DNA of 64,000 bases. It comes from an uncultured bacterium. GTDB lineage: Bacteria > Krumholzibacteriota > Krumholzibacteriia > LZORAL124-64-63. Positions 1 to 64,000 of the stretch are shown here, one piece after another. The position numbers and the translations under genes are program-made. Each line of letters starts with the position of its first letter. Position 1 is the first letter of the stretch. The DNA is taken from contig CAVSZB010000005.1 of the NCBI GenBank assembly GCA_963732385.1, forward strand, positions 32,001 through 96,000. Direction: 5' to 3'. The notes beneath the pieces were generated by a model, which was not told where the DNA came from, made no database searches, and saw nothing but the letters and a program-made list of their open reading frames with translations.

Positions 1-282
1 CGGCGCAGACGCCGCGTGCGCCACCGCGCCCACGGCTCGCGCCGACCCCGGAAAGCCTCCCGGCGCCACCGTCACGACGCCGTCGACATGGTCGACCACG
101 GCGCCGAGCGCCCGCACGGCGTCGAGCGACCGCCGCGTGTCGGCGGCATCGAGCCAGCCGTGCGCGCGGCAGGGGCCCGTCGCCAAAGGCGCCAGCAGGG
201 CGACCCGGTGGGAGATCGACTTGTCGCCGGGCACGCGCACGCTTCCACGCAGCGGTCCGACCGAAGGAACGAGCCTGCGCAT
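1..282 (-). CDS. aroA: 3-phosphoshikimate 1-carboxyvinyltransferase (EPSP synthase), 5' part; runs off the window edge
   Basis: Not in the ORF track. Manual translation from ATG at 282 gives MRRLVPSVGPLRGSVRVPGDKSISHRVALL...DTRRSLDAVRALGA, containing the AroA N-terminal PGDKSISHR motif. A GAGG RBS lies upstream. Confidence 0.9.
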   Translation of the reverse strand, partial: MRRLVPSVGPLRGSVRVPGDKSISHRVALLAPLATGPCRAHGWLDAADTRRSLDAVRALGAVVDHVDGVVTVAPGGFPGSARAVGAVAHAASAP

Positions 283-555
283 GGCGACCTCGTGGCGTTG
301 GCGGGGCGGAACCGTGGCGGCCGTCGTGCCGAGGTGCCAGGACTAGCAGAGCCGCCCCCGGGGGTCAAGCGACCGGGGCGCCGCTCGCATTTCGGATTGA
401 CGCTCCTCTTGCCCATGTGCTAACGGTCTTCCTGGGGTCAGAATTCGCATTCCAAGCCGCGCAGCAACCAAGCGCTGTCACTTCAACCGATGTAATGACA
501 ATACATTGCGGCATCAACGCTGCCGCGTCCGCGGCCACCAACAGGAGGCGTTCCC

Positions 556-1431
556 ATGATGAAGCATGCCCGCGTTTTGTTCCTCGGCTGTCTGGCCCTC
601 GCCCTGCTGTGGAGCAGCTGGGCCGGAGCCCAGGCGCCCACGACCATGGCGTACCAGGGCCGCCTGCTGGCGGCGACGGGAGCGCCCGTCACGGCCGCGA
701 CGAGCGTCGCCTTCCGCATCTACGCGGCGGCCTCCGGCGGCACGGCCCTCTGGACCGAAACGCGCAGCGTCACGCCCGACGCCAACGGCGTCTTCACCAT
801 CGATCTGGGCGCGACCACGCCCCTGACCACCACGATCTTCGACGGCACCGTGCGCTACCTGGGTCTCCAGGCGGGCGCCGACGCGGAGATGACGCCGCGT
901 CAGGCGCTCTCGGCGGTGCCGTACGCCCTGCGCTCGGGCGCGGCGGCGGCGCCGGCGTCGATCGAAGGGGTGGCCAACAACGGCGGCAACATCGACCTGA
1001 TCGCGGGCGCCGGCCTGTCGGTGACGGGCAGCGACGCCGCGAACACCATCACCCTGGGCACGGCGATGGGAGGCATGCATCCGATCGCCTACGGCGTCAT
1101 CAACTCTAACGGCACCATCAACAACGACGGCAGCGCAAACTGGACCGTCACCTGGAACGCGTCGGTCAACGGCTATGAAGTCGCCATCTCGGGGTTCAGC
1201 TTCAATCTCTTCTCAGACCTGGCCTTCGTGCAGGGCATGGGCTACGCCACGGCCCGGATGTACATGACCGACGGCGTCAGCAACCACCTGCTCATCTGCC
1301 CCCGTCTCCACGACGGCACCGTTTCCCAGTTTCTCTGCTGCTTCATCGTCTACGATTTCCCCGGCATGAAGTCGGACAGCAGAGTGGCTGACCTGCCGCC
1401 CGGCATCCTCCAGTCCACGCTGGCACGATAG
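556..1431 (+). CDS. Secreted protein with an N-terminal 'YQGRL...VPYAL' domain typical of fibre/collagen-like surface proteins
   Basis: AGGAGG RBS; signal peptide ending ...SWAGA; motif TMAYQGRLL...FRIY...GGTALWTE...GVFTIDLG...PRQALSAVPYAL. Confidence 0.7.
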   Translation: MMKHARVLFLGCLALALLWSSWAGAQAPTTMAYQGRLLAATGAPVTAATSVAFRIYAAASGGTALWTETRSVTPDANGVFTIDLGATTPLTTTIFDGTVRYLGLQAGADAEMTPRQALSAVPYALRSGAAAAPASIEGVANNGGNIDLIAGAGLSVTGSDAANTITLGTAMGGMHPIAYGVINSNGTINNDGSANWTVTWNASVNGYEVAISGFSFNLFSDLAFVQGMGYATARMYMTDGVSNHLLICPRLHDGTVSQFLCCFIVYDFPGMKSDSRVADLPPGILQSTLAR

Positions 1432-1440
1432 GAGGCCATC

Positions 1441-3291
1441 ATGCGCAGAGCCTCCCTCATCCTTGGCGTCCTGATCGCGCTTGGGGCCGGCGCATCGCCG
1501 GCCTGGGCCCAGGGCGCCGTGAAGCCCGGCGGCTTCGTCGTCGGCGGCGGCACGGGGTACACCTTGACGCCGGGCGGCCTCCAGCTCGTGGGCGGCACGT
1601 TCGGCGTGGTCGGCGGCCGCGCGACCTCGGCCAGCTACACGGTCGTCGCGGGGAACATGGCGGGAGCGCCCTCGGGTCCGGCCTTCACCGTCTCCCCGGT
1701 GGCTTCGCCGATCCGGGGCCTCGGCGTGACCGTCACGGCCGTGGCCTCCAGCGGGTCGGGTGGCACCCTGGGCCTGACGCTCCGCTACCGCCAGGGCGGT
1801 GAAGACAGCGGCGTGGCCGTGCCGATGACCAGCAGCAACGGAACGACCTTCTCCGCCCAGATCCCGCCGACCGCCGTCACCGTTCGCGGACTCGAGTACC
1901 ACGTCTTCGGGAGCCAGTATGGAGGGATCACGCCGTCCACGCGGTCGAACCCCCAGCCGCTGACGGTGAACCTCGTCAACTTCGCGTACACGACCCAGCC
2001 CGACGCCCAATACCGGCTGATCGGCTTCTCGCACAACGTCAACCCCAGCGGCCTGGCGGACGTCTTCGTGGACGACCTGGGCGACACCAACCAGACGCAG
2101 TGGAAACTGGGGCGTTGGAACGACGCGGAGCAGAAGTACGACAGCTATTACGAAGTCGGCCCGATCAACCGGGGGCGCGGTTACTGGGTCATCGTCCGGG
2201 GCGACCGCGGCGTGGGCGCCAGCGGTACCTCGACAGCCCCTGACACCGTCGTGGGCACGCAGCGCTACACCAAGATCGTCCTGCAGGCGGGCTGGAACCA
2301 GATCGCCAATCCGTGCGCCTTCCTGGTGGACTGGGAGGGGCGTCTCGTGCCGGGCGGCGGCGTCGATGCCGCGCTCTGGTCCTGGAACGGCAGCGGCTAT
2401 GTGCAGTCCACGACGCTATGGCCGTTCGTCGGCTACTGGGTGAACAACACGCAGGCCGCCCCGCGGATGCTGCTGTTGCCGTACGCCGAGACGTCGTTGA
2501 CCGAGGCGAAGGCGGTCGCGGCGACGACCGCGCGCGCCGACCTCTGGCGCCTCGGCCTGCAACTGGCCGCCGGCGACGCCACCGACACCACGACCGAAGT
2601 CGGTCTGGCGGTCGATGCGAGCGACGGCTACGACGTCGCGGACTACGGCAAGCCGCCCTGCCCGCCGGGCCGTTACCTCGCCGTCAGTTCGGTGCTGACG
2701 CAGGTCGGCGCGCGCCCGGTGCGCCTGGCCGGCGACTTCCGCTCGCCCGACGCCGAGGGCTGGCGCTTCCCGCTCCTCGTTCAGGGCAACGTCGGGATGG
2801 CGGCCACGCTGCGGCTGACCGGCCTGCCCGACCTGCCGCCGGAGTACGTGGTCGCGCTCGTCGACCTGAGCACCGGCCAGGCGTACGACCTGCGCGAAGA
2901 CGACGGCCTCATCCTGCCGCTGGTGCCGTCGGCGGCCGGGACCCGCTACGATCTGGTGGTCGGATCGGAGGCGTGGCTGCGCGGCGAGGTGGGCGAAACG
3001 ACGACCATGCCCAAACGCACCGCGCTGCTGCCGAACTACCCCAACCCGTTCAACCCGAGCACGAAGATCGCTTTCGATCTGACCGGGCCGACCTACGTCC
3101 GGCTGGAGATCTTCGACCTGGCCGGGCGGCGCGTGACGACCCTGGTGAACGAGCAGACGCCGGGCGGCCGCCACGTCGCCACGTGGGACGGACGCGACGA
3201 CCGCGGGCGGACGCAGGCCAGCGGGGCGTATTTCTATCGCCTGACCGCGGGCAACGTCATGCTGACCCGTCCGTTGACGATGCTGAAATAG
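1441..3291 (+). CDS. Secreted beta-rich protein with a C-terminal FlgD Ig-like (T9SS-type sorting) domain
   Basis: Signal peptide ending ASPAWA; C-terminus LLPNYPNPFNPSTKIAFDL...IFDLAGRRVTTL...WDGRDDRG...ASGAYFYRL; GGAGG RBS. Confidence 0.85.
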   Translation: MRRASLILGVLIALGAGASPAWAQGAVKPGGFVVGGGTGYTLTPGGLQLVGGTFGVVGGRATSASYTVVAGNMAGAPSGPAFTVSPVASPIRGLGVTVTAVASSGSGGTLGLTLRYRQGGEDSGVAVPMTSSNGTTFSAQIPPTAVTVRGLEYHVFGSQYGGITPSTRSNPQPLTVNLVNFAYTTQPDAQYRLIGFSHNVNPSGLADVFVDDLGDTNQTQWKLGRWNDAEQKYDSYYEVGPINRGRGYWVIVRGDRGVGASGTSTAPDTVVGTQRYTKIVLQAGWNQIANPCAFLVDWEGRLVPGGGVDAALWSWNGSGYVQSTTLWPFVGYWVNNTQAAPRMLLLPYAETSLTEAKAVAATTARADLWRLGLQLAAGDATDTTTEVGLAVDASDGYDVADYGKPPCPPGRYLAVSSVLTQVGARPVRLAGDFRSPDAEGWRFPLLVQGNVGMAATLRLTGLPDLPPEYVVALVDLSTGQAYDLREDDGLILPLVPSAAGTRYDLVVGSEAWLRGEVGETTTMPKRTALLPNYPNPFNPSTKIAFDLTGPTYVRLEIFDLAGRRVTTLVNEQTPGGRHVATWDGRDDRGRTQASGAYFYRLTAGNVMLTRPLTMLK

Positions 3292-3322
3292 CGACGCGCT
3301 CGCTGCCACGGATAGCACGGAA

Positions 3323-3350
3323 AGAGGGCCTCCTGCGCAGGAGGCCCTCT
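3323..3350. terminator. Probable bidirectional intrinsic terminator between convergent genes
   Basis: Perfect 28-bp palindrome AGAGGGCCTCCTGC-GCAGGAGGCCCTCT, with A residues on the left and CTTGTT on the right, between the stop at 3291 and the tssM stop at 3400. Confidence 0.75.
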
Positions 3351-3399
3351 CTTGTTGCCGGGGCGCCGCGGGCGCGCGAACCCGACCGGCGAAGGCAGG

Positions 3400-6300
3400 C
3401 TACTGCCCCATATTGGCCGGCAGCCTGAACTGCGCGAAGAAGCCGGGGGCGAACGGGTTGTCGCGGGAGCGCGGCTGCAGGTCGTAGCTGGCCGGCTGGC
3501 TGTGGCCGCTGCCGTCCTCGAGCGCCCACTCCAGCCGGTAGAGGCCGCCGTCCTGGGGCGTGACCGTGGCCGCATCCAGCAGGCGGAAGAGGGACCACAC
3601 CCCTTCCTGTGCGTTCTCGGGCTCCGAACCGTCGCTCAGGTGCAGGGCGATGCGGGCCGCCTGCACGCCCCCCAGGTCCGGCCACTGGTACGGCCACCAC
3701 TTGCGCCCGCCGCTGCCGCTGGAGTACTCGAGCGAGGCGCTGTTGCCGATCTTGAGGCTCGAGTACTGGGCCGGCGGCGTGACCTGGCGCGGCCGGATGT
3801 CGAAGGCGAGCCGCGGTTCGTCGGCGTTCTCGAGGCCGAAGGCGCGGCGGATCGCCGCCGCCGCGTCGAGGGCCAGCTTCAACTCGGCGCCGAGTCCGGC
3901 GTCCCCGCCGCCCGCGCCGCCGCTGCCCGACGCCGCGTACTGGGGCAGTTCGCGGTCCACGAACGTCTTGAGCGTCCCCTTGACCCCGCCGAAGAAGCGC
4001 CCGAACTCGTCGACCGTCACGTCGACCCGGCTCGTGCGGTCGAAGGGATACTTCGACGCCAGCGACCGGTACGGCTCGAGGACCTGCCGCTGCCACGATT
4101 CGTCGAGCCGGCTGAACGACTCGCCCCGGCAGGCCCGCAGGGCGATCTGCGCCGGGCCGCGCAGGTACGCCCGGAGCGCCTCGTTGCTGGCCGTCTCGCC
4201 CCGGCGCGACGACCCGCAGAACCGGTTGGCGATCCCCTGCAGGTGCCCGAAGACGTGGTCCTCGCTCTCGGGCTTCTGGTCGATCTCGCGCGTCATCTCG
4301 AGCGCCCGCCGCCCGGTGTCGCCGGCCCCGCGCAGCTCGGCGAGCTTGGCCGCCAGCTTGGTGAACATTTCGCGGTAGTCGCCCGCCCGGCTCCCCTCCG
4401 GTCCGACGTCGCCCGCCTTCTTCACGAAGGCGCGCAGCGTGGCGAAAGCGGCGTCGATGTCGAGCAGACGGGAGTACGTGACGCGGTCGTCGCCCTTGAG
4501 CTGGCTGTCGAAGTAGACGTTGCGTTCGACCTCCTGCAGCAGGCGGTAGAACGGCGAATCGTCCCGCGCCAGATCCTCGAGGCGGTCGACCGTCTCCATG
4601 AGACCGCCCTGGCGCGACACGGCCACGGCGCTCAGGAAACGGTTCCAGCGCTCGACGTACTCGCGCGCGTACCAGGAGAGGAAACTGGACGGATCGGCAG
4701 CATCGCGTCCGGCTCCCCGCAGGTCCGCCATCAGCCAGGCCGGCAGCGGCTGGTTGCCCGTCCTGGCCAGCGAGGCCCGGATCCGCTCCCAGCCGCCGAG
4801 GGTGAAAGCCCCCTCCACCCGCGGTCCCTCCGACGCACCGTCGGCCGCGACCAGCAGCAGCGGCGCCCCCGGCACCGAGGCCAGCGTGAACGGGCCGGCC
4901 TCGTGACTGGCGGCATCGATCAACGCCGAGAACAGCCGGTCCTCGCGCGACGACGCCTCCCAGAGACCCCGGAGGCGATAGGCCAGGTCGCTCGACGGCG
5001 CCGTGCGCCAGGCCGCCAGATCCTCCTTGTGGGTCCAGGTGTAGGCGACGTGCTGCTGGATCAGCGTCAGCAGTTCGCCGCCCTCCCCGCCGCCGCGGCC
5101 GGTCCACAGACGCCCGAGCTGGCCGGCCAGCAGCGGCGCCTCGCCGAGGGAGGGATCGCAAAGCATCCGGTAGGCGACATACGGCTCGTAGAAGGCGTCC
5201 CATGCTGACCGTGACTCCGGCGCGGCGAGCCGGCGTTCGAGCTCGTCGCGACTGGGCACCAGCAGCGCCCGCGCCAGACCGTCGACGTAGCGACGGCGGG
5301 CCTGCCGGTTGAGTTCGCGCCCCTGGTAGAGGCCGAGTCCGAGGCGGAAGCCGGCGCGCGCGTCGCGCGCGTCGAGCAGCTCCAGCTGCCGGCGCAACGG
5401 GTCGAGCTGCTGCAGCTGGACGCGCAGATCTCCGGGCGAGCGCGGCGTGACCGGATCGGCCCGGTAGTCGAGCGCCACGCGCTGCGTTTCGCGCAACAGC
5501 CGGCGATTGCCCACGAACGACGACAGCATCCAGACGCCGCACAGCAGCAGCCCCAGGCCGGCGGCGGCGGCGCCCAGCAGGTGCATCCTCCGGCCCCGCT
5601 GCGTCGCGCCGGCGGTGGGGCGGGCGATCGCGCGATCGGGGATGATCACGTTCAGGAACAGGTTCGCCAGGAAGCTCGGAGGGGTCTGGCCCGCGCCGGC
5701 GACGGGCCCGCCGCCGCCGCCGCTGGCGAAGTAGAGCCCGCGCAGCAGCGGGCCGTGCTCGAAGCTGCCGGTGGCGAACAGCCCCTTCACGCAGTGCCGC
5801 AGGCGGTCCCGCAGCGCGTGGAACTCCAGCGGGAAGAGGTAGATGCCGCCCAGCGGCTCCGGGCGCAGCTCGCGCACGAGCCGCGGCATCCGCCGCTTCA
5901 GGAGAGTGTGGTACAGGAGCTGGAACTCCTGGTCGAACAGCTTTTCCGGCGTGGTCTGCGCCATCAGGGCGCCGCTGAGCGTCGCGCCCCAGATCTGGTC
6001 GCGCGCCGCCCCCGACAGATCGCCGAAGAACTCCCCGAAGCCGCGGATCAGGTCGATCTTCGTCACCACGACATAGACGGGGAAGACCAGGCGCAGGTCG
6101 CGGCTGAGGTCGTCGAGGCGCCGGCGCAACAGCTGGATCTGCGCCTCCAGCCGCGCGCCGTGGCCCTGGCTGAGCTCCTCGGCGGAGATCGTCACGACGA
6201 CGCCGTTGAGGGCCGGCTGGCGAATCTTGCGGAGCTGTTCGAGAAAGGCGCTCCAGTCCCGCTCCGTGGCCTTGTCCTGCGCGGGATCGGCGAAGCGGTG

Positions 6301-6846
6301 ATCCGCCTCCAGCACGACGGCCTGGTTCGTGAACCACCACTCGCAGTGGCGCGAGCTGCCGATCGCCTTCATGTCGCCCGCCTGCCGACCCGGCACGCGC
6401 AGGCCGGAATGGCGCACGAGCGTGCTCTTGCCCGCGCCGTCGGCGCCCAGCACCATGATCCAGGGCAGGGCATGCAGGGCCGCGCCGCCGGCCACGCCGC
6501 CGGCCACGGAGCTCCGCTTCAGCGCGGCGAGCGCCGCCAGCAGTTCCTGGCGGGCCGCCTCGCGCGAACGCTTCTGGTCGTCGCCGGCGTCGGCCACGCT
6601 GGCGTCCGCCTCGCGGATCAGCGACACCTCGACCTGCTCGGACTGCTTCCGCCGGCGCAGGATCAGCACGAGCTCCACCGCCAGCGCCACGACCACGATC
6701 CCGATGATGAGATAGAGGCGCAGATGGCCGGTGATGCCGAAGCGGCCGCCCAGGCGCAGCAGCAGCGCCACCAGCGCCGCCGCCACGAGCAGGACCACGC
6801 TCTGCGGGTGGAACAGGATCTTGAAGATCTTGGCGATGATGTTCAT
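3400..6846 (-). CDS. tssM: T6SS membrane complex subunit TssM (IcmF)
   Basis: N-terminal TM helices; LPWIMVLGADGAGKSTL Walker A; CEWWFTNQAVVLE; LNGVVV; FPVYVVVTKIDLIRGF; LLRGLYFAS; C-terminal YPF and W-LFRLLD; follows tssL. Confidence 0.95.
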   Translation of the reverse strand: MNIIAKIFKILFHPQSVVLLVAAALVALLLRLGGRFGITGHLRLYLIIGIVVVALAVELVLILRRRKQSEQVEVSLIREADASVADAGDDQKRSREAARQELLAALAALKRSSVAGGVAGGAALHALPWIMVLGADGAGKSTLVRHSGLRVPGRQAGDMKAIGSSRHCEWWFTNQAVVLEADHRFADPAQDKATERDWSAFLEQLRKIRQPALNGVVVTISAEELSQGHGARLEAQIQLLRRRLDDLSRDLRLVFPVYVVVTKIDLIRGFGEFFGDLSGAARDQIWGATLSGALMAQTTPEKLFDQEFQLLYHTLLKRRMPRLVRELRPEPLGGIYLFPLEFHALRDRLRHCVKGLFATGSFEHGPLLRGLYFASGGGGGPVAGAGQTPPSFLANLFLNVIIPDRAIARPTAGATQRGRRMHLLGAAAAGLGLLLCGVWMLSSFVGNRRLLRETQRVALDYRADPVTPRSPGDLRVQLQQLDPLRRQLELLDARDARAGFRLGLGLYQGRELNRQARRRYVDGLARALLVPSRDELERRLAAPESRSAWDAFYEPYVAYRMLCDPSLGEAPLLAGQLGRLWTGRGGGEGGELLTLIQQHVAYTWTHKEDLAAWRTAPSSDLAYRLRGLWEASSREDRLFSALIDAASHEAGPFTLASVPGAPLLLVAADGASEGPRVEGAFTLGGWERIRASLARTGNQPLPAWLMADLRGAGRDAADPSSFLSWYAREYVERWNRFLSAVAVSRQGGLMETVDRLEDLARDDSPFYRLLQEVERNVYFDSQLKGDDRVTYSRLLDIDAAFATLRAFVKKAGDVGPEGSRAGDYREMFTKLAAKLAELRGAGDTGRRALEMTREIDQKPESEDHVFGHLQGIANRFCGSSRRGETASNEALRAYLRGPAQIALRACRGESFSRLDESWQRQVLEPYRSLASKYPFDRTSRVDVTVDEFGRFFGGVKGTLKTFVDRELPQYAASGSGGAGGGDAGLGAELKLALDAAAAIRRAFGLENADEPRLAFDIRPRQVTPPAQYSSLKIGNSASLEYSSGSGGRKWWPYQWPDLGGVQAARIALHLSDGSEPENAQEGVWSLFRLLDAATVTPQDGGLYRLEWALEDGSGHSQPASYDLQPRSRDNPFAPGFFAQFRLPANMGQ

Positions 6847-6916
6847 GGCCCTCCGCCACGCCCCGGGACGTCCGCTGCGACCGCGCGGCGCCGCCTGCGC
6901 GCCGCGTCGCGCCCTC

Positions 6917-7600
6917 TCAGCGCAGCAGCGCGAGCGCCTTGTGCGCCGCGCCGCCGATCATCAGGCGCAGGATCACGTACAGGACCAGCAGCCCGCCCGC
7001 GCCGCCGGCCACCGCCCACCAGAGCGGGAAGCCGCCCGCTGCGCCCCCCGCCGGGTTGTCGCGTCGCTTGCCGTTGGGCGCGAGCCTGATCTCCCGCCGG
7101 TCGCGCGGGTCGTAGCCCAGCTCGCGGCGGATCTCGTCGACCAGCGGCCGCAACTGCTCGCGCCCCGCCACCCGGTACTGCCCCTCGAAGCCGAGCGTCA
7201 GGCAGAGGTGGTAGATCTCGAGCAGGTCGTGCTTCGCGTCGCCGCCGCGGCGCACCTCGGCGAGGTTCGTGAAGAAGCGCGTGCCGGCGAGCCTGTCGCC
7301 GAACAGCTGATGCTGCAGCGGATTGGCGCGCCACAGTTCGCGGTGGTCCCAGTTCGAGCCGAGGATCGTCTCGTCGATGAAGGCCACCAGCGGGTACTTC
7401 ACGGCCTCGATGTCGTCGCGCCCGAAACCGGCTTCGAGCCCCTCGCGCTCGAGGCCGGCCAGGTGGCTCCTGATGCTCTGGCGCAGCGCATCCTCGCTGC
7501 CGTAGTTGCTGCTGTCGCGCAAAGAGAGGATGACGCCGAACAAACCGGTGGCGAGGTCCTGCAGACTGCGCCGCGGTCGGACCTGCTGCGCCCGTTCCAT
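6917..7600 (-). CDS. tssL: T6SS membrane protein TssL (DotU family), without an OmpA-like C-terminal extension
   Basis: YPLVAFIDETIL...W...PLQHQLFG...GTRFF...LEIYHLCLTLGFEGQY; C-terminal TM helix; start refined to ATG at 7600. Confidence 0.93.
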   Translation of the reverse strand: MERAQQVRPRRSLQDLATGLFGVILSLRDSSNYGSEDALRQSIRSHLAGLEREGLEAGFGRDDIEAVKYPLVAFIDETILGSNWDHRELWRANPLQHQLFGDRLAGTRFFTNLAEVRRGGDAKHDLLEIYHLCLTLGFEGQYRVAGREQLRPLVDEIRRELGYDPRDRREIRLAPNGKRRDNPAGGAAGGFPLWWAVAGGAGGLLVLYVILRLMIGGAAHKALALLR

Positions 7601-7622
7601 GCCGCCACCCCCCTGGCTTCTC

Positions 7623-8978
7623 TTACTGCATGACGACGAGTTCGTAGGTGAGGCCGCACAGGTCGTGGCTGCCGGTGTAGATGGCCAGCGAGCGCCCCTC
7701 CACGATCGTGTCCCAGATCTCGCCCCGGGACTCGAGCTTGAAGTACGTGCGTCCAACCTTCAGCGGGAAATTCCGCGGCGGCACCGGCACGTGGACCGGC
7801 ACCACGCCGGGCGTGGCGGTCCGCACCAGGAAGTCGATGTTGTGCGGGCTGCCGACGATCACCTGCACCGGGACCTCGTCGCGGACACGCGCCTCCGACA
7901 GTTCGCCGCTCACGCCCAGGAACCACTGGACCGACGGCTCGAACAGACGCTCGTCGGCGCAGGTGCCCACGAGCACCCACTCGTCGCGCGGGGCGAGCGG
8001 GATGGCGGTGACGAGCTGGGGAATGCCCTTCTCGAGCAGTTCGCGGATGGTCCGCTCCAGTTCGCCGAACACCGGGCCGAGGTTCTCGTGCTGGTAGGCC
8101 GGCAGTTCGCGGGGGCTCCGGTCGACCACGAACGTGCAGAGCGCGCCCGCCAGCTGCGCCAGCGTGAGGTACGCCGGCAGCGGGTGGCCGCGCGGATTGC
8201 GCTGGTGGTGCGCCAGCAGAGGGACGAACGAGTTCGCGGTGTGCAGCAGCCAGAAGTGACCCACGTCGGCGGTGCCGAAATCGACCAGCCCGCCCCCGCG
8301 CTGCCGCGTCCCCTCGCTCAGGTAGGCGCTCTTGGTCACCAGCGTCTCGAGCAGGAAGCGCATGATGCCGGGCAGCGGACCGGCTGCCGCGATCGTCAGG
8401 CTCGGCGGCGCATAGTCGCGCGCGAGGATGAACCGGCCGTCGCTGGCGCGTTCGATCTCGGCGATCTTCAGCACGACGTGACCGGCCAGGTTCTCGCCGC
8501 CGAAGGCGAGCTTCAGATTCAGGCGCGAAACGACGATCTCGACCTGCTTGCCGGGGTCGTTCTCGTCGATGACCCGCACCACATCGCCGAGCTGGCGCGT
8601 TTCCGCGGCGCCGGTGCGCTCGGGCAGGCGGCAGAGCGGCACGCCGGCCCGCTCCTCGGGCGTGGCCAGGAACACCTCGAACCGCGTCTGGTCGGGACCG
8701 AACGCCTCGTTGAGCGGCCGACTGGGCGGCAGCGGGTCGACGGCGGGCGCGCGCACGATGCCGCCGTCGGGCAGGACGGCGTCCACCTCCAGCAGGGTCA
8801 GGCGGCCGTTGCCCAGCGCCTCGGTATCGATCTGCAGCGAGCGGACGCCCCAGGCGAACGGGATCAGGGCGTCCTGCCGGAACTGGATCTCGCCGAGCAG
8901 GGCGCGATCCGCCTGCTGGAAATGCTGAGGGCCGAGAAACATGCCCTCCTGCCAGACGACGCGGTTGTGACGGCTCAT
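7623..8978 (-). CDS. tssK: T6SS baseplate subunit TssK
   Basis: VVWQEGMFLGPQHFQQADR...WGVRSLQID...VLPDG; Y-HENLGPVF. Confidence 0.96.
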   Translation of the reverse strand: MSRHNRVVWQEGMFLGPQHFQQADRALLGEIQFRQDALIPFAWGVRSLQIDTEALGNGRLTLLEVDAVLPDGGIVRAPAVDPLPPSRPLNEAFGPDQTRFEVFLATPEERAGVPLCRLPERTGAAETRQLGDVVRVIDENDPGKQVEIVVSRLNLKLAFGGENLAGHVVLKIAEIERASDGRFILARDYAPPSLTIAAAGPLPGIMRFLLETLVTKSAYLSEGTRQRGGGLVDFGTADVGHFWLLHTANSFVPLLAHHQRNPRGHPLPAYLTLAQLAGALCTFVVDRSPRELPAYQHENLGPVFGELERTIRELLEKGIPQLVTAIPLAPRDEWVLVGTCADERLFEPSVQWFLGVSGELSEARVRDEVPVQVIVGSPHNIDFLVRTATPGVVPVHVPVPPRNFPLKVGRTYFKLESRGEIWDTIVEGRSLAIYTGSHDLCGLTYELVVMQ

Positions 8979-9009
8979 GATCGCTGCGGCCCCTTCGTTG
9001 TCCGCCCGC

Positions 9010-9486
9010 TCACGACTTGTCCGCGGTCAGGCAGAGCTTCTCCAGGCGGATGGCGATCCGGGCGGAACCGCCCTCGAGCCTGACCACCTTTTTCCAGCAC
9101 CCCGAACGGTGATCGCAGAAATCCGCCACCACGCCGACGGCCGTCACCCCCTTGCCGCGCGCCAGCTCGAAGATCTGCGCCGGCTCGCCCGGCATGACGG
9201 TCAGCTCCCTGACCGACGCCACGGCCTCGCCCAATGCCCGGCCCCGGTCGTCCCAGAGCCGGTCGAAGGCCGCTTCGCCGAACGCCTCCGCGTCGCGCAG
9301 GCTGTAGATGCGCACGACCACGGCATGATCGGCCGGATCGTCGCACGAGTTCAGGCGGGCCGCCCCCACCACGCTGAAGGCATCCCTGGCGGCGCCGCCC
9401 AGCCCCAGCATGCTGCATCCGCTGACGCCCACGGCCAGGCCCAGGAGCGTCCCCAGCGCCAGCGCCCTACCGATTCTGACCGACAT
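9010..9486 (-). CDS. tssJ: T6SS outer-membrane lipoprotein TssJ
   Basis: Lipobox VSGC; LN...AVVVRIYSL...F...PGE...VGVVADF...WK; directly upstream of tssK. Confidence 0.88.
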   Translation of the reverse strand: MSVRIGRALALGTLLGLAVGVSGCSMLGLGGAARDAFSVVGAARLNSCDDPADHAVVVRIYSLRDAEAFGEAAFDRLWDDRGRALGEAVASVRELTVMPGEPAQIFELARGKGVTAVGVVADFCDHRSGCWKKVVRLEGGSARIAIRLEKLCLTADKS

Positions 9487-9567
9487 CTTCGACTCCTTCG
9501 TGCGCAGCCGCTGCGGGAAGGGCCGGCGCGCGGTCCGTATGACCGGCGCGGCCTCGCCGCGCCAGAC

Positions 9568-10221
9568 TCAGCGGCCTGCGATGCCGGGCGGTGGCGGGAA
9601 GCCCGGCAACGGTCCGGCCGGCGTCGTTTCGCCGTCGCCGCCGCCGCCACCGAGACTCATGGCCAGACCGCCGACCACGCCGACGATCAGCGCGATGCCC
9701 AGCGGCTTGGCGAAGAACGACTTGCCGCCCTTTCCGGTCTGCACCGGCGTCGGCTGCCAGGTCGGCTGCGGCGCGGGAGCGGGCGTCGCGGGCGACACGG
9801 TCGCCGGCGCCGACTCGCTGCGGCAGCCCGCCGCGGCCTGATCGAAGTCCACCTGCTCGTCCCTGGGCAGCACGTCGGCCTCCGGACGCCAGCCGGCGTC
9901 GATCCGGAGCGCCTCGCAGAACATGTCGCGCGCGATGCTGTGATTGCCCAGGTTCACCAGACAACGCGCCTTCAGCACGTAGGCGTCGCGCAGGGCCGCA
10001 CCTTCGAGCGTGCCGCCACTGATGAACTCGTTGCAGATGTCGAGCGCCTTCTGGAAGTCCGCGAAATCATACAGATCCTGGGCCTGAGCGAGTGCCGGAG
10101 TCCCGGCCGCGAGCGCGGCCCCGATCCAGAGCCCGCCCGGAGCCACGGTGGCCAGAAAGGCGATCAGGGTCGCCAGGCCCAGAACCCGAAAAGCGTTGTG
10201 GCGACGGTAATTGCCCATCAT
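9568..10221 (-). CDS. Exported TPR-like protein with a C-terminal membrane anchor and Pro-rich tail
   Basis: N-terminal hydrophobic signal; helical AQDLYDFADFQKALD...AYVLKARCLVNLG...ARDMFCEALRID; C-terminal TM then GGGGGD...PGFPPPP. Confidence 0.65.
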   Translation of the reverse strand: MMGNYRRHNAFRVLGLATLIAFLATVAPGGLWIGAALAAGTPALAQAQDLYDFADFQKALDICNEFISGGTLEGAALRDAYVLKARCLVNLGNHSIARDMFCEALRIDAGWRPEADVLPRDEQVDFDQAAAGCRSESAPATVSPATPAPAPQPTWQPTPVQTGKGGKSFFAKPLGIALIVGVVGGLAMSLGGGGGDGETTPAGPLPGFPPPPGIAGR

Positions 10222-10315
10222 CTCCGGTCCCCCCTCCTGATGACGATCTGCAGTCCGGAACGCAGCATCTGACAATCGCCCGCACGGCTCAAGGAAAATT
10301 TGGGCGGCGCAACGG

Positions 10316-12456
10316 TCAGGGCGCCGACAGTTCGAAGCGGATCCGGATCTCCTGGTTCTCGGCCAGCCTGACCTTCACCCGCCCCTCCCCCCCGCGCCGC
10401 GGCTGAAAGTCAGCGCGCCGCCATCGCCCGCGTTCTGGGCGCCGGTCACCACGTAGCCGGGGCAGCGCGCGCCGATCGTGTGCTCGCCCGCCTCCAGCTT
10501 CACCTGCAGGAAGGGGGTCTGCTGGCCGGTGTCGATCCCGTCGATCGTCACGAACGCGGCCGGGGTGGCGGCCACGCGCAGTGAGCCGGTCCGCTCGAGG
10601 AAGCGGTGGTGCCCCAGCGCGAGCGTCTCGCCGGCCGCGATCTGGAAAGCCGGCAGGTCGAGGCGCCCGTACGACGGTCGGTACCGCAAAGAGACGGCGT
10701 GACGCCCGGCGTTGGCGGCCATCACGGCGACCTTCGCCCCCTCCTTGACCAGCTTCCCGTCCAGATAGACGTCCGCGTACGGAGAGATCACCACCCGCGC
10801 GTAACCGCGGCCCGGCGTCGCCGCGACCGTGGCGGAAGCGGCAGGGGGGGCGGCCACCGGTCGTTGTTGCGCCGGCGCTGTCGTGGGCGCTGTCGTGGGC
10901 GCTGTCGTCGGCGCTGTGGTCGGCGCTGTGGTCGGCGGGGTCGACGCAGCCGGCGGCGGCGTCGACAGCGGCGCGTCGACCGGCGCTGCGGGCGCCGGCG
11001 TCGAAACCGCCACGGTGTCCGGCGTCACGCCCGTGCGCGCGAACCGCGGCACGGGAGAGAGCAGGCGGCCGCCGATCATGATCGCCGCGGCGGCCACGAC
11101 CACCAGCACGGCCGCGGCCGCCCAGCGCGAGCCGGGCGAGGCGAACCATGAGCGGAGGCTGCTGCCGGACCCGGCGCCGGCCGTGCGGCCGGCCTTCGGC
11201 GCCGCCGCCTTCGGTTCGGGCGGGCGCGCCCTGCCAGCGGTGCGGGAGGCGGGGGCTGCGGAGGCCTTGGGCATGACGAGCGTGCGGCCGGTGGCGTCCT
11301 CGTCGGCGCGGGCCGGGCGGGCGGCGACGGCGAGGCTCTGGCCCGATTCCTCCGCCCTGCGCTTCAGTTCGCTGATCGCCTCGCTGGCCTTGCTGTTCTG
11401 CGGGTCGAGCGAGAGGACGTAGTGGAACTCGCGGATCGCATCGCCGATGTTCTCGAGCCCCATGTTCTTGAAATGGAAGCCGGCGTTGAGGTGGGCCTTG
11501 ATGTTCTGGTGCCGCAGCTCCTCGGCGAACGCCATCGGCTCCTTGGCGAAACGGGCCAGGTAATCGCGGCGGTACTTGATCAGGGCGCCCGACCGGTCGA
11601 TGCTCTCCATGCACTCCTTGAGCGCCAGCAGCACCTGGTCCATGTTCTGGTAGCGCTTCGCCGGGTCCTTCGCGAGCATCTTCTCCATCAGGGACGAGAG
11701 CTCCGCGGTCAGCAGCGGGCAGGCTTCGCGGGTCAGCGGCGCCGGCGCGTCGTTGATGATCGACTCCTGCACGGATGTCGGCGTGTCCCCCTTGAACGGC
11801 TTCTCCCCGGACAGGAGCTGGTAGGCCATCACGCCGAGCGAGAAGATGTCCGTGCGATGGTCGAGGTCGTCCCGGCCCGCCGCCTGCTCCGGCGACATGT
11901 ACGACGGCGTGCCGACGACCATCCCCGGCAGCGTCAGGTTCTGGGCGGTCAGGCGCGCGAAGTCGCGGGTGTCGCGGGCGAGGCCGAAGTCGGCGATCTT
12001 GATCTCGCCGTCGTTGCTCAGCAGCACGTTGTTCGGCTTCATGTCGCGGTGGATGATGCCGGTCGTGTGGGCGGCCTTCAGGCCGTAGGCCACCTCTTCG
12101 AGGATCAGCAGCGCGATCTCGGCGGGCAGCGGCCGCGAGCGGCCGGCGGCCTTCTGGAAATCGGCGAACAGCTTCTGCAGATCGGGGCCTTCGATGTACT
12201 CCATGACGATGAAGTACATGTCGTCTTCGGAGCCGAAGTCGATCACGCGGGCGATGTTGTTGTTCTGCAGCGAGGAGGCGGCCCGCGCCTCACGCTCGAA
12301 GCGGGCGATGAAGCTTTCGTCTCCGGCCAGGCCGGGGTGCAGGACCTTGACGGCGACCGAATAGTGCAGCGTTCCGTGCAGTCCCCGGTAGACCGTGGAC
12401 ATGCCGCCGGAGCCGATCTTCTCCTTGATCTCGTAGCCGTGGAACGTCGCCCCCAC
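10316..12456 (-). CDS. Hanks-type Ser/Thr kinase 2 (kinase-TPR-TM-PEGA-like repeats); C-terminus frameshifted at a G7 run
   Basis: IGSGGMSTVY, VAVK, HRDMKPNN, DFG, GTPSYMSPEQ; TM; PEGA-like repeats. The ORF stops at 10375, but adding one G at 10387-10393 gives ...AGGEGRVKVRLAENQEIRIRFELSAP* ending at 10316, which parallels the paralog's C-terminus. Confidence 0.92.
10874..10937. repeat. 12-bp tandem repeat, about 5 copies, encoding a (PTTA)n linker
   Basis: GGCGCTGT(C/G)GT(G/C) repeated 5 times inside the extracytoplasmic linker of kinase 2. Confidence 0.9.
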
Positions 12457-12490
12457 GTCGCTCCCTCCCCCCTGTGCGGACGCCGTGCTG

Positions 12491-14875
12491 TCAGGTCCGC
12501 GGTTTCCGCTTCAACTGCAGGTCGATCTTCAACCGGTCCCCCTGCGCGATCGTCACGCGGAAGGAGGTGTACTTGCCGCCGGAGCTGAGCGGCGGGAGCT
12601 GTTTCTGGCTGCCGTCGGCGGCCACCTGCGACGCGGTCTGCACGGTGAAGTCGTCGCTGCGGACCGTCAGCGTATGCTCGCCTGGCTCGAGACGGCCCGT
12701 CCACGGCGTGTTGCCGACCCGCTCCTGATCGATGTCCAGCGGGACCGGATCGGTCGCCTCGATAGCCACCTCTCCGCCACTGAGCACCATCTCCAGCCGC
12801 ACGCCCAGGGTCTGCCCGCCGCTGATCCTCACCTTCTTCATGACCGGCGCGTAACCCGGCTTCTCGGCCCGCACCTCCCAGTTGTCCGCCGCGGTCAGTT
12901 CGGTGACCACCGGAGCGGTGCCGACCGGCCGCCACGGCTCCCCGGCCTGGCGCACCAGCACGGTGGCGCCGTCGGGCGTGACGCGCACGCGGATCCGGCC
13001 GCTGGAGCTCACCGCCGGCGCGGCCGCGGCCTCGCTCGGGGTCTCGGCGATCGTGGCCGGCGCCGGCACGGCAGCCGCGGTCCCGGGCGCGCCGGTGGCC
13101 GCGACAGCGGGCGTTTCGCCCTCTCCCTCCGGAACGAGCGCGCGCAGCTGTCCGCCCACGGAGGTCGTTTCACTCCCCGCCGCCGTCACGGCGAGCACCG
13201 TGTCCGCGTACCCCGCCAGCGACAGCCGGAACTCCCAGGCGCCGACCGCCAGGTCCGCCAGCACGCAGGCGGTCTGGCGACCGGTCGGGGTGAAATCGGC
13301 GGTGCCGGCCCGCCGCATCCAGACCTGCGCCCCTGCCGGCTCGCTGGCCACCTGTACGATCGCCGTGGCCGGCGGCGCGGTCGGGCCGCGCCGCGTGAGC
13401 AGGACCGCGGCCACCGCCACGATCACCACCGCTCCGAGCGCCATCGCCACCATGCCCCGTCGCCGGCGCAGCCCCTCCAGAATACCGGCCACGGGCGACG
13501 CGGCGGCGCGATCCGGCCGCGCCTTGCGCGGCTGACGCGGCTCCCGCGGCACACGCGGCGCACGCGGCGGCGGCGGCGCAGCCGCAGCCGGCTCCGGCGC
13601 GGGCGCCGCGACCGGCTCGGCGGCGCGCCGTGGCGGGCCGGCCGCCGGCATGACCATGGTGCGTCCCGACTCCACCGGGTCGGCGGCATCGACATCGTCG
13701 GGCTCGTGCGCGCCGAGCGGACCGGCGCCCGTGGGCGGGGGCGCGGCGCGCATCGTGACCCCTGAATCCTCGGCCCGCTTGCGCAGTTCGGCCAGGGCCT
13801 GCGAAGCCTTCGGGTTGCGCGGGTCGAGGCGCATGACGTGACGGAATTCGCGCAGCGCGTCGGACATGCTGGCCAGGCCGAGGTTCTTGAAGTGGAAGCC
13901 GAGCCGCAGGTGCGAGTTGATGGCCTGGTGGCGCAGATCATTGGCGGTGGCGGCCGGGTCCCGGGCGAAGCGCTGGAGCAGGTCGCGCCGCAGCTTCACC
14001 AGCCCGCCCGACGAGTCGATGCTGTCCATGCACTCCCGCAGCGCGTGCAGCACCTGGTCCATCGACTGGTACCGCTTGCCGGGATCCTTGGCCAGCATCT
14101 TGCTGACCATCTCCTCCATCTCGTTCGTCAGGAGCGGGCACGAGGTCTCGGCCAGCGGACGGGGCGAGGCGTTGATGATGCGCTCCTGCACCTCGGTCGG
14201 GCTGTCGCCCTGGAACGGCTTCTCGCCGGCGAGGAACTGGTAGGCCATGACGCCGAGCGAGAAGATGTCGCTGCGGTGATCGACGTCGTCCCGGCCGACC
14301 GCCTGCTCCGGCGACATGTACGAGGGGGTGCCGACGATCATGCCCGGGCGCGTCAGGTCGTCCGAGGCCATCCGCGCCTGGTCGCCCGTGTTGCGCGCGA
14401 GACCGAAGTCGGCCAGCTTCACCTCGCCGCGCCGGTCGATCAGGATGTTGCTCGGCTTGATGTCGCGGTGGACGACCCCCTCGGCATGCGCCTCGCGCAG
14501 CGCGTACGCCACCTCTTCGAGGATCAGCAGGGCGATCTCGGGCGGCAGCGGCTGGGCCGCGCCGCTCTCGGCGCGCAGCATCTCGAACACCTTGGCCAGG
14601 TCGGGCCCGTCGATGAACTCCATCACGATGAAGTAGCAGTCATCCTCGCTGCCGAAGTCGATGACCGAGGTGATATTGACGCTGCGCAGCGCCGAGGCCG
14701 CCTTGGCCTCCCGTTCGAAGCGCGCGATGAACTGCGTGTCGCCGGCGAGGCCGGGGTGGAGGATCTTGACCGCGACGGGATAGCCCAGCGTCGTGTGGAC
14801 CCCCTTGTAGACGGTCGACATCCCGCCCGCGCCGATCTTCTCGTGCACTTCGAAGCCGTGAAACGCTGTAGCCAC
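12491..14875 (-). CDS. Hanks-type Ser/Thr kinase 1 (kinase-TPR-TM-PEGA repeats)
   Basis: IGAGGMSTVY, HRDIKPSN, DFG, GTPSYMSPEQ; TM; VASEPAGAQV and VTPDGATV PEGA-like repeats; GTG start with GGAGG RBS. Confidence 0.94.
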   Translation of the reverse strand: MATAFHGFEVHEKIGAGGMSTVYKGVHTTLGYPVAVKILHPGLAGDTQFIARFEREAKAASALRSVNITSVIDFGSEDDCYFIVMEFIDGPDLAKVFEMLRAESGAAQPLPPEIALLILEEVAYALREAHAEGVVHRDIKPSNILIDRRGEVKLADFGLARNTGDQARMASDDLTRPGMIVGTPSYMSPEQAVGRDDVDHRSDIFSLGVMAYQFLAGEKPFQGDSPTEVQERIINASPRPLAETSCPLLTNEMEEMVSKMLAKDPGKRYQSMDQVLHALRECMDSIDSSGGLVKLRRDLLQRFARDPAATANDLRHQAINSHLRLGFHFKNLGLASMSDALREFRHVMRLDPRNPKASQALAELRKRAEDSGVTMRAAPPPTGAGPLGAHEPDDVDAADPVESGRTMVMPAAGPPRRAAEPVAAPAPEPAAAAPPPPRAPRVPREPRQPRKARPDRAAASPVAGILEGLRRRRGMVAMALGAVVIVAVAAVLLTRRGPTAPPATAIVQVASEPAGAQVWMRRAGTADFTPTGRQTACVLADLAVGAWEFRLSLAGYADTVLAVTAAGSETTSVGGQLRALVPEGEGETPAVAATGAPGTAAAVPAPATIAETPSEAAAAPAVSSSGRIRVRVTPDGATVLVRQAGEPWRPVGTAPVVTELTAADNWEVRAEKPGYAPVMKKVRISGGQTLGVRLEMVLSGGEVAIEATDPVPLDIDQERVGNTPWTGRLEPGEHTLTVRSDDFTVQTASQVAADGSQKQLPPLSSGGKYTSFRVTIAQGDRLKIDLQLKRKPRT

Positions 14876-14897
14876 GCCGCCTCCCTTTTCGTCCGGC

Positions 14898-15671
14898 TCA
14901 GGTCCGACTCTGCCGGGCCACCACGACCGTGATGTTGTCGGGGCCGCCCTCCTTGCGCGCCCGCTCCACGAGGAGCTGGCAGGCGCGCTGGGGCAGGTGC
15001 ATCGAGACGATGCGCAGGATTTCGGGGTCGTGAATCACTTTGATCAGGCCGTCCGAGCAGAGCACCAGCGTGGCCCCCTCGGCGAAGATGACCGGGTTGC
15101 CGATGTCCGGCTCCACGCCCTCCTCGTTGCCGAGCCAGCGCGTCAGGACGTTCGACAGGCTCTGCTTGTCGGGCGGCAGCGTCTGGCCCTGGCGCCGGTA
15201 CTCGCCGCCGAGCGAGTGGTCTTCGGTCAGCGGGAAGAGCTGCCCGTCGTGCGCGAGATAGGCGCGGCAGTCGCCGATGTGGCCGATCACCAGCTCCTGC
15301 CCGCGGACCACGGCGGCCGTGCAGGTCGTGGCCATGTTGGCGCGCAGCGGACTGGCGGCCGCATCGGCGAGGATGGCCCGGTTGGCCTCGAGCAGCGTCT
15401 CGTAGAGGGCCGCCCGCAGGTCGGTCGGCACGCCGGCGGCGAAGAAACGCTCGCCGAAGGTCTGCACCGCGATCCGGCTCGCCACCTCGCCCGCCGCGTT
15501 GCCGCCCACGCCGTCGGCCACGACGAGCAGCAGCGCCCCGGGCGCGGTGTCGCAGGTGAAGATGCCGACCGCGTCTTCGTTCTTCTCGCGCCGGCAGCCG
15601 ATGTCGCTGAGGCTGGCGTGCAGGAGTCGCAGGCCGGTGGCCGGTGACGTCGGCGGGCTGTCGTGGTTCAT
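14898..15671 (-). CDS. PP2C-family Ser/Thr phosphatase (PppA/Stp1-like)
   Basis: SDIGCRREKNED, VADGVGG, GEVAS, HIGDCRAY, LCSDGL, GGPDNITV; ATG overlaps the upstream stop (ATGA). Confidence 0.95.
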   Translation of the reverse strand: MNHDSPPTSPATGLRLLHASLSDIGCRREKNEDAVGIFTCDTAPGALLLVVADGVGGNAAGEVASRIAVQTFGERFFAAGVPTDLRAALYETLLEANRAILADAAASPLRANMATTCTAAVVRGQELVIGHIGDCRAYLAHDGQLFPLTEDHSLGGEYRRQGQTLPPDKQSLSNVLTRWLGNEEGVEPDIGNPVIFAEGATLVLCSDGLIKVIHDPEILRIVSMHLPQRACQLLVERARKEGGPDNITVVVARQSRT

Positions 15672-17041
15672 GAGCCTCCTCTGCGACCCGGGAGCGCGAG
15701 GCCCGCCGGACGCGTTGTCCTGCGATAGACGAGCCCGACCGCGCCGCCCAGGAGCACGCGATCGCCTTCGCCGATGGTGGCCGTCCGCACCGGCCGTTCG
15801 TTGACCTGCGTCCCGTTCGTCGAGCGCAGATCGGTGATGATGACCGCGCCCCGCCGCACCCGCAGCACCGCGTGCTGGCGGGAGACCCGCGGCTCCGCCA
15901 CGACGATCGTGTTGCCGGCCGCCGAGCCGATCGTGGCGCCCGAGCGCGGCAGGCGGTGCACGGTCTGGCGTCCGCCGGCCGTCACGACCAGTTCGCCGGC
16001 CGAGGCGAAGCGCAGCCGCGCCAGCACGACCGCCGCGACGATCAGCACCAGGGCCGCCAGCAGCAGCGCCGGCCAGCGGCCGATGCCGCGCTCGGCGAGC
16101 GCCCGGCGGGCGCGCAGCGTGCCGTCGGCCGCGAGCTCGCCGTCGGCGCGCGTCACGCGCAGCGTCACGTCGGCCGGCAGCCCCACGCCCGGCGCGGCAA
16201 ACCGCGCCGCCAGCGCGCCGTCGACGACGGCCACCAGCCGCCGCACCGCCATCCCGGCCTCGCCGGCGCCGGCGGTCAGCAGCCGGCCGCCGCTGCCGTC
16301 GGCCAGGCGCCGCAGCCGCGCCGCCTCGGCGCCCGCCGCGTCGGTATCGCCGAGCAGGACGACGTACACCGCCACCCGGGCCGAGTCGGCGGCCGCCAGG
16401 CAGCTCACCGACGAGTAGCGGCTGCCCTGCCCCTGCCGGCCGCTCGTCACCACGATGAGCGTCCGCCGCGCCGGCAGCTCCGGAAAGGCCAGCACGGCCA
16501 GCGCGTCCTTCACATTGTCCCACAACGGGACCGGCGTGTCGCCGGCGAGGTCGGCCGCGGCCGGCGGGCGGGCCGCTCCCGCGCCGCCGCCACCGCCCGG
16601 CGCCAGCCGCCGCAGCGCCCGCGGACGCGACCCCGTCGCATAGAGTCCGCGCCAGGCGTCGGGCGCGGCCTGCCCCGCGAACGCCGCCAGCGCCTCGCCG
16701 CAGGCCGCCACGGCGTCGGCGGGCAGGCCGCGCAGATCGGCCAGCACCGCCACCGCCGACGGCGCGCCGCCCGGAGCGGGGGCGAACGGCAGCAGCGTCG
16801 GCGCGCCCACCGGCCCGCCGCCCGCCGCGAGCGTCAGCGCCGCGGCCGGCACCGCCAGCGGCAGACCGCCGGCGTCGACCAGCGTGAACGGGAGCTGGTA
16901 CTGCCCGCCCGTCAGCGGCACGCCCGGCTCGAGCCGCAGCTCGGCCGCAACCCCCTGGGCCCGCGCGCCGCCCCCCGGCGCCAGCAGCGCAATCACGACG
17001 GCCGCCGCCCGCAGCGACCGGAATCCGCGGCGTGAAAGCAT
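15668..17041 (-). CDS. Membrane protein with an extracytoplasmic degenerate vWA-like domain, TM helix and cytoplasmic FHA domain
   Basis: Signal peptide; TPVPLWD...RRTLIVVTSG...VYVVLLG...LRRLADGSGG (vWA-like); TM; IGSAAGNTIV...VSRQHA...DLRSTNGTQVN (FHA). Confidence 0.8.
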   Translation of the reverse strand: MLSRRGFRSLRAAAVVIALLAPGGGARAQGVAAELRLEPGVPLTGGQYQLPFTLVDAGGLPLAVPAAALTLAAGGGPVGAPTLLPFAPAPGGAPSAVAVLADLRGLPADAVAACGEALAAFAGQAAPDAWRGLYATGSRPRALRRLAPGGGGGAGAARPPAAADLAGDTPVPLWDNVKDALAVLAFPELPARRTLIVVTSGRQGQGSRYSSVSCLAAADSARVAVYVVLLGDTDAAGAEAARLRRLADGSGGRLLTAGAGEAGMAVRRLVAVVDGALAARFAAPGVGLPADVTLRVTRADGELAADGTLRARRALAERGIGRWPALLLAALVLIVAAVVLARLRFASAGELVVTAGGRQTVHRLPRSGATIGSAAGNTIVVAEPRVSRQHAVLRVRRGAVIITDLRSTNGTQVNERPVRTATIGEGDRVLLGGAVGLVYRRTTRPAGLALPGRRGGS

Positions 17042-17140
17042 GTCCGCGCCGCCCCTCCCCACGGTACGACCAGGTGCGCCGGCGGGAGAATCCCGACCCG
17101 CGTGGCGGAGTCTAAGGCGCGGCGGCGGGCATCGCAATCG

Positions 17141-18934
17141 CTAGTCGACCGGCAGATCGAACTGCTGTGGGCAGCGCATCACCACGGCCGCGGCCAGGAA
17201 GCGCGACACGTACTCCCGCGTCTCCTGCGGCAGACACGGCGCGTCCTTGCGCACGAGGTCCCAGAACTTCCAGCGCGACCACCAGTCGATGTTCATGCGC
17301 CGCAGGCAGGCGCGCAGCCCGTTGTCGCCCTTGTTGTAGGCGGCCACCGCGCACATGCAGTCGTTGGAACCGTAGGCGATCATCAGGTCCTGCAGGTACT
17401 GGCAGGCCGCGGTCGTGGCCCGCACCGGGTCCTTGCGCTCGTCGACGGTGTCGTCGACCCGCAGGCCGTAGTCGCGGGCGGTGCCGCGCATGAGCTGCCA
17501 CATCCCCATCGCCCCGGCCGGACTCTCGATCTCGGCCTGGTAGCCGCTCTCGATGAACGGAAGGTAGCAGAAGGCCTGCGGGATCCCCTGCGCCTCGAGC
17601 TGCGAGCGCAGCATGTCCAGGTGCGGCCGCGCCCGGCGGAGCGTGCGCAGGGTGTAGTCGCGCCGGTCGACCGTCCACATCCGCACGGCGCCTTCCACCT
17701 CCGCCACCATCGTGCCCGGCAGCGCGTCCAGCCGCGTGTCGACCCCGAACTGGGCGAAGATCCGCGACAGCTCCTCTTCCAGGCTGAAGGCCGGCGGCGG
17801 CGGGACGGCCGGCGCCGTCTCCTCGGCCGCGGTCACCTCGGGTTCCGGCGGCGGAGGCGGCGGCGGCCGCCGCCCCTCGCGCAGCTCCTGCAGCAGCGCG
17901 AACGGATCGCGGTCCCGCAGCCGATCCCGGTCGATCCGCTTGGCGGTCTCGCGCAGCGCCTCCCGCACTTCGTCGTCGCTCTGCCGGTCGGGCGGCAGCC
18001 GGTCGGCCGCGATCAGCGAGCGGATGGCGATCTCGAACTGCGCCTTGGCCACGGTGTCGTTGGGCGGCGAAGCGTCGTAGGCCACGAGCGCGTCGTCGAG
18101 GCTGCGCCGCGCCTGCTCGACGTACATGTCTTTCGTCCAGAGCCGCTCCACCCGCTCGCCCGCCGGCCGCAGCGACGGCAGCAGCAGCACCCCCACCAGC
18201 ACCAGCGCCGCGATCCCCAGCACCATCGCCCCATGCACCGAAGGCACGGGACACAACTGCACGGTGAAGACGACATCGGCGAACCCGACCCGGTCCCCCA
18301 CCCGCAGTACCCGCTCCTTGACCGCCTCCCCGTTGACGGAAGTGCCGTTCCTGCTCCCGGCATCGGTGAGCAGCAGCCGGTCCCCCCGCCGCTCGATCCG
18401 CGCATGCACCCCCGAGATCTGCGCCAGCGGCAGCAGCAGATCGGCCCCCTCGTCCCGCCCGATCACGCTCAGCTTGCGCGCCAGCAGCAGCGAGGCTCCG
18501 CCCGCCCGCGTATCGCGCGACACCAGCCGCAGACAGAGCAGCCCCGCCGGATCAGGCAGCCGCCGCCCCGCCCCCCGCGCCCGCACCGGCCGCTCGAGCG
18601 AGAACACGAACTCCCGCTCCGGCCCCAGCCGCAGCACCGCGCCGTCCCGCAACGGCGCCCGCCCCACCCGCTCCCCGTCGACAAAGGTCCCGTTGGCGCT
18701 CCCCTGGTCCTCGACGAACCAGACCGCCCCCTCCTGCACCAGCTGCGCATGCCGCCGACTGAGCGCCGCATCGTCGATACAGAGATCGCACCCCGCATCC
18801 CGCCCGATCAGCAGCCGCCCCCCGGCCGGCACGCACACGTCGGCCCCGCCCGCCCGCGGACGCACCCGCGCCCCGCAGGCCGGCCGCGCCCCCGCGCGCC
18901 CCCCCGCTCTAAGTCCGCCGGAAGTGTCAGCCAT
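17141..18934 (-). CDS. FHA-FHA-TM-lytic transglycosylase (MltD-like SLT) fusion
   Basis: Two FHA domains (IGRD...LSRRHA...GSANGT; IGRD...ISGVHA...GSRNGT); TM; SLT motifs PFIESGY, AGAMGMWQLM, DERKDP, AAYNKG, ETREYV. Confidence 0.92.
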   Translation of the reverse strand: MADTSGGLRAGGRAGARPACGARVRPRAGGADVCVPAGGRLLIGRDAGCDLCIDDAALSRRHAQLVQEGAVWFVEDQGSANGTFVDGERVGRAPLRDGAVLRLGPEREFVFSLERPVRARGAGRRLPDPAGLLCLRLVSRDTRAGGASLLLARKLSVIGRDEGADLLLPLAQISGVHARIERRGDRLLLTDAGSRNGTSVNGEAVKERVLRVGDRVGFADVVFTVQLCPVPSVHGAMVLGIAALVLVGVLLLPSLRPAGERVERLWTKDMYVEQARRSLDDALVAYDASPPNDTVAKAQFEIAIRSLIAADRLPPDRQSDDEVREALRETAKRIDRDRLRDRDPFALLQELREGRRPPPPPPPEPEVTAAEETAPAVPPPPAFSLEEELSRIFAQFGVDTRLDALPGTMVAEVEGAVRMWTVDRRDYTLRTLRRARPHLDMLRSQLEAQGIPQAFCYLPFIESGYQAEIESPAGAMGMWQLMRGTARDYGLRVDDTVDERKDPVRATTAACQYLQDLMIAYGSNDCMCAVAAYNKGDNGLRACLRRMNIDWWSRWKFWDLVRKDAPCLPQETREYVSRFLAAAVVMRCPQQFDLPVD

Positions 18935-18936
18935 GA

Positions 18937-19899
18937 TCACGTCGCCGCAGGCAGCGGGAAACACCGGAAGAGGAACCGCGTGCCCCCCATCTGCACCCGG
19001 TCACCATCGCGCAGCGCCTGCTCGGTAATCCGCACGTCGTTCACGAGCGTCCCGTTGGTGGAGTTGAGGTCCCGCAGCACGTACTGCCCCCCCCCGAACA
19101 CCACCTCCGCATGCCGACTGGAAAGGAACCGATCATCCCCGATGATGACATCGCACCCCGCCACCGACCCGAAGCGAAGGGTCCCGGCCGTCAACCGAAA
19201 GTCCCGCCCCCGCTGCGCCCCACTGACAGCCACGAGCCACGCCACCAACTCCTGCCGCCCCACCGGACTCATGAGGACAGCCGTCTTGTCGAGATCGTCC
19301 ACCGTCATCGCCCCCGGCGCCGCCACCGGCACCACAGGAGGAGGAGCAGCAGGAGGCGCAGGCGGCACATAGGCCGGAGGAGCCAGCAGGCGCAGCAGGA
19401 GCCGCCGGCGGAATGACCGGCCGCGCCCCGATCACCGTGATGTCATCCCCGCCCCCACCGGGTCCCCCCACCCCCGGCCCCGTCGGCACCCGACGGATCG
19501 GTTCGGAAACCGGCCGCGCCACCGGCGCATGCTCGATCCGCCGCACCGGCTCCGGCGCCCGCTGAAAAGGTTGAGGAGCAGGCGGCACCGCGCCAAGGGA
19601 GGAGGCGCAGCAGGAGCAGCCGGACAGCAGGAGCAGCCGGCCAAGTCGGCGGCCCCGCCGCCGGCGGCAGGAGACGTATAGGCAGGAGCCCCAGCCCCCG
19701 CATGAGGCGCCGGCGGCATCGGCTCCGCCGCCCGAGCCCCCCGCCCCGCCGCCGAACTCCCCCGCTCGTCATCTACAGGGATGAAATCCCCGCTAAGATC
19801 GCTCCCCCCCTCACAATAAGGACAGCTATCCCAAGACGGATCCAGGAGATGCCCGTTCGCACAATGCCGCACCTTGTTCTTCCGCTTCCCGAACAGCAT
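18937..19899 (-). CDS. Zn-ribbon, Pro-rich linker and FHA protein; broken across three reading frames
   Basis: N-terminal CANGH...CPYC; linker pieces in ORFs 19432-19929 and 19133-19588; C-terminal FHA in 18937-19368 (VAWLV...GRDFRL...LSSRHA...DLNSTNGT); GGAG RBS before ATG at 19899. Confidence 0.8.
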
Positions 19900-19965
19900 G
19901 CTCCCCCATCTCCCCCGCAGGACGGCCAAGCCAGCTAACTTTGTGGCTTGAGAAGGGTTCGGGGC

Positions 19966-19996
19966 AGTCTACCAACGGGGGTGCGGGGATTGTCAA
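19966..19996 (-). promoter_or_regulatory. Candidate sigma70 promoter for the FHA/kinase/tssJKLM operon
   Basis: Minus strand: TTGACA (19996-19991), a 19-nt spacer, then extended -10 TGgTAGACT (19974-19966), about 65 nt upstream of the first ATG. The spacer is longer than the usual 17 nt. Confidence 0.5.
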
Positions 19997-20339
19997 CTTA
20001 CTGGGCGGAGGACTTGTTCCCAACCCAGCTTCGATCGTAAGGCCGGCGGGCAGCGTGCTCTCGCCATTTATTGCCCAGGACGCTGCTAGGATTGCCGAGA
20101 TGGCTTCGAGTCACCCGTCCGCAAGCACTTCAACACGCTGATGGCCGTGCTCATGTCGAGCCGGAACATCTGCGGAACGCAAAGCCCCAGCCAACCTACG
20201 AGGGCAGTTGATTGCAGCCAGCCCTATAGATTTACACTGCCATGCGCTTAGACTATGCTGGTTCAGCCTTGTGGGCCAGGGGGGCCAGCGGGCTCCGTTG
20301 CAGTCACCTGATTCATGTTAACCACCGTGGGAGTGGGCA

Positions 20340-21056
20340 GTGTTTCATTGGATGATGTCGCCGCTTTCCCGACATGTCGACGGGGGCTTCGGCGCCATCG
20401 GAGACGCCTACAAGCGCGCCGCCGACAACCTGGATGAACCCGCTTCCTTAGCGAACCCGAATGGCCACTTGCCGGTGAACTTTTTGCGCCGGCATGCGAT
20501 CGAGCTCTTCCTCAAATCGATGATTATGGTGCTGCATCGTTGCTTGAGCGATCCGCAAGACGAGCGCGACGGAGATGCAATGCCGGAAATACAGGTCGAT
20601 GGTCGGTCGACACCCCTGTCACGCATCCATCGTATCCAGGCGCTTTTCGACTACTTTATGCAGTTGGCTACGTCTAACCGAGATCGATTTCTGGATGCCG
20701 ACAAGACGGACTGGGCTAAAGTTCCGAGCGAGCTCGCCGGCTGGATAGCCGCGATTGAACGAGCAGACGCATCAAGTACTTTCTTCCGCTATCCTGAGCC
20801 GCCCAACCGTGCCGCCGTGACAGACAAGTCCGCATGGCGCGAGGTGCATCCGGAAGACATCGATGCACGGCTGAGCAGGCCAGGTCGTAGCCCTACTGGG
20901 CTCTTCATTCTCATGGGCGAGGACGAATGCGTGCGGCTTGCTTGCGCGCACGAAGGACTTCCGCTCCAGGAACTGTCATTGTCGCTGAAGCAGGCCACCG
21001 AGATGTTGTCAGGCGCTCATATCGGACTTAGGGCCGAACTTGCAGGAGGGTGGTAG
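20340..21056 (+). CDS. HEPN-superfamily-like protein
   Basis: AYKRAAD...PVNFLRRHAIELFLK...H-I--LF...STFFRYP pattern; lower GC than the flanks. Confidence 0.6.
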   Translation: MFHWMMSPLSRHVDGGFGAIGDAYKRAADNLDEPASLANPNGHLPVNFLRRHAIELFLKSMIMVLHRCLSDPQDERDGDAMPEIQVDGRSTPLSRIHRIQALFDYFMQLATSNRDRFLDADKTDWAKVPSELAGWIAAIERADASSTFFRYPEPPNRAAVTDKSAWREVHPEDIDARLSRPGRSPTGLFILMGEDECVRLACAHEGLPLQELSLSLKQATEMLSGAHIGLRAELAGGW

Positions 21057-21297
21057 TGGCCGAGAATAGCAGCATCAACGAACCGAAGGCACCGCCAGGC
21101 GATTGACCTGCGCCAGGCCAGCGCCAATCCGGCTTCGCAAGCCTTTCTTGCGAGCCATTCGCTACGTAGGTCAGAACAAGCAGAGTACCACAACCGCCCT
21201 TCGCGAATGTAAGTGCTGACATCGCAAATTACGGCGGCAGCCACCAAGTTGGATGGAATCCCGCAATCCAACAGGCACCATTCAAGGAGCATGCTGA

Positions 21298-22395
21298 GTG
21301 GAGATCGCAAAGAAACTGACTCCCACCACAAAAACTATCGACGAACTAACCGAATTGTTCGACAACGGGCGCCTCGACCTAACGCCGGACTTTCAGAGAA
21401 ACTCCGTCTGGCCTGGCCCGGCTAAAGCATATCTTGTCGACACCATCCTCAACGACATGCCAATCCCCCTCCTCTTCCTCACTCGAGAGAAGGACACCAA
21501 TTCCAATCGCCTTCGATACCGTGTGATTGACGGGCAACAAAGAATTCGTGCCGCCATGGCTTTTCTTCACAATAGGTTCCCGATACCAAATCAATATAAC
21601 CTTCAGCGCCCCAACGGCACCAAGTTCAAGCGCGTCCGGTTCCGCAATCTCTCTGAAGCGCTCAAGGAGCGCTTCATTGGGTACAGCTTCGTTGTATCTG
21701 AGCTAAGCGGATTCACGGATGAGGAGTTGCGGGACATATTTGTTCGAATCAACAAGTATGTAGTGCGCCTCAATCCCCAGGAGTTGCGGGACGCAAAGGC
21801 ACCAGGCCCCTTTAGGCACTTCATCGACCAGTGTTCGCAGCGTGACATCTGGAACAAGGTCGGCATTTTCACTGGCAAGAATCGCGACCGGAAGCGCGAC
21901 AAGGAGTTCATCGCTGAGTTGGCGATTCTTCTTCTCGATGGGCCGCAAGACAAGAAGGGCTCACTCGATCTCTATTACGCAGCAGTGCCCGATCAATTTT
22001 CTGGCGACGACCTCCAAGATGACCTTATCGGAACGGCCGAGACGATTCACCAGTTGCTAGGAGCAAGCCCCCCTTCAACTCTAATTCGCCTACCTGTGTT
22101 TTATGGGCTGGTCGGCGCAATCTACAATATTCGATCAGACGAGGACGATGCGAAGAGGCTAGATGCGTCACTAACGGAAGCATATGATGCACTGGAAGAA
22201 TTGTCCGACTTGGCAGATGACGTCGCTAAGGATGGTGCGGTTCCACCGGCAGACCTCACAGAGGAAGCGAAAGCCCGCCGCACTGACGCAGGGATATTTC
22301 GTCGTTCCATCAGCCAGCAGACCGACAATGTTCGGCCTCGCACTGCGTGCATCGAGGTCCTTGAGCGCGTGATTCGATCTGCATTCGTTGAGTAG
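21298..22395 (+). CDS. DUF262 (ParB/Srx-fold, GmrS-like) protein without an HNH/DUF1524 domain
   Basis: PDFQRNSVW, LVDTIL..MPIP, VIDGQQR, IFVRIN...LNPQELR. Confidence 0.9.
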   Translation: MEIAKKLTPTTKTIDELTELFDNGRLDLTPDFQRNSVWPGPAKAYLVDTILNDMPIPLLFLTREKDTNSNRLRYRVIDGQQRIRAAMAFLHNRFPIPNQYNLQRPNGTKFKRVRFRNLSEALKERFIGYSFVVSELSGFTDEELRDIFVRINKYVVRLNPQELRDAKAPGPFRHFIDQCSQRDIWNKVGIFTGKNRDRKRDKEFIAELAILLLDGPQDKKGSLDLYYAAVPDQFSGDDLQDDLIGTAETIHQLLGASPPSTLIRLPVFYGLVGAIYNIRSDEDDAKRLDASLTEAYDALEELSDLADDVAKDGAVPPADLTEEAKARRTDAGIFRRSISQQTDNVRPRTACIEVLERVIRSAFVE

Positions 22396-22400
22396 ATGTC

Positions 22401-23396
22401 GTGCAAGACTTCATCAATCGTTACGAAGAAACCAGAGACCGCTTGGAAAGGGCAGCCCCTCGTCTTGAGGAGCAGTTAAAGACTGCTCTAAGAGATCACC
22501 GCATTCTCTTTCTTGCGGTTTCTGTACGCGTGAAGACTCTCGAGTCGGCGCTGCGCAAAATCAGCAAGAAGAAGTACAGCGATCCCTGGCAACAGATGAT
22601 GGACTTGATCGCTGGGAGAATCTTTACCTATTTTCGACCGGACGCCACCCAAGTGGAATCAGTTATCAGAGACTATTTTGATGTTCACGAGGAACACTCC
22701 AAGAACAAGTCAGATGATCTTGAATTCAACAAGTTCGGCTACACATCCAGACACTTGGTATGTTCTCTGCGCGAGCGGTTTCCCGACCTTCGATTGAAGT
22801 CTCTAATTCCGGAAGGGATGATGTTCGAGCTTCAGATCCGATCCGTCCTTGAACATGGATGGGCTGAGATAGAGCACGAACTGGTCTACAAGTCCGGTAC
22901 GGAACCTCCAGACGCTATCCGAAGAAGATTTGCTGCCTCTGCGGCCGCACTGGAAATAGTCGAGCGCGAGTTCGACAGCCTTCGCGACTTTGAATTTCAA
23001 ATGGCGGTGGATAGGTCGTTAGTCATTTCTGGCAATCTTGGTGCTCCCCTAGATAGGGCTTGGTTTATCGCCGTGCTGATGCGGGAATATCCTAGTCGCA
23101 GCACTTGGAGTCCCGATCCGCAGAAGAATGTCTTCTTCCGCAGTTATGAGCTCGTGCTCATCGAATCGCTTCGAGCGGTCGGTGTATCTACTGTTCGGGA
23201 CTTTCTCAACAGGCTTCGCAAGCCAAAGCCTAGAAGAATGGTTCGCGAGTACGCTAAGAAGCGAGGGATACTCGAGGCCGACGTTTCTCATCTTCCAATC
23301 GCGATCTTCGCGACGTTTTATGACTCTGCGATCTCCATACCTGGAGAAATCAAACAAGTTGCTGACTCCACCATGCGCGAGCTACTGGCTTTATAG
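22401..23396 (+). CDS. RelA/SpoT-domain small alarmone synthetase with a C-terminal extension
   Basis: RVKTLESALRK, DLIAGRI, GYTSRHLV, ELQIRSVLEHGWAEIEHELVYK; no HD hydrolase domain; starts 5 nt after the DUF262 stop. Confidence 0.9.
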   Translation: MQDFINRYEETRDRLERAAPRLEEQLKTALRDHRILFLAVSVRVKTLESALRKISKKKYSDPWQQMMDLIAGRIFTYFRPDATQVESVIRDYFDVHEEHSKNKSDDLEFNKFGYTSRHLVCSLRERFPDLRLKSLIPEGMMFELQIRSVLEHGWAEIEHELVYKSGTEPPDAIRRRFAASAAALEIVEREFDSLRDFEFQMAVDRSLVISGNLGAPLDRAWFIAVLMREYPSRSTWSPDPQKNVFFRSYELVLIESLRAVGVSTVRDFLNRLRKPKPRRMVREYAKKRGILEADVSHLPIAIFATFYDSAISIPGEIKQVADSTMRELLAL

Positions 23397-23480
23397 CGGA
23401 GAAAGCCCCCACACGTGGTGCGAGGAGCTGCCTCACTCTACGATCGGCTCCTGAGGTGGAACCGTGTCCTCGCGGCATAA

Positions 23481-23990
23481 GATCTCTCTGGAGGCCTGCT
23501 TGAAACGAACCAGACGATCGGGCAGTCGCTGGGGCTGACGGCAAGGCAGATGCGGATCGGGCGGGTGACGGTGGCCATGCGGTACGAGGCGAAGGGTGGG
23601 GAGTATTCGCGGAAGTTCAGCCACTATGAGATCTCGCAGCAGCTCAAGTTCATCGAGGAGGATGTGGCGCGGTACGATGAGTTTCGGGAGGTGCTCCTGG
23701 GAGTGCCGGGGTTGCAGGTGAATCAAGAGTTCGAGGCGAGCGGGGCGGAGTCGGCGAAGAACGACATGATGATCGAGGCACTGCGGTCGGCCAGACGGAA
23801 GGCGGAGGCGCTGGCGGCGGTCGTGGGAGCCAATGTCGGGCGGGCGATTTCGATCAGCGAGTTCAAGCCCAATCCGACGGATCGCGACATCGACACCGTG
23901 GCCTTTCTGCGCGGAGTGCCGTTCCGCGGCCCCGAGCCGGACGGGATCGAGATCCGGGGGCGGATCTACGCCGTGTTCGAACTCGAGTAG
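23481..23990 (+). pseudogene. 5'-truncated copy of the SIMPL/DUF541 gene
   Basis: Near-identical to the 3' part of 25887-26570; in-frame TAA at 23478-23480; no signal peptide. Confidence 0.75.
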
Positions 23991-23998
23991 GCAGCGGG
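23546..23998 (+). repeat. 453-bp direct repeat, copy 1
   Basis: Matches 26126-26578 at an offset of 2580; I counted 3 mismatches (23571, 23834, 23960). Confidence 0.95.
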
Positions 23999-24068
23999 CG
24001 GCGTCGCTGCCCGATCTGGTGATCTTGCCGGCAGGAGCGGACGGCGGACATTCCAAGGAGGGCACGGC

Positions 24069-25769
24069 ATGACCGCCGAGGAGCTCGCGAGGCTGATCGA
24101 GGCCGGCGAAACGCTTGCGATCGAGTTCAAGGGCGAGGAGCGTGAGGGCCTCTCGGATGCCGAACTGGTGGAGACGGTTGTCTGCCTCGCCAACAGGCCG
24201 GGTGGTGCCGATGCAGCATGGTTGCTCGTCGGCGTCGAGGACGACGGCCGCGTGACGGGCGCGCGCCGGCGACATGCCGACCGCACCGATCCCAATAGGC
24301 TGCAGGCACTTGTGGCGAACCGGACGAGGCCGGCGCTGTCGGTGCGAGTTGACGTGATCGATATCGAGGGCAAGCAAGTCGTTGTCATCGACGTGCCTTT
24401 CGCCCGCTCGCCGGTCGGGACGACGGATGGCAAGTACGTGCGCCGGGCGCTGGGCGGCGACGGTCGACCGGCATGCGTGCCCATGCACTTTCACGAGATG
24501 CAATCGCACCAGGCCGATCGCGGCCTGCTCGATCATTCCGCGCTCGCGCTGCCGGACGCTCGCTGGCAGGATCTCGACCCGCTCGAATTCGAGCGTTTTC
24601 GCCGCTTCGTGCGCGAGAGTCAGGGCCGAGGCGATGCGAGCCTCGTGGAGTTGGCGGATATCGAGCTTGCCAAGGCGCTGGGCGCCGTGCAGGCCAACCA
24701 TGACGTGTCTGCCGTGCACGTGCTTGGCCTGCTGCTCTTCGGCCGCGAAGAGGCGCTGCGCCGGCTGCTGCCGACTCATGAGGTCGCCTTCCAGGTTCTG
24801 TCGGGCCAGAAGGTGGAGGTCAACGACTTCTTCCGCTGGCCGCTGCTGCGTGTCGTGGATGAGCTGCTGGCGCGATTCCGGGCTCGCAATCGGGAGGAAG
24901 AACTGCTGGTCGGCATGCTGCGGATCGCCGTGCCCGATTACGCCCCCGCTGCCTTTCGGGAGGGGGCTGCGAACGCCCTGATCCACCGCGACTACACTCG
25001 GCTCGGCGCCGTGCATGTGCAGTGGCGCGAGGACAGCATCGAGATCGCCAATCCCGGAGGCTTCCCGGAGGGGGTCCGCCTCGACAATCTGCTGGTCACC
25101 CAGCCGCGGCCCCGCAATCCCCTCCTGGCCGATGCGTTCAAGCGCGCCGGCATCGTCGAGCGCACCGCTCGTGGCATCGACACCATCTTCCACGAGCAGC
25201 TTCGCAACGGCCGTCCGGCGCCGAACTACGGGCGCAGCAACGAGAGCGGGGTCGTGCTTGTCCTGCCGGGTGGCAAGGCCAATCTGGCCTTCGCGCGTCT
25301 CGTCGCCGAAGAGAGCCAGGCCGCCCGCCCCCTGTCCTTGGATGACCTGTTGCTCCTCAACCACCTCTGGCTGGAGCGCCGCCTGAGTACGACCGAGTCC
25401 GCAGTGCTGATACAGAAACCCGAGGCGGAGGCGCGGACCCGCCTTCAGCGCCTGGTCGAAGCGGGACTCGTCGAAGCGCGCGGCGAGCGCAAGGGCCGGA
25501 CCTGGCACCTCTCGGCTCCCGCCTACCGGCGCCTTGGGGAGCCTGGCGCCTACGTCCGCCAGCGCGGATTCGAACCGCTCCAGCAGGAGCAGATGGTGCA
25601 GCAATTCGTGGAAAAGCACGGTTCCATCAGCCGCGCCCAGGTGGCCGAGCTTTGCCGGCTCACCCCTCCGCAGGCCTATCGATTGCTCCAACGGCTTGCA
25701 AAGAAAGAACTTCTGTCTCGGCTGGGCTCTCGGGGGCGGGCCGTCCGCTACGGGCTGAAGGCACGATGA
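24069..25769 (+). CDS. AlbA_2 (Schlafen-like)-HATPase_c_4-wHTH protein, often annotated 'RecG-like' or transcriptional regulator
   Basis: GETLAIEFK, VCLAN..GG, LLVGVEDDG; FREGAANALIHRDY, IANPGG, PRNPLLA, VERTARGI; C-terminal HTH ISRAQVAELC. Confidence 0.88.
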   Translation: MTAEELARLIEAGETLAIEFKGEEREGLSDAELVETVVCLANRPGGADAAWLLVGVEDDGRVTGARRRHADRTDPNRLQALVANRTRPALSVRVDVIDIEGKQVVVIDVPFARSPVGTTDGKYVRRALGGDGRPACVPMHFHEMQSHQADRGLLDHSALALPDARWQDLDPLEFERFRRFVRESQGRGDASLVELADIELAKALGAVQANHDVSAVHVLGLLLFGREEALRRLLPTHEVAFQVLSGQKVEVNDFFRWPLLRVVDELLARFRARNREEELLVGMLRIAVPDYAPAAFREGAANALIHRDYTRLGAVHVQWREDSIEIANPGGFPEGVRLDNLLVTQPRPRNPLLADAFKRAGIVERTARGIDTIFHEQLRNGRPAPNYGRSNESGVVLVLPGGKANLAFARLVAEESQAARPLSLDDLLLLNHLWLERRLSTTESAVLIQKPEAEARTRLQRLVEAGLVEARGERKGRTWHLSAPAYRRLGEPGAYVRQRGFEPLQQEQMVQQFVEKHGSISRAQVAELCRLTPPQAYRLLQRLAKKELLSRLGSRGRAVRYGLKAR

Positions 25770-25886
25770 AAACACACATCGTGGCACAGAAACGCACGCG
25801 TGCATTGAAAACGCACGAAGTCGACAATGCGGCGCAATGGGCGAGCGCGCATTTGGACGCACCTCCTCGCCCAAAGGAGAATCGCC

Positions 25887-26570
25887 ATGCGATCCCTGTC
25901 ATTCCTGATTCTGCTGGCGTGCATCGTGACAGCCCCGACTCTGGCTTCGAGCGCCGGGACCATCACCGTCATGGGCGACGCGTCGACGGTGGTCGGCGCG
26001 GACCGCGTCATCTGGAAGCTGTCGGTGACGACGAAGGACACGAAGCTGGAGCAGGCGACGGCGCAGGCTGATGGGCTGCTGTCCCAGGCGGTGACTATCG
26101 GGGAGTCGCTTGGGCTGGCGAAGGAGCAGATGCGGATCGGGCGGGTGACGATGGCCATGCGGTACGAGGCGAAGGGTGGGGAGTATTCGCGGAAGTTCAG
26201 CCACTATGAGATCTCGCAGCAGCTCAAGTTCATCGAGGAGGATGTGGCGCGGTACGATGAGTTTCGGGAGGTGCTCCTGGGAGTGCCGGGGTTGCAGGTG
26301 AATCAAGAGTTCGAGGCGAGCGGGGCGGAGTCGGCGAAGAACGACATGATGATCGAGGCACTGCGGTCGGCCAGACGGAAGGCGGAGGCGCTGGCGGCGG
26401 TCGTGGGAGCCAAGGTCGGGCGGGCGATTTCGATCAGCGAGTTCAAGCCCAATCCGACGGATCGCGACATCGACACCGTGGCCTTTCTGCGCGGAGTGCC
26501 GTTCCGCGGCCCCGAGCCGGACGGGATCGAGATCCGGGGACGGATCTACGCCGTGTTCGAACTCGAGTAG
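25887..26570 (+). CDS. SIMPL/DUF541 (YggE-like) exported protein
   Basis: AAGGAG RBS; signal peptide; TITVMGDA...AD; EALRSARRKAEALA...VGRAISISE; C-terminal VFELE. Confidence 0.85.
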   Translation: MRSLSFLILLACIVTAPTLASSAGTITVMGDASTVVGADRVIWKLSVTTKDTKLEQATAQADGLLSQAVTIGESLGLAKEQMRIGRVTMAMRYEAKGGEYSRKFSHYEISQQLKFIEEDVARYDEFREVLLGVPGLQVNQEFEASGAESAKNDMMIEALRSARRKAEALAAVVGAKVGRAISISEFKPNPTDRDIDTVAFLRGVPFRGPEPDGIEIRGRIYAVFELE

Positions 26571-26578
26571 GCAGCGGG
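26126..26578 (+). repeat. 453-bp direct repeat, copy 2
   Basis: Matches 23546-23998. Confidence 0.95.
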
Positions 26579-26580
26579 AC

Positions 26581-26802
26581 ATGGCACGCAAGGGATTCCA
26601 TAAGGCGCAGAAGAGCATCGAGGTCTCGGTCGGGGAATCGGTACGTATCATTCGGGAGTTGCAGGAGCTGAGCCAGAATGAGCTGGCAGAGCTTTCTGGA
26701 ATTCCGCAGTCGACGATTTCTGCGATCGAGAACGATCGTGTCAGTCTTGGCAATGATCGACGCCCAGGGCGCGGCCCCCCAACGTGGCTCGCAGCAGGTT
26801 GA
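26581..26802 (+). CDS. XRE-family HTH protein, probably C-terminally truncated
   Basis: VGESVRIIRELQELSQNELAELSGIPQSTISAIEND, followed by an abrupt non-HTH tail. Confidence 0.7.
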   Translation: MARKGFHKAQKSIEVSVGESVRIIRELQELSQNELAELSGIPQSTISAIENDRVSLGNDRRPGRGPPTWLAAG

Positions 26803-26889
26803 TTCCCTGAGCACTTGAACATCGGCTTTACCCGCACCGCCAGGAATCGATGAGGCGCTGCCCCAGCCGCTACAGAGACGGGAGGTTCC

Positions 26890-27978
26890 GTGTTGTCCGA
26901 CCTGTCCGCACTTGAACGGATCGGCTATTCACCGCGCTGGCAGGCGCTTTTCGCGCCTCATGTCGCGGGGGGGCTGACGGCCGCGCGTGTCATTCGCTGC
27001 GATCGTGGGGGCGTGCTGGTCGCGACGGTGGGCGGGATTCTGCGGGCGAGGCTGTCCACCCGGCTTCAGAAGGCGGCGGGAGGCCCGGCGGATCTGCCGG
27101 CGGTGGGCGATTGGGTCGCCGTGCTGGCTCCGGGGGACCTGGATGCGGCGCTCATCGACGTGGTGCTCGAGCGGGCGAGCGCCATCACGCGCGGGGATCC
27201 GGGGAAGACGTCCAACGTCCAGGTGCTGGTCGCGAACATCGACATCGTGTTTGTCGTGCAGCCGATCGCCGGGGCGCCGAATCTGCGCCGCATCGAGCGC
27301 GAGCTGTCCGTGGCGTGGGAGTCGGGGGCGCTGCCGGTGGTGGTGCTCACCAAGGCGGACCTGTCGGACGATCCGGAGGGGGCGCGGGCGGCGGTCGAGG
27401 CGATCGCGCCGGGGGCGGACGTGCATGCGCTGAATGCGCTGGCCGGAGAGGGCGTTGAGCCCCTTCTCGCCTATGTCTCGGGGCATCGCACCGCCGTTCT
27501 GATCGGGCCGTCGGGCGCGGGGAAGTCGACGCTGGTCAACGCGCTGCTCGGCGAGCGACGGCAGACCACGCGCGAGGTGCGGCTGAGCGACGGGCGGGGA
27601 CGCCACGCGACGGTGGCGCGCGAGCTGATCGAGCTGCCGGGGGGCGGCGTGCTCATCGACACGCCGGGGCTGCGTGAGCTTGGGCTGACCGGGTCGGAGG
27701 AAGGGATCGCGGCGGCCTTCCCTGAGATTGAGGCGGCCGCGCAGGCGTGCCGGTTCCGCGACTGTGCGCACGGTGATGAGCCGGACTGCGCCGTCCGGGC
27801 AGCCGTCGAGTCGGGCGCGCTGTCGGCCGAGCGACTGGCGAGCTACCACAAGCTGGTGCGGGAGGCGCAGCTCGCGGCGGCGAAAACGGACGTACGGCTG
27901 CGCTCGGAAGAGAAGCGCAAGTCGAAGGTCTTTGGCCGGGCGGTCAAAGAGTTCCACAGGCGGGGCGGGCGCGACTAG
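26890..27978 (+). CDS. rsgA: Ribosome small subunit-dependent GTPase A
   Basis: PAVGDWV, ANID, LTKADL, GPSGAGKSTLVN, GRHAT, DTPGLRE, CRFRDCAHGDEPDCAV. Confidence 0.95.
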   Translation: MLSDLSALERIGYSPRWQALFAPHVAGGLTAARVIRCDRGGVLVATVGGILRARLSTRLQKAAGGPADLPAVGDWVAVLAPGDLDAALIDVVLERASAITRGDPGKTSNVQVLVANIDIVFVVQPIAGAPNLRRIERELSVAWESGALPVVVLTKADLSDDPEGARAAVEAIAPGADVHALNALAGEGVEPLLAYVSGHRTAVLIGPSGAGKSTLVNALLGERRQTTREVRLSDGRGRHATVARELIELPGGGVLIDTPGLRELGLTGSEEGIAAAFPEIEAAAQACRFRDCAHGDEPDCAVRAAVESGALSAERLASYHKLVREAQLAAAKTDVRLRSEEKRKSKVFGRAVKEFHRRGGRD

Positions 27979-28024
27979 GTGATCCCCGTGGTCCGCTCCC
28001 CCACGCCCGCCCCTGATCCGGCGA

Positions 28025-28816
28025 TCACTCCGGGATCATTCGGGGCAGCACGCCTCCGGGGCGGCCGAAGTGGGGAACGGTGTCGCCTCCATCCACCGGG
28101 TCGGGGCTCACGAAATTTCGTTTCGAAGCTGAGAAGTACAGGCATCCGGATTCGGCCGGCGGGCGACTCCGCACGAAGGCCTCGGCCTCCTGCAGCGCAG
28201 CGATCCAGGTCGCCTTGAGCTGGACGAGGTCGATCGGGACCGCCAGATCGAGGTGCGCCAGGTCCTCCGGCCGGACCCTGCCCCGTCGTCGGAGCATCTC
28301 CAGCAACGAGAGCGGCGCGTAGCCGGGGTCCTTGCCCACGGCGGCCCACACCAGGGCTCCGAGCGGCAGGACGTTTTCGTGCAGATAGACGGTGTCGAGC
28401 AGGTCCCGCGGTTCGTCGCGCCCGGCGAGGGCCAGGACCTTGTTGGTCGCCAGATCGATCGGGTGGAGCTGGTAACCGAACTCGTCACTGCGCATGACCG
28501 GCATGAAACGCCAGGCCGAGTCCTGGGCCCACTCGATTTTCGTCGCGGTCTCGCCCTGGCAGACGATGGCTCGGATATGGCCCGGCTGGCTGATCTCCGT
28601 TTCCACATTGTAGCCGTTCGCCACGAGGGTGCCGTGATCAGCCGCGAAGGCCGAGGCCACGCGGACGGCGCTGTCGTGGAAGTAGTCGAGGTCGTGGCTG
28701 AATCGGTGGGTGTTGGGGGCCACCAGAATGGCCGCCGCACCGGCGAGATAGCTGTGCTCACTGCGGTTCGTCGCGAGCAGGCGTCCCAGCCGGGCCTGGA
28801 AATCAGTCAGCGGCAC
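28025..28816 (-). CDS. AbiEii/AbiGii-family nucleotidyltransferase toxin
   Basis: YLAGAAAI...HRFSHDLDYF; DLATNKVLALAGRDEPRDLLD. Confidence 0.75.
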   Translation of the reverse strand: MPLTDFQARLGRLLATNRSEHSYLAGAAAILVAPNTHRFSHDLDYFHDSAVRVASAFAADHGTLVANGYNVETEISQPGHIRAIVCQGETATKIEWAQDSAWRFMPVMRSDEFGYQLHPIDLATNKVLALAGRDEPRDLLDTVYLHENVLPLGALVWAAVGKDPGYAPLSLLEMLRRRGRVRPEDLAHLDLAVPIDLVQLKATWIAALQEAEAFVRSRPPAESGCLYFSASKRNFVSPDPVDGGDTVPHFGRPGGVLPRMIPE

Positions 28817-29073
28817 AGCTGAGCCCCTTTCTCCCAGGCGTGGCGGCCGCCGTGCCGCATCAGTTGCTCGGCGACCCAGGCCACGTCGGCGGCGCCGATC
28901 TCGAGATCAGGCGGACAGGACCAGAAGCAACGGGCGTGATAGGTGCGATAGGCCCGGCGCGCCTCGCGTACCCGGACCATGGCCCGGGCTTGCGCCGGCG
29001 CAAGTTCACGGCGGCTGTTGCGGCCGCCCCGGCTGCCGATCTGAGCGAGGTACCTGCGGACTGGAGTCTTCAT
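28807..29073 (-). CDS. Small (88 aa) putative antitoxin partner of the AbiEii-like toxin
   Basis: MKTPVRRYLAQIGSRGG...CFWS...VAEQLMRHGG; overlaps the toxin start by 10 nt. Confidence 0.6.
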   Translation of the reverse strand: MKTPVRRYLAQIGSRGGRNSRRELAPAQARAMVRVREARRAYRTYHARCFWSCPPDLEIGAADVAWVAEQLMRHGGRHAWEKGAQLCR

Positions 29074-29080
29074 GGAATAT

Positions 29081-29099
29081 ATCATAAGCGGCTTATGAT
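29081..29099. promoter_or_regulatory. Palindromic operator in an AT-rich divergent promoter region
   Basis: ATCATAAGC-G-GCTTATGAT, a perfect 9-bp inverted repeat 7 nt upstream of the ATG at 29073. Confidence 0.6.
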
Positions 29100-29289
29100 C
29101 TAACGTCAATGTATGAATATTGTTATATGAATAGTATAGCTCATTTTCAGAATCCGCTCGCCCCCGTGCGTCGAGGGGGCCACCAGCCCGCGATTCACAG
29201 CGGATGGATCGCACAAAGCGTCTGGCGCTGGTCGATTCGGGGCGGAAGGCGTTAGACTCAGGGAACAACTCTCGCACCGGGAGGAAGCG

Positions 29290-29931
29290 ATGCAGGCCAG
29301 TGAGCATGAGGCGATGTGCCAGGCGGTGGTGGACGGGGACGCGGGGCGGGCCCGGGCGCTTGCGCTGGGGATCGTGGAGGCGCGGGGGGATCTCTTGGCG
29401 GCGGTGGAGCACGGTTTCGCCGCCGGGATCCGTCGGGTCGGGGAGCTCTGGGAGGAGGGCGAGTACTTCCTGCCGGAGCTGGTGCAGGGGGCGGAGGCGA
29501 TGAAGGCGGCCATGGAGATCCTTAATCCGGCGTTGGTGGCGGGGCGCGGAGCGGCGCCGGCGCGGGCCGGGGTGGTCATTGGGACGGTGCGGGGGGATCT
29601 TCACGATATTGGGAAGGGGCTGGTTGCCACGCTTTTGTCGGCGCATGGGTTCGAGGTTTACGATCTGGGGAGCGATGTGCCGATCGAGGCGTTCGTGGCG
29701 CGGGCCGGGGAGACGGGGGCCAGGATCGTGGCCGCTTCGGCGCTGTTGACGACGACGATGACGGCGCAGCGGGATCTCGTGCGCGCGATCGCGGAGGCGG
29801 GGCTGGCGCCCCGGGTGCGGGTGCTGGTGGGGGGAGCGCCGACTTCGGCGGCGTGGGCGGCGGAGATCGGGGCGGCGCATGCGGAGAATGCGCTGCGGGC
29901 GGTGGCGGTGGCGGAGGGGTTGGTCGCGTGA
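29290..29931 (+). CDS. Corrinoid (B12-binding) methyl-carrier protein
   Basis: Cap domain VGELWEEGEYFLPEL; GDLHDIGKGLV (DxHxxG); SALLTTTM; VGGAP. Confidence 0.93.
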   Translation: MQASEHEAMCQAVVDGDAGRARALALGIVEARGDLLAAVEHGFAAGIRRVGELWEEGEYFLPELVQGAEAMKAAMEILNPALVAGRGAAPARAGVVIGTVRGDLHDIGKGLVATLLSAHGFEVYDLGSDVPIEAFVARAGETGARIVAASALLTTTMTAQRDLVRAIAEAGLAPRVRVLVGGAPTSAAWAAEIGAAHAENALRAVAVAEGLVA

Positions 29932-30848
29932 GTGGCCGGGCGGGGCGGAGCGGACTGGGCGACCGTCTGCGGGCGGGGCCGGTGCTGCTGCTCGATGGGG
30001 GGCTCGGGTCGTCGTTGATCGAGCGGGGGTTGACGGCCGGGATGGCCCCCGATGCCTGGAACCTCGAGCGGCCGGACGATGTCGCGGCGGTGCATCGCTC
30101 CTTCGTCGAGGCGGGGAGCGAGGCGATCCACTCGAATACCTTCGGCGGCAACCGGATCAGGCTGGCGCGCGCCGGGCTGGCCGGGCGGCTGGCGGAGGTC
30201 AACGCGGCGGCGGTGGCGCTGGCGCGCGGGGCGGGCGCGGCGTTCGTGATCGGCGACCTCGGCCCCACCGGGGAGTATCTGCCCCCGGTCGGCGCCGGGG
30301 ATCCCGAGGCCTGGGCCGCGTCCTCCCTGGAGCAGGCGAAAGCGCTCGTCGCTGCCGGGGTGGACGGCATCCATCTCGAGACGATGAGCGATCTGCGCGA
30401 GGCGCGGATCGGCATCGCCGCGGTGCGCTCACTCTCGACCGACCTCCCGCTCCTGGCCTCGCTCACCTTCGAACGCAAGAAGCGGGGGTTCTTCACGGTC
30501 ATGGGCGACCGGCTCGTTCCCGCCCTGCAGGCGCTGCGTGAAGCCGGGGCCGACGTGGTCGGGGCCAACTGCACGCTCGGCAGCGACGATTTCCAGGCGC
30601 TGGCGGCGGAGGCGCTCTCGGCCGGGTTGCCGATCGTCCTCCAGCCGAACGCCGGGCAGCCCGAGGTGGTGGCGGGGCGCGTGGTCTACCGGCAGGCGCC
30701 CGAGGCGTTCGCCGACGACCTGGCCGCGGTCCTGTCCCTGCCCGCGGACGGCGGCGGGCGGATCGCGGCGGTGGGCGGTTGCTGCGGCTGCGACGCCCGT
30801 TTCATCGCGGCGCTGCGTGGCCGGATTTCCGGGGCGCCGCCTCCATGA
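29928..30848 (+). CDS. Homocysteine S-methyltransferase (stand-alone MetH Hcy domain)
   Basis: LLDGGLGS, NTFG, ETMSD, GANC, PNAGQP, GGCCG zinc ligands; GTG overlaps the upstream stop. Confidence 0.92.
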   Translation: MSGRAGRSGLGDRLRAGPVLLLDGGLGSSLIERGLTAGMAPDAWNLERPDDVAAVHRSFVEAGSEAIHSNTFGGNRIRLARAGLAGRLAEVNAAAVALARGAGAAFVIGDLGPTGEYLPPVGAGDPEAWAASSLEQAKALVAAGVDGIHLETMSDLREARIGIAAVRSLSTDLPLLASLTFERKKRGFFTVMGDRLVPALQALREAGADVVGANCTLGSDDFQALAAEALSAGLPIVLQPNAGQPEVVAGRVVYRQAPEAFADDLAAVLSLPADGGGRIAAVGGCCGCDARFIAALRGRISGAPPP

Positions 30849-31516
30849 TCGACGCCCTGTCCATCGAGACCCCGCTGGCGGAGGTGCATCGCCTGCTGGG
30901 ATACCCCGCGGGACGCGTCGTGCCGGAGCGCGTGCGGTCGCGGCTGGAGGCGCTCCTGGCGGAGAGCCGGAGCCTGATCGAGGCGCGCGGGGCCCACGCG
31001 CGGTTTCCCGTGGCCGAGGCCGACGCCGTGCAGCTGACCCGGCCGGGGCCCGCGAGCGCTTTGGGGGAATTTGCGCTCGGGCTGGTCACGATCGGCCCGG
31101 GGGTCGAGACGCGCGCCGCCGCCATGCTGCGCGCGGGCGACACGAGCGGCGCCCTGTTGCTCGACGCGATCGGATCGGCGGCGGCCGAGGCGGCGGCCGA
31201 TGCGCTCGGCAGCCTCATCGCGGGCGGGACGGCGGCCGGCGGTGTCGGGGAGCTGGCGCTTTCCCCCTGCCGCGTCAGTCCCGGCTACGGGGACTGGCCG
31301 CTGTTTGCGCAGGAGGCGATCTTCGCGCGTCTCCCCCACGAGGAACTCGGCGTGCGGCTCCTCCCCTCGCTGCTCATGACGCCACGCAAATCGATCACCT
31401 TCGCCCTCTGGTTCGACGCCGCCGGACACGCCCTCGGCGACCTGCGCGGCTGCTCGTGCTGCCCGCTGGATCACTGTCCGCGGCAGGATGCACGGCAGAG
31501 AGGAAAACCGGCATGA
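30845..31516 (+). CDS. B12 methionine synthase activation-domain protein
   Basis: VTIGPGVE, LLDAIGSAAAE, RVSPGYGDW, LMTPRKSIT, C-terminal CSCCPLDHC. Confidence 0.85.
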   Translation: MIDALSIETPLAEVHRLLGYPAGRVVPERVRSRLEALLAESRSLIEARGAHARFPVAEADAVQLTRPGPASALGEFALGLVTIGPGVETRAAAMLRAGDTSGALLLDAIGSAAAEAAADALGSLIAGGTAAGGVGELALSPCRVSPGYGDWPLFAQEAIFARLPHEELGVRLLPSLLMTPRKSITFALWFDAAGHALGDLRGCSCCPLDHCPRQDARQRGKPA

Positions 31517-32980
31517 ACTCCGCGTATCGTCCCCTCGTCCGCGTTCTCGATCCTGAGGAGCCGTCGCGCATCGTCGACGAGGCGATCGCCGTGCTCGAGA
31601 TCATCGGCGTGCGCGTCGACAGCGAGGCCGGGCGGACCCTGCTCCTGGACGCCGGGGCTACGGCCGACGGCGACCGGGTGCTGATTCCCGAAACGCTGGT
31701 ACGGCAGGCGCTGGCCACGGTCCCGCACGCGATCCATCTGTTCGACCGCGACGGGCGCGAGGCCGCCGATCTGTCCGGGGACCGGGTGCATTTCGACCCG
31801 GGCTCGGCGGCGATCCAGGTGCTCGACCCGCGCACCGGGCAGCGACGCGCAGCCGTCACCGCCGACGTCGTGGACCTGGTGCGTCTCGTCGACGGCCTCC
31901 CCCACTACGCGATCCAGTCGACGGCCCTCCTCGCCGCCGACGTCCCCGCGGAGGTGGCCGACCGCTACCGGCTCTACCTGGCCCTGCGGCAACGGCCGCA
32001 AGCCGATCGTGACCGGCACCTTCCGGACCGACGGCTTCGCGCCGATGCGCGACCTGCTCGTGGCGGCGCGGGGCGGCGCGTCCGCGCTGGCCGAGCGTCC
32101 GCTGGCCATCTTCGACTGCTGCCCGAGCCCGCCTCTGGCCTGGAGCGATCTCACCTGCCAGGCGCTGCTCGACTGCGCGCGCGCGGGGATCCCGGCCAAC
32201 CTGATCTCGATGCCGCTGGCCGGCGCCACCGCGCCGGTGACGCTGCGCGAGTCGGTGGTGCAGCATGCGGCCGAGAGCCTCTCGGGGATCGTCCTCCACC
32301 AGCTGGCGGCGCCCGGCGCGCCGATCTCGTGGGGCGGCGCACCGGCGGCGTTCGACATGCGCCACGGGACGACCCCCATGGGGTCGATGGAGACGATGCT
32401 CCTGAACCTCGCCAACGCCCAGGTCGGCAAGCACCTCGGCCTGCCGGTCCACGGGTACCTCGCCCTCTCCGACGCCAAGACTCCCGACTACCAGGCCGGC
32501 ATGGAGACCGGCATGGGAGCGGTGCTGGCCGCGCTGGCCGGAATCAACCTCGTCTCGGGACCGGGAATCCTCGACTACATCCTCACCCAGTCGCCCGAGA
32601 AGCTCGTGCTCGACCATGAGGCCTGCGGGATGGCGCTGCGGCTGGTGCGCGGCGTGGCGACGAACCCGGTCGACATGCTCGCCCTCTTCGCCGACCTGGT
32701 GCGGACCGGAGAGTTCCTCTCGCATCCGCACACGCGGGCCAACTGGAAGTCGGAACTGACCGTGCCCTCGGCCGTGATCGACCGCGACACCTGGGCCGAC
32801 TGGGAAGCGAAAGGGACCCTCGACGCGGCCGCGCGGGCGCGGGCGGAAGTGGCGCGCCGACTCGCGCAAGCGCCGGACTCTGCCGCGCCGGATCCGCTCG
32901 CGGCAGAGCTCGACCGCATCATGCTGGCGGAGCTCTCCCGCCATGGGATGACGCGGTTGCCGGGGATGGGGCGGGGTTAG
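31513..32980 (+). CDS. MttB-superfamily (non-pyrrolysine) methyltransferase, frameshifted near 31990
   Basis: N-terminal part in the frame of ORF 30538 (MNSAYRP...LEIIGV...LYLALR); removing one base gives NGRKPIVTGTF, then SPPLAW, AGATAPVTL, SDAKTPDYQAGME, SPEKLVLDHE, GEFLSHPHT. Confidence 0.88.
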
Positions 32981-33080
32981 CGCGGCGGCGGACGATCGCG
33001 GCAAGGCAGGACGACATCCACTACGTTCGCGGCGGCCGCGCCGGCGGCGGCGGGCGTCAAGACCCCGTGAGCGGAGCGCC

Positions 33081-33674
33081 ATGGCCGGCCTGAAACCTCG
33101 CTTCTTCCCCACCCCCGCCGCCTTCCGGGCGTGGCTCGAATCGCATCACGCCTCGACCGGCGAGCTGCTGGTCGGCTTCTACAAGAAGGGCTCGGGCAAG
33201 CCGAGCATCACCTGGCCGGAGTCGGTCGACGAGGCGCTCTGCTTCGGGTGGATCGACGGGATCCGGCGGAGCATCGACGAGGTCAGCTACTCGATCCGGT
33301 TCACGCCGCGCAGGACCGGGAGCATCTGGAGCAGCGTCAACATCGCGCGGGCCGAGGCGCTCATCGCGCAGGGGCGGATGCGGGCGACGGGGCTGGCAGC
33401 CTATGCCGTCAGGAAAGAGAACCGGTCGGGCGTCTACTCCTACGATCAGCGCGGCGTGGAGCTGCCTCCCCCCTACGATCGGCTCCTGAAGCGGGACCGG
33501 GCGGCGTGGGAGTTCTTCCGGGCGCAGCCGGCCTCGTATCGCAAGGCGGTCTGCTGGTGGGTGGTCAGCGCGAAACGGGAAGAGACGCGGTTGAAGCGGC
33601 TGGAGAAGCTCGCCGAGCATGCGGCCCGGGGGGAGCGGCTGCCGGCGATGGCGCCGCGAAAACCTGCTCGCTAG
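33081..33674 (+). CDS. YdeI/OmpD-associated (bacteriocin-protection) family protein
   Basis: FRAWLE...ESVDEALCFGWIDG...FTPRR..SIWS..N; SAKREETRLKRL. Confidence 0.9.
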   Translation: MAGLKPRFFPTPAAFRAWLESHHASTGELLVGFYKKGSGKPSITWPESVDEALCFGWIDGIRRSIDEVSYSIRFTPRRTGSIWSSVNIARAEALIAQGRMRATGLAAYAVRKENRSGVYSYDQRGVELPPPYDRLLKRDRAAWEFFRAQPASYRKAVCWWVVSAKREETRLKRLEKLAEHAARGERLPAMAPRKPAR

Positions 33675-33744
33675 CCGGTGGCCCGCCCGCGACTCGCCCG
33701 TGGGCACCCGAGAGGACCACGCCCAGAAAGACAGGAGGGGAAAG

Positions 33745-34173
33745 ATGAGTTTCGCTCGCGAGGCGACGCTGTCGATCCTGGCCGGGGCGGCGGCCGGGGC
33801 TTGCGTTCTGGGGCTGGTCGGGCGGGCCGCCATGGCGGCCGTGGCGCTCGTCACCGGGAACGCTCTCAATCCGAGCCTGCGGGGCCTGCTCGAGGTGGCC
33901 GCCGCCGGGACGTTGCTGGGCATCCTTGGCGGACTGCTGCTTCTGGCCTGCAGAAGGATGCGGCGCATCAGGGACCTGGCGCCTGGCCGGATCGTCGGCG
34001 TCACATTGTTCCTGTGCTCGGTGCTTGCTTTCGGGGCGAAGGGCCGCATCGATTTCGGCTCGCCGGTCTCACTGCTGACGCTCGCCGTGGCGGCCATGAT
34101 CTTCCTGGCCTACGGAATCGCCGCCGACAGCCTGCTGACCCGCTTCGCGGGCGGGGCCGGCGAAAAACGCTGA
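33745..34173 (+). CDS. Hypothetical membrane protein, about 4 TM helices
   Basis: GGAGG RBS; four hydrophobic segments. Confidence 0.6.
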   Translation: MSFAREATLSILAGAAAGACVLGLVGRAAMAAVALVTGNALNPSLRGLLEVAAAGTLLGILGGLLLLACRRMRRIRDLAPGRIVGVTLFLCSVLAFGAKGRIDFGSPVSLLTLAVAAMIFLAYGIAADSLLTRFAGGAGEKR

Positions 34174-34329
34174 CCAGCACAATCCAACGGCGGCGCCTGG
34201 ACCGTTCCGTCCTGCGCTTGATCCTTGGCGTGTCCGGCGTTAGGATGCCCGCTCCGTTCGGGGTGTGCCCCACCGCCCGTCGACGGCCGGCGCAACACGT
34301 TGACCGCCCTATCTGAAAAGGACCTCCCC

Positions 34330-34650
34330 ATGCCACCCATGGGCCGTTTAGGCGACAAGTCGCAGGCTCCGGTCGATGTGCACGGGTGCCCGGCCTGTCC
34401 GCATCCGGTGATCGGGCCGGCCATCGTCGGGTCGCCGAACGTCATGGTGAACGGGATGCCGGCGCTGCGGGTCGGGGACAAGGGGATCCATGCCGTCTGC
34501 TGCGGGCCGAACACCTGGACCGCGACCGCCGGCAGCGCCACGGTCATGATCAACAACCTGCCGGCGCATCGGATGGGTGACCAGGACCAGCATTGCGGCG
34601 GGCCCGGGACCCTCATCGAGGGCAGTCCGGACGTGATCGTCGGGGGCTGA
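34330..34650 (+). CDS. PAAR-repeat spike-tip protein
   Basis: PMGRLGD, PALRVGD, PAHRMGD repeats; GSPNVMVNG, GSATVMINN, GSPDVIVGG; His/Cys metal ligands. Confidence 0.95.
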   Translation: MPPMGRLGDKSQAPVDVHGCPACPHPVIGPAIVGSPNVMVNGMPALRVGDKGIHAVCCGPNTWTATAGSATVMINNLPAHRMGDQDQHCGGPGTLIEGSPDVIVGG

Positions 34651-34662
34651 GACGGGGGGGCC

Positions 34663-35493
34663 ATGCCGGCACCGAATGCGCAGATGTTTTCCCAGCTCAC
34701 CCGCACGAATTTCAGCGCGAAGGGCATTCTGATTCCGCTGGACTGGGCGCCGCCGGGCGAGCAGTTCCCCGACGCGTTCGCGCCGGCGGAGCGGCAGGTC
34801 GCGCCAGGGTCGCCCACCGAGCTGTTCCATGCGGCCACCCTCAACAAATACCATGTCGATGCCGCCAGCGGCATGAGCGACAGGCTCGGCACCTACATCG
34901 ACGGGGTCTGCGGGGCGATCTGCGGGGCGATCGGCAACTGGATGCAGACCGCGATGGTCGCCGGGGCGCTCATCAACGGGCCGGTCGGGACGCTGCTGCC
35001 GGGCGGGGTCGTGGGGCCGCCTCTGCTGCCGCTCATTTTGGGGCAGGCGCCCAGGACGACGCCGCTCGAGACGCAGTACTCGCTGGCGATCGCCAACGCG
35101 TTCAGTTCGGCCTGGCAGGCGTGGCAGACGGGGCTGACCGGGATGCTGAGCTATCCGGCATTCGCGGCGGTGCCGTCGCCGGTGGCGCCGCCGATGCCCA
35201 ACGTGCCGATGCCGCTGGTGACCTTCCCGTCGGCCGGCGAGGCGATGCTCTCCCCCGCCACGCTGCAGGCCTCGATGGTCGGGATGCTGGGCAATCCGAC
35301 GGCGCAGCACGCGCCCGAGCTGTTCGACGCGCTGGCGCAGGCGTTCGGCATGGTGTTCCAGATGTTCAAGTCGACGACCATCGTGCAGAATGTGCTCGGC
35401 ACCGGGCCGGTGCCGACGTTCGCGCCGCCGTTCGTGCCGGTGGGTCCGGTGCTGGCCGGCACCGTCATCCCCACGCCCGGGGTGTTCGTGTGA
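34663..35493 (+). CDS. Hypothetical Pro/Gly-rich T6SS-associated protein
   Basis: Typical codon usage; between PAAR and DUF2169; no recognisable motif. Confidence 0.7.
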   Translation: MPAPNAQMFSQLTRTNFSAKGILIPLDWAPPGEQFPDAFAPAERQVAPGSPTELFHAATLNKYHVDAASGMSDRLGTYIDGVCGAICGAIGNWMQTAMVAGALINGPVGTLLPGGVVGPPLLPLILGQAPRTTPLETQYSLAIANAFSSAWQAWQTGLTGMLSYPAFAAVPSPVAPPMPNVPMPLVTFPSAGEAMLSPATLQASMVGMLGNPTAQHAPELFDALAQAFGMVFQMFKSTTIVQNVLGTGPVPTFAPPFVPVGPVLAGTVIPTPGVFV

Positions 35494-35518
35494 GCGACCG
35501 GCGGAGGGTCGCAGCGAC

Positions 35519-36643
35519 ATGAAGATCGTCAACGAGACGCCGTTCATCGCCGAGGCGCTGCCGTTTGTCTGGCCGGACGGACGGGCCGCGCTGACGATCA
35601 TCCTCAAGGGGACGTTCACGATCCGTCCGGATGAGCCGGCCGAGCCGGCGATCGAGCAGCTGCCGATCCTGTTCGCCGACGCGCCGCTCGACCCGGAGAA
35701 CCCGGCGCTGGGCGCCCGGTTCGAGGCCGACGTCGTCCCGTTCAAGCCGCGCGCCGACATCGTGCTGGTGGGCAAGGCGCACGCGCCGCCGCGCAAGCTG
35801 GCGCGGGCGCTCGACGCGGCGCTGCGCGTGGGCAAGGTGAAGAAGGTCGTGCGGGTGATCGGCGACCGCCACTGGACCTGCGGCGGACGCCTGCTGCCGG
35901 CCGCGTTCTCGGCGGCGGAGCCGTTCAAGAGCATGGACCTGGTCTACGCGCGCGCCTTCGGTGGCATCGACCAGAAGGGGGGCGGCTACTGCCGCTACAA
36001 CCCCATCGGCCGCGGCTACATGGCCAAGAAGAGCAAGAGCGCGGTCGACGGCACGCCGCTGCCGAACGTGGAAGACCCGCGCCACCTGATCAGGAAGTGG
36101 GACAGCCGTCCGCGCCCCGCCGGTTTCGGCTTCACCGGCCGCGGCTGGCTGCCCCGCCTGCGCTACCTCGGCACCTACGACGAACGGTGGCGCAAGGAGC
36201 GGGCGCCGGCGCCGCCGGAGGACTTCCGCTTCGAGGCGTACAACGGCGCGCATCCCGACCTGCAGGTGAAGGAATACCTGCGCGGCGACGAGGACGTGGA
36301 GCTGGTCCACCTCACGCCGGAGCCGCGCCTGCGCTTTTTGCTGCCGGCGGTGACGCCGGTCTGCGCGGTGCTGCGTCACGGCGCGGCGGTCGATCCGGTG
36401 CTCGCGCGAAAAGACGACGAGAAGGTCGACGAACCGCCGCCGCCCATCCCGCGCGACGGCGAAGAGCAGGTCGTCGACGAGCCGACGCCGGGCTCGTCGG
36501 CCGGCGAGCGGGTCGCGCTGAATCTCGACACGCTCGTGTTCGACCCCGAAGAGATGCGTTTCTATCAGGTCTGGCGGGGCGTCTTCCCGCTGGCCGACCC
36601 TGCGGCGCGCGAAGTGGCGGAGATCGGCGTCTGGCTGGCGTGA
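35519..36643 (+). CDS. DUF2169-family T6SS adaptor
   Basis: IILKGTF, DVVPFKPRADIVLVGKAHAP, VIGDRHW, YARAFGG, NPIGRG, LPNVEDP, PAGFG..W.PR, GTYDERW, LDTLV...VWR. Confidence 0.93.
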   Translation: MKIVNETPFIAEALPFVWPDGRAALTIILKGTFTIRPDEPAEPAIEQLPILFADAPLDPENPALGARFEADVVPFKPRADIVLVGKAHAPPRKLARALDAALRVGKVKKVVRVIGDRHWTCGGRLLPAAFSAAEPFKSMDLVYARAFGGIDQKGGGYCRYNPIGRGYMAKKSKSAVDGTPLPNVEDPRHLIRKWDSRPRPAGFGFTGRGWLPRLRYLGTYDERWRKERAPAPPEDFRFEAYNGAHPDLQVKEYLRGDEDVELVHLTPEPRLRFLLPAVTPVCAVLRHGAAVDPVLARKDDEKVDEPPPPIPRDGEEQVVDEPTPGSSAGERVALNLDTLVFDPEEMRFYQVWRGVFPLADPAAREVAEIGVWLA

Positions 36644-36692
36644 CGCGCCCGGCGTGCCGGCCGTCCGCCGTTTCGCGGCACGGAGTTGAGCG

Positions 36693-39600
36693 ATGGCGAA
36701 CGAGGTCCACCTCACCGGGCAGAACGTCCTCGACCCGCCCCCCCGGGACCGCTGGTTCGTCGACTACCTGCCGCTGTGCGGCGGCGACGAACTCACCTAC
36801 TACGTCGACGGCGAGAGCTATGCCACCGACCTGCACGCCGCCCTCACCGGGGCCGCGCAGGAGATCTGCCTGACCGGCCTGCACTTCAGCGGCCACTTCC
36901 ACCTCAAGCGGCCGGGCGGCTGCGATCCCCTGAAGCAGGACGATCCCGACACGCTGCAGGAGATCCTGGCGGCCCGCAGCAAGGCCGGCTGCGAGATCTA
37001 TCTGCTGGTGAACCAGTTCTGGCCGGACGAAGGGAAGCTCGCCGCCAACTACTGGCGCGCCTACCGGGATCTCGACAAGCTGCTCTGGAAGATGCCCAGC
37101 GCGATCCGCGGCACGATCATGGCCTCGGGCGGGATTCCCGACTACCTGGAGCGGACGTTCGCCTTCTTCAAGTACCTCAAAGACCACGGCAACGCGGCGA
37201 AGATCCACTGCTACACCGACATCCACCAGGGCTACATCTTCCACAGCAACCACCAGAAGACGATCATCGTCGACCGCAAAACCGCCTTCTGGGGCGGCAT
37301 CGACCTGACCGACATCGACGGCGACCGTTGGGACGCCGCCGCCCATACGCCGGGCAACAAGCTGCGCAACTTCGACAAGCCCGAGCGCAACTGGCACGAC
37401 CTGCAGATGCGGGCCGTCAAGCCGCAGGGCGCCAAAGTCAGCGCCGTCGACTACGTCTACGCCAACTTCCTGGCGCGCTACAACCACGGCTACCTCTACA
37501 CGCCGTGGCGCAACGGGCAGGGCGTGCTCGAGGCGAAGCAGGAGAGCGGCTTCCCCAGGCTGTCGCCGCCCGGCGGCAAGACCGCGCAAGACTACGTGCC
37601 GAAGAAGCATTGGTACTACCCGCGGCAGCGCGAGCGCTACCAGAAGCAGAACGTGCTGGCGTGGCCGCTCGTCCAGGTGGTCCGCTCCATGCCGGCGGGC
37701 GCCGGCGGCAACTACGCCCGCAACCAGCATCCGCTCTGGAACGAGCTGCGGGTCGCGGTGCAGCCCGACCCGGATTTCCCGCCGCAGTACGTCAACCCCG
37801 CGTTCGAGCACTCCGCGCGCGACGCCTACCTCAAGGGGATCGCCGCCGCCGAGAAGTTCATCTACCTCGAGAACCAGTGGGTGGCCGACGACAGGATCTG
37901 GGCCGCGCTGTTCGCCGCCGCCGAGAAGCATGGCGCCGAGGCCGACTTCCGGCTGCTCGTCGTCCTGCCCAAGAAGTTCCTGGCCGCGGCCGGCTTCGGC
38001 AGCGAGCAGACGATCGACCTCAACCCGTACGTGGAGAAGCTCGCCCGCATCTTCAAGGCCAAGGGGCGGCCGGAGAACTTCGGCCTGTTCAGCATTTTGC
38101 AGCCGGCGGCCCACCAGGACCCGGTGCGCGATCAGACGCAGGTGCCGGAGTGCGTCTGGGACTACATGTACGTGCACTCCAAGCTGCTGATCGTGGACGA
38201 CTGCTGGGCGCTGCTCGGCTCGGCCAACGCCGGCGGCATCTCGCTGACCGGCCTGGGCACGACGAGCGAGCCCGACACGGAGCTGTCGGCCATCGTGCTC
38301 GACGAACGGGACGACGGCTCGCTCGTCAAACAGCTGCGCAAGAAGCTCTGGGCCGAGCACCTCGGGGTGGCCGAAGGGAACGTGGCCGACTACAAGACCG
38401 GCGCCGACCTGTTCCACAAGCAGGCGAAGGAGCAGGCGTTCAACACGACGAGCGCCAGGCGCGCGCACTACAACCTGCTCTACTACCCCTCCTCCCCCAA
38501 GGCCGCCGCCGCGCCCAACCAGGGGGTGTGGCGCCACCTCAAGTGGGCGCAGATCCAGCACCAGGTGAAGGCGCGCGTGGCCGACCCCGACGCCATCCAC
38601 CAGACCTACTACAACCTGAGCGGCCCGCTCACGGCCGTGCACATGCTGCTCGAGCGCGATCCGTCGCGGTACGAGAAGCTGGTGGCCAATCTCTACAAGA
38701 CCGGCGTCGACAAGGCGTGCGACGTGCGCCTGCAAATGCCCAACCCCCACCTGCACGACGTGCCGGTCCTGGTGCGGCCGCAGGAGCTGGTCGAGTTCGC
38801 CGTCGAATCCGAGCACCCGATCCTCGAGGTCGACTGGATGGTCGGCGGCGCGCTCACCGACAGCGCCAACTGGGTGCTCGACTACCAGGGCTCCGTGTCC
38901 GAGACCACGGCCACGGTCTGCTCCAACGGCGACATGGTGCGGCACCTCAAGAAGACCATCCCCTGCCAGGGCGGCGTCACCCACCTGAGCTGCGAGAGCT
39001 ACGGCGAGCTGAAGGAGGCGCAGAAGGCGAGCCTGCTGCTGGGCACCGGCGCGCCGACGAAGCCGCACACGGTGTTCGGCGCGGTCAAGATCGGCACGGC
39101 GCTGCTGCTGCAGCGCGACGACGCGGCGGTCGAGCGCGACAAGGGCGTGGCCAACCGCGACCTGGGCGACCCGAAGTACTGGATCAGCCGCGTGACCGAC
39201 AACCCGTGGCTGCAGCTCAGGCGCGACCGCGCCTACCCGCTCTACCCCGGCGTGCTGACCCCGTACGACGTGAAGCACATCCTGGGCGACCGGATGTACG
39301 TGCGCCTGCTCCAGCCGCTCGAGTTCAAGTACGACGGCGACAAGATCACCCACGTGCGGATGAGCTTCTGGACCTGGGGCCACCGCTCCACGCTCGAGGT
39401 GCCGGCCGCGCTGTTCGCCAAGCAGGTCTACGGCTTCTTCATCGGCTACTACACCAACGGCGCGCGCGCGCGGGCCGAAGAGAAGTTCCGGCTGCGCGCC
39501 GACAGGGTGAAGCTCAAGGCCGGCTGGCAGCGCGACTACGTGCACGACGACTGCGACGGCAGCAAGCTGACCGTGACCTGCGTCAGCGGCTCGCTGCGGG

Positions 39601-39782
39601 TGGAGCTGGCGCGGGCCGTCTGGTCGACGTGGGAGGTCGTGCGGACCGTCACCGTCGGCGCGGGGCAGTCGGTCCCGCTGGAGATCGGCGAGGCCTCGAA
39701 GGTCAACGACCAGGACGACCGGGCCAGGATCACGGCCCTGGCGGATGCGGAATACTCGCTCGACATGAAGAGCTGGACCTAG
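36693..39782 (+). CDS. Phospholipase D (Tle5-like) candidate effector with a long C-terminal extension
   Basis: Two HKD motifs (HQKTIIVD...GGIDL; HSKLLIVDD...GSAN); YVDGESY, WHD, FIYLENQ, LRKKLWAEHL; no signal peptide; follows DUF2169. Confidence 0.9.
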   Translation: MANEVHLTGQNVLDPPPRDRWFVDYLPLCGGDELTYYVDGESYATDLHAALTGAAQEICLTGLHFSGHFHLKRPGGCDPLKQDDPDTLQEILAARSKAGCEIYLLVNQFWPDEGKLAANYWRAYRDLDKLLWKMPSAIRGTIMASGGIPDYLERTFAFFKYLKDHGNAAKIHCYTDIHQGYIFHSNHQKTIIVDRKTAFWGGIDLTDIDGDRWDAAAHTPGNKLRNFDKPERNWHDLQMRAVKPQGAKVSAVDYVYANFLARYNHGYLYTPWRNGQGVLEAKQESGFPRLSPPGGKTAQDYVPKKHWYYPRQRERYQKQNVLAWPLVQVVRSMPAGAGGNYARNQHPLWNELRVAVQPDPDFPPQYVNPAFEHSARDAYLKGIAAAEKFIYLENQWVADDRIWAALFAAAEKHGAEADFRLLVVLPKKFLAAAGFGSEQTIDLNPYVEKLARIFKAKGRPENFGLFSILQPAAHQDPVRDQTQVPECVWDYMYVHSKLLIVDDCWALLGSANAGGISLTGLGTTSEPDTELSAIVLDERDDGSLVKQLRKKLWAEHLGVAEGNVADYKTGADLFHKQAKEQAFNTTSARRAHYNLLYYPSSPKAAAAPNQGVWRHLKWAQIQHQVKARVADPDAIHQTYYNLSGPLTAVHMLLERDPSRYEKLVANLYKTGVDKACDVRLQMPNPHLHDVPVLVRPQELVEFAVESEHPILEVDWMVGGALTDSANWVLDYQGSVSETTATVCSNGDMVRHLKKTIPCQGGVTHLSCESYGELKEAQKASLLLGTGAPTKPHTVFGAVKIGTALLLQRDDAAVERDKGVANRDLGDPKYWISRVTDNPWLQLRRDRAYPLYPGVLTPYDVKHILGDRMYVRLLQPLEFKYDGDKITHVRMSFWTWGHRSTLEVPAALFAKQVYGFFIGYYTNGARARAEEKFRLRADRVKLKAGWQRDYVHDDCDGSKLTVTCVSGSLRVELARAVWSTWEVVRTVTVGAGQSVPLEIGEASKVNDQDDRARITALADAEYSLDMKSWT

Positions 39783-39792
39783 GCGGCGGACA

Positions 39793-40404
39793 ATGGCACG
39801 CATCGAAATCGATCAGGGCGACTGCATCTCCAGTCTCGCGGCACGGCACGGGGTGCCGTGGGAGGCCATCTGGGACCATCCGGACAACGCCGACCTCAAG
39901 TCGCGGCGCGGGGATCCCAACGCCCTGCTGCCGGGCGACGTCGTGATCGTGCCCGATCCGCAGCTGAAGCAGGAATCGGGCGGCTCCGACACCCGGCATC
40001 GCTTCCGGCGCAAGGGGGCCGCTCCGCTGCTGCGGGTGCGCCTGCTCAAGGGGGGCGAGGCGTGGGCGAACGAGAAGTTCCGCGCCGTGATCGACGGGGC
40101 CTGGCAGGAGGGGACGACCGGCCCGGACGGGATGGCCGAGCTCAAGGTGCCGCCGGCCGCGCAAGGCGGCGCCATCCACATCGGCCCGGCCGACCGGCAG
40201 GACATCTACCACTTCCGGCTCGGGCACCTCGACCCGCTCGACACCGACTCGGGCGTCCGCCAGCGGCTGGCCTGCCTCGGCTACGCCGTGGGCGAGGAAG
40301 CGGCCGGCGCGATCCGGGCCTTCCAGGCGGCCGAGGGGCTGACCGAGTCGGGCCAGGCCGACGGCGCCATGCAGGCCAGACTCAAGGAGCGTTACGGGCG
40401 ATGA
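39793..40404 (+). CDS. LysM-like / transthyretin-like / peptidoglycan-binding protein (paralog 1)
   Basis: QGDCISSLA...IWDHPDNA...DPNALLPGD; GTTGPDG; LDP...GVRQRLACLGY...AIRAFQ...GL..SG. Confidence 0.8.
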   Translation: MARIEIDQGDCISSLAARHGVPWEAIWDHPDNADLKSRRGDPNALLPGDVVIVPDPQLKQESGGSDTRHRFRRKGAAPLLRVRLLKGGEAWANEKFRAVIDGAWQEGTTGPDGMAELKVPPAAQGGAIHIGPADRQDIYHFRLGHLDPLDTDSGVRQRLACLGYAVGEEAAGAIRAFQAAEGLTESGQADGAMQARLKERYGR

Positions 40405-40913
40405 ACGACCTGCCGCTCGGCAAGACGGTGCCGAAAGGGAAGGCGCACGGCGCGCTCGACGCACCGGTGATCGAAGTGTTCTTCCAGAAGTCGCCGGGCC
40501 GGGGCCTGGCACCCGACCAGGGCATCGCCGACCTTGAATACGAGGTCCGCATCGGCGGCAAGACAACGCAGACCGGCAAGACCGGCAAGGACGGGCTGAT
40601 CAAGGTGACGGCCACGGGCCCGGAGATCACGCTCGACCTGCGCGCGGGGGGCAGGACCGTCGCGAGCTACAAGCTGACCTGGACCGACGACCCGCTGGAG
40701 GCGGCCGCCACCCTGGAGGGACGGCAGCGGCGCCTGCGGCTGCTCGGCTACCAGATCGGGCACGCCGGAGCCGACGGGAGCGGCGTGGACGGCGTCACCG
40801 GCGGGGCGACCGAGCGCTCGATCCTCGATTTCCAGGTCGACCACGGGCTCGCCGCGGACGCGGCCGTCGGGAACAACACGCAGAAGCGCCTGGTGAAGGA
40901 AGCGGGGGCCTGA
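40401..40913 (+). CDS. Transthyretin-like + peptidoglycan-binding protein (paralog lacking LysM)
   Basis: GKTGKDGLI; GRQRRLRLLGY...GVDG..G...ILDFQVDHGLAADAAVG; ATGA overlap with the upstream gene. Confidence 0.75.
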   Translation: MNDLPLGKTVPKGKAHGALDAPVIEVFFQKSPGRGLAPDQGIADLEYEVRIGGKTTQTGKTGKDGLIKVTATGPEITLDLRAGGRTVASYKLTWTDDPLEAAATLEGRQRRLRLLGYQIGHAGADGSGVDGVTGGATERSILDFQVDHGLAADAAVGNNTQKRLVKEAGA

Positions 40914-40917
40914 AGCG

Positions 40918-42060
40918 ATGGACACGATCTCCGTCAGGGTCTTCCGGAAGCTGCAGGTCGTGGCGCCGGTGCGCTTCGCGCGCGCGGCCACCGGCAACCC
41001 GCGGCGGGACCGCCCCGATCCCGACGACCGCGGCTTCGCCATGGGCCACCGGCCGGGATCGTGGCAGAAGTCCGACGCGCGCGGCCCGATGCTCGGCCTG
41101 ACCGCCGGCGACGAGGTCACGCTGAAGGTCCTGCGCGAGGACATCAGCGCCGACGCCCCCATCCACATCACCAGCAGCGAGCCGGGCGTGGTGACCGTCA
41201 CCTCCCCTGTCGCGGGCACCCCCGTCGGGGCCGACGGCGAGTTCACGATCAAGGCGGCCGACAAGCCGGCCAACGCGCCGGCCAAGATCCAGGCGCGGCT
41301 CGGTTCCGCGACCGGGCCGGTGCTCGGCGAGCTGGAGCCGCACGTCTTCGCGCTGCGCTGGGTGCGGGTGCTCGCCCACCTGGTGACGATCGACGGCACG
41401 GCGACCACCCGCACCGCGGATTCGCTCGTGGCGCACTTCCGGCAGGTGAACGACATCTGGCGCCCGTGCGGGGTGCAGTTCATCTACGTGAAGGCCGCGA
41501 CCGTCACCGAGCGGATCACCGGCACGCGGTACCGGCGCCGGGACGGCACCATGGCCGCCCTGCCGGCACCGCTCGGCCCGGGCGGCAGCTACGCCGCCGC
41601 CGGCACGGTCACCACGAACCTCGGCGCCTCGCACTGGGAGGAATTCTCCACCCTGCTGCAGATCTACCCGGCGGCCAACGCGGTGAACGTCTACTTCGTC
41701 GGCGCGGCGCCCGAGTGGAACGGCCTGACGTACGATCACGACATCCCGCGGCCCAACGGCTACGGCATCGCGATCGCCGACGCGGCCTCCGCCACGGACA
41801 CGGCGCACGAGCTCGGGCACTTCCTGAACCTCGACCGCCACTCGGACGAGAACGCCACGGGCGCGATCGTCCGTCGCGACATGTGGAACATCCGGCGTCT
41901 CATGTACAGCGTCTGGCCCCCGGCGACCCCGGCGCACAGGCACGACGTCGGCTACGGTCCCAACCGCTACGGGGCGGTGATCTCCCTGAAAGACCTGCCG
42001 CGTGAGGCCAGCGACGGCGAGTGCCAGCGGGCGCGCAGTCGGGCCGCCAACCCCTACTGA
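40918..42060 (+). CDS. Metzincin-type zinc metalloprotease, candidate T6SS effector
   Basis: AHELGHFLNLDRH zinc motif and RRLMY Met-turn; VNDIWRPCGVQF; no signal peptide. Confidence 0.75.
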   Translation: MDTISVRVFRKLQVVAPVRFARAATGNPRRDRPDPDDRGFAMGHRPGSWQKSDARGPMLGLTAGDEVTLKVLREDISADAPIHITSSEPGVVTVTSPVAGTPVGADGEFTIKAADKPANAPAKIQARLGSATGPVLGELEPHVFALRWVRVLAHLVTIDGTATTRTADSLVAHFRQVNDIWRPCGVQFIYVKAATVTERITGTRYRRRDGTMAALPAPLGPGGSYAAAGTVTTNLGASHWEEFSTLLQIYPAANAVNVYFVGAAPEWNGLTYDHDIPRPNGYGIAIADAASATDTAHELGHFLNLDRHSDENATGAIVRRDMWNIRRLMYSVWPPATPAHRHDVGYGPNRYGAVISLKDLPREASDGECQRARSRAANPY

Positions 42061-42110
42061 GCGGCGGAGAGGGCGCGCGGCGCCGGGCCGCGCGCAGACG
42101 GTGGAAACGG

Positions 42111-43022
42111 ATGCAGAAACGCTTGCGAAGCGGTGAACTGGCGGTCGCGGCCCTGGCGCTGCTGGTCCTCTCCTGCGGGGGGAACCGCGATCACGCGGAT
42201 CGGCGCGACACGAAAGGCGACGCGGCGACGTCGGCAAGCCCGAAGGGAACAGCCATGCAACAGGCACAGATCATCGAGCGCATCCGGCAGGGGGACGGCT
42301 CCGTCATCGACGAGGTCGCCCCGCTCGGCCCCGGCATCACGCGGGACCTCATCCCCCTGACAAGCGACGCCGACCCCGAGGTGCGCGAACTGGCCCTCTA
42401 CTGCCTCAACGAGGCGGGCGGCCCCGAGGCGCCGGCCGTGTTCGCCGCCGCGCTGCGCGACACGGTGGACACCGTCCGCTACCGGGCCTGCCTCTTCCTG
42501 CACCGCCACCACACCCCGTCGCAGGGCCCCGAACTGCTGCGGCTGCTGCGCGACGAGCCCGATCCGTACGTGCGCGGCGAGCTGGCGCTGATCCTCGCGG
42601 AGATGGGCGACCGGGAGGCCACGCCGCTGCTGCGGGCGCGCCTGCCCCACGAGCCCGACCCGGAAGCGCGCGACAAGCACCGGCTGGCCCTGGCCCGTCT
42701 GGAGGACGGCCAGGAGCGTCGCGACATCCACGCGGCCCTCGCCGACGCCAGCGTGGAGGTCCGTTACCGGGCGCTGCGGGACTTCGCCTACCTGGGCGAC
42801 CGGACGCAGGCGTCGCGCCTGCTGCCGCTGCTCGACGACGAGCGGCCGGCCGAGAACGTGGCGCCCGGAGGCCACGCCCGTTTTGTCCGCCTGTGCGACG
42901 TCACGGTGCGCACGCTCGACGCGCTGCTCGCGCACCCGTTCCCGTTCCCGGTGGAGTTCACGAAGCAGTACTCGCCGGAGGAGATCCGGCAGGCGAAGGA
43001 AGTGCTGGCCACGCCCCGCTGA
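42111..43022 (+). CDS. HEAT-repeat lipoprotein, candidate immunity protein
   Basis: Lipobox-like LVLSC; repeats D.DPEVR, DTVDTVR, EPDPYVR, DASVEVR; immediately follows the protease. Confidence 0.7.
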   Translation: MQKRLRSGELAVAALALLVLSCGGNRDHADRRDTKGDAATSASPKGTAMQQAQIIERIRQGDGSVIDEVAPLGPGITRDLIPLTSDADPEVRELALYCLNEAGGPEAPAVFAAALRDTVDTVRYRACLFLHRHHTPSQGPELLRLLRDEPDPYVRGELALILAEMGDREATPLLRARLPHEPDPEARDKHRLALARLEDGQERRDIHAALADASVEVRYRALRDFAYLGDRTQASRLLPLLDDERPAENVAPGGHARFVRLCDVTVRTLDALLAHPFPFPVEFTKQYSPEEIRQAKEVLATPR

Positions 43023-43039
43023 GCCGCGCGGCGCGCGGC
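43023..43039. terminator. Short GC hairpin between convergent operons
   Basis: GCCGCGCG-G-CGCGCGGC between stops at 43022 and 43044; no U-tract. Confidence 0.3.
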
Positions 43040-43043
43040 CGCC

Positions 43044-43784
43044 TCAGCAGCCGTGCAGCTCGACGAGCTTGTCGCGGACGGCCTGGTCGATCTCGCCGCT
43101 GGCCTCGAGCCCGTTGCGCTCCTGGAACTCCCTCAGGGCGGCCCGCAGTTCCGGTGTCATCTCGTCGCTCCGGCCGCAGCGATAGCCGAGGTTCTCGAGG
43201 CGCTTGCACACGCCGGCGATCTGGTCGACCGGGTCCATGTCCCCCAGCCTCAGCGCGAAGACCTCCTGCCGGCTCGTGCCGGGCCGCACGACCAGCCGCC
43301 CCCGGCGCGCGCCGGGCGGGATGCGGCATTCGATGCGGCCGTCGCCGTCGGTGGTGCCGTCGGTGAGGATCCCGTCGACCTCCAGCACGTACGGCACGTT
43401 GGCGCGGGGCGACGGCGCGGCCGGGGCGGACGCGGCGGCGCCGGTTCCGCCTGACGCGGCCGCCGCGGGGTCCCTGAGCTGGAAGCGGAGCATGCCGGTC
43501 TCGCCGCGCCGCCTGAAGCGGTGCAGGCTGCCGGCCGGGCCCGTCTCCTGTTTCGGTCGCGGCTCCGGTATCGTGATCCGGTCGCCCGCCAGCAGGACGT
43601 GCGGGTTCCCGCGCACCCGCTTCAGCTCGGCGTTCTCCGGCAGGTCCCACAGGGTCCGCCAGAAGAAGCCGTGGCTCGCGGCGATGCTGTCGAGGCAGTC
43701 GCCCGCCTCGACGACGTAGTCCCCCTGCCCCACCGGGCCGGACGGGGGCGGTGAAGCGGCGCCGGGCGCGGAATTGCCGGTCAT
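43044..43784 (-). CDS. LysM-like / transthyretin-like / peptidoglycan-binding protein (paralog 2)
   Basis: YVVEAGDCLDSIA...LWDLPENA...NPHVLLAGD; GTTDGDG; MDP...GVCKRLENLGY...ALREFQERNGL. Confidence 0.82.
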   Translation of the reverse strand: MTGNSAPGAASPPPSGPVGQGDYVVEAGDCLDSIAASHGFFWRTLWDLPENAELKRVRGNPHVLLAGDRITIPEPRPKQETGPAGSLHRFRRRGETGMLRFQLRDPAAAASGGTGAAASAPAAPSPRANVPYVLEVDGILTDGTTDGDGRIECRIPPGARRGRLVVRPGTSRQEVFALRLGDMDPVDQIAGVCKRLENLGYRCGRSDEMTPELRAALREFQERNGLEASGEIDQAVRDKLVELHGC

Positions 43785-43794
43785 CGACGGCTCC

Positions 43795-45141
43795 TCAGAA
43801 GTCGTACATCACATCGGGCTCGGGCGGCGCGATGGAGGCCCGGATCGTCAGCCGGGTCAGGAACGGGCTGTGCGTGTGGCCGATCACGTAGACGGCGAAG
43901 TTAGGATTGGCGACGTAGGCCAGCGCGGCGGTGGTCAGGTAGTAGTCGCGCCGGCTCGGATCCCACTGGCGTATGCTCGGGGTCGTGAACACGCGGTTCG
44001 TGATCGACTGGCCGCTGACGGCCCCGTCGCGGTTGGCGCTGTCGCAGCGGTGGCCGTGCTCGATGTACACGCCATCCGCGCGGTACTCGCGCCGGCGCGC
44101 CGGCACGCCGGGCGGCACGTGCGCGGCCAGGTAGCAGTCGTGGTTCCCCCACAGCCACGACTTGTGGCCGACCGCGAGGGAGTGCAGCCCCGTGATGGCC
44201 TCGGGGTTCACCGCCGCCGTCCGGCGCATCCAGTAGTCGATGAACTCGACCGCCCCGAGGACCACCTCGCCGCCCCGGGCGCGCAGGTCCTGCAGCCGCA
44301 CCTCGTGGGCGTCGCGCTCCTGGAAGAACCGGTCGAGGCCGATCCACAGGTCGTACATGTCACCGGCCTGGACGAAGTGGATGCGGTCGCGCACGCCGGA
44401 GGCGCCGAGCAGCCGGGCGAAGAGCGCCAGGTCCGCCCCCGCGCCGCCGAAGATGTCCCCGGCAAGGTAGCGGTCGTACCAGGTCAGGACGCTGCCGGTG
44501 CGGTTCGGGTCGAAATCGAAGCGCCCCATCCGGTACTCCGGCTCGACCAGTTCCTGCCAGGCCACGAACTGGCCGCCCCGTTCGCCCCAGTGCTCCTGCG
44601 TGGCGGGGCGGCAGTCGACGAGCGGCAGGTGCAGGTCGCCCAGGATGACATGGACCTGGTCCCAGCTCACGGGGGCCCGGGACGGCGACCAGACGCGCTT
44701 GACGAGGCGGACGGAGCTGTGCGGCCCGCAGAGGGCCGCGATCACGTCGTTCATGGGACGGGCATTGACGGCCACGGTCGGCGGCGCGCCGCCGGCGCGG
44801 CTGCGGAATTCGCAGAGCGCGACCCACTGTCCCCAGACGAGCCCGAAGCTCCGCTGGGGGTTGGACCCGTCGCCCCAGCGGCCGACATCCATGAACGCCA
44901 GCACCGGCGGCGAGGTGATGAGGGTGTTGACGACCTGCGCGTCGGTGCGGCCCCGCGCCACGCACACCTCGCCCTGGTAGGTCAGCTCGGTCCAGACCGT
45001 GGCGATCACGCCCTGCCACGTGTCGGGCCAGTCTCCGACCGGCGCGTCGCACCGGGAGAGGTGGCCCGTCTCGGTGAACGTCAACTCGGCCGTGACGTCG
45101 TCCGGAATGGTCTCGCCGTAGCCATTGGGAATGTCAGGCAT
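43795..45141 (-). CDS. Calcineurin-like metallophosphoesterase, candidate T6SS effector
   Basis: All five motifs present: GDLH, GDMYD, GNHD, HGH, GHTH; no signal peptide; two genes downstream of vgrG. Confidence 0.8.
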   Translation of the reverse strand: MPDIPNGYGETIPDDVTAELTFTETGHLSRCDAPVGDWPDTWQGVIATVWTELTYQGEVCVARGRTDAQVVNTLITSPPVLAFMDVGRWGDGSNPQRSFGLVWGQWVALCEFRSRAGGAPPTVAVNARPMNDVIAALCGPHSSVRLVKRVWSPSRAPVSWDQVHVILGDLHLPLVDCRPATQEHWGERGGQFVAWQELVEPEYRMGRFDFDPNRTGSVLTWYDRYLAGDIFGGAGADLALFARLLGASGVRDRIHFVQAGDMYDLWIGLDRFFQERDAHEVRLQDLRARGGEVVLGAVEFIDYWMRRTAAVNPEAITGLHSLAVGHKSWLWGNHDCYLAAHVPPGVPARRREYRADGVYIEHGHRCDSANRDGAVSGQSITNRVFTTPSIRQWDPSRRDYYLTTAALAYVANPNFAVYVIGHTHSPFLTRLTIRASIAPPEPDVMYDF

Positions 45142-45175
45142 GGGCCCTTCCTGCCACCGGCGGCGATCGTCCGCC

Positions 45176-45841
45176 TCAGGATCCGTGCTCCGCGGCCAAT
45201 TTGTCGCGCGTCTTCTGGTCCGGCTCGCCCGTCGCCTCGAGATCGCAGGCCCGCTGGAAGTCGCCGAGCGCGGCGCGCGTCGGCTCGTCCAGCGCGCCCG
45301 ACGCCGGGCACGGATAGCCCAGGTTCTCGAGCCGCTGCTGAACGCCGGTAAGCGACTCGACCGGATCGAGCCCGCTCAGCCGCAGCTCGAACGTCTGCTG
45401 GTCCTGCTCGTCCTGCCCCACGACCAGGGTGCCGCGCTGCGCGTTCGGCGGCACCGGCACCTCGACCACGCCATCGCCGTCGGTGCTGCCCTGACTCAGC
45501 CTGCCGTCGATGTTGAGCGTGTACGGCTCGTTCTTGCGCGGCTCGCCATCGCGCAGGATCCGCACGCGCAGCTTCGACGGCAGCCCCTTGCGGTGGAAGC
45601 GGTGCTTGCGGCCGTCGGCCCCGGGCTCCTGCTTCGGGCGCGGGTCGGGAACCTGCACGCGGTCGCCCGGCAGCAGCAGCGACGGGTCCTTGCGCTCCCG
45701 CTTGAGCTGCGCGTTGTCGGGGTGGTTCCAGAGGGTGTCGGGCAGGTAGCCGTGCGCCAGGGCGATGCTCTCGATGCACTCGCCCTGCTTCACGACGTAA
45801 TTCCCGCCGCCCACCGGTTTCGCCGTCGCGCCGTCGGCCAT
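45176..45841 (-). CDS. LysM-like / transthyretin-like / peptidoglycan-binding protein (paralog 3)
   Basis: YVVKQGECIESIA...LWNHPDNA...DPSLLLPGD; GSTDGDG; LDP...GVQQRLENLGY...ALGDFQ; abuts the vgrG stop. Confidence 0.82.
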   Translation of the reverse strand: MADGATAKPVGGGNYVVKQGECIESIALAHGYLPDTLWNHPDNAQLKRERKDPSLLLPGDRVQVPDPRPKQEPGADGRKHRFHRKGLPSKLRVRILRDGEPRKNEPYTLNIDGRLSQGSTDGDGVVEVPVPPNAQRGTLVVGQDEQDQQTFELRLSGLDPVESLTGVQQRLENLGYPCPASGALDEPTRAALGDFQRACDLEATGEPDQKTRDKLAAEHGS

Positions 45842-48160
45842 CTAGGCCTTCTCCCAGGTGTCCTGGTCCAGGTCGGGGAAGGTGATCTGGCAGTTGCCCG
45901 GCTCGATCCCCTCCACCCGCGCGAGCCCCTTCTCGTCGAGCGTGCCCTCGGCCGTGGAGCCGTCGGGCAGCTCGATCCGGTAGCGCTCGCCCGGCACCGG
46001 CTGGTTGTCGTCATCCACCAGTTCGATCTCGATCCAGCTCGTCTTGCGCGCCTTCTCCTCGGACGTCTTGGGCGGCTTGTGCGGCGTGACCTGCGTCATG
46101 GCGCCGGCCACCGCGTCGCCCGCGACGACCGCCGCGATCGGCACCGCCGGCGGCACCAGGCCGAGCGCGCTGATGGCGTCGGCCGCGGAGCCGGGACCCG
46201 AGTTGATCTTGGTCATCCCGCCGTCGATGGTGACGACCGAGCCCTTCAGCGTCACGCCGGCCGGATCGATGACCACGCTGTTGCCGCCGCACTTCAGGGT
46301 GATCTTCGTCATCCCCTCCACGACGATGCCCATCGCCTTCAGGTGCAGGTTCTGCCCCACCTCGGCGAAATAGTTCGCGTTGTAGGCCTCGCTCACGTCG
46401 CCCTTGACCTTCAGCGAGCGGCTGCCGCCGATCTCGATCGCCTCCTTGCCGACGACCTTGCGGTGGCGGTCCTTGCCGATCTCCTCGACGTGGTCGGCGC
46501 CCACCTTCTCCTGGCGGTTGTTGTCGACCTGCTCGATCTGGTCCTTCTTGACGTACAGGTGACGGTCGTTGCCGATCCACTCGCGGGCGTCGTTGCCGAC
46601 GCGCAGATCCTCGTCCCGCTCGGCGCGCACGAACAGCTGCTCGGCGCCCTTCTTGTCCTCGAAGCGGATCTCGTTGAAACCGCCCCCGCCCTTGCTGGAC
46701 AGGCTCTTGAGGGCCGACATCGTGGCGTTGGCCGGCAGGTCGTACGGCGGCATGGCGGCGCTGTTGTAGACCCCGCCGGTGATGAGCGGGCGGTCCGGAT
46801 CCCCTTCCAGGAATTCGACCACCACCTCGTGTCCGATGCGCGGGATGAACAGCCCGCCCCACTGCTTGCCGGCCCACGGCTGGGCGACGCGGATCCAGCA
46901 CGAGCTGGTCTCGTCGGCCTGGCCCTGCCGGTCCCAGTGGAACTGCACCATCACGCGGCCGTGCTTGTCGACGTGGATCTCCTCCCCCTTGGGGCCGACC
47001 ACGAAGGCGGTCTGCGGCCCGGGCACGCGCGGCTTGGGCGTCAGGCGCGCCGGCCGGTACGGCACCGCGTGGGGCATGCAGACGAAGCGGTTCTCGTACT
47101 TGCTGGTCCAGCGATCGATGGCGCCGCCGCTCTCGAACACCGCCTCCTGGGTCAGCTCGTGCCGCACCTCCGTCAGCAGGTAGCTCTGCGCGAAGTCGGC
47201 GCGGGGATGCTCCGCCAGGTCGAAGCGGTGGCCCGGCAGGAAGGCGCGGCAGTCGCTCTCGCCCCGCACCTGGACGGCCAGCTGGTCGCCCTCCTGGCGG
47301 CGCAGCTTGAGCCGGGCCTCGCCGAGGTTGAGCTTGCCGGCCTGCTCGGACCCCAGCGTGGCGTAGGCGCCGGGGTAGTCGAAGATCTCCAGCCGCCGGT
47401 CGCCCCCCTCGGGCACGGTGCTGTTGGCCGAAACCAGCAGGCTCGTGCCGGGATCCAGGAAGTTGAAATCGCACAGGCTGTAGGCGCCGGGCTGCAGCGT
47501 GTGCTCGGCCGTCCAGGCCCGCACCGAGTCGGTGTTCTCGTGCCGGTCGGCCCCCGGGTCGAAGCTGGCGATCGGCTGGTCGGGACAGGGGGGATTGCGG
47601 CCCGGCGCGTCGGCCAGCACCAGCTTGTGCATCGACGGGCCGTGCTCGAAGAAGTAGAAGATCCCCTCCTCCTCGAGCAGCCGCGACACGAAGCTGAAGT
47701 CCGACTCGCGGTACTGGACGCAGTAGACCCACGGCTCGTAGGTCCCGTCGAGCCGCAGCTCGAAATCGTTGAGCTTGAGCCCGGTGAACACCTTCTTGAC
47801 GATGTCGGGCACGGTCTCATTCTGGAAGATGCGGCAGTCCGTGCGCCGCGTGAGCAGCCACGGCCACGGCACGAGCTCCGCGTGATAGACCGTCAGACGG
47901 CGGTCCGAACCGGCCTGCGCGAAGCGCGAGATCAGGCCATGGATGCGGCGCTTGCCGCCGTCGGCGAGCGCGATCTCGATCAGCGCCGGCTGGCCGATGA
48001 GGGCCTTGAAATCGATGGCGTCGTCCTCGGCCAGCAGCTCGAGCTGGAACTGGAACGGACGCGAAACGCCTTCCCAGCCCGTCAGCCGCCGCACCAGCAG
48101 CTTGTCCTCGCCCAGCGGCGTGCTGATGTTACAGATCCGGCCTTCCTGCTGGAAAAACAT
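45842..48160 (-). CDS. vgrG: T6SS spike protein VgrG with gp5-like repeats and a C-terminal transthyretin-like extension
   Basis: EGVSRPF, CVQYRESDFSFVSRLLEEEGIFYFF, GPQTAFVVG, QFHWDR, SCWIRVAQ, IPRIGHEVVVEFLEGDPDRP, NEIRFED. Confidence 0.97.
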   Translation of the reverse strand: MFFQQEGRICNISTPLGEDKLLVRRLTGWEGVSRPFQFQLELLAEDDAIDFKALIGQPALIEIALADGGKRRIHGLISRFAQAGSDRRLTVYHAELVPWPWLLTRRTDCRIFQNETVPDIVKKVFTGLKLNDFELRLDGTYEPWVYCVQYRESDFSFVSRLLEEEGIFYFFEHGPSMHKLVLADAPGRNPPCPDQPIASFDPGADRHENTDSVRAWTAEHTLQPGAYSLCDFNFLDPGTSLLVSANSTVPEGGDRRLEIFDYPGAYATLGSEQAGKLNLGEARLKLRRQEGDQLAVQVRGESDCRAFLPGHRFDLAEHPRADFAQSYLLTEVRHELTQEAVFESGGAIDRWTSKYENRFVCMPHAVPYRPARLTPKPRVPGPQTAFVVGPKGEEIHVDKHGRVMVQFHWDRQGQADETSSCWIRVAQPWAGKQWGGLFIPRIGHEVVVEFLEGDPDRPLITGGVYNSAAMPPYDLPANATMSALKSLSSKGGGGFNEIRFEDKKGAEQLFVRAERDEDLRVGNDAREWIGNDRHLYVKKDQIEQVDNNRQEKVGADHVEEIGKDRHRKVVGKEAIEIGGSRSLKVKGDVSEAYNANYFAEVGQNLHLKAMGIVVEGMTKITLKCGGNSVVIDPAGVTLKGSVVTIDGGMTKINSGPGSAADAISALGLVPPAVPIAAVVAGDAVAGAMTQVTPHKPPKTSEEKARKTSWIEIELVDDDNQPVPGERYRIELPDGSTAEGTLDEKGLARVEGIEPGNCQITFPDLDQDTWEKA

Positions 48161-48182
48161 GGTGGCTCCTGTCGCTGGATCG

Positions 48183-50846
48183 TCAGGTCATCCGGTACTG
48201 GAACGTCCCCTGGTCCACGAGCACCTCGACGCGCGAGAACGGCTCGCTCGCCGCCATCCGCGTCAGAAACTCCACCGAGATCTGCGGCAACAGCGTCTGG
48301 GTGAGGATGTGATCGATGGCCCGGGCCCCGCTTTCCGCCTCGGTGCAGCGCGCGGCGATCGCCTCGAGCAGGTCGTCGCCATAGACGAAGTCGACCCGGT
48401 GGTTCTGCCGCACGCGGCGGGCGATCCGCCCGAGCTGCAGGCTGATGATGCGCCGCAGCGGCTCGCCCTGGATCGGATAGTACGGCACGACGACCATGCG
48501 TCCGAGCAGCGCGGCCGGGAACTGCCGCAGCAGCTCGGGGCGGATCGCGTCGGCCAGCCCTGCCGGCTCCGGGCAGGTCTCCGGGTCGGCGCACAGCTTC
48601 ATGATCGTATCCGAACCGACGTTGGAGGTGAGCAGGATCACGGTGTTCTTGAAGTCGATCTCCCGCCCCTGGCCGTCTTCGAGCATCCCCTTGTCGAACA
48701 CCTGGTAGAACAGCTCCATCACGTCGGGGTGGGCCTTCTCCACCTCGTCGAGCAGGACCACGGCGTACGGACGCCGACGCACCGCCTCGGTGAGCACGCC
48801 CCCCTCGCCGTAGCCGACGTAGCCGGGCGGCGCCCCCTTCAGGCTCGAAACCGTGTGCGCCTCCTGGTACTCCGACATGTTGATCGTGATCAGATTGCGC
48901 TCGCCGCCGTAGAGCGCCTCGGCCAGCGCCAGGGCGGTTTCGGTCTTGCCCACGCCGCTCGGACCGACGAGCAGGAAGACCCCCACCGGCCGCGACGGGT
49001 TGTCGAGGCCGGCGCGCGCGGTGCGGATCCGGCGCGCCACCGCCTCGAGGCCGTGGTCCTGGCCGATCACCCGCTCGCGCAGCCGGTCGCCGAGATTGAG
49101 CACGGTCTGGATCTCGTCGGCCACCATGCGGCCGGTCGGGATGCCGGTCCAGCCGGAGATCACCTCGGCGATGGTCTGGTCGCTGACCTCGCAGCCGACG
49201 AGCGGCTGCTCCCCCTGGAGCCTGGCGAGCTGGCCGCGCAGCTTGTCCAGCTCGGCGCGCAGCTTCTTCTGCTCGGCGGCCTTGAGCGGCTCGCTCCCCT
49301 CCTCCCCCTCCAGCCGGGTGCGGACGGCCACGAGCTTGTCCACCAGCTCCAGCTCCTGCTTCCAGCGCGTCTCCATCTCGGCCAGGCGCGTGGCGCTGTC
49401 GGCGCGGGCGGCGGCGATCTCGGCCAGCCGCTCCGCATGGTCGACGCCCAGGGCGCTCTCGCGCTGGAGGATGCGCGTCTCGGTGTCGAGCGCGTCGAGC
49501 CGCCGGTGGAGATCCTCCACCGGCGCCGGCGTGGCGCTGCGGCCGATGGCCACCCGCGCGCAGGCCGTGTCGAGCACGCTGACCGACTTGTCGGGCAGCT
49601 GGCGGGCCGGGATGTAGCGGTGCGACAGCTTCACGGAGGCGGACACCGCGCCGTCCAAAATGCGCACCCCGTGGTGCTTCTCGAGCTTCGGCGAGAGACC
49701 GCGCATCATCTCCACGGCGGAGCTTTCGGTCGGCTCGTCCACCTTGACCACCTGGAACCGCCGCGACAGCGCGGGGTCCTTCTCGAAATAGCGTTTGTAC
49801 TCCGCCCAGGTGGTGGCGGCGATCGTGCGCAGCTCGCCGCGCGCGAGGGCCGGCTTGAGCAGGTTCGCGGCGTCATTCTGCCCCTCCTGGCCGCCGGCGC
49901 CGATCATGGTGTGCGCCTCGTCGATGAACAGGATGATCGGCCGCGGCGACGTTTTGACCTCGGAGATGACCTGCTTGAGCCGGTTCTCGAACTCGCCCTT
50001 GACCCCGGCCCCGGCCTGCAGCAGCCCGAGATCGAGCGTGCGCAGCGCCACGCCCTGCAGGATCGGCGGCACGTCGCCCGCCGCGATGCGCAGCGCGAAC
50101 CCCTCCACGACGGCCGTTTTGCCCACGCCGGCCTCGCCGGTCAAAATCGGGTTGTTCTGGCGGCGACGCGTGAGGATGTCGATGATCTGGCGGATCTCCG
50201 CGTCGCGCCCCAGGACCGGGTCGACGCGTCCGGCCTGCGCTTCGGCCGTGAGGTCGATCGTGAACTGGTCCAGGGCCGGCGTGCCGGCCCCGGCCACCGC
50301 GCCGGCGGCCCCGCCGGCCGCACCGGCGCCGCCGACCGGCGCGCCCGCGCCGAGCGCGAACACCTCGCGATCCTCGGGCGAGCCCGCCACGATCGCGGCG
50401 AACTCGTGCTCGAGCGTCTCGAGCTTGATGCGACGCAGGTCGGGCGAGGCGTCGAGCAGGCGGCGCTGCAGCTGCCGATCGCCGAGCGCCCCCAGCAGCA
50501 GGGCTCCCGAGCGCACCCGGGCGGTGCCGAGATTGATCGACGAAAGCACCCACCCCTCCCGCATCACGTCCTCCAGGCTCGGCGAGAGCTGGGGCCGGCC
50601 GCCATTGCCGGTCTTGTACTGGTCGAGCGACCGCTCGAGGTCGCGCAGGAAGCGGTCAGGCTCGATCTCGAACCGGCGCAGGATGCGGTCGAAATCGCCG
50701 CCGGTCCCCTCGCCCAGCTTCATGAACCAGTGCTCGAGCTCCACCTCGTAGTGGGTGCGTGAAAGACAGAGCCCCGCCGCGCCCTCCAGCCCGCGCCGGG
50801 CATTGTCCGTCAGCTTCCCGACCAGCGACTTCAGGTTCAGACTCAC
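48183..50846 (-). CDS. tssH: T6SS AAA+ ATPase ClpV
   Basis: LEGAAGLCLSRTHYEV; DPVLGRDAEIRQIIDILTRRRQNNPILTGEAGVGKT; GPSGVGKTETA; GYVGYGEGGVLTEAVRR. Confidence 0.98.
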   Translation of the reverse strand: MSLNLKSLVGKLTDNARRGLEGAAGLCLSRTHYEVELEHWFMKLGEGTGGDFDRILRRFEIEPDRFLRDLERSLDQYKTGNGGRPQLSPSLEDVMREGWVLSSINLGTARVRSGALLLGALGDRQLQRRLLDASPDLRRIKLETLEHEFAAIVAGSPEDREVFALGAGAPVGGAGAAGGAAGAVAGAGTPALDQFTIDLTAEAQAGRVDPVLGRDAEIRQIIDILTRRRQNNPILTGEAGVGKTAVVEGFALRIAAGDVPPILQGVALRTLDLGLLQAGAGVKGEFENRLKQVISEVKTSPRPIILFIDEAHTMIGAGGQEGQNDAANLLKPALARGELRTIAATTWAEYKRYFEKDPALSRRFQVVKVDEPTESSAVEMMRGLSPKLEKHHGVRILDGAVSASVKLSHRYIPARQLPDKSVSVLDTACARVAIGRSATPAPVEDLHRRLDALDTETRILQRESALGVDHAERLAEIAAARADSATRLAEMETRWKQELELVDKLVAVRTRLEGEEGSEPLKAAEQKKLRAELDKLRGQLARLQGEQPLVGCEVSDQTIAEVISGWTGIPTGRMVADEIQTVLNLGDRLRERVIGQDHGLEAVARRIRTARAGLDNPSRPVGVFLLVGPSGVGKTETALALAEALYGGERNLITINMSEYQEAHTVSSLKGAPPGYVGYGEGGVLTEAVRRRPYAVVLLDEVEKAHPDVMELFYQVFDKGMLEDGQGREIDFKNTVILLTSNVGSDTIMKLCADPETCPEPAGLADAIRPELLRQFPAALLGRMVVVPYYPIQGEPLRRIISLQLGRIARRVRQNHRVDFVYGDDLLEAIAARCTEAESGARAIDHILTQTLLPQISVEFLTRMAASEPFSRVEVLVDQGTFQYRMT

Positions 50847-50878
50847 GAATCCCCTCCTCGCATCCGGGATCGTTGCGC

Positions 50879-51934
50879 TCAGGCCACGGCGCTTGCCGGC
50901 GCCTGCGCGTCGATGAGGATTTCCGCCGACGCCTCCCGCGTCCGCGCCGACTGGAGCCAGGTGGACCAGCCGAGCCAGGGCGCGCCGTGCGCGTCGGCCA
51001 CGCCCAGGCGCAGGCCGGGCACCGCCTCGGGCCGCAGCACGAGCTGCAGGTCGAAATCGTGCTCCGCGCCGGCGCCCAGCCGCACCATCTCGACCAGCGG
51101 CCGGAAGGCCTGGCCGGTGGGCAGCAGCTCCTGGAACGCCGGCCAGTCGAGCGGGCCGAGGCGCAGCCGGAAGCGCGCCTGCGCCACCTGCACGCGGCCG
51201 CCGAGCGTCAGATCGCAGCCCAGCTGGTTCGCGTACCGGCCGAGCCGGCTGCGCTCCTCCTCACCGATGACATACCACTCGGGAACGAACTGCTCCACGG
51301 CGACCGGCACGCCGAAATAGCTCTCCAGCAGGTCCGCCAGCCCGACGGCGGTGACGCGACCGCGCCGGAACGCCGACGCCCGCGCCAGCAGGGCGCGCGC
51401 GTCGAACGGCAGCTCGTGCCCCGTGTCGGGCGCACCCAGACCGAGCAGCGAGAGCAGAGCGCGCTCGAACACGCCCGGCTTGTCGCTGTCATCCCGTTCG
51501 TAGGTGATCGGAAAGCGGTACTTGGCCCAGGCGCGGTAGAAGAGCGAGACCAGCCGATGGTTGAACAGGTCGAAGAAGTCGCGCAGCGCCGTGTCGCGCT
51601 CACGCAGCCGGGTCAGCAGCAGCTCCACGTACGGCGTCGGCAGGCTGCCGAAGCTGGCGGGGGTGGCGAGGCCCATGAAGGCGACCGTGAGCTGCGCCGG
51701 CCCCTCGCCGGTCGGAGCGGTCACGGACCTGACGTCGCTTGGCGGGAAGGCCAGCGAGACATCGGAGAGGAAGCGAACCGTCTCGCGACGCGGATCGTCC
51801 CCTTCGCCGACAGGCACGGCTGCCGACGCCCCGAGCTGCAGCAGGCGCACCGCCTGGAAGAACTCGAAGCGGTATCCGTGCGCGAACAGCAGTTCGCTCA
51901 GGTCAGCGTGACTTGTCCGGCGCGAGGCGGCCAC
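50879..51934 (-). CDS. tssG: T6SS baseplate subunit TssG
   Basis: FEFFQAVRLL, SLAFPPSD, FMGL, FFDLFNHRLVSLFYRAWAKYR, LGWSTWL. Confidence 0.96.
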   Translation of the reverse strand: MAASRRTSHADLSELLFAHGYRFEFFQAVRLLQLGASAAVPVGEGDDPRRETVRFLSDVSLAFPPSDVRSVTAPTGEGPAQLTVAFMGLATPASFGSLPTPYVELLLTRLRERDTALRDFFDLFNHRLVSLFYRAWAKYRFPITYERDDSDKPGVFERALLSLLGLGAPDTGHELPFDARALLARASAFRRGRVTAVGLADLLESYFGVPVAVEQFVPEWYVIGEEERSRLGRYANQLGCDLTLGGRVQVAQARFRLRLGPLDWPAFQELLPTGQAFRPLVEMVRLGAGAEHDFDLQLVLRPEAVPGLRLGVADAHGAPWLGWSTWLQSARTREASAEILIDAQAPASAVA

Positions 51935-53796
51935 CGCTTCATCACCCCTTCCGCCTGGCGGCCGACGGCCACCGTCTGGGTGAACGAGTTCACCGTCGTG
52001 TAGAGCCCGAAGAAGCGCTCCAGGACCGACGCGAAGAGGAACGCGCTGCTGCCGGCGTACTTCGCCTCGTCGAACTCCAGCGTGACCTCCAGGCCCCGCA
52101 CGAACAGGCGTCCGCTGCCCGTCGCCACGCGCCTCAGCGCGCGCTGCGCGCGCACGCCGACCAGGCCGGAAATACGTTTGCGGGTCGCCTCGGAGTTGAC
52201 GTAGTCGAGCAGCGAAAGCAGCTCCCGCAGCGCGACCGGATCGCTGGCGGGCGTGGCGGATGACGCGCCGCCCTCCTCCTCGGTCGTGGCCTCGGGCGCC
52301 AGACCGGACAGCGAGAGATGGTTGAGCTGGAGCATCGACACCAGACGCCAGTGTCCCTCGCGCCGCAGCGGCAGGCGCAAGGTGGGCGTCGGCTTGCGCA
52401 GGGCGCGGACCCGCGTCACGCCGGGCTGCCCTTCGATCTGGAAATCGCCGCGCTCGTCACCCAGGAGCAGGCCGGCCGGCACGTCGCGGTTGCTGCAGAC
52501 GGCGCGGACCATCAGGGTCTCGCTCGGCATCTCCTGCAGCGGACGCCCGTTGCGGTCCGCCAGCATCAGGAACAGGTCCGTGCCCGGGTCGCCCTCCCGC
52601 GGCGACGGGCGTCGCGTGGCGCTCCAGAAGGCCGGCTCGTGCCCGCGCGGGTCGCCGTGACGCAACGAGTAGAAGGGGCGGTAGCTCGTGACCGCGCCCG
52701 TACCCGGCTCCACCGACTCCACATCCTGCACCGCGATGACCTCGTAGGCGTGAGCGGCGTGCAGGTCGGGAACGACCGCGTACTCCGACACGGCGTGGGT
52801 CAGCCGGATCGGCTCGGCCTGGTAGGGGAACAGGTTGACGGCGGGCGCGCAGCCGAGCCGCAGGCTCTCGGGACCGAGCGCGCTGGCCAAAGCGAGCGGC
52901 GGCTGTTCGAGCAGGACCAGCAGCTCGAGATCCGGTCCGCAACCGGCGAGCACGTCGGGAGTCAGACCGGCGATGTCGACGAACAGGAACTTGTCGGGGA
53001 AACAGAAATAGTCCTGCAGCAGGCCGTAGCCGACCTGCGACGCGGGCGTGCTTTCGAGCAGCATCTCGTCCGGGCCGAAGCCGACGGCCTGCAGCCGGTC
53101 GGGCGGCAGGAAACGGCCCGGCGTACGGCGCCCGGCCGGAGCGTTCGTGGCCTGGCCGTTCTGCACCAGCACGCCCAGAGGATTCCGCATCAACTGGCCG
53201 TAGAGCTGGTGGGCGATGTCGGGCGATCCGTCCACGAAGAAGCGCAGGGAGCCCAGCGGCAGTTGCGCGAAATTCTGCGCGCCGATCGTGCGCAGCCTGA
53301 TGCGGATCGCGCCCGCCGCCCCGGCGGGAGCGCCGGGGTGACCGCGATCCAGGGGCGCGACGTCCACGCCGGTCACCTGGATCGGCCAGAGCGTGACCGG
53401 GTAGCAGGTGCGGAACCGGCAGCGCACCCCGCCGACGGGGCGGGTGTGCAGCAGGGAGTGGCGCGGCAACCGGATGCCGGTCGTCGCCTCGGCGCGGCTG
53501 GCGTCGGGCGTGAACTGCGCGATGGTGAGCGAGGGCACCGGCGCGAGCAGCTGCGGGTAGAGCGCGCCCAGAAATGCATTGGTGATCTCGGGGAACTCGT
53601 CGTCGAGGCGCAGCTGCACGCGCGCCGTCAGGACCGCGAACGCCTCGATCATCCGCTCCACGTGCGGATCCTCGCACCGGTCGGGCTCCAGGAGGAGCTG
53701 GCTGGCGATGCCGGGATGCTTGGCGGCGAACTCCGCCGCCAGGCGCCGGATGAAACGCAGTTCGCGCTCGTAGTACTGCTGCAATTCGTCGGACAT
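51898..53796 (-). CDS. tssF: T6SS baseplate subunit TssF
   Basis: YYERELRFIR...FA..HP.IA..L; DPHVERMIEAFA; LQDYFCFPDKFLF; WRLVSMLQLNHLSL; NSFTQ; WPPRAG. Confidence 0.97.
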   Translation of the reverse strand: MSDELQQYYERELRFIRRLAAEFAAKHPGIASQLLLEPDRCEDPHVERMIEAFAVLTARVQLRLDDEFPEITNAFLGALYPQLLAPVPSLTIAQFTPDASRAEATTGIRLPRHSLLHTRPVGGVRCRFRTCYPVTLWPIQVTGVDVAPLDRGHPGAPAGAAGAIRIRLRTIGAQNFAQLPLGSLRFFVDGSPDIAHQLYGQLMRNPLGVLVQNGQATNAPAGRRTPGRFLPPDRLQAVGFGPDEMLLESTPASQVGYGLLQDYFCFPDKFLFVDIAGLTPDVLAGCGPDLELLVLLEQPPLALASALGPESLRLGCAPAVNLFPYQAEPIRLTHAVSEYAVVPDLHAAHAYEVIAVQDVESVEPGTGAVTSYRPFYSLRHGDPRGHEPAFWSATRRPSPREGDPGTDLFLMLADRNGRPLQEMPSETLMVRAVCSNRDVPAGLLLGDERGDFQIEGQPGVTRVRALRKPTPTLRLPLRREGHWRLVSMLQLNHLSLSGLAPEATTEEEGGASSATPASDPVALRELLSLLDYVNSEATRKRISGLVGVRAQRALRRVATGSGRLFVRGLEVTLEFDEAKYAGSSAFLFASVLERFFGLYTTVNSFTQTVAVGRQAEGVMKRWPPRAGQVTLT

Positions 53797-54278
53797 CAAT
53801 CCCCCGTCGTGACCTGGACCGCGCCGCTGGCCGTTTCGACGCTCGTATCGAAGGAGATCGGTTCGCGCACCGGATCGACGTTGAGCAGCGCGTGGATGCT
53901 GAACTTCAGGCGCGCGTGCCCCTCTTCGCGCCCCGACACGGACTCCACCTTGATCGAGCGCGGCAGCAGCCGGGGCTCGAACGTGCGCAGCGCCTCTTCG
54001 ATGTGCACGCAGATGCGCTGACGGTCCGCATGGCTGCTGGAAAAGAGGGTCAGGTCGGGTATCCCGTAGGCGAGGATCGAACTGCGGGCCTCGGGCAGGT
54101 CCGACAGATCCAGCAGCGGCTGGCGCGAATTGAGCAGCCACTCGATGTCACGGCGCACCGACTGCTTCAGTTCCTCCACGCCGATGCGCAGATCGCCCTG
54201 ACGGCGCCCGCCGCCGGTCGACACCAGCCGATCGAGCACGGAGTGACGCAGAACATCCCTGGGCCGCGAGTCCGCCAT
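53796..54278 (-). CDS. tssE: T6SS baseplate subunit TssE (gp25-like)
   Basis: SVLDRL, VRRDIEWLLNSR, SILAYGIPD, FEPRL. Confidence 0.95.
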   Translation of the reverse strand: MADSRPRDVLRHSVLDRLVSTGGGRRQGDLRIGVEELKQSVRRDIEWLLNSRQPLLDLSDLPEARSSILAYGIPDLTLFSSSHADRQRICVHIEEALRTFEPRLLPRSIKVESVSGREEGHARLKFSIHALLNVDPVREPISFDTSVETASGAVQVTTGD

Positions 54279-54306
54279 CGCCGTCCCCTTGCGCCGACAC
54301 CCGGCG

Positions 54307-55122
54307 CTAGGCGGCCGGGCCGAATTCCAGCGAGCGCACCGCGAGCAGGCCCGCATCGCGCTCTTCTCCGTCAAGACCCACGCAGGCCAGCAACCGCTGG
54401 CCGAGGCCGCGGAAGAACGGCCCTTCGTCCTGCCAGTCGGTCTGCCGACCCAGGCAAAGCTGCTCGTCGGGCGCCGCGGCCGACCCGGCGTAGAGCACGG
54501 GCAGATGCACCGCGGCCGTCTCCCCGTCGATCCCCTCCAGGCGGGCCGGCAGCCAGAGCAGGTCCAGCAGATGCCCCGGTTCGTCGATCGTCAGCCGGCC
54601 GATCCGCTCGAATGGCAGCCAGAGGTAGCGACCGCCCGCGAAAACCTCGAGCACGGAGCCGAGCAGATCGTCCAGATCCCGCAGCCCCGCGAACTCGCGG
54701 CCGTCGAGCCGCCCGACCAGCGCGGGCTGCGCGGCGACCGCCGCCTCGAGGCGGCGACCGGCCTCGGCCGCATTGCCGCCACGCCAGGCAGCCAGCGCCG
54801 CCTGGCGCTCCCGTGCATGCGCCGGCGCGTCGGGAGGAAGCAGGGGCGCCTCCTCCCCGCCGAAGACCGCCACCCGGTGGCGTTCCGCCGCCAGCAGTCC
54901 GCCGTAGACCCCTGCCGACGTGGTCAGCTGGGGGTCCTGGTGGACCAGAACGTCAAGCTGGCGAGCGGCGCGGTCCCACTCGCCAGCAAAACAGAGCAGG
55001 CCGAACAGCAGGTAACGCTCCCCCGCGTCGAGCGGCCGTGTCTTGACCGCCGCCTGCTGCGCCGCGACGGCCTCGGCGAGACGGCCGGCCTGCAGCAATG
55101 TCCGGGCGTCGGATCCCGCCAT
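54307..55122 (-). CDS. tagJ: T6SS accessory protein TagJ (ImpE/SciE)
   Basis: AVK.RP.D...R..LFGLLCFAGEWDRAARQL; DLDDLLGSVLE, YLWLPF, LDLLWLPA, LGRQTDW, GLGQR. Confidence 0.92.
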   Translation of the reverse strand: MAGSDARTLLQAGRLAEAVAAQQAAVKTRPLDAGERYLLFGLLCFAGEWDRAARQLDVLVHQDPQLTTSAGVYGGLLAAERHRVAVFGGEEAPLLPPDAPAHARERQAALAAWRGGNAAEAGRRLEAAVAAQPALVGRLDGREFAGLRDLDDLLGSVLEVFAGGRYLWLPFERIGRLTIDEPGHLLDLLWLPARLEGIDGETAAVHLPVLYAGSAAAPDEQLCLGRQTDWQDEGPFFRGLGQRLLACVGLDGEERDAGLLAVRSLEFGPAA

Positions 55123-55145
55123 CACCCACCGCCCCCTTGCCGGCC

Positions 55146-55634
55146 TTACTTGGTGGCGTTGGTCTGCAGGTTCCAGGAGCCGGCGGTGTTGCCGCCGCCG
55201 CCGCCGCCTTCGCGCTTCTGGATCGTGTACTTCCACTCGATCTTGCCGTAATTGAAGCCGACGTTCTCGATCGGCAGGCCCTGGCTCGACCCGCCCACGG
55301 AGACGTTCGAGATGATGGCGTTGGTCAGCTTGTACTCCATGTACTGGACCTGCCCGCCCTCGGTGGAACGGCAGAGCGTGAGCGTGATCTGCTTCAGGTG
55401 CGCCCCCTCACTGCACTTCTGGGCCAGGATGGGCGACGCCTTGTCGAGCTCCTTGGTGATCGTGAAATCGCCGTGCTCGCAACGACCGACCGAGGCGCCG
55501 CCCGCGGTGCTGGCCGAGGCGGCAGCCGGCTGGCTGACGCCGTGCGAGAACGACAGGATCTCGATCCAGTCCTTGAAATTGGCGGCGGTGCTCTCCCCCG
55601 GAATGCCCTCGATCTTCAGATACGCATCGGTCAT
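55146..55634 (-). CDS. hcp: T6SS tube protein Hcp
   Basis: DAYLKIEGIPGES...DWIEILSFSHG; TKELDKASP; YGKIEWKY; WNL. Confidence 0.97.
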   Translation of the reverse strand: MTDAYLKIEGIPGESTAANFKDWIEILSFSHGVSQPAAASASTAGGASVGRCEHGDFTITKELDKASPILAQKCSEGAHLKQITLTLCRSTEGGQVQYMEYKLTNAIISNVSVGGSSQGLPIENVGFNYGKIEWKYTIQKREGGGGGGNTAGSWNLQTNATK

Positions 55635-55724
55635 GACGTTACATCCTTTCGGCACGGCGGGCGCCCTCAGGACGCACCGCCCTCCTCCATCACGCCGTGG
55701 ACGACGGGCCCTGCCCGCCGCCCC

Positions 55725-57221
55725 TTACTTGGCCGCCGCGGGCAGGTCCGCCACCAGCCGCAGCGAAACATTCAACTCCTCGAGCTGGAAGTGCGGTCGC
55801 AGATGCGCCACGGCCCGGTAGCAGCCGGGCCGCGCCTTGTCCTCGACCACCTCGATGCTCGCCTCGCGCAGCGGGAACTTGGCCTTCTGCTCCTGCGTGG
55901 CGTCGTCCTGGTCGAGCACGTAGTGGCTGATCCAGTTGTTCAGGAACGTCTGCACCTGCGAACGCGACGCGAAGGCGCCGATCTTGTCCCGGCAGATCGC
56001 CTTCAGATAGTGCGCGATGCGCGAGGTGGCCATCAGGTACGGCAGGCGCCGCGACAGATCCGCGTTGGCCGAGGCCGCCGCGTCCTGGTAGGTCTTGGGC
56101 CGCTGCGCGGTGTAGCCGCTGAAGAACGCCGCATAGTCGGTGTTCTTGCAGTTGACCAGGCCGATGAAGCCGAGGTCGGACAGCTCCTTGTCGCGCGTGT
56201 CGGGGATCAGCACCTCGGTCGGGCACTTGCTGCCGACGTCGCCCTCGCGCGTCTTGAAGACGTGGATCGGCAGCCCCTCGACCAGGCCGCCACCCTCCGG
56301 TCCGCGGATCGCCACGCACCAGTGGTGACGGGAAAACGCCTCGGTCATGCGCCCCGCCATGGCGTAGGACGCATTGCTCCACAGGTACTTGTCATGGTCG
56401 GCCCCGTCCACGTCCTCCTCGAAGTCGAACGCGTCGACCGGGGTCGTGGCGCGCCCGTAGGGGAGGCGCGCGAGCGTGTGGGGCAGGGTCAGCGCCACGA
56501 AGCGGGCGTCCTCGGAGTCGCGGAACGACAGCCACTTCGTGTTTTCAGGGTTGCTCTTGTCGAAGATCTTGGCCAGGTCGCGCGGGTCGGGCAGCTGGGA
56601 GTAGCTCTCGAGGCCGAACATCTCCGCGCCGGCCGCCGAGATGAACGGCGCATGCGCCGCAGCGGCGACATGCGAGACGTTCTCGAGCAACTCCATGTCC
56701 TGCGGGCCCTTGCCAAACTCGTAGTCCCCCACGAGCAGGCCGTACGGGTCGCCGCCATAGAGGCCGAACTCGTACTCGTAGACCTTCTTCCAGAGCGCGC
56801 TCTCGGTGAACTCGGGCGCCGCCTGGAAGTCACGCAACAGGTCCTTCTTCGAGATGTTCAGCACCCGGACCTTGAGGGTCTCGCTGGTTTCGCTCTTGTG
56901 CACCATCTGGTGCAGCCCGCGCCACGACGCTTCGAGTTTCTGGAACGGCTCGGCGTGGATGATCTCGTTGAGCTGCTGCGAAATCAGCGCGTCGATGGCG
57001 GCGATACGCTGGTTGACCGTCCGGGTGACCCCCTTGGCCACCACCGTACCGGGATCGAGGAGCTGGCCGACGAGCGTCTTGATGAGCTGCTCGCCGTACT
57101 CCCGCGCGGTCTCGTCGCGCGGCTTGATGCCGGTGGCGAGGATCTCCTTCAGGACATCCGCGCCATCGAGCTGGACGAGCTCTTTGGCCGGGATCGGCTT
57201 CGATTTCCTGGACTCTGCCAT
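55725..57221 (-). CDS. tssC: T6SS contractile sheath large subunit TssC
   Basis: FQKLEASWRGL, AAAAHAPFI, YLWSNA, IRGPEGGG, KCPTE, LRPHFQLEEL. Confidence 0.98.
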   Translation of the reverse strand: MAESRKSKPIPAKELVQLDGADVLKEILATGIKPRDETAREYGEQLIKTLVGQLLDPGTVVAKGVTRTVNQRIAAIDALISQQLNEIIHAEPFQKLEASWRGLHQMVHKSETSETLKVRVLNISKKDLLRDFQAAPEFTESALWKKVYEYEFGLYGGDPYGLLVGDYEFGKGPQDMELLENVSHVAAAAHAPFISAAGAEMFGLESYSQLPDPRDLAKIFDKSNPENTKWLSFRDSEDARFVALTLPHTLARLPYGRATTPVDAFDFEEDVDGADHDKYLWSNASYAMAGRMTEAFSRHHWCVAIRGPEGGGLVEGLPIHVFKTREGDVGSKCPTEVLIPDTRDKELSDLGFIGLVNCKNTDYAAFFSGYTAQRPKTYQDAAASANADLSRRLPYLMATSRIAHYLKAICRDKIGAFASRSQVQTFLNNWISHYVLDQDDATQEQKAKFPLREASIEVVEDKARPGCYRAVAHLRPHFQLEELNVSLRLVADLPAAAK

Positions 57222-57222
57222 G

Positions 57223-57753
57223 TTACTTCGCCTCCCCGTCGCCGGCGCCGCCCGGCTGCCCGGCGTCCAGCGCGCCCCGGAGCTTCTCGCGCAGTTCCTT
57301 GTTGTCCATGATCGTCTCGAGCAGCTCCTCGAGCCGGTCATTCCCCTCGGTCTTGCTCAGCAAGGCCTTGAGCTGCGTGCGGATCTCGAGAAGATCGTTG
57401 AGCGGCTTCACCTGCCGCACGACGTTCTCGGGCTGGAAGTCCGCCATCTTCTCGAAGTTCAGCTCCACCGACAGCTCGCTGCCGTCGTCGGCCAGCTGGT
57501 TCGGGACCTTGTAGGCGAGCCGCGGCTGCATGCTCTTGAGGACCGAATCGAAATTGTCGGGATCGACATCGACGAACTTGCGATCCTTCGGCTTGGCCAA
57601 CGGGGTCCTGGGCTGCCCTGAAAGGTCGGACATCACCCCGACGACGAAGGGCAGCTCCTTCATCGTCGGCACGCCGTTAAGCTCCACCTCGTAGGAGATG
57701 TGCACACGCGGCGGCCGCACCCGCTCCTTCTTCTTGTAGATGCTCTCACCCAT
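57223..57753 (-). CDS. tssB: T6SS contractile sheath small subunit TssB
   Basis: RPPRVHISYEV, ELPFVVGVMSDLSG, RKFVDVD.DNFD, DFQPENV. Confidence 0.98.
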   Translation of the reverse strand: MGESIYKKKERVRPPRVHISYEVELNGVPTMKELPFVVGVMSDLSGQPRTPLAKPKDRKFVDVDPDNFDSVLKSMQPRLAYKVPNQLADDGSELSVELNFEKMADFQPENVVRQVKPLNDLLEIRTQLKALLSKTEGNDRLEELLETIMDNKELREKLRGALDAGQPGGAGDGEAK

Positions 57754-57768
57754 CTTGGTCCCTCCCTC

Positions 57769-58857
57769 TCAGGCGTCCCCGGGGGGCTGCAGGCCCAGCA
57801 GGTCCTGCACCTGGCCCCGCACGTCCTCGTTCTTGACGAAATCCCTGAACAGCGACTCGAACGGCAGATCTCCCCACTTGACGGCGCGCTCGATCAGCAG
57901 AGCGACCGGGCTGTGCGGCTCGGTGCGGCGCAGAAATTCGGCCACGACGCGCAACTGCCGATAGGCCTGCTCGCGCGTGGCGATCGGCCCCGCGGCGGTT
58001 GCGACCCCGCCCCCGCCCCCGCCGGGCGACGACGCGCCGGGCGATGCCCCGGCCGACATCGCGGCAGCGGCTCCGTCGACCGGCTGGTCGCCGCTGCCAG
58101 CCTGATCCAGCTGCGCCTGGCACGCCTCGAGCAGATTGCGCAGGTCGAGCAGGTGCGGCGCCTCGGGTCCGAATTTCGACTCGCAGGCGTCGCCAAGAGC
58201 CGTCAGTTCGGCGGCGCAGGCCGCGATCGCCTCGCGCAGCGCCGCCAGCCGGACAGGCGGCGTCCGGCCCAGCGCCGTGCGCCACTGCTCGCCGGTGATC
58301 AGGCCGGCGTCGATCATCTCCTGGTACTGCTGACGGTCGGACCGCCGTGCCGCCTCTTCGACCCGACGCGACTGCTCGAAGTCGAACAGGCTGCGCGGCG
58401 AGTCCCCCGGCGCTCCGGCCAGGGGGATCTGACGGACCGCGGTCAGGAAGTCGCGCGAGGCGCCGAGCCAGGCCAGCGGCCGGGCCCGGATCGCCAGGTC
58501 GATCCCGTCCTCGTCGCAGCCCGGATAGAGGGTGTCCCAGAAGCGGTCGATCAGCTCCCGGATCAGCCGCAACCCCGCGGCCAGCCCCGGGAACCCCTCC
58601 GTGCGCGCCAGCGCCAGGGTGAGCGTGGCGGCAAGCTCCAGGTCCTTGCTCCGCTCGCGCAGGGCGGCGGTGCTCTCGCGCAGCACGGCCGGCCAGTCGG
58701 CGTTGCGGCCCTGCCCCTCGGGATCGGTCGTCGCATCGACTTCCCGGCGCAGCTCCGCGAGGCGGCGGAAGGTCGTGTCGCCCGCGATCAGGCGCAGATC
58801 GACGCCGGCCGGATGCTCGGCGGAAATGGGCAGCAGGAAACTCTCGAGATCAACCAT
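57769..58857 (-). CDS. tssA: T6SS protein TssA (ImpA N-terminal domain)
   Basis: LLPISAEHPAGVDLR, SKDL, GL.L...FWDTLYP; C-terminal TREQAY..L..VAEFLRRTEPHSPV. Confidence 0.95.
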   Translation of the reverse strand: MVDLESFLLPISAEHPAGVDLRLIAGDTTFRRLAELRREVDATTDPEGQGRNADWPAVLRESTAALRERSKDLELAATLTLALARTEGFPGLAAGLRLIRELIDRFWDTLYPGCDEDGIDLAIRARPLAWLGASRDFLTAVRQIPLAGAPGDSPRSLFDFEQSRRVEEAARRSDRQQYQEMIDAGLITGEQWRTALGRTPPVRLAALREAIAACAAELTALGDACESKFGPEAPHLLDLRNLLEACQAQLDQAGSGDQPVDGAAAAMSAGASPGASSPGGGGGGVATAAGPIATREQAYRQLRVVAEFLRRTEPHSPVALLIERAVKWGDLPFESLFRDFVKNEDVRGQVQDLLGLQPPGDA

Positions 58858-59043
58858 GGCGGAACGGCCGGATCTTGTCGTGCACCCTTTACCTGACGCG
58901 GTCGGCGCAGCACAAACCGCGACGTGGCGCTCGGACGACCCGCCGGCACCCCCCTTGTGCCGCGCAGCTTAGCCGCCTCGATACCATGAGTCAACCCGCG
59001 GCTTGGCGCCGTTCAGGAGCCTTCAAATCGCGCCCCGGCAGCC

Positions 59044-59072
59044 TTGTGCATCCCCCGCGCCTGTCCTATCCT
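59044..59072 (+). promoter_or_regulatory. Possible sigma70 promoter giving a near-leaderless MATE transcript
   Basis: TTGTGC-17 nt-TATCCT ends 9 nt before ATG 59082; no SD sequence visible. Confidence 0.3.
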
Positions 59073-59081
59073 CCTGCGTCC

Positions 59082-60530
59082 ATGTCCAGTGAATACGCAC
59101 ATCCGGCCAGCCGCCCCACCGTGCGGTCGCTCCTGACCGTCCACCACGGACGCGAAATCTCGCGCCTGGCGTACCCGACCATCCTCACGATGCTCTCGCA
59201 GACCCTCATGTGGACGATCGACACGGCGCTGCTCGGCCGCGTGTCGAGCACGGCGCTGGCGGCCGCGGGCCTGGGCGGGATGATCACCTGGGCCGGCTAC
59301 AGCCTCTGCAACCAGCTCAGCCGCATCACCGGCACGTTCGTGGCGCAGGCGCACGGCAAGGGGGACGACGAGGCGGTCGGCGACTACGTCTGGCAGGGGA
59401 TCTGGCTGGCGCTGACCGGCGGCCTCGTCCTGCAGGCGATCGGTTATTTCAGCTACCTCGGCCTGCCGCTGACCCGCAACCCGGCCGAGGTGCAGACGCT
59501 CGCCTACACCTACATCAAGTGGCGCTCGGCCAGCGCCGTCGGCACGCAGCTCTCGTTCGCCCTGATGGGCTTCTTCCAGGGTCGCCGCGACGTGCACGTG
59601 CCGATGTGGGCCGGCGTCGTGGCCAACGTGATGAACCTGGTGCTCGACCTCTGGCTGATCTTCGGCTGGTCCGGCTTCGAGCTGGGCGGCCACCGCTGGC
59701 TCGCCATGGCGCCGCACGGCGTGGCGGGCGCCGCCATCGCCACGAGCGTGAGCATCTTCGCCAACGCCGCGATCCTGGCCGCCTGGCTCTGGCTACCCCG
59801 GATGCACCGCCTGCGCTACCGGATCCATGTGCCGCGCCGTCCCCGCCCCCGCGAGATCCGCGACCTGGTGCGCGTGGGCAGCCCCTCCGCCGGCGAGAAC
59901 TTCATCGACATGGCGTCGTTCGTGGTCTTCAGCTCCCTGATCGGCCGGGCCGGAGCCGCCCAGCTCGCCGCCAGCCAGATCACGATCAACCTGCTGTCGT
60001 TCTCGTTCATGCCGATCTGGGGCCTGACGATCGCCGGCTCCGTGCTGGTCGGCAACTGGATCGGCGCCGGCAACCCCGAAGCCGCCGAGCGCTACGGACG
60101 GCAGGTCTACAAGCTGGGCGTCTACTACACCCTCGCCCTGGGCGCCCTGCTCGTGCTGCTGCGCGGCCAGCTGTTCCGCGTCTTCACCCCCGACCCCGCC
60201 GTGATCGCCCTCGGCTCCGGTCTCGCCCTCGTGGCCGCCGCCTTCCAGTTCGGCGACGGCCTGCGCATGATCGGCGGCGGCCTCCTCAACGGCGCCGGCG
60301 ACACCCGCTTCCCCATGATCCAGAGCCTGTTCGTGCTGTGGGGCCTCTTCCTGCCGCTGACCTGGTGGATCATCGTCCGCCAGGGGGGAGACGTGCGCGC
60401 CGCCTGGCTCGGCGGCGCCGTGATCTACCTGCTGCAGGCGGCGGGGCTGTGGTGGCGGGTCAGATCGGGGAAGTGGAAAAGGGTGCGCATCTTTACGGCG
60501 CGGCCGGACGGCGACGCGCCTGCCTCCTAG
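59082..60530 (+). CDS. MATE-family efflux transporter
   Basis: LAYPTIL...IDTALLGR...LAAAGLG; VAQAHG; GVAGAAIAT; LAASQI; GAGDTR; about 12 TM helices. Confidence 0.93.
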   Translation: MSSEYAHPASRPTVRSLLTVHHGREISRLAYPTILTMLSQTLMWTIDTALLGRVSSTALAAAGLGGMITWAGYSLCNQLSRITGTFVAQAHGKGDDEAVGDYVWQGIWLALTGGLVLQAIGYFSYLGLPLTRNPAEVQTLAYTYIKWRSASAVGTQLSFALMGFFQGRRDVHVPMWAGVVANVMNLVLDLWLIFGWSGFELGGHRWLAMAPHGVAGAAIATSVSIFANAAILAAWLWLPRMHRLRYRIHVPRRPRPREIRDLVRVGSPSAGENFIDMASFVVFSSLIGRAGAAQLAASQITINLLSFSFMPIWGLTIAGSVLVGNWIGAGNPEAAERYGRQVYKLGVYYTLALGALLVLLRGQLFRVFTPDPAVIALGSGLALVAAAFQFGDGLRMIGGGLLNGAGDTRFPMIQSLFVLWGLFLPLTWWIIVRQGGDVRAAWLGGAVIYLLQAAGLWWRVRSGKWKRVRIFTARPDGDAPAS

Positions 60531-60641
60531 CACGGGGATCCTCGGCCGAGGCTCCGTGCGCGACAGGGCAGAGCGAGAGAGAGCGGCGGCCAGCCCGCCG
60601 GTTGCGCAATACCGCCACGTGCCCCGGCCTCGCCGCCGCCA

Positions 60642-63600
60642 TCATTTGACCAAAGTCATGCGCCTCGTCTCGCCGAACGAGTCGGCCTCCATACGGCAGA
60701 CGTACACGCCCGAGGCCACCTGCTGCCCGTGGTCGCCCGTCCCGTCCCATTGGATCTCGTGACTCCCGGCGGCCCTCACCTCGTTCATGAGCACGCGGAC
60801 CAGATGGCCACTCAGGTCATATACGGCCAGCCGAACCGGTCCGGTCCGGGGCAGCGTGAAACAGATCGTCGTCAGGGGATTGAACGGGTTGGGGCGCGCC
60901 GTCTCGAGCACGAGGCCGTCGGGAGCCGGGCGGTCCGGCGCCGCGGTCACCTTCTGCAGGGTGAAGCGCTGGCTGCGGACGTATACCACGTGGCCTGCGG
61001 TATCGATGACCCGCAGGCGCAGGACCGCCTCCTCAGAGGACGCCATCGGGACGGTCCAGAAGTACCGCTCACCCTTGATCTCCTCCGGGGTCAGATCGGT
61101 GTCGATCGGGACGTAGGTCGCGCCGGCGTCGAGCGAGTAGTCGAGCCGGCCGCTCTGGGCCGCCGGCGGTCCGCCGTCGTACAGCTCCCAGCGGATCGAA
61201 TAGACCGTCCCCTCCACCAGCACGTTGCCGCGGAGGGGGGCCAGGAAGTAGATGCCGAAAAGGCTGGGATCGATCGTGATCGGGCCGTGGGTGAGAACCG
61301 TGCTGCCCAGTCCGGCCACGTCCACGCCCCGCACGTGGAAGTAGTTGGCCCCCTCCTTGCCAAGGGTGCTGGTGGCCGTCAGGTCCGTGGTCTCGACGGT
61401 GTTGTCGAGGGTGACCGGCGGCGTGGCGCCCCCGCCGACCAGGTAGGAGTAGCCGGCGACCCCGCTGGTGGCGTCGGTCGAGGGCAGCCAGTCGATCGAC
61501 AGCTGCGTCGGGCCCAGCGTCTGGCCGCCGTCGAGCGTCGCGTAGTCATAGCCTGGCGCCGTCGGCGGCGCCATGTCGATCCAGAACGGACCCAGGTGCA
61601 GGGTTTCCGCGGCGTAGTTGCCCGCGTAGTCGACGGTCCGCACGTGGAACCAGTGGTCGTTCCCGTCGGGCAGCGGCGGGCTCGTCTCCGCAGTGAACTC
61701 GCCGTAGGTCGTCACGACCGTCGGCGCGGTCGCCGCTGACCGGTCCCACAGGGTGGCGTACTGCGGCCAGGAACCGGCGCAGTTGTCGTAGCCCCAGTTC
61801 CACTGCGCGCTGACCGTGTTGTCGGTGGTCGACCAGACCCCCACCGTGTGCGAGCTGCTGGTCAGGCTCGTGGGATTCGTGGGCGGCTCGAGGTCGAGGC
61901 TGAAGCTCCAGCAGGAGGTCCAGTCGCTGACCAGGCCGCACTCGTGGAAAGCGCGGACCCGCCAGTAGTAGACGAGGCCCGACTGCAGCCCGGACGGCGT
62001 ATAGGTGTTGGACGTGGTTGTGCCGACACTGCCGACCCCGCAGCTCGTGCCGATCTGTACCTCGTAGTGGTCCCAGTCGTCGATATGGTTCCAGCTCAGA
62101 ACGGTACTTGACGATCCGCAGGCCGTGCCGTCGCCAGGGCCGATGCGGACAGGGGCCGCGACGAGCACGGGTGCGGTCTTGAACGTCCAGCAGAAGCCGG
62201 GCGTGCTGCTCCAGTCGGTCGTCTGCCCGCAGACGGTGTGGGCCCGCACGCGCCAGTAGTAGGTGGTGTTGGGCAGCAGACCCGGCATGGCCAGAGTCGT
62301 GCCGGTGATTCCCGTGGTGATGCTCCCCTCATAGCAATAGACCGGGCTGAGCTGGAGGTCGTAGGTGGCCGCGTCGGGCAGGGGCGACCAGTCGAGAACG
62401 AAGCGCGATCCGCCCTGGCAATGCTCGCCGTCATCCGGGCTGACCACCGTACTGACCACCGCGGGATTGGGCGCCGTGCGGAAGGAACGGCACGCGCTCC
62501 AGACGCCCCAGTCGCCACAGTCGGCGCGCGTGCGCACGCGCCAGTAGTAGGTCGTCCCGAGCGATAGCCCGTACCAGCTGTGGGAAGTCATCGAGGTTTC
62601 GACGACCGTCCCCCCGTCGCAGGACTCGCCCACCTGGAGCTGGTAGTCGGCGTACGGCGCCACGGGATTCCAGGTGAACAGCACGTCCGGCGCGACGCAG
62701 ATCTGCCCGTCGATCGGCATGCCGAGGGCCGGCGGCCAGGCAGGAGGGCAGATCACGACGATTTGGTGGGCGTTCCAGCCGTTGCCGGTGTTGTTGGCGT
62801 TGTTCCAGTCCGGAGCCACCAGGCTCACGATGACGAAGTAGGTGCCGCTTTGCGTGACGGGGGGGATCAGCGGCGGCACGTCGGCCGTGATCCTCGCCCC
62901 GCTCTGCGGCGCGAAGGTGCGCACGAAACTGCCGGGTCCCATGTCGACGTCGTCCATCGACCAGCTGTCATCGGTGGACAGGTAGGCGCGATACGTCCAG
63001 GTCCCGCTGACTGCCGCGGACGAGTAGTTGAAGACCGCGAAATCGAGCCAGGCCATGCGGTTGCCGGACTCGATCTCCTCCGGACCGTTGGCGTCCATGA
63101 CGATGAGATCCGGCTCCGGCGGCGTGTCCTCGGCGATCATCTGCCCGATCTGGGCGAACTTGGTTTCGGTCACCTTGCAGTCGACCGTGACCGTGGAACG
63201 ATCGCTCGTCGAGAGGACGGCGTAGATGGCCCCCGTCGTCGTCTTCAGGGCTCCCGAGCCGCTCGTGCCGCCCCAGGTGGGACCGTCCCAGCTCGCGCGG
63301 TTGTCCCAGCCGTCCTGGCTGCAGTCGTCGAAGGAGCCGGCGTTCTCGTACATCAGCTCGCCGGTGTAGGGAGCCTCGGCCGGGTACCCCTCGTGCCGCC
63401 AGATACTGCTTTCCCAGGAGTCGCAGTCGTTGTCGTAGCCCCAGCCCCACCAGCCGGTCAGGGCGCCGATGGGGTGGTCGAGGTCGATGACCGCCACGTC
63501 GTGGTCGTAGTCGTAGTCCTCGGTCCAGAGCGTCCAGACATGGATCTGGGCTTCCCTCGCGGTGCCGAACGGCCTCTGCCCCTGCTCGTAGCCCGGAATC

Positions 63601-64000
63601 ACCTGGACCGAGTCGATGAAGGCGGAGAGATCCTGTTTGTAGACGCAGTGCGCCGCCGTGAGGACGTGCTGGGGGTCGATCAGGGTGCCGGAGCAATGGC
63701 CCCCGGATGTGTTGCCGCCATAGTAGAGGAACAGCTTGACCCGCCGCGGGTAATATCCGATCGCGGGATTGGCCACTTCGCTCCAGGTGGAGAAGTTCTT
63801 GGCCACCCCCTCGGGGTCGTCGAGCAGCTGGTCGATGCCGAACCCTGCGCGGGTGTAGGGCTCGATCAGCCCCTTCAGGCCGTCGACGCTCCGCTCCCTG
63901 ACGAGACCGGTGGCGCGATCCAGCGTCAGGATGCGGCTCTCGTCCTCCGGCGCGCCGGGCGCGCGGCGCGGCGGCGGCGGCGGCTCCATCGGCATGAGCG
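60642..64000 (-). CDS. Large secreted trypsin-like (V8-type) serine protease with Ig/CARDB-like, FN3-like repeats and FlgD Ig C-terminal domain; 5' end outside the window
   Basis: CSGTLI...LTAAHC, HDVAV, GGTSGS catalytic triad; three YYWRVR repeats; C-terminal RPNPFNPLT...WDG...ASGVY. Confidence 0.9.
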   Translation of the reverse strand, partial: LMPMEPPPPPRRAPGAPEDESRILTLDRATGLVRERSVDGLKGLIEPYTRAGFGIDQLLDDPEGVAKNFSTWSEVANPAIGYYPRRVKLFLYYGGNTSGGHCSGTLIDPQHVLTAAHCVYKQDLSAFIDSVQVIPGYEQGQRPFGTAREAQIHVWTLWTEDYDYDHDVAVIDLDHPIGALTGWWGWGYDNDCDSWESSIWRHEGYPAEAPYTGELMYENAGSFDDCSQDGWDNRASWDGPTWGGTSGSGALKTTTGAIYAVLSTSDRSTVTVDCKVTETKFAQIGQMIAEDTPPEPDLIVMDANGPEEIESGNRMAWLDFAVFNYSSAAVSGTWTYRAYLSTDDSWSMDDVDMGPGSFVRTFAPQSGARITADVPPLIPPVTQSGTYFVIVSLVAPDWNNANNTGNGWNAHQIVVICPPAWPPALGMPIDGQICVAPDVLFTWNPVAPYADYQLQVGESCDGGTVVETSMTSHSWYGLSLGTTYYWRVRTRADCGDWGVWSACRSFRTAPNPAVVSTVVSPDDGEHCQGGSRFVLDWSPLPDAATYDLQLSPVYCYEGSITTGITGTTLAMPGLLPNTTYYWRVRAHTVCGQTTDWSSTPGFCWTFKTAPVLVAAPVRIGPGDGTACGSSSTVLSWNHIDDWDHYEVQIGTSCGVGSVGTTTSNTYTPSGLQSGLVYYWRVRAFHECGLVSDWTSCWSFSLDLEPPTNPTSLTSSSHTVGVWSTTDNTVSAQWNWGYDNCAGSWPQYATLWDRSAATAPTVVTTYGEFTAETSPPLPDGNDHWFHVRTVDYAGNYAAETLHLGPFWIDMAPPTAPGYDYATLDGGQTLGPTQLSIDWLPSTDATSGVAGYSYLVGGGATPPVTLDNTVETTDLTATSTLGKEGANYFHVRGVDVAGLGSTVLTHGPITIDPSLFGIYFLAPLRGNVLVEGTVYSIRWELYDGGPPAAQSGRLDYSLDAGATYVPIDTDLTPEEIKGERYFWTVPMASSEEAVLRLRVIDTAGHVVYVRSQRFTLQKVTAAPDRPAPDGLVLETARPNPFNPLTTICFTLPRTGPVRLAVYDLSGHLVRVLMNEVRAAGSHEIQWDGTGDHGQQVASGVYVCRMEADSFGETRRMTLVK

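Follow-up and report, generated by a model that had tools for sequence, protein, structure and literature searches.

The threonine phosphorylation pathway in type VI secretion systems (T6SS) is built around PpkA/TagE, PppA/TagG, Fha/TagH and TagF. Its described inputs are TagQRST in P. aeruginosa H1 and RtkS in Serratia, where Fha is essential even without TagF (PMC13584744; PMC6082577). In Agrobacterium, the order of events runs from PpkA through TssL phosphorylated at T14 to Fha, which binds the TssL peptide D-L-P-pT-V-V-E-I; loss of the Arg alone in Fha only lowered secretion (PMC3953482). The mechanism of TagH is called unclear in a 2026 review, according to which membrane-complex assembly elsewhere requires a wall hydrolase, in enteroaggregative E. 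coli MltE, which TssM recruits, and in Acinetobacter TagX; neither is described there with a phospho-reader (PMC13584744).

A different assemblage is encoded in the window, i.e., the whole 64,000-nt stretch of DNA analysed here. As had been predicted from its letters, a run of eleven genes, all of them minus-strand, has the order Zn-ribbon-FHA, FHA-FHA-SLT, vWA-TM-FHA, PP2C, kinase 1, kinase 2, TPR protein, tssJ, tssK, tssL and tssM, with a spacing from a 4-nt overlap to 153 nt. Pfam and NCBIfam searches recover, in gene order, one FHA domain, two FHA domains with SLT, one FHA domain, PP2C, two Pkinase-PEGA proteins, a weak TPR match and TssJ, TssK, TssL and TssM, the last four exceeding curated NCBIfam cut-offs. 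The four FHA domains foreseen in three differently built proteins, two of them transmembrane, are likewise confirmed by Pfam and by one predicted TM helix in each of these two. The T6SS genes of the run are tssJ, encoding a lipoprotein (9010..9486; TIGR03352), tssK (7623..8978; TIGR03353), a short form of tssL (6917..7600; Pfam/NCBIfam) and tssM (3400..6846; TIGR03348, 554 bits), with three TM segments by hydropathy; neither a peptidoglycan-binding domain nor a conserved N-terminal Thr was found in TssL. Tail and baseplate genes, unmentioned in the original prediction, stand in the same window: tssA, B, C, hcp, tagJ, tssE, F, G, clpV and vgrG form a minus-strand cluster (45842..58857; nine core genes over NCBIfam cut-offs, tagJ by Pfam ImpE), adjoined by a spike, adaptor and probable effector/immunity region (34225..45841) with PAAR, DUF2169, PLD-like and peptidoglycan-binding-domain genes. 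All 13 core genes (tssA-M) exceed NCBIfam cut-offs and PAAR is present, which defines subtype i; TssC, Hcp, TssF and VgrG occur once each in the genome, and the gene run is part of a complete single-copy T6SS. Subtype i is known in Myxococcota and Acidobacteriota. The 2026 review confines it to Pseudomonadota (PMC13584744); an Acidobacteriota locus considered below (L190) also bears on its occurrence outside that phylum.

Regarding the canonical regulators, the TagH profile (TIGR03354) reached genome-wide at best 42 bits against a cut-off of 120, over the FHA part only, in a genome 95.8% complete and with an E. coli control exceeding the cut-off. TagF (PF09867) had no match in this genome (G000) or in G066, G272 and G477, the same model matching G099 and G352. 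The predicted absence of canonical Fha/TagH and of TagF is thereby borne out; TagQRST and RtkS had no Pfam/NCBIfam match among the cassette genes. The locus shares with the known pathway a membrane Hanks Ser/Thr kinase with intact catalytic motifs, a PP2C phosphatase and FHA proteins beside tssJKLM, the presence of TagJ, and a control that likely acts on membrane-complex assembly (PMC13584744; PMC6082577). It differs in having no TagH or TagF, in its three differently built FHA proteins, two of them in the membrane, in the PEGA-repeat ectodomain of the kinase, in the exported TPR protein beside it, and in a reader fused to a wall hydrolase. These distinguishing features are absent from Table 1 of the 2026 review (PMC13584744), and no description of this cassette was found in the T6SS literature searched.

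The most telling part of the cassette had been overlooked in the original prediction, namely an apparently intact wall hydrolase on the reader protein itself. This FHA-FHA-TM-helical domain-MltD-type lytic transglycosylase (17141..18934; 597 aa; Pfam) carries a phosphate-binding Arg in each FHA domain (R45, R160) and a catalytic Glu (E462), each kept in 31/31 homologues. Both FHA domains have the full phosphothreonine signature (G-R, S-x-x-H, N-G), with Ser in 30-31, His in 29-31 and Asn in 30-31 of 31 homologues, and among all FHA domains of the cassette only this pair keeps the phosphate-binding Arg. The catalytic domain combines an SLT fold with Glu-Ser, G-x-x-Q and A-Y-N-x-G motifs, which we take to be those of MltD-type lytic transglycosylases. 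Its best match in both sequence and fold is P. aeruginosa MltD (PDB 8rhe/8rhf/8rhi), with 8rhe/8rhf as the closest solved structure (E 1.5e-30) and an rmsd between the predicted model (pLDDT 89) and MltD structures of 2.4-3.7 Å over about 200 columns. Unlike that enzyme, it has an FHA-FHA-TM N-terminus and no lipoprotein anchor, and the LysM repeats of MltD proper had no match in the polypeptide, which stops after the SLT domain. As with MltE and TagX, a peptidoglycan hydrolase is tied to the membrane complex, here by gene content, TagX being also an inner-membrane, locus-encoded enzyme (PMC13584744); what sets the present protein apart is its MltD-type fold, a TM anchor of its own, a helical domain specific to its clade and two predicted cytoplasmic FHA domains.

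The first gene of the run encodes a predicted soluble protein with a Zn ribbon, a Pro-rich linker bearing two D-x-x-T-x-hydrophobic motifs, and an Arg-less FHA domain (18937..19899; PF00498, E 2e-17). It is present in the predicted place, but its reading frame is interrupted in this assembly: the Pro-rich linker shifts frame, with a stop near 19434, whereas the gene of a close relative (L026) is a single open frame. Towards the 3' end of kinase 2, a G run is longer by one G than in L026; the last residues of this kinase are probably frameshifted and the alternative frame ends at 10316. Both breaks look like homopolymer assembly errors. In the relatives, the Zn ribbon is absent or undetected in several and the phosphate-binding Arg is found in 1/15, with Ser and His largely retained. 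Using a motif definition made after the alignment had been viewed, at least two motifs are found in the linker of 14/15 relatives, where 2000 shuffles reach at most 3/15. The protein is likely both a kinase substrate and a scaffold. The arrangement resembles the acidic-x-x-T-x-hydrophobic motif and the FHA domain with conserved Arg and Ser of the Agrobacterium pathway (PMC3953482), but here the motif lies on a separate soluble scaffold, in two copies, and on the kinase linker instead of the TssL N-terminus.

The vWA-TM-FHA protein (15668..17041) has a signal peptide-like N-terminus, a vWA fold without DxSxS, a TM segment and a C-terminal FHA domain that is mostly Arg-less (Arg in 3/16; Ser and His largely retained). 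The vWA assignment of the original prediction stands as a modelled fold, the predicted structure resembling vWA folds with Z of 18.7 and 16.6 (rmsd 2.3 and 2.8 Å over 171-174 residues), but by sequence the match is weak (TIGR03436, E 2e-4); the metal-binding DxSxS motif is found in 0/17 at the aligned vWA position. By analogy only, the pairing of FHA and vWA recalls ArnA-ArnB of Sulfolobus (PDB 5a8i and 5a8j are among the vWA fold matches), and ArnA has an N-terminal zinc finger. ArnA (FHA) and ArnB (vWA) are paired and regulate a surface machine in a phosphorylation-dependent way (PMC6509490); unlike the present protein, whose vWA is predicted to be periplasmic, they are cytoplasmic and archaeal and control archaellum expression. 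With two of the four FHA domains mostly devoid of the phosphate-binding Arg, the idea of four equivalent phospho-readers is not supported. The Arg-less domains of this protein and of the Zn-ribbon-FHA protein probably serve as adaptors, and they may still bind, given that Arg loss alone merely lowered secretion in Agrobacterium and that Ser is kept here.

The PP2C-type Ser/Thr phosphatase (14898..15671; PF13672, E 1e-20; NF033484, 195 bits) is the PppA counterpart, its four metal-binding Asp positions being kept in 16-18 of 19 rows, the remainder being gaps save one Pro. Kinase 1 (12491..14875) comprises a Hanks kinase domain, TPR-like helices, a linker with a T-x-hydrophobic motif, a TM segment and PEGA repeats. 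Kinase 2 (10375..12456) has the same N-terminal build and is without the first two PEGA repeats but keeps an ectodomain block, present in single-copy relatives, that kinase 1 lacks. VAVK, HRD and loop motifs are intact in both, each with one TM segment. Kinase 1 is the extra copy, falling in a clade of three (support 100/99), and the second kinase arose by local duplication; with its split ectodomain, it may widen inputs. Two receptor kinases had been seen as a defining feature; two copies are found in 4/16 genomes, and in four genomes no kinase lies between PP2C and tssJ. A PEGA/FGE-sulfatase gene occurs in another cluster (contig C2). The exported TPR protein (9568..10221; weak TPR match) has two conserved Cys and ends in a hydrophobic segment. 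It accompanies the kinase, both being relocated together in G066, and is a candidate kinase activator.

A survey of 208 genomes of the phylum, with relatives labelled Ca. Krumholzibacteriota, ties the cassette to this T6SS. FHA-FHA-TM-SLT and vWA-TM-FHA occur in the same 17/208 genomes, each of which belongs to the 21 TssL-positive ones, and in 0/187 TssL-negative genomes; a kinase orthologue is found in 16 genomes, 15 of them TssL-positive. Among long loci with the cassette, 13/14 carry tssJKL and the fourteenth carries tail genes, whereas the outcome named beforehand as speaking against the prediction was that cassettes would mostly occur without T6SS genes. Of 60 loci with SLT only, none matched the T6SS proteins of the window. 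The stable core consists of the three FHA genes and PP2C. Cassette-bearing TssK proteins form one clade (SH-aLRT 98, quick tree), and G099 and G129, which carry the family's other T6SS type, have no cassette beside tssKLM, G099 having TagF. Because the genomes are related and their T6SS fall into a single clade, 17/17 may reflect one acquisition. A distinct control architecture, as originally proposed, is upheld in its T6SS tie and in a build unlike PpkA-PppA-Fha, but not in two kinases as its hallmark or in four equivalent readers. The cassette is almost certainly a T6SS accessory.

This linkage survives tandem and divergent layouts, the cassette being divergent from tssJKLM in 5/13 loci and in G051. 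A promoter-like element ahead of the cassette (19966..19996, minus strand; TTGAC, 18-19 nt, TAGACT type), 80-125 nt upstream of the anchor, was counted in 10/14 anchored loci, a raw count for a pattern written post hoc from the sequence; a scan with 16-18 nt spacers did not pick it up. Using another pattern written post hoc, an internal element (10264..10292, minus strand; TTGAG, 17 nt spacer) lies between kinase 2 and TPR-tssJKLM here and in three other loci (4/9 anchored loci, at positions -220 to -227 relative to the anchor; 6 rows without anchor). Counting both strands, the whole window holds two matches to this pattern, one of them being the present site. A transcript boundary between kinases and tssJ, named at the outset as a counter-argument, is hinted at by this element, but no terminator was found there. 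With divergent loci and an internal promoter-like element, a single operon is not required for cassette and tssJKLM.

Gene content, linkage to tssJKLM, kept catalytic and phosphate-binding residues and the lack of TagH and TagF are the observed grounds for regarding the cassette as a phospho-gated T6SS part, and it very probably exerts phospho-control of T6SS assembly. The exported TPR protein, perhaps together with the vWA protein, would activate the PEGA-ectodomain kinase at a site of contact or damage, in the role of TagR or RtkS. The kinase would autophosphorylate its linker and phosphorylate both D-x-x-T-x-hydrophobic motifs of the scaffold. The transglycosylase's tandem FHA domains would bind the two marks at once, clustering the enzyme, whose periplasmic MltD-type domain would open peptidoglycan for TssM, as MltE or TagX do in other systems, and PP2C would reset the mark. 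That the transglycosylase opens the wall for TssJLM is fairly likely; the whole chain, from marked Zn-ribbon-FHA protein through tandem-FHA binding and local wall cutting to the building of TssJ-L-M, stands at roughly even chances.

It can also be supposed that the transglycosylase opens the wall without phospho-gating and that the FHA proteins jointly replace TagH as a phospho-dependent scaffold docking the baseplate on the cytoplasmic side. Since Fha is essential in Serratia without TagF (PMC6082577) and no TagH is present here, something should fill the Fha role, and the three FHA genes are the steadiest neighbours of tssJ. This alternative appears unlikely, however, the full phosphate-binding signature being found only on the enzyme; no conserved D-x-x-T motif was found on TssM, and that of TssL appears to fall in a core fold motif. 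Less likely again is that the transglycosylase acts after or upstream of assembly, repairing or remodelling the wall at firing sites or freeing muropeptides as a damage signal to the kinase, instead of being the insertion hydrolase. G051 keeps TssJKLM, scaffold, PP2C, kinase and TPR protein with neither transglycosylase nor vWA-FHA, so the enzyme may be dispensable; a housekeeping MltD-like gene is found in 194/208 genomes, and in one genome the same helical-SLT module is fused to a kinase with loss of the catalytic Glu, suggesting a binding or sensing use. Against this stand the catalytic residues, invariant in the 31 homologues, and other T6SS loci that encode or recruit an insertion hydrolase (PMC13584744).

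Finally, the cassette could be a general envelope or contact signalling module travelling with the T6SS, without control of assembly, perhaps serving the exported 616-aa protein (1441..3291, plus strand; Pfam/NCBIfam) that is convergent with tssM, has a FlgD-Ig/T9SS-like C-terminal domain and is a recurrent cassette neighbour; its N-terminal part is single-copy here, with 25-33% homologues at 9/30 loci tested. FHA-TM-SLT proteins at large mostly operate with no T6SS nearby: they are found in 10 of 301 Acidobacteriota genomes, 3 of these having TssK and 1 having it adjacent, and 5/7 metagenome loci of at least 10 kb with the fusion lack any T6SS gene. Furthermore, in G198, an 87% complete genome in which TssL was not found, PP2C-kinase lies beside FlgD-Ig genes away from T6SS genes, as does a kinase in G099, and the cassette has its own promoter-like element and divergent layouts. 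This explanation is nevertheless improbable with regard to the absence of both orthologues from all TssL-negative genomes and to an adjacency to tssJKLM that outlasts inversion and separation from tail genes. Moreover, the FHA-SLT/T6SS pairing is seen again with distantly related TssK: L105 (Myxococcota-type clade) has the FHA-SLT gene next to tssKLM, and in L190 its neighbours are tssJKLM, a PEGA kinase and an FHA gene. Returning to the phospho-gated reading, a TagH- and TagF-free scheme, in which a contact-activated kinase, a two-site scaffold and a tandem-FHA transglycosylase that reads the mark on the inner side and cuts peptidoglycan on the outer side set the drilling site, and in which FHA-TM-SLT is a wall cutter of general use, switchable by phosphorylation, that T6SS loci of several phyla have recruited, can be put forward tentatively, at somewhat less than even chances.

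The locus bears on how a T6SS picks its site and gets its large membrane complex across the wall, and on what phosphorylated Fha does, and it documents, for an uncultured phylum, a full subtype i T6SS together with regulators of its own. As a single polypeptide holds both reader and wall enzyme, and as its key residues (R45, R160 and E462) and the candidate phosphosites are named, the link between phosphorylation and wall cutting can be tested with purified domains. If true, phosphothreonine would be wired directly to wall opening, and the cell would pick where the hole for its weapon is made.

The eleven genes running from position 19899 down to 3400 of the window all lie on the minus strand and stand in the order given in the original prediction, namely Zn-ribbon-FHA, FHA-FHA-TM-SLT, vWA-TM-FHA, PP2C, kinase 1, kinase 2, a TPR gene and tssJ, K, L and M, with intergenic spacing from a 4-nt overlap up to 153 nt. 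The identities proposed for tssJ, K, L and M hold, each exceeding its own NCBIfam cut-off, and family searches find in the cassette an FHA protein, a protein with two FHA domains and an SLT domain, a further FHA protein, a PP2C protein and two kinase proteins with PEGA domains. The proposed vWA domain is weakly matched in sequence but its predicted fold is firm (Z 18.7 and 16.6). Relative to a close relative (locus L026), the window assembly carries frameshifts in the Zn-ribbon-FHA linker and in the last residues of kinase 2, likely homopolymer errors in both genes; the public sequencing runs listed comprised 13 DNA runs with small shares and none of RNA, and reads from 4 of the 13 yielded short pieces from related strains that do not settle the frameshifts. 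Promoter-like elements lie before the cassette (10 of 14 anchored loci) and before TPR-tssJ (4 of 9, including the window), both patterns having been defined with the sequences in view; no terminator turned up. Beside the run, 1441-3291 (+) encodes an exported FlgD-Ig/T9SS-like protein, possibly a surface partner of the signalling module, whose homologues are neighbors of the cassette in seven relatives and of orphan kinase or TPR genes at two other loci (L195 and L207), and 556-1431 (+) has a weak match to the N-terminus of a Bdellovibrio MAT fibre protein.

The T6SS of the window genome is complete: tssA, B, C, hcp, tagJ, tssE, F, G, clpV and vgrG occupy 45842-58857, PAAR and DUF2169 genes occupy 34225-36643, and TssC, Hcp, TssF and VgrG are each present in single copy in this genome (95.8% complete), whose nearest labelled relatives are Ca. 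Krumholzibacteriota, with other submitter labels on some records. In agreement with the original prediction, which recognised no canonical TagH or TagF, model searches of the window genome gave no TagH above the cut-off and no TagF; the TagF model likewise has no match in G066, G272 and G477 and does match in G099 and G352. The stretch 33619-45841, with PAAR, DUF2169, a 1029-aa PLD-like gene, three paralogous peptidoglycan-binding-domain genes and two genes without family match, is probably an effector/immunity region. Between the two T6SS halves lies a low-GC stretch (20340-25769, ~56%) with GmrSD_N, RelA/SpoT-domain and Schlafen/AlbA-HTH genes, the last of which splits a SIMPL gene (23550-23990 and 25827-26570). 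A large exported protein at 60642-63995 (-) combines trypsin-like, fibronectin III and FlgD-Ig domains, its C-terminal domain giving 74 BLAST segments in the window genome.

Across the whole phylum, TssL is present in 21 of 208 genomes. The FHA-FHA-TM-SLT orthologue (E < 1e-100; next-best genome 4e-44) is found in 17 of the 208 and vWA-TM-FHA in the identical 17, all of which carry TssL, while neither gene occurs in any of the 187 TssL-negative genomes. Orthologous cassettes are thus not mostly without a T6SS, the distribution that the original prediction had named as speaking against it. Four TssL genomes lack both genes: G099 and G129 have a different T6SS, whose TssK (33-36% identity) branches outside the cassette clade, G051 has a reduced cassette, and in G200 TssL sits on a 944-base contig. 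This second T6SS type of the same family, in G129 and G099 (loci L011, L013, L020 and L023), includes one more TssB/TssC-like gene and lacks an FHA cassette next to tssKLM; in G099 a TagF gene follows tssM. A search through 185,579 species genomes gave 89 matching loci, of which 80 were listed; these loci overlap the 208 genomes. Among these 80, similarity extends past the SLT domain in 20, six of them on contigs of at most 4 kb; the 14 long ones comprise 13 with tssJKL and one with tail genes, and matches to window T6SS proteins are found at none of the 60 SLT-only loci. Because these genomes are related, a single acquisition may lie behind the linkage counts. The link survives inversion, since at 5 of 13 loci and in G051 the cassette is oriented divergently from tssJKLM.

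The genes that stay beside tssJ are Zn-ribbon-FHA, FHA-FHA-SLT, vWA-FHA and PP2C, and the kinase and its TPR neighbor move as a pair: PP2C directly adjoins tssJ in four genomes (loci L033, L044, L200 and L201), and in G066 the pair is placed elsewhere. A kinase orthologue is found in 16 genomes, 15 of them with TssL. Only 4 of the 16 have two copies; kinase 1 falls within a clade of three (support 100/99), and single-copy kinases have a full ectodomain, of which window kinases 1 and 2 each lack a different part. The second kinase is therefore a lineage duplication, and the idea that two kinases are a conserved design of the system is rejected. Another T6SS locus with a second kinase is known from Xanthomonas citri, where PknS, beside PpkA, acts on transcription (PMC6653060). 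Atlas clusters resembling the TPR protein (9568-10221) are commonest in Krumholzibacteriota, Calditrichota, Zixibacteria and Myxococcota, and weaker homologues also occur in TssL-negative genomes. Elsewhere in the window genome, near a TonB-dependent receptor (L204:5060-12961; contig C2, ~35-43 kb), a second phospho-signalling cluster comprises a kinase, a PEGA x4/FGE-sulfatase protein, MotA/ExbB, an FHA protein and a vWA protein.

In the model of the transglycosylase (FHA-FHA-TM-SLT; pLDDT 89), a pair of FHA sandwiches is joined through one TM helix to a helical domain of ~90 residues and then the SLT domain; this single TM segment would place the FHA domains inside and the SLT domain outside. 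The SLT domain is nearest to that of P. aeruginosa MltD, whereas the LysM of MltD is missing here. In other bacteria, wall hydrolases such as MltE and TagX are needed for membrane-complex assembly, and the table of that source has no FHA-fused hydrolase among its entries (PMC13584744). Complex prediction of TssM 445-1012 with the presumed periplasmic residues 258-597 of the transglycosylase scored 0.00 with controls unfolded, and speaks neither for nor against contact. A Ser/Thr kinase fused to the same helical and SLT module in another genome (L206:7295-9643; G084 contig C19) shares 35% identity over 386 residues, its catalytic Glu being replaced; as a single case without this residue, it was set aside as proof of coupling.

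In Agrobacterium Fha, an Arg and a Ser of the FHA domain bind phosphothreonine, single mutants lowering secretion and the double mutant abolishing it (PMC3953482). The phosphate-binding Arg is kept in both FHA domains of the transglycosylase in 31/31 homologues, as is the catalytic Glu; it occurs in 1/15 Zn-ribbon-FHA and 3/16 vWA-FHA proteins, the Ser being mostly kept in both. In 14 of 15 relatives, not counting the window and one truncated row, the linker of the Zn-ribbon-FHA protein, a candidate kinase substrate and scaffold, is variable and Pro-rich elsewhere and contains at least two acidic-x-x-T-x-hydrophobic motifs, which 2000 shuffles produced in at most 3 of 15. These motifs resemble the Agrobacterium phospho-TssL peptide; both are present in the window, where the linker frameshift puts them into separate reading frames, and the kinase linkers have a similar Thr in 14/14 anchored rows (18 in all). 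An Agrobacterium-type phosphosite on TssL was rejected, its alignment holding no conserved N-terminal Thr, and no conserved acidic-x-x-T motif was found on TssM, the transglycosylase or vWA-FHA.

Many of the best 150 matches among 1.84 billion representatives have the FHA-TM-SLT architecture, members labelled Eisenbacteria and Myxococcota included, and its Atlas clusters are commonest in Bdellovibrionota, Acidobacteriota and Pseudomonadota. Such a gene lies just downstream of tssKLM at one locus of the Myxococcota-type clade (L105), and an Acidobacteriota locus (L190) reads tssJKLM, FHA, FHA-FHA-SLT, PEGA kinase. Homology of the periplasmic helical domain to that of the Myxococcota-type clade was judged weak (hhalign probability 22%, E 0.001). 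Of 301 genomes drawn from around a record labelled Acidobacteria, ten carry the family, with TssK in 3 of them (adjacent in 1) and a neighboring kinase in 3. Of 80 metagenome loci, 14 have a one-frame fusion, and T6SS genes accompany 2 of the 7 that reach at least 10 kb. In these samples the family does not usually sit next to T6SS genes, and the fusion is thus a general module taken up by this T6SS clade and, apparently, likewise by others.

The best reading is that the TPR partner would activate the kinase, which would phosphorylate its own linker region and the scaffold; the tandem FHA domains would then bind these marks and cluster the transglycosylase, which may open the wall for TssJLM before PP2C resets phosphorylation. 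This chain, of which we infer every arrow, has roughly an even prospect of being correct in full. Genome G051, with a T6SS and a kinase and no transglycosylase, speaks most clearly against the enzyme being essential. Under one alternative, phospho-FHA contacts would scaffold the baseplate and the hydrolase would be ungated, which seems unlikely; that the transglycosylase instead serves in repair or sensing is more doubtful still, and that the whole cassette is a hitch-hiking module is given the least credence.

No description of the cassette was found in titles and passages of largely open-access papers on T6SS, FHA, lytic transglycosylases, PpkA, PEGA or MltE, nor did that literature yield anything on type VI secretion in Krumholzibacteriota. 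The cassette is real and T6SS-linked, a so far undescribed variant, within that literature, of the threonine phosphorylation pathway, and its interest lies in the fusion of a phosphothreonine reader to an enzyme rather than in the number of kinases.

Follow-up and report, generated by a model that had tools for sequence, protein, structure and literature searches.

A cluster-encoded FHA-FHA-lytic transglycosylase as a candidate phosphorylation-coupled wall opener for the T6SS

How the membrane complex of a T6SS crosses the cell wall has been answered in just two systems, one borrowing the transglycosylase MltE and the other using the peptidase TagX. MltE in enteroaggregative E. coli and TagX are needed for T6SS assembly according to the accessible text of PMC10433429, PMC13584744 and PMC5061870; the original prediction on this DNA had named both as wall openers for T6SS. 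In the 64,000-nucleotide stretch analysed here (hereafter the window), a gene beside T6SS genes joins two FHA domains to a lytic transglycosylase (SLT) domain, which raises the question of whether a T6SS may encode a wall opener of its own that responds to threonine phosphorylation. The gene and its parts are as follows.

17141..18934, minus strand: FHA-FHA-TM-linker-lytic transglycosylase gene (597 aa; ATG start at 18934)
18623..18811, minus strand: FHA domain 1 (aa 42-104), with G44-R45, S59-x-x-H62 and N81-G82-T83
18278..18466, minus strand: FHA domain 2 (about aa 157-219), with G159-R160, S174-x-x-H177 and N196-G197-T198
18170..18226, minus strand: single predicted transmembrane helix (aa 237-255)
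17786..18133, minus strand: family-specific helical linker (aa 268-353) and Pro-rich spacer (aa 354-383), predicted to be periplasmic
17153..17782, minus strand: MltD-like lytic transglycosylase domain (aa 385-594), without LysM

Architecture, conservation and topology

Pfam matched FHA in two stretches of the 597-aa protein (E 1.7e-37, best at 42-104, above the curated cut-off) and SLT (PF01464) at 452-541 (E 8.9e-21, 74 bits against a cut-off of 21), and a single hydrophobic segment, residues 237-255, was located between the second FHA domain and the SLT part. The AlphaFold2 model, for which 41 homologues served as input (mean pLDDT 88.7, pTM 0.58), contained two beta-sandwiches, a helix at 233-255, a four-helix linker at 268-353, a Pro-rich spacer and a helical C-terminal domain. 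The top sequence match of this C-terminal domain was P. aeruginosa MltD (8rhe, E 8e-18), which was also its best match by fold (8rhf; 8rhf and 8rhi both at probability 1.00). GarA and FhaA, with identical motifs, were the top matches of the FHA domains, and the structures of CT664 and FhaA-Rv3910 were among the fold matches of the model. Pfam, hydrophobicity and the AlphaFold2 model thus bore out the predicted series of two FHA domains, a transmembrane helix, a helical linker and an MltD-like SLT domain with the Glu of its FIESGY motif intact. This motif occupies residues 460-465, and the codon of Glu462 lies at 17549-17551. No LysM match was found in the protein, whose chain stops three residues past the SLT domain. 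The nearest named homologues carried the label Candidatus Krumholzibacteriia (86% identity), and a search of the ESM Atlas returned generic SLT clusters alone.

Lytic transglycosylases of SLT family 1 share a catalytic Glu-Ser, GxxQ, AYNxG and ETxxYV, and canonical phosphothreonine-binding FHA domains share G-R, S-x-x-H and N-G; the protein contained both sets. In an alignment of 41 full-length two-FHA proteins, picked from 138 matches, Glu462 and S463, G477-x-W479-Q480, Y533, G536, E571-T572 and Y575 were conserved in all 41 homologues and N534 in 40, while the Gly-Arg, Ser and Asn-Gly of both FHA domains were invariant (41/41) and H62 was present in 40/41. The catalytic Glu was also retained in 49/49 FHA-fused SLT domains of the tree set described below. 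Judged by its sequence, the catalytic residue appears to be intact, as had been predicted, and the protein is in all likelihood an active enzyme.

Exactly one hydrophobic transmembrane segment was found in each of the 41 aligned homologues, and an N-terminal signal-like stretch in none (0/41). Because the protein lacks a signal peptide and carries two folded domains ahead of the helix, its natural topology would place the FHA domains in the cytoplasm and the SLT domain on the wall side of the membrane, so that the opposite placement anticipated for the two parts agrees with the predicted topology. Across the 41 homologues, the mean number of K and R residues flanking the helix was 1.95 before vs 2.34 after, with the greater net charge before the helix in just 22/41; the protein of the window has 0 before and 4 after. 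These charges show no clear positive-inside bias and do not confirm the predicted orientation.

Neighbouring genes and co-occurrence with the T6SS

The gene is one of a series of same-strand genes, which, together with the remaining T6SS genes of the window, are listed below.

18937..19899, minus strand: upstream gene with a Cys-rich N-terminus, a Pro-rich linker with conserved Thr motifs and a C-terminal FHA domain
15668..17041, minus strand: downstream partner with a signal-like N-terminus, a vWA-like domain, a transmembrane helix and a C-terminal FHA domain
14898..15671, minus strand: PP2C-type Ser/Thr phosphatase
12491..14875, minus strand: membrane Ser/Thr kinase 1 with a PEGA domain; Thr406 motif in its linker
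10375..12456, minus strand: membrane Ser/Thr kinase 2 with a PEGA domain; Thr392 motif in its linker
9568..10218, minus strand: conserved small protein with two hydrophobic stretches that travels with the kinases
3400..9486, minus strand: tssJ, tssK, short tssL and tssM
45842..58857, minus strand: remaining T6SS genes (tssA, B, C, hcp, tagJ, tssE, F, G, clpV and vgrG)

The order on the strand is Cys-rich/FHA, FHA-FHA-SLT, vWA-like-TM-FHA, PP2C, the two kinases, the small gene, tssJ, tssK, tssL and tssM, with intergenic gaps of -4 to 156 bases. No terminator-like site was found within 3000-20400 (shuffles gave 4.5 +/- 2.5), and a promoter scan of the locus returned two weak sites. It is probable that the FHA-FHA-SLT gene shares an operon with the two further FHA genes, the PP2C gene, the two kinases and tssJKLM. 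The upstream FHA gene is broken across reading frames in this assembly and is a single ORF in relatives. The vWA-like domain of the downstream partner was a weak match, below the cut-off, and the partner itself was located directly 3' of the FHA-FHA-SLT gene in 21/21 loci with downstream sequence. The small protein had no Pfam or NCBIfam match, and the product of the short tssL stops just past its transmembrane helix, without an OmpA-type domain. A T-x-hydrophobic-hydrophobic motif was found in the juxtamembrane linker of 19/19 cassette kinases vs 1.29 expected from shuffles, these kinases being homologues and not independent, and in most relatives the upstream protein had similar Thr motifs ahead of its FHA domain. 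According to a tblastn map, the T6SS of the window is the sole T6SS of the host genome, in which no protein reached the family cut-off for TagH. Four further SLT-family genes were located elsewhere in the host genome, and these could open the wall instead.

A survey of 208 genomes of the host phylum, queried with the linker-SLT part and with tssM, found the FHA-FHA-SLT gene in 17, tssM in 22 and both in 17, and the gene was found in 0/186 tssM-less genomes. Fisher tests of co-occurrence overstate it, since the genomes are related. The gene tracked tssM inside six patchy genera (1/8 vs 1/8, 2/5 vs 2/5, 1/6 vs 1/6, 1/2 vs 1/2, 2/8 vs 3/8 and 4/9 vs 5/9, gene vs tssM), which lessens the objection from kinship; linked genes also travel together, and the co-occurrence therefore partly reflects one mobile block. 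Among the five genomes with tssM only, three (G019, G025 and G137) carried a distant T6SS subtype, and one (G167) had its tssM on an 877-base contig. The fifth, G067 (92% complete), carried the same T6SS subtype along with FHA, PP2C and kinase genes and was without both the FHA-FHA-SLT gene and the vWA-like neighbour, and the gene is thus dispensable somewhere. The top SLT matches in G067, G019, G137, G025 and G437 were without an FHA domain.

The kinases that the original prediction had placed next to the gene are real in the window, but adjacency did not hold throughout the phylum. A kinase orthologue was present in 16 host-phylum genomes, all of them tssM-positive and including 13/17 gene carriers, and was not found in the other 4/17, all draft assemblies. 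Three genomes (G124, G141 and G031) have the PP2C gene directly next to tssJ, and their kinase either lies elsewhere or was not found; in G124 and G141, from whose locus the kinase is gone, the FHA-FHA-SLT gene still lies beside tssJKLM.

The same association was observed in a second phylum of 12 genomes, that of G435 (NCBI label uncultured Gemmatimonadota), where the gene was present in 6, tssM in 7 and both in 6, and the gene was found in 0/5 tssM-less genomes. The cassette was located head to head with tssJKLM on five long contigs of this phylum. Over the two phyla, the gene lay 3.6-10.4 kb from tssM on the same contig in 15/23 genomes, and in the other 8/23 its contig was short or the gene lay at the end of the contig. 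The two-FHA proteins were full length and 42-50% identical across the two phyla. Scanning metagenomes with the linker alignment yielded five loci, of which two were too short, one duplicated a genome locus and two were added; both added loci agreed with the linkage between gene and T6SS. The linker profile of the two-FHA form matched 22 of 1.84 billion representatives, and a plasmid search for the gene gave no match. The predicted co-occurrence of the FHA+FHA+SLT architecture with tssM was therefore upheld in 17/17 carriers of the host phylum and 6/6 of the second phylum.

A single-FHA version was surveyed in 220 Fibrobacterota genomes, with G403 left out and four seed genomes included. In counts uncorrected for kinship, it was found in 80, tssM in 87 and both in 78, and just 2/133 tssM-less genomes carried it; one of these two exceptions (G360) has its copy inside a tssA-G cluster, and the other copy is on a 3.5-kb contig. 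The single-FHA gene was within 11.5 kb of tssM in 15/78 genomes, and in the other 63/78 it had no same-contig link to tssM; some copies adjoin housekeeping or CHASE2-kinase genes. Around tss genes, the copies took at least five arrangements in the fetched loci: following tssL-tssM, following tssK, head to head with tssM, divergent from tssA, and preceding a PEGA gene with tssKLM. All 20 proteins inspected, out of 92 matched, consisted of FHA and SLT with one transmembrane helix. Among 251 Acidobacteriota genomes, FHA-TM-SLT was found in 3, none of which had tssM (0/3) and one of which carried it beside a kinase gene; 22 other genomes had tssM and no match to the FHA-TM-SLT query. The genome of L022, a MAG carrying FHA-TM-SLT, gave no match to tssM, and the single-FHA query P0055 gave no match in five deltaproteobacterial-type and acidobacterial genomes. 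A full-alignment scan of the genome collection was dominated by ordinary MltD and gave at least six leads (L013, L016, L022, L024, L031 and L055). The association with the T6SS is thus near-exclusive for the tested families in three phyla, a much stronger link than a single window could reveal. The wider FHA-TM-SLT architecture also occurs without tssM, in Acidobacteriota and L022. We consider it highly probable that the FHA-FHA-SLT protein is a T6SS accessory in this lineage.

Family history and alternative roles

A quick, midpoint-rooted tree with SH-aLRT values was computed for 98 SLT domains. In it, one side of a branch with 98% SH-aLRT support contained 49 FHA-fused SLTs, a kinase-fused SLT and two LysM-bearing SLTs, and the opposite side contained 46 of the 48 FHA-less MltD-like domains. 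This suggested a single origin of the FHA-fused SLT domains, within the limits of a quick, midpoint-rooted tree. Members of the FHA-fused branch or its relatives included an unfused SLT-LysM gene (L015) in a kinase/FHA/PP2C cluster of a genome with no tssM match, a linker-SLT module fused to a Ser/Thr kinase in G006 (L104), in which Leu takes the place of the catalytic Glu, and a receiver-domain-SLT relative (P0146). Since FHA-TM-SLT is also found without tssM, it probably represents a wall module linked to kinases that the T6SS has recruited, and not a T6SS invention, and a module of this kind tied to the T6SS in several lineages would be the simplest history.

Other roles were weighed as well. 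The protein could remodel the wall more generally under kinase control, sharing with the T6SS a regulatory cassette and a mobile block without opening the wall for it. The 3/3 Acidobacteriota carriers without tssM, one with the gene beside a kinase gene, fit this, as do the L015 cluster, the many Fibrobacterota copies far from tss genes and the lack of the gene in G067. We regard it as unlikely, because the gene is absent from 186/186 and 5/5 tssM-less genomes and present in just 2/133 of those in Fibrobacterota, and because linkage to the T6SS was kept through several rearrangements, staying with tssJKLM after the kinase departs. A role upstream of the kinases, in which the SLT domain would sense or generate a wall signal (e.g. 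anhydro-muropeptides or damaged glycan) and the FHA pair would be a scaffold substituting for TagH, is rather unlikely as well. FHA domains are phosphate readers, which puts them downstream of kinases, and the catalytic Glu is invariant in the FHA-fused family. In favour of an upstream role are the Glu-to-Leu change in the kinase-fused module of G006, which suits a sensor, the existence of the receiver-domain relative and the lack of a TagH at the family cut-off in the host genome. Against it, a soluble FHA protein encoded separately and bearing conserved Thr motifs is available as the TagH-like part.

Two further roles would make the enzyme structural or exported. A wall anchor of the membrane complex, replacing TagL for the short TssL with cutting secondary, would make sense of a TssL that ends just past its helix without an OmpA-type domain, and TagL is the anchor in short-TssL systems in the accessible text of PMC13584744; the protein, however, has no LysM or OmpA-type binding domain and its catalytic motifs are fully conserved, and we hold this role to be quite improbable. 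It is highly improbable that the protein is a secreted antibacterial effector. Lytic transglycosylase effectors do exist, such as Tse4 as presented in the accessible part of PMC10433429, but a conserved membrane helix, two FHA domains and full-length conservation at 42-50% identity across two phyla argue against such a role, and the gene stands in a regulatory/membrane-complex operon, not beside vgrG, at 21/21 two-FHA loci with downstream sequence.

In the preferred reading, that of a wall opener encoded with the T6SS, the protein would work like MltE and TagX, and it differs from each of the known systems. MltE is reportedly recruited by TssM in enteroaggregative E. coli (work of Santin and Cascales, 2017). 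Like the FHA-FHA-SLT protein, MltE is a lytic transglycosylase, and it has been proposed to make way through the wall for TssJLM under spatial control; in the accessible text of PMC10433429 and PMC13584744, it is a housekeeping enzyme whose gene lies outside the cluster and whose activity TssM stimulates, whereas the protein here is cluster-encoded and MltD-like and carries two FHA domains and an inner-membrane-type helix. TagX of Acinetobacter is likewise encoded in the cluster and required for the T6SS, and it hydrolyses peptidoglycan from the inner membrane through a catalytic domain in the periplasm; it differs as an L,D-endopeptidase without FHA, against a glycan-cleaving SLT fold (PMC5061870, accessible part). 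No VanY-type L,D-endopeptidase domain was found in the FHA-FHA-SLT protein, which matched only FHA, YscD_cpl and SLT, and we rejected an identity with TagX. TagH/Fha1 of the threonine phosphorylation pathway TagE-TagG-TagH is also an FHA reader whose gene accompanies those of a membrane Ser/Thr kinase and a PP2C phosphatase in a T6SS cluster, but it includes no wall enzyme in the accessible parts of PMC13584744 and PMC3224232, whereas the FHA-FHA-SLT protein joins reader to enzyme across the membrane; as a candidate TagH it scored 67.4 bits against the TIGR03354 cut-off of 120.25, and this identity was rejected.

MltD shares its motifs with the catalytic domain and is its best match by both sequence and fold; identity as an ordinary MltD was rejected at 82.9 bits against the NCBIfam PRK10783 cut-off of 508, with no C-terminal LysM repeats. 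The layout of FHA followed by a transmembrane helix recalls YscD/CdsD of the T3SS, but those proteins have ring-building periplasmic domains. The PF16697 match was limited to the FHA part and the region after the helix is a helical linker and SLT, and this candidate was also rejected. In mycobacteria, FhaA-MviN exemplifies FHA-phosphothreonine control of wall synthesis; FhaA works as a protein of its own on a step of synthesis, in contrast to the fused hydrolase of the FHA-FHA-SLT protein. EtgA, VirB1 and SltF are specialised transglycosylases of envelope-spanning machines, and we know of no such enzyme of T3SS, T4SS or flagella with a cytoplasmic phospho-reader. These specialised transglycosylases, named as a class in the accessible part of PMC10433429, parallel the FHA-FHA-SLT protein in that each is a glycan cutter dedicated to the envelope-spanning machine with which it is encoded.

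Proposed mechanism and significance

A family linked to the T6SS whose architecture couples a phospho-reader to a wall cutter suggests that kinase signals likely direct where a cell cuts its own wall open. Known behaviour of Hanks kinases and FHA domains is the basis for the phosphorylation and binding steps proposed for the Thr motifs of the linkers. The cluster kinases would phosphorylate the conserved T-x-hydrophobic-hydrophobic motifs, both those in the juxtamembrane linkers of the kinases themselves and those in the FHA protein encoded upstream, and the tandem FHA pair would bind phosphothreonine sites on both. This binding would gather the transglycosylase at the assembly site, probably with the vWA-like-TM-FHA neighbour, where the MltD-like domain would cut the glycan mesh locally and allow the TssJLM membrane complex to be built. 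The PP2C phosphatase would remove the phosphothreonines and reverse FHA docking, and the phosphorylation state would then set where and when the transglycosylase cuts. As the LysM repeats of MltD are absent, the position of the enzyme would depend on its FHA tether. A complex prediction of aa 256-597 with the periplasmic segment of TssM gave a score of 0.00 (mark 0.32), which counts neither for nor against the mechanism. On balance, we favour the whole mechanism, in which the T6SS cluster encodes its own wall opener for the membrane complex and couples it to phosphorylation, as somewhat probable.

Searches of the open-access literature found no description of an FHA-SLT fusion, in keeping with the expectation that this solution is undescribed for T6SS. 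No T6SS study of these phyla was found in the same searches, and the accessible part of PMC3482391 had no word-start match to 'transglycosylase' or 'SLT'. In their accessible text, a 2023 review treats specialised transglycosylases as an exception in T6SS clusters (PMC10433429), and a 2026 review of T6SS accessory factors names TagX and MltE as wall remodellers and calls it unclear how phosphorylated FHA proteins trigger T6SS assembly (PMC13584744). A cluster-encoded FHA-TM-transglycosylase would provide a direct link between wall crossing and FHA-triggered assembly.

More tentatively, and with some doubt, the output of T6SS threonine phosphorylation in these phyla may be peptidoglycan cleavage itself, with a phospho-gated transglycosylase, switched across the inner membrane by way of its FHA domains, as the checkpoint licensing each assembly site; the enzymes would then form the T6SS-recruited branch of an as yet undescribed family of signal-controlled wall cutters whose cytoplasmic input is swapped between FHA, kinase and receiver domains. 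The T6SS of these phyla is seen here with an accessory set of its own, and FHA-TM-SLT suggests a general route by which a periplasmic wall hydrolase may be switched from the cytoplasm.

The SLT domain and the adjoining FHA gene

Two features on the reverse strand are considered here.
17141-17782 (-), SLT domain of the FHA-FHA-TM-SLT gene
18937-19899 (-), upstream gene encoding a Cys-rich, Pro-rich and FHA protein

Five cysteines of the SLT domain were kept in 37-40 of the 41 aligned full-length two-FHA homologues, and disulfides formed from them would suit a periplasmic location. The upstream gene was found in three frames in this assembly and as one ORF of about 300 aa in three of the genomes compared (G002, G006 and G016); the frame breaks are probably assembly indels in G/C runs. 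Conserved D-x-T-x-hydrophobic motifs were observed N-terminal to the FHA domain of its product, and these are reminiscent of phospho-switches of the GarA/OdhI type.

Other regions of the window

Further features were located on both sides of this gene pair.
556-1431 (+), weak, sub-cut-off match to the N-terminus of a Bdellovibrio mosaic adhesive trimer fibre, adjoined by a FlgD-Ig protein gene
20000-25800, island that separates the two T6SS blocks and has a GC of about 0.56 at 20-24 kb; it carries a pair of SIMPL genes besides GmrSD-like, RelA/SpoT-region and Schlafen/ATPase genes
35390-45841, region around vgrG, with a DUF2169 gene, a 1029-aa PLD-domain ORF, a HEAT-repeat ORF and three related proteins

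The island looks like a defence insertion. The vgrG region is a probable T6SS cargo region, in which peptidoglycan-binding domain matches were found in two of the three related proteins.

T6SS and FHA-TM-SLT genes in other genomes

A second, distant T6SS subtype was also observed in the host phylum (loci L100-L102 in G019, L136-L137 in G137 and L103 in G025), with an extra tssC-like gene 3' of tssM; within these fetched stretches, no kinase/PP2C/FHA/FHA-TM-SLT cassette was found. T6SS seems common in Fibrobacterota, where 87 of the 220 genomes sampled had tssM matches, several with two copies; among the titles listed for Fibrobacter and T6SS, none was dedicated to the system there. At three Fibrobacterota loci (L016, L031 and L055), a gene for a CHASE2-domain Ser/Thr kinase lies immediately 5' of the FHA-TM-SLT gene, preceded at two of them by a FecR-domain gene. 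These FHA-TM-SLT copies are remote from tss genes, yet their genomes are tssM-positive.

SLT modules without the FHA fusion

An unfused, LysM-bearing SLT gene was located in a Syntrophorhabdaceae MAG (L015:449-11770) in which no tssM match was found. Downstream of this gene lie a pair of kinase-FGE genes, then three genes of FHA type and one for PP2C. A further relative, P0146, is a receiver-domain-SLT protein. In G006 (contig C19; L104:9295-11643 (-)), a Ser/Thr kinase-TM protein ends C-terminally in the same linker-SLT module as the FHA-FHA-TM-SLT protein, and carries Leu in place of the catalytic Glu; its layout is shared by P0140. The G006 protein is probably a wall-sensing receptor kinase derived from the family of the FHA-TM-SLT gene.

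Follow-up and report, generated by a model that had tools for sequence, protein, structure and literature searches.

A candidate sensor-effector pair in which a ParB-like DUF262 protein precedes a RelA/SpoT synthetase with a private C-terminal domain

What does a DUF262 protein without a nuclease domain do when the next gene encodes an alarmone synthetase? We address this question for two genes in the window (the whole 64,000-nt stretch of DNA that we analyzed). As an earlier note on this DNA had described, the two reading frames are 5 nt apart, on the same strand, and poor in GC (52.0%, versus 68.7% for the genome). Only 5 of 1814 non-overlapping 2.1-kb segments of the genome have GC as low as this, and each of the two genes is present in one copy.

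Table 1. Features of the locus and its surroundings. Coordinates are positions within the 64,000-nt window.
Feature	Position	Strand	Description
Left flank	10375..19929	-	two Ser/Thr kinases, PP2C-type phosphatase, FHA-domain proteins, lytic-transglycosylase-like gene (names read off translations, no family scan)
Upstream ORF	20340..21056	+	238 aa; 58% GC
Ribosome-binding-site-like AAGGAG	21284..21289	+	8 nt ahead of the DUF262 GTG start (sequence)
ParB-like DUF262 gene	21298..22395	+	365 aa; GTG start; predicted sensor
RelA/SpoT synthetase gene	22401..23396	+	331 aa; predicted effector
RelA/SpoT synthetase domain	22401..23000	+	about residues 1-200 of the 331-aa protein; catalytic motifs all intact
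Private helical C-terminal domain of the synthetase	23001..23396	+	about residues 201-331; predicted regulatory
Direct repeat	23513..23998 and 26093..26578		487 nt, 97.7% identity; the copies are a SIMPL (DUF541) gene truncated at its 5' end and a whole one
Schlafen-AlbA_2/HATPase/HTH gene	24069..25769		between the repeat copies
AbiEii-like nucleotidyltransferase	28025..28816	-	Pfam E = 6.4e-5; short ORF upstream; adjoins rsgA

The region bounded by the FHA/kinase gene cluster on the left and rsgA on the right is a variable slot. Besides the pair, it contains the Schlafen-AlbA_2 gene, the duplicated SIMPL fragment, and, upstream of the pair, an unclassified ORF (Table 1). A genome from the same genus (G040, 62% complete) keeps both flanks with different cargo between them, and another genome (G039) has yet other cargo upstream of its rsgA, including a DpnII-MboI-type nuclease gene. 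The AbiEii-like nucleotidyltransferase is found in both of these genomes as well. The upstream ORF had no match in Pfam, PADLOC, or NCBIfam. It contains a pattern (RHAIELxLK...FRYP) that presumably resembles HEPN-type proteins. It has no similarity to the HEPN-like partners described below (probability 0.1), and it is not kept alongside the pair in other loci. No RNA families were found within positions 19500-28000, and a scan for promoters and terminators gave signals that did not clearly exceed those from shuffled sequence.

The only Pfam match of the first protein is GmrSD_N/DUF262 (E = 1.1e-20, residues 17-166). No DUF1524 or HNH domain was found in Pfam at E ≤ 0.1, so the nuclease-less architecture read earlier from the translation holds. 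The N-terminal, NTPase-type domain has the three motifs of ParB-DUF262 proteins as given in the text available to us of PMC12065111: QRxxxW (residues 33-38), an intact DGQQR (78-82), and FxRxN (148-152). The predicted structure (pLDDT 91) is all-helical beyond residue 140, and the helical C-terminal domain contains the motifs GPQDKK (215-220) and QQTDNxxPR (340-348). The model matches the fold of BrxU (Foldseek E = 1.2e-4; Z = 9.1, rmsd 9.1 over 298 aligned residues, where the high rmsd reflects a different placement of the domains), PadC (Z = 8.2, rmsd 3.0 over 99 residues), SspE, and ParB-family proteins. In PADLOC, its best match is NsnA of the Menshen system (E = 5.5e-37), followed by PD-T4-2_A (E = 3e-21; this match spans residues 16-207 only, so it indicates a homolog and does not imply the same subfamily).

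The second protein's only Pfam match is RelA_SpoT (PF04607; E = 3.8e-18, residues 43-167), and Pfam found no HD hydrolase domain. In an alignment of 103 relatives, at least 100 share each of the following residues: R43, K45, S49, K53, D68, R73, Y114, H118, E143, Q145, R147, W154, H159, Y163, and K164. The model (pLDDT 96) is closest in fold to RelQ (5dec; Z = 18.5, rmsd 2.6 over 178 residues) and RelP (Z = 18.4), with rmsd of 2.5-2.6 for the two, and more distant from Tas1 (Z = 11.8), CapRel (11.5), and FaRel (8.2). Pfam, the alignment, and the RelQ/RelP match agree with the earlier note that the synthetase motifs are intact, that there is no hydrolase domain, and that about 130 extra residues follow at the C terminus. 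Judged by its fold, the enzyme is more likely of the (p)ppGpp type than of the CapRel/FaRel type, with the caveat that fold similarity does not fix the substrate. We predict that the product is probably (p)ppGpp; tRNA pyrophosphorylation and (pp)pApp synthesis are both unlikely, to about the same degree. By eye, the motifs are most like the fabRel rows of dataset S5 of Jimmy 2020 (9 of the 12 places shown), a likeness and no formal classification. PADLOC's PDC-S33, a single-gene RelA/SpoT entry, matches the second protein weakly (E = 3.1e-8), with positions 50-175 of the 349-position model covered. The match is stronger for three relatives of the synthetase (E about 1e-13 to 2e-14), again in the synthetase part only, and neither our protein nor these three gave a full-length match.

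Is the pairing conserved? A scan of GTDB with the DUF262 alignment alone gave 51 genome loci, and in 39 of them a synthetase gene lies directly downstream, far beyond chance. The conserved adjacency that the earlier note had proposed to look for is supported. The spacing is -14 to +14 nt in 38 of the 39 pairs; the other (L043) is decayed. The pairs cover 8 labelled phyla and come mostly from environmental MAGs, with a few from cultured Actinomycetota, and the three NTPase-domain motifs occur without exception (38 of 38 pairs). Clustering the neighbours over 62 loci identified no third conserved gene. Indirect evidence from a protein database agrees: 11 of 16 synthetase relatives share the size of their longest contig with a top DUF262 relative, and of the other five, four are on contigs of under 1.8 kb and one has no contig listed. 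Among 201 genomes sampled from the host phylum, just one has the pair. The DUF262 profile matches only the host genome and G188, which has a more distant DUF262 gene followed by a HEPN-like ORF.

We also considered that these might be unrelated island genes that are adjacent by chance, or the remnant of a Menshen system, given that NsnA is the best PADLOC match of the first gene and that the locus is a variable slot with other cargo. However, the gene order is kept across different genomic contexts, and no NsnB-like ATPase follows the DUF262 gene. We consider this explanation hardly credible, and the conservation counts refute it.

The remaining 12 of the 51 loci have a gene for a protein of 200-250 amino acids in the synthetase's slot. 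The nine of these alternative partners that we aligned share an invariant Rx4H. Pfam gave a sub-threshold hit to PF18735 for one of the nine (E = 0.12); this is the HEPN family given for PD-T4-2 in the accessible text of PMC10952713. The one partner that we tried in an Atlas look-alike search was placed with a RiboL-PSP-HEPN cluster (score 0.93; PF18735 on 28% of its members). We call these partners HEPN-like because of the Rx4H, the PF18735 hint, and the Atlas look-alike. In a quick tree of DUF262, the synthetase-linked proteins (47 rows) and the HEPN-linked proteins (12 rows) are split across one branch with support of 93. On this sequence evidence, a single DUF262 lineage appears to work with two kinds of partner, HEPN-like genes and synthetases, and such a choice of partners is the hallmark of a modular sensor. 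Separately, the HEPN-linked sister loci (L047-L051, L036, L040-L042, L044-L046 (about 9010-9760), and L169), whose partners were unrecognised by PADLOC and Pfam, are likely to be unlisted PD-T4-2-like systems; one HEPN-linked group is at a conserved site in Dehalococcoidia.

The sister clade also bears on what the DUF262 protein does. The earlier note had it as either a sensor/antitoxin or a nucleotide-turnover partner. The QDKK and QTDN motifs are common to the five nearest HEPN-linked DUF262 proteins, so these motifs belong to the sensor and not to the handling of alarmones. Because the nearest kin are coupled to HEPN-like genes and have the same C-terminal motifs, a swappable sensor is favoured, and the turnover role is disfavoured. 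In its specific form, the turnover role would be a type IV-like antitoxin, with DUF262 destroying the alarmone or draining its substrate. DUF262 domains are described as promiscuous NTP hydrolases (PMC10952713, in the text available), and we found no conserved hydrolase or other third gene near the pair. But HEPN-linked sisters without any synthetase have identical NTPase and C-terminal motifs, and direct contact would better explain why the synthetase has a private regulatory domain. We consider the type IV-like arrangement very unlikely.

That private domain, which begins near residue 200 where the structural match to RelQ and RelP stops, is predicted to be helical. Residues 201-331 have no Pfam match, and the best Atlas score, 0.79, is a lead only. 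Our fold searches used the whole synthetase; the matches are dominated by the synthetase domain, and they give no evidence of a new fold for the C terminus. Residues 201-331 have a net charge of +6 and the family median is +2 (n = 103; this is overall charge, not surface charge). We built a profile of the domain (residues 203-331) from 60 family members. It matches 93 of 147 newly listed representatives at 50% identity, so the family is diverse. (Matches to the paired sequences are circular, since the profile derives from them.) Among 80 metagenome loci that were chosen by their synthetase, 9 have the private domain, and 7 of these 9 have DUF262 upstream. As for the other two, L070 has just 109 nt of upstream sequence and L058 is 5'-truncated. 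The synthetases without the private domain never have DUF262 (0 of 71, or 0 of 53 where at least 1.2 kb lies upstream). The private domain tracks with DUF262 and is nearly confined to synthetases that are encoded behind it. We predict that it is the regulatory part of the enzyme and probably the site of contact with DUF262. In a tree of the synthetase domain that was built with a fast method, the paired enzymes form two well-supported groups that mirror two DUF262 subgroups; they were not recovered as one clade (2 changes, weak backbone).

Related synthetases also occur without such a partner. In 71 viral or prophage contigs (L170-L240), the synthetases are 350-390 amino acids long and belong to the same broad lineage, and they have a different C-terminal region: the private domain was found in 0 of 71 and DUF262 in 0 of 71. 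Two other proteins stand out by their domains. P0163 (528 amino acids) has two tandem RelA/SpoT domains. P0185 (1475 amino acids) combines a TIR domain, a weak SAVED match, and two RelA/SpoT synthetase domains, and is a possible further immune use of this synthetase lineage.

Do the two proteins touch? A complex prediction scored 0.42, versus 0.00 for the best of 3 controls. At least 91% of contacts were the same between runs, with partner pLDDT of at least 83 and no interface output. Of 157 solved complexes, 116 reached the mark that we used for this score, as did 2 of 215 mismatched pairs; among those at 0.60 or lower were 18 solved complexes and both mismatches. The modelling thus hints, weakly, at a contact between DUF262 and the synthetase. 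The distance matrices of the two proteins are correlated (Mantel r = 0.72, n = 36, 0 of 2000 permutations), as expected for any linked genes. As a candidate for proof of interaction, we considered P0100, an in-frame fusion of DUF262 and the synthetase (617 amino acids; 3 of the 9 members of its cluster are fused), and rejected it. The fusion lacks the last helix of DUF262 and the N terminus of the synthetase, so it carries little weight. Because these parts are missing at the junction, and because the one 379-aa member of the cluster that we examined has an intact synthetase start, P0100 is probably a deletion allele or an assembly artefact. No longer fused forms (658-2000 amino acids) were found at E ≤ 1e-30, although this is weak evidence.

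A contact could have either sign, and the gene order fits an antitoxin followed by a toxin equally well. Under type II toxin-antitoxin logic, the synthetase would be active on its own and DUF262 would inhibit it until a phage cue (DNA or nucleotide) arrives; the pair would still serve defence or addiction, with the opposite sign of control. The tight bicistron with the partner first does resemble the validated toxSAS modules (PMC7229694, as far as its accessible text goes), the weakly predicted contact would suit an inhibitor, and the private domain is hardly ever seen in a synthetase that lacks DUF262 as a neighbour. However, this DUF262 lineage also serves an unrelated, HEPN-like partner. 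Furthermore, 2 of 38 loci (L031 and L037) have a frameshifted DUF262 gene with an intact synthetase, although sequencing indels are possible, and neither DUF262 nor ParB is mentioned in the main text of the two surveys of toxSAS antitoxins that we searched. We view inhibition by DUF262 as unlikely.

The pair behaves as mobile cargo, sporadic and foreign in composition. Its GC content is below that of the flanks in all 37 loci with enough flanking sequence (median difference of -10 points), and the gap exceeds 3 points in 35 of the 37. We found no copy of the pair in viral contigs, 0 of 768 matches in plasmid records covered 80% of DUF262, and the phage collection gave three matches to the synthetase, all partial. 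Many pairs stand alone amid housekeeping genes.

The earlier note had also proposed a search for enrichment in defence islands, and such enrichment was borne out only in part. We took the two nearest ORFs on each side of the pair, scored them as positive if PADLOC gave E ≤ 1e-10, and used as controls stretches from 20 of the 38 genomes with pairs, at coordinates that we picked arbitrarily by hand. The raw counts (17 of 143 neighbours, versus 8 of 139 for the controls) do not differ significantly (Fisher p = 0.093). After matches to generic helicases, ABC, SMC, AAA, HTH, and similar proteins were removed, by eye and post hoc, 9 of 38 loci have a defence neighbour, versus 1-2 of 40 control anchors (p = 0.006-0.023; 2 of the 9 loci are near-identical, and kin are not independent). 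The remaining neighbours are type I and type II methyltransferases, DUF4917 (twice), ApeA, a DRT-type reverse transcriptase, BREX, an AriA/PtuA-like ATPase, and a CAP12-type TIR protein. Overall, the enrichment is modest.

Since most loci have no defence neighbour and the raw enrichment is not significant, the pair might instead be a mobile stress or dormancy module. DUF262 would then respond to damaged DNA or to the nucleotide state of the cell and adjust (p)ppGpp within a signalling, non-lethal range. The fold, which is nearest to the non-toxic RelQ and RelP, would suit this as well. On the other hand, the pair is sporadic, low in GC, and recently moved in nearly every host, and the sister systems have a HEPN-like gene. 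All of the DUF262 systems covered in the accessible part of the review PMC10952713 are defence systems, and Pag1B, as described in the preprint text that we could consult (bioRxiv 10.64898/2026.04.06.716658), demonstrates that a maker of (p)ppGpp can serve as an abortive effector. A stress module strikes us as quite improbable.

Instead, with somewhat more confidence than doubt, we propose that the two genes form a sensor-activated, abortive anti-phage module whose effector has been swapped. DUF262 would bind DNA via its helical C-terminal domain and sense phage-altered DNA; candidate triggers are modified DNA, degradation of the genome, or a shift in the nucleotide pool. NTP turnover at DGQQR would act as the switch, as in BrxU and SspE. 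Once activated, DUF262 would contact the synthetase, probably at the latter's private C-terminal domain, and relieve its inactive state, in the way that Pag1A acts on Pag1B. The freed synthetase would flood the cell with (p)ppGpp, and the infection would be aborted. We infer DNA binding, the NTP switch, the contact, and the release by analogy to BrxU, SspE, and PANGU type I. According to the accessible text of PMC10952713, Menshen and Dazbog depend on their DUF262 NTPase domains, and in BrxU and SspE such domains gate the effectors. In PANGU type I, as described in the text that we had of its preprint (bioRxiv 10.64898/2026.04.06.716658), the DNA-binding Pag1A activates Pag1B, which makes (p)ppGpp, via a C-terminal domain, and this leads to abortive infection. 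More speculatively, the proteins of a single nuclease-less ParB-DUF262 lineage may sense DNA, with NTP as the switch, and directly turn on one of two effectors: a HEPN RNase or, via a dedicated new adaptor domain, an alarmone synthetase; we find this general scheme plausible and hold it more tentatively.

If this proposal is correct, then the pair is a second, unrelated route from a DNA sensor to an alarmone effector, beside PANGU, and its private domain is a new regulatory domain for RelA/SpoT enzymes. Recognition of foreign or damaged DNA would be coupled straight to the stringent response by a plug-and-play sensor platform. PD-T4-2, Menshen, and Dazbog, which have nuclease-less DUF262 proteins, protect against phage, and their sensing and signalling are open questions in the accessible text of PMC10952713 and PMC12065111. 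Here, the enzyme that the putative sensor is coupled to should make a nucleotide that is easy to measure, so two proteins would be enough for an in vitro screen for the trigger.

Has this pairing been described? In PADLOC 2.0, the pair matched no named system, in keeping with the earlier note, which did not recognise it as a named system. We did not find a pairing of DUF262 with an alarmone synthetase in the literature that we searched, which included PMC10952713, PMC3710099, PMC11782079, PMC10440598, PMC12839542, PMC9519451, PMC12065111, PMC7229694, and bioRxiv 2024.01.29.577857. DUF262 appears twice in five supplementary files of Jimmy 2020 (PMC7229694), in incidental rows of the sheet of RelP neighbours. 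The pair is a real, conserved, and apparently undescribed combination of known parts.

Several known systems share some of these parts. Like GmrSD, BrxU, and SspE, the first protein is a DUF262 protein with DGQQR, and BrxU and SspE are among its top fold matches; unlike them, it has no DUF1524 HNH domain, and the effector is encoded by a separate gene. NsnA of Menshen NsnABC is also a ParB-DUF262 protein with the three motifs and a helical C-terminal domain (PMC12065111, text available), but in the window and in the 39 pairs, the synthetase comes directly after DUF262, and there is no NsnB ABC ATPase or NsnC nuclease. (As a separate observation, the viral contig L132 has, at 3872-10078, a distant DUF262 gene followed by an AAA-ATPase-like gene and another gene, in a layout that looks Menshen-like by eye.) PD-T4-2 is likewise a two-gene system with a nuclease-less DUF262 first (system: PMC9519451; domains: PMC10952713; accessible text of both), and its layout of DUF262 plus a HEPN-like gene is found in the sister clade. 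In our pair, however, the second gene is a RelA/SpoT synthetase (PF04607) and not a PF18735 HEPN RNase.

On the effector side, the toxSAS enzymes (FaRel, FaRel2, PhRel, PhRel2, and CapRel; PMC7229694 and PMC11782079) and RelQ/RelP also have an intact synthetase without a hydrolase, and a conserved bicistron. But the partner here is a 365-aa NTPase-type protein, which is none of the antitoxins described in the text of those papers available to us, and the toxSAS structures are more distant in fold than RelQ and RelP. PANGU type I, as far as its preprint's accessible text describes it, is a bicistron with a small alarmone synthetase that has an extra C-terminal domain, and it has a DNA-binding partner and modular effectors (Pag1A/Pag1B), to which we liken our pair by predicted roles. 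There are differences: the PANGU sensor is YejK-like and nucleoid-associated, whereas our first protein matches only GmrSD_N in Pfam, and the C-terminal domain of Pag1B is an acidic DNA mimic, whereas the private domain is net positive. The PANGU synthetase is of the GRel subfamily; the motifs here look fabRel-like by eye, which is no formal assignment. The pair lacks defining features of Menshen, PD-T4-2, GmrSD, and PANGU. In its way of working, it most plausibly comes closest to PANGU type I with a sensor of the PD-T4-2/Menshen type.
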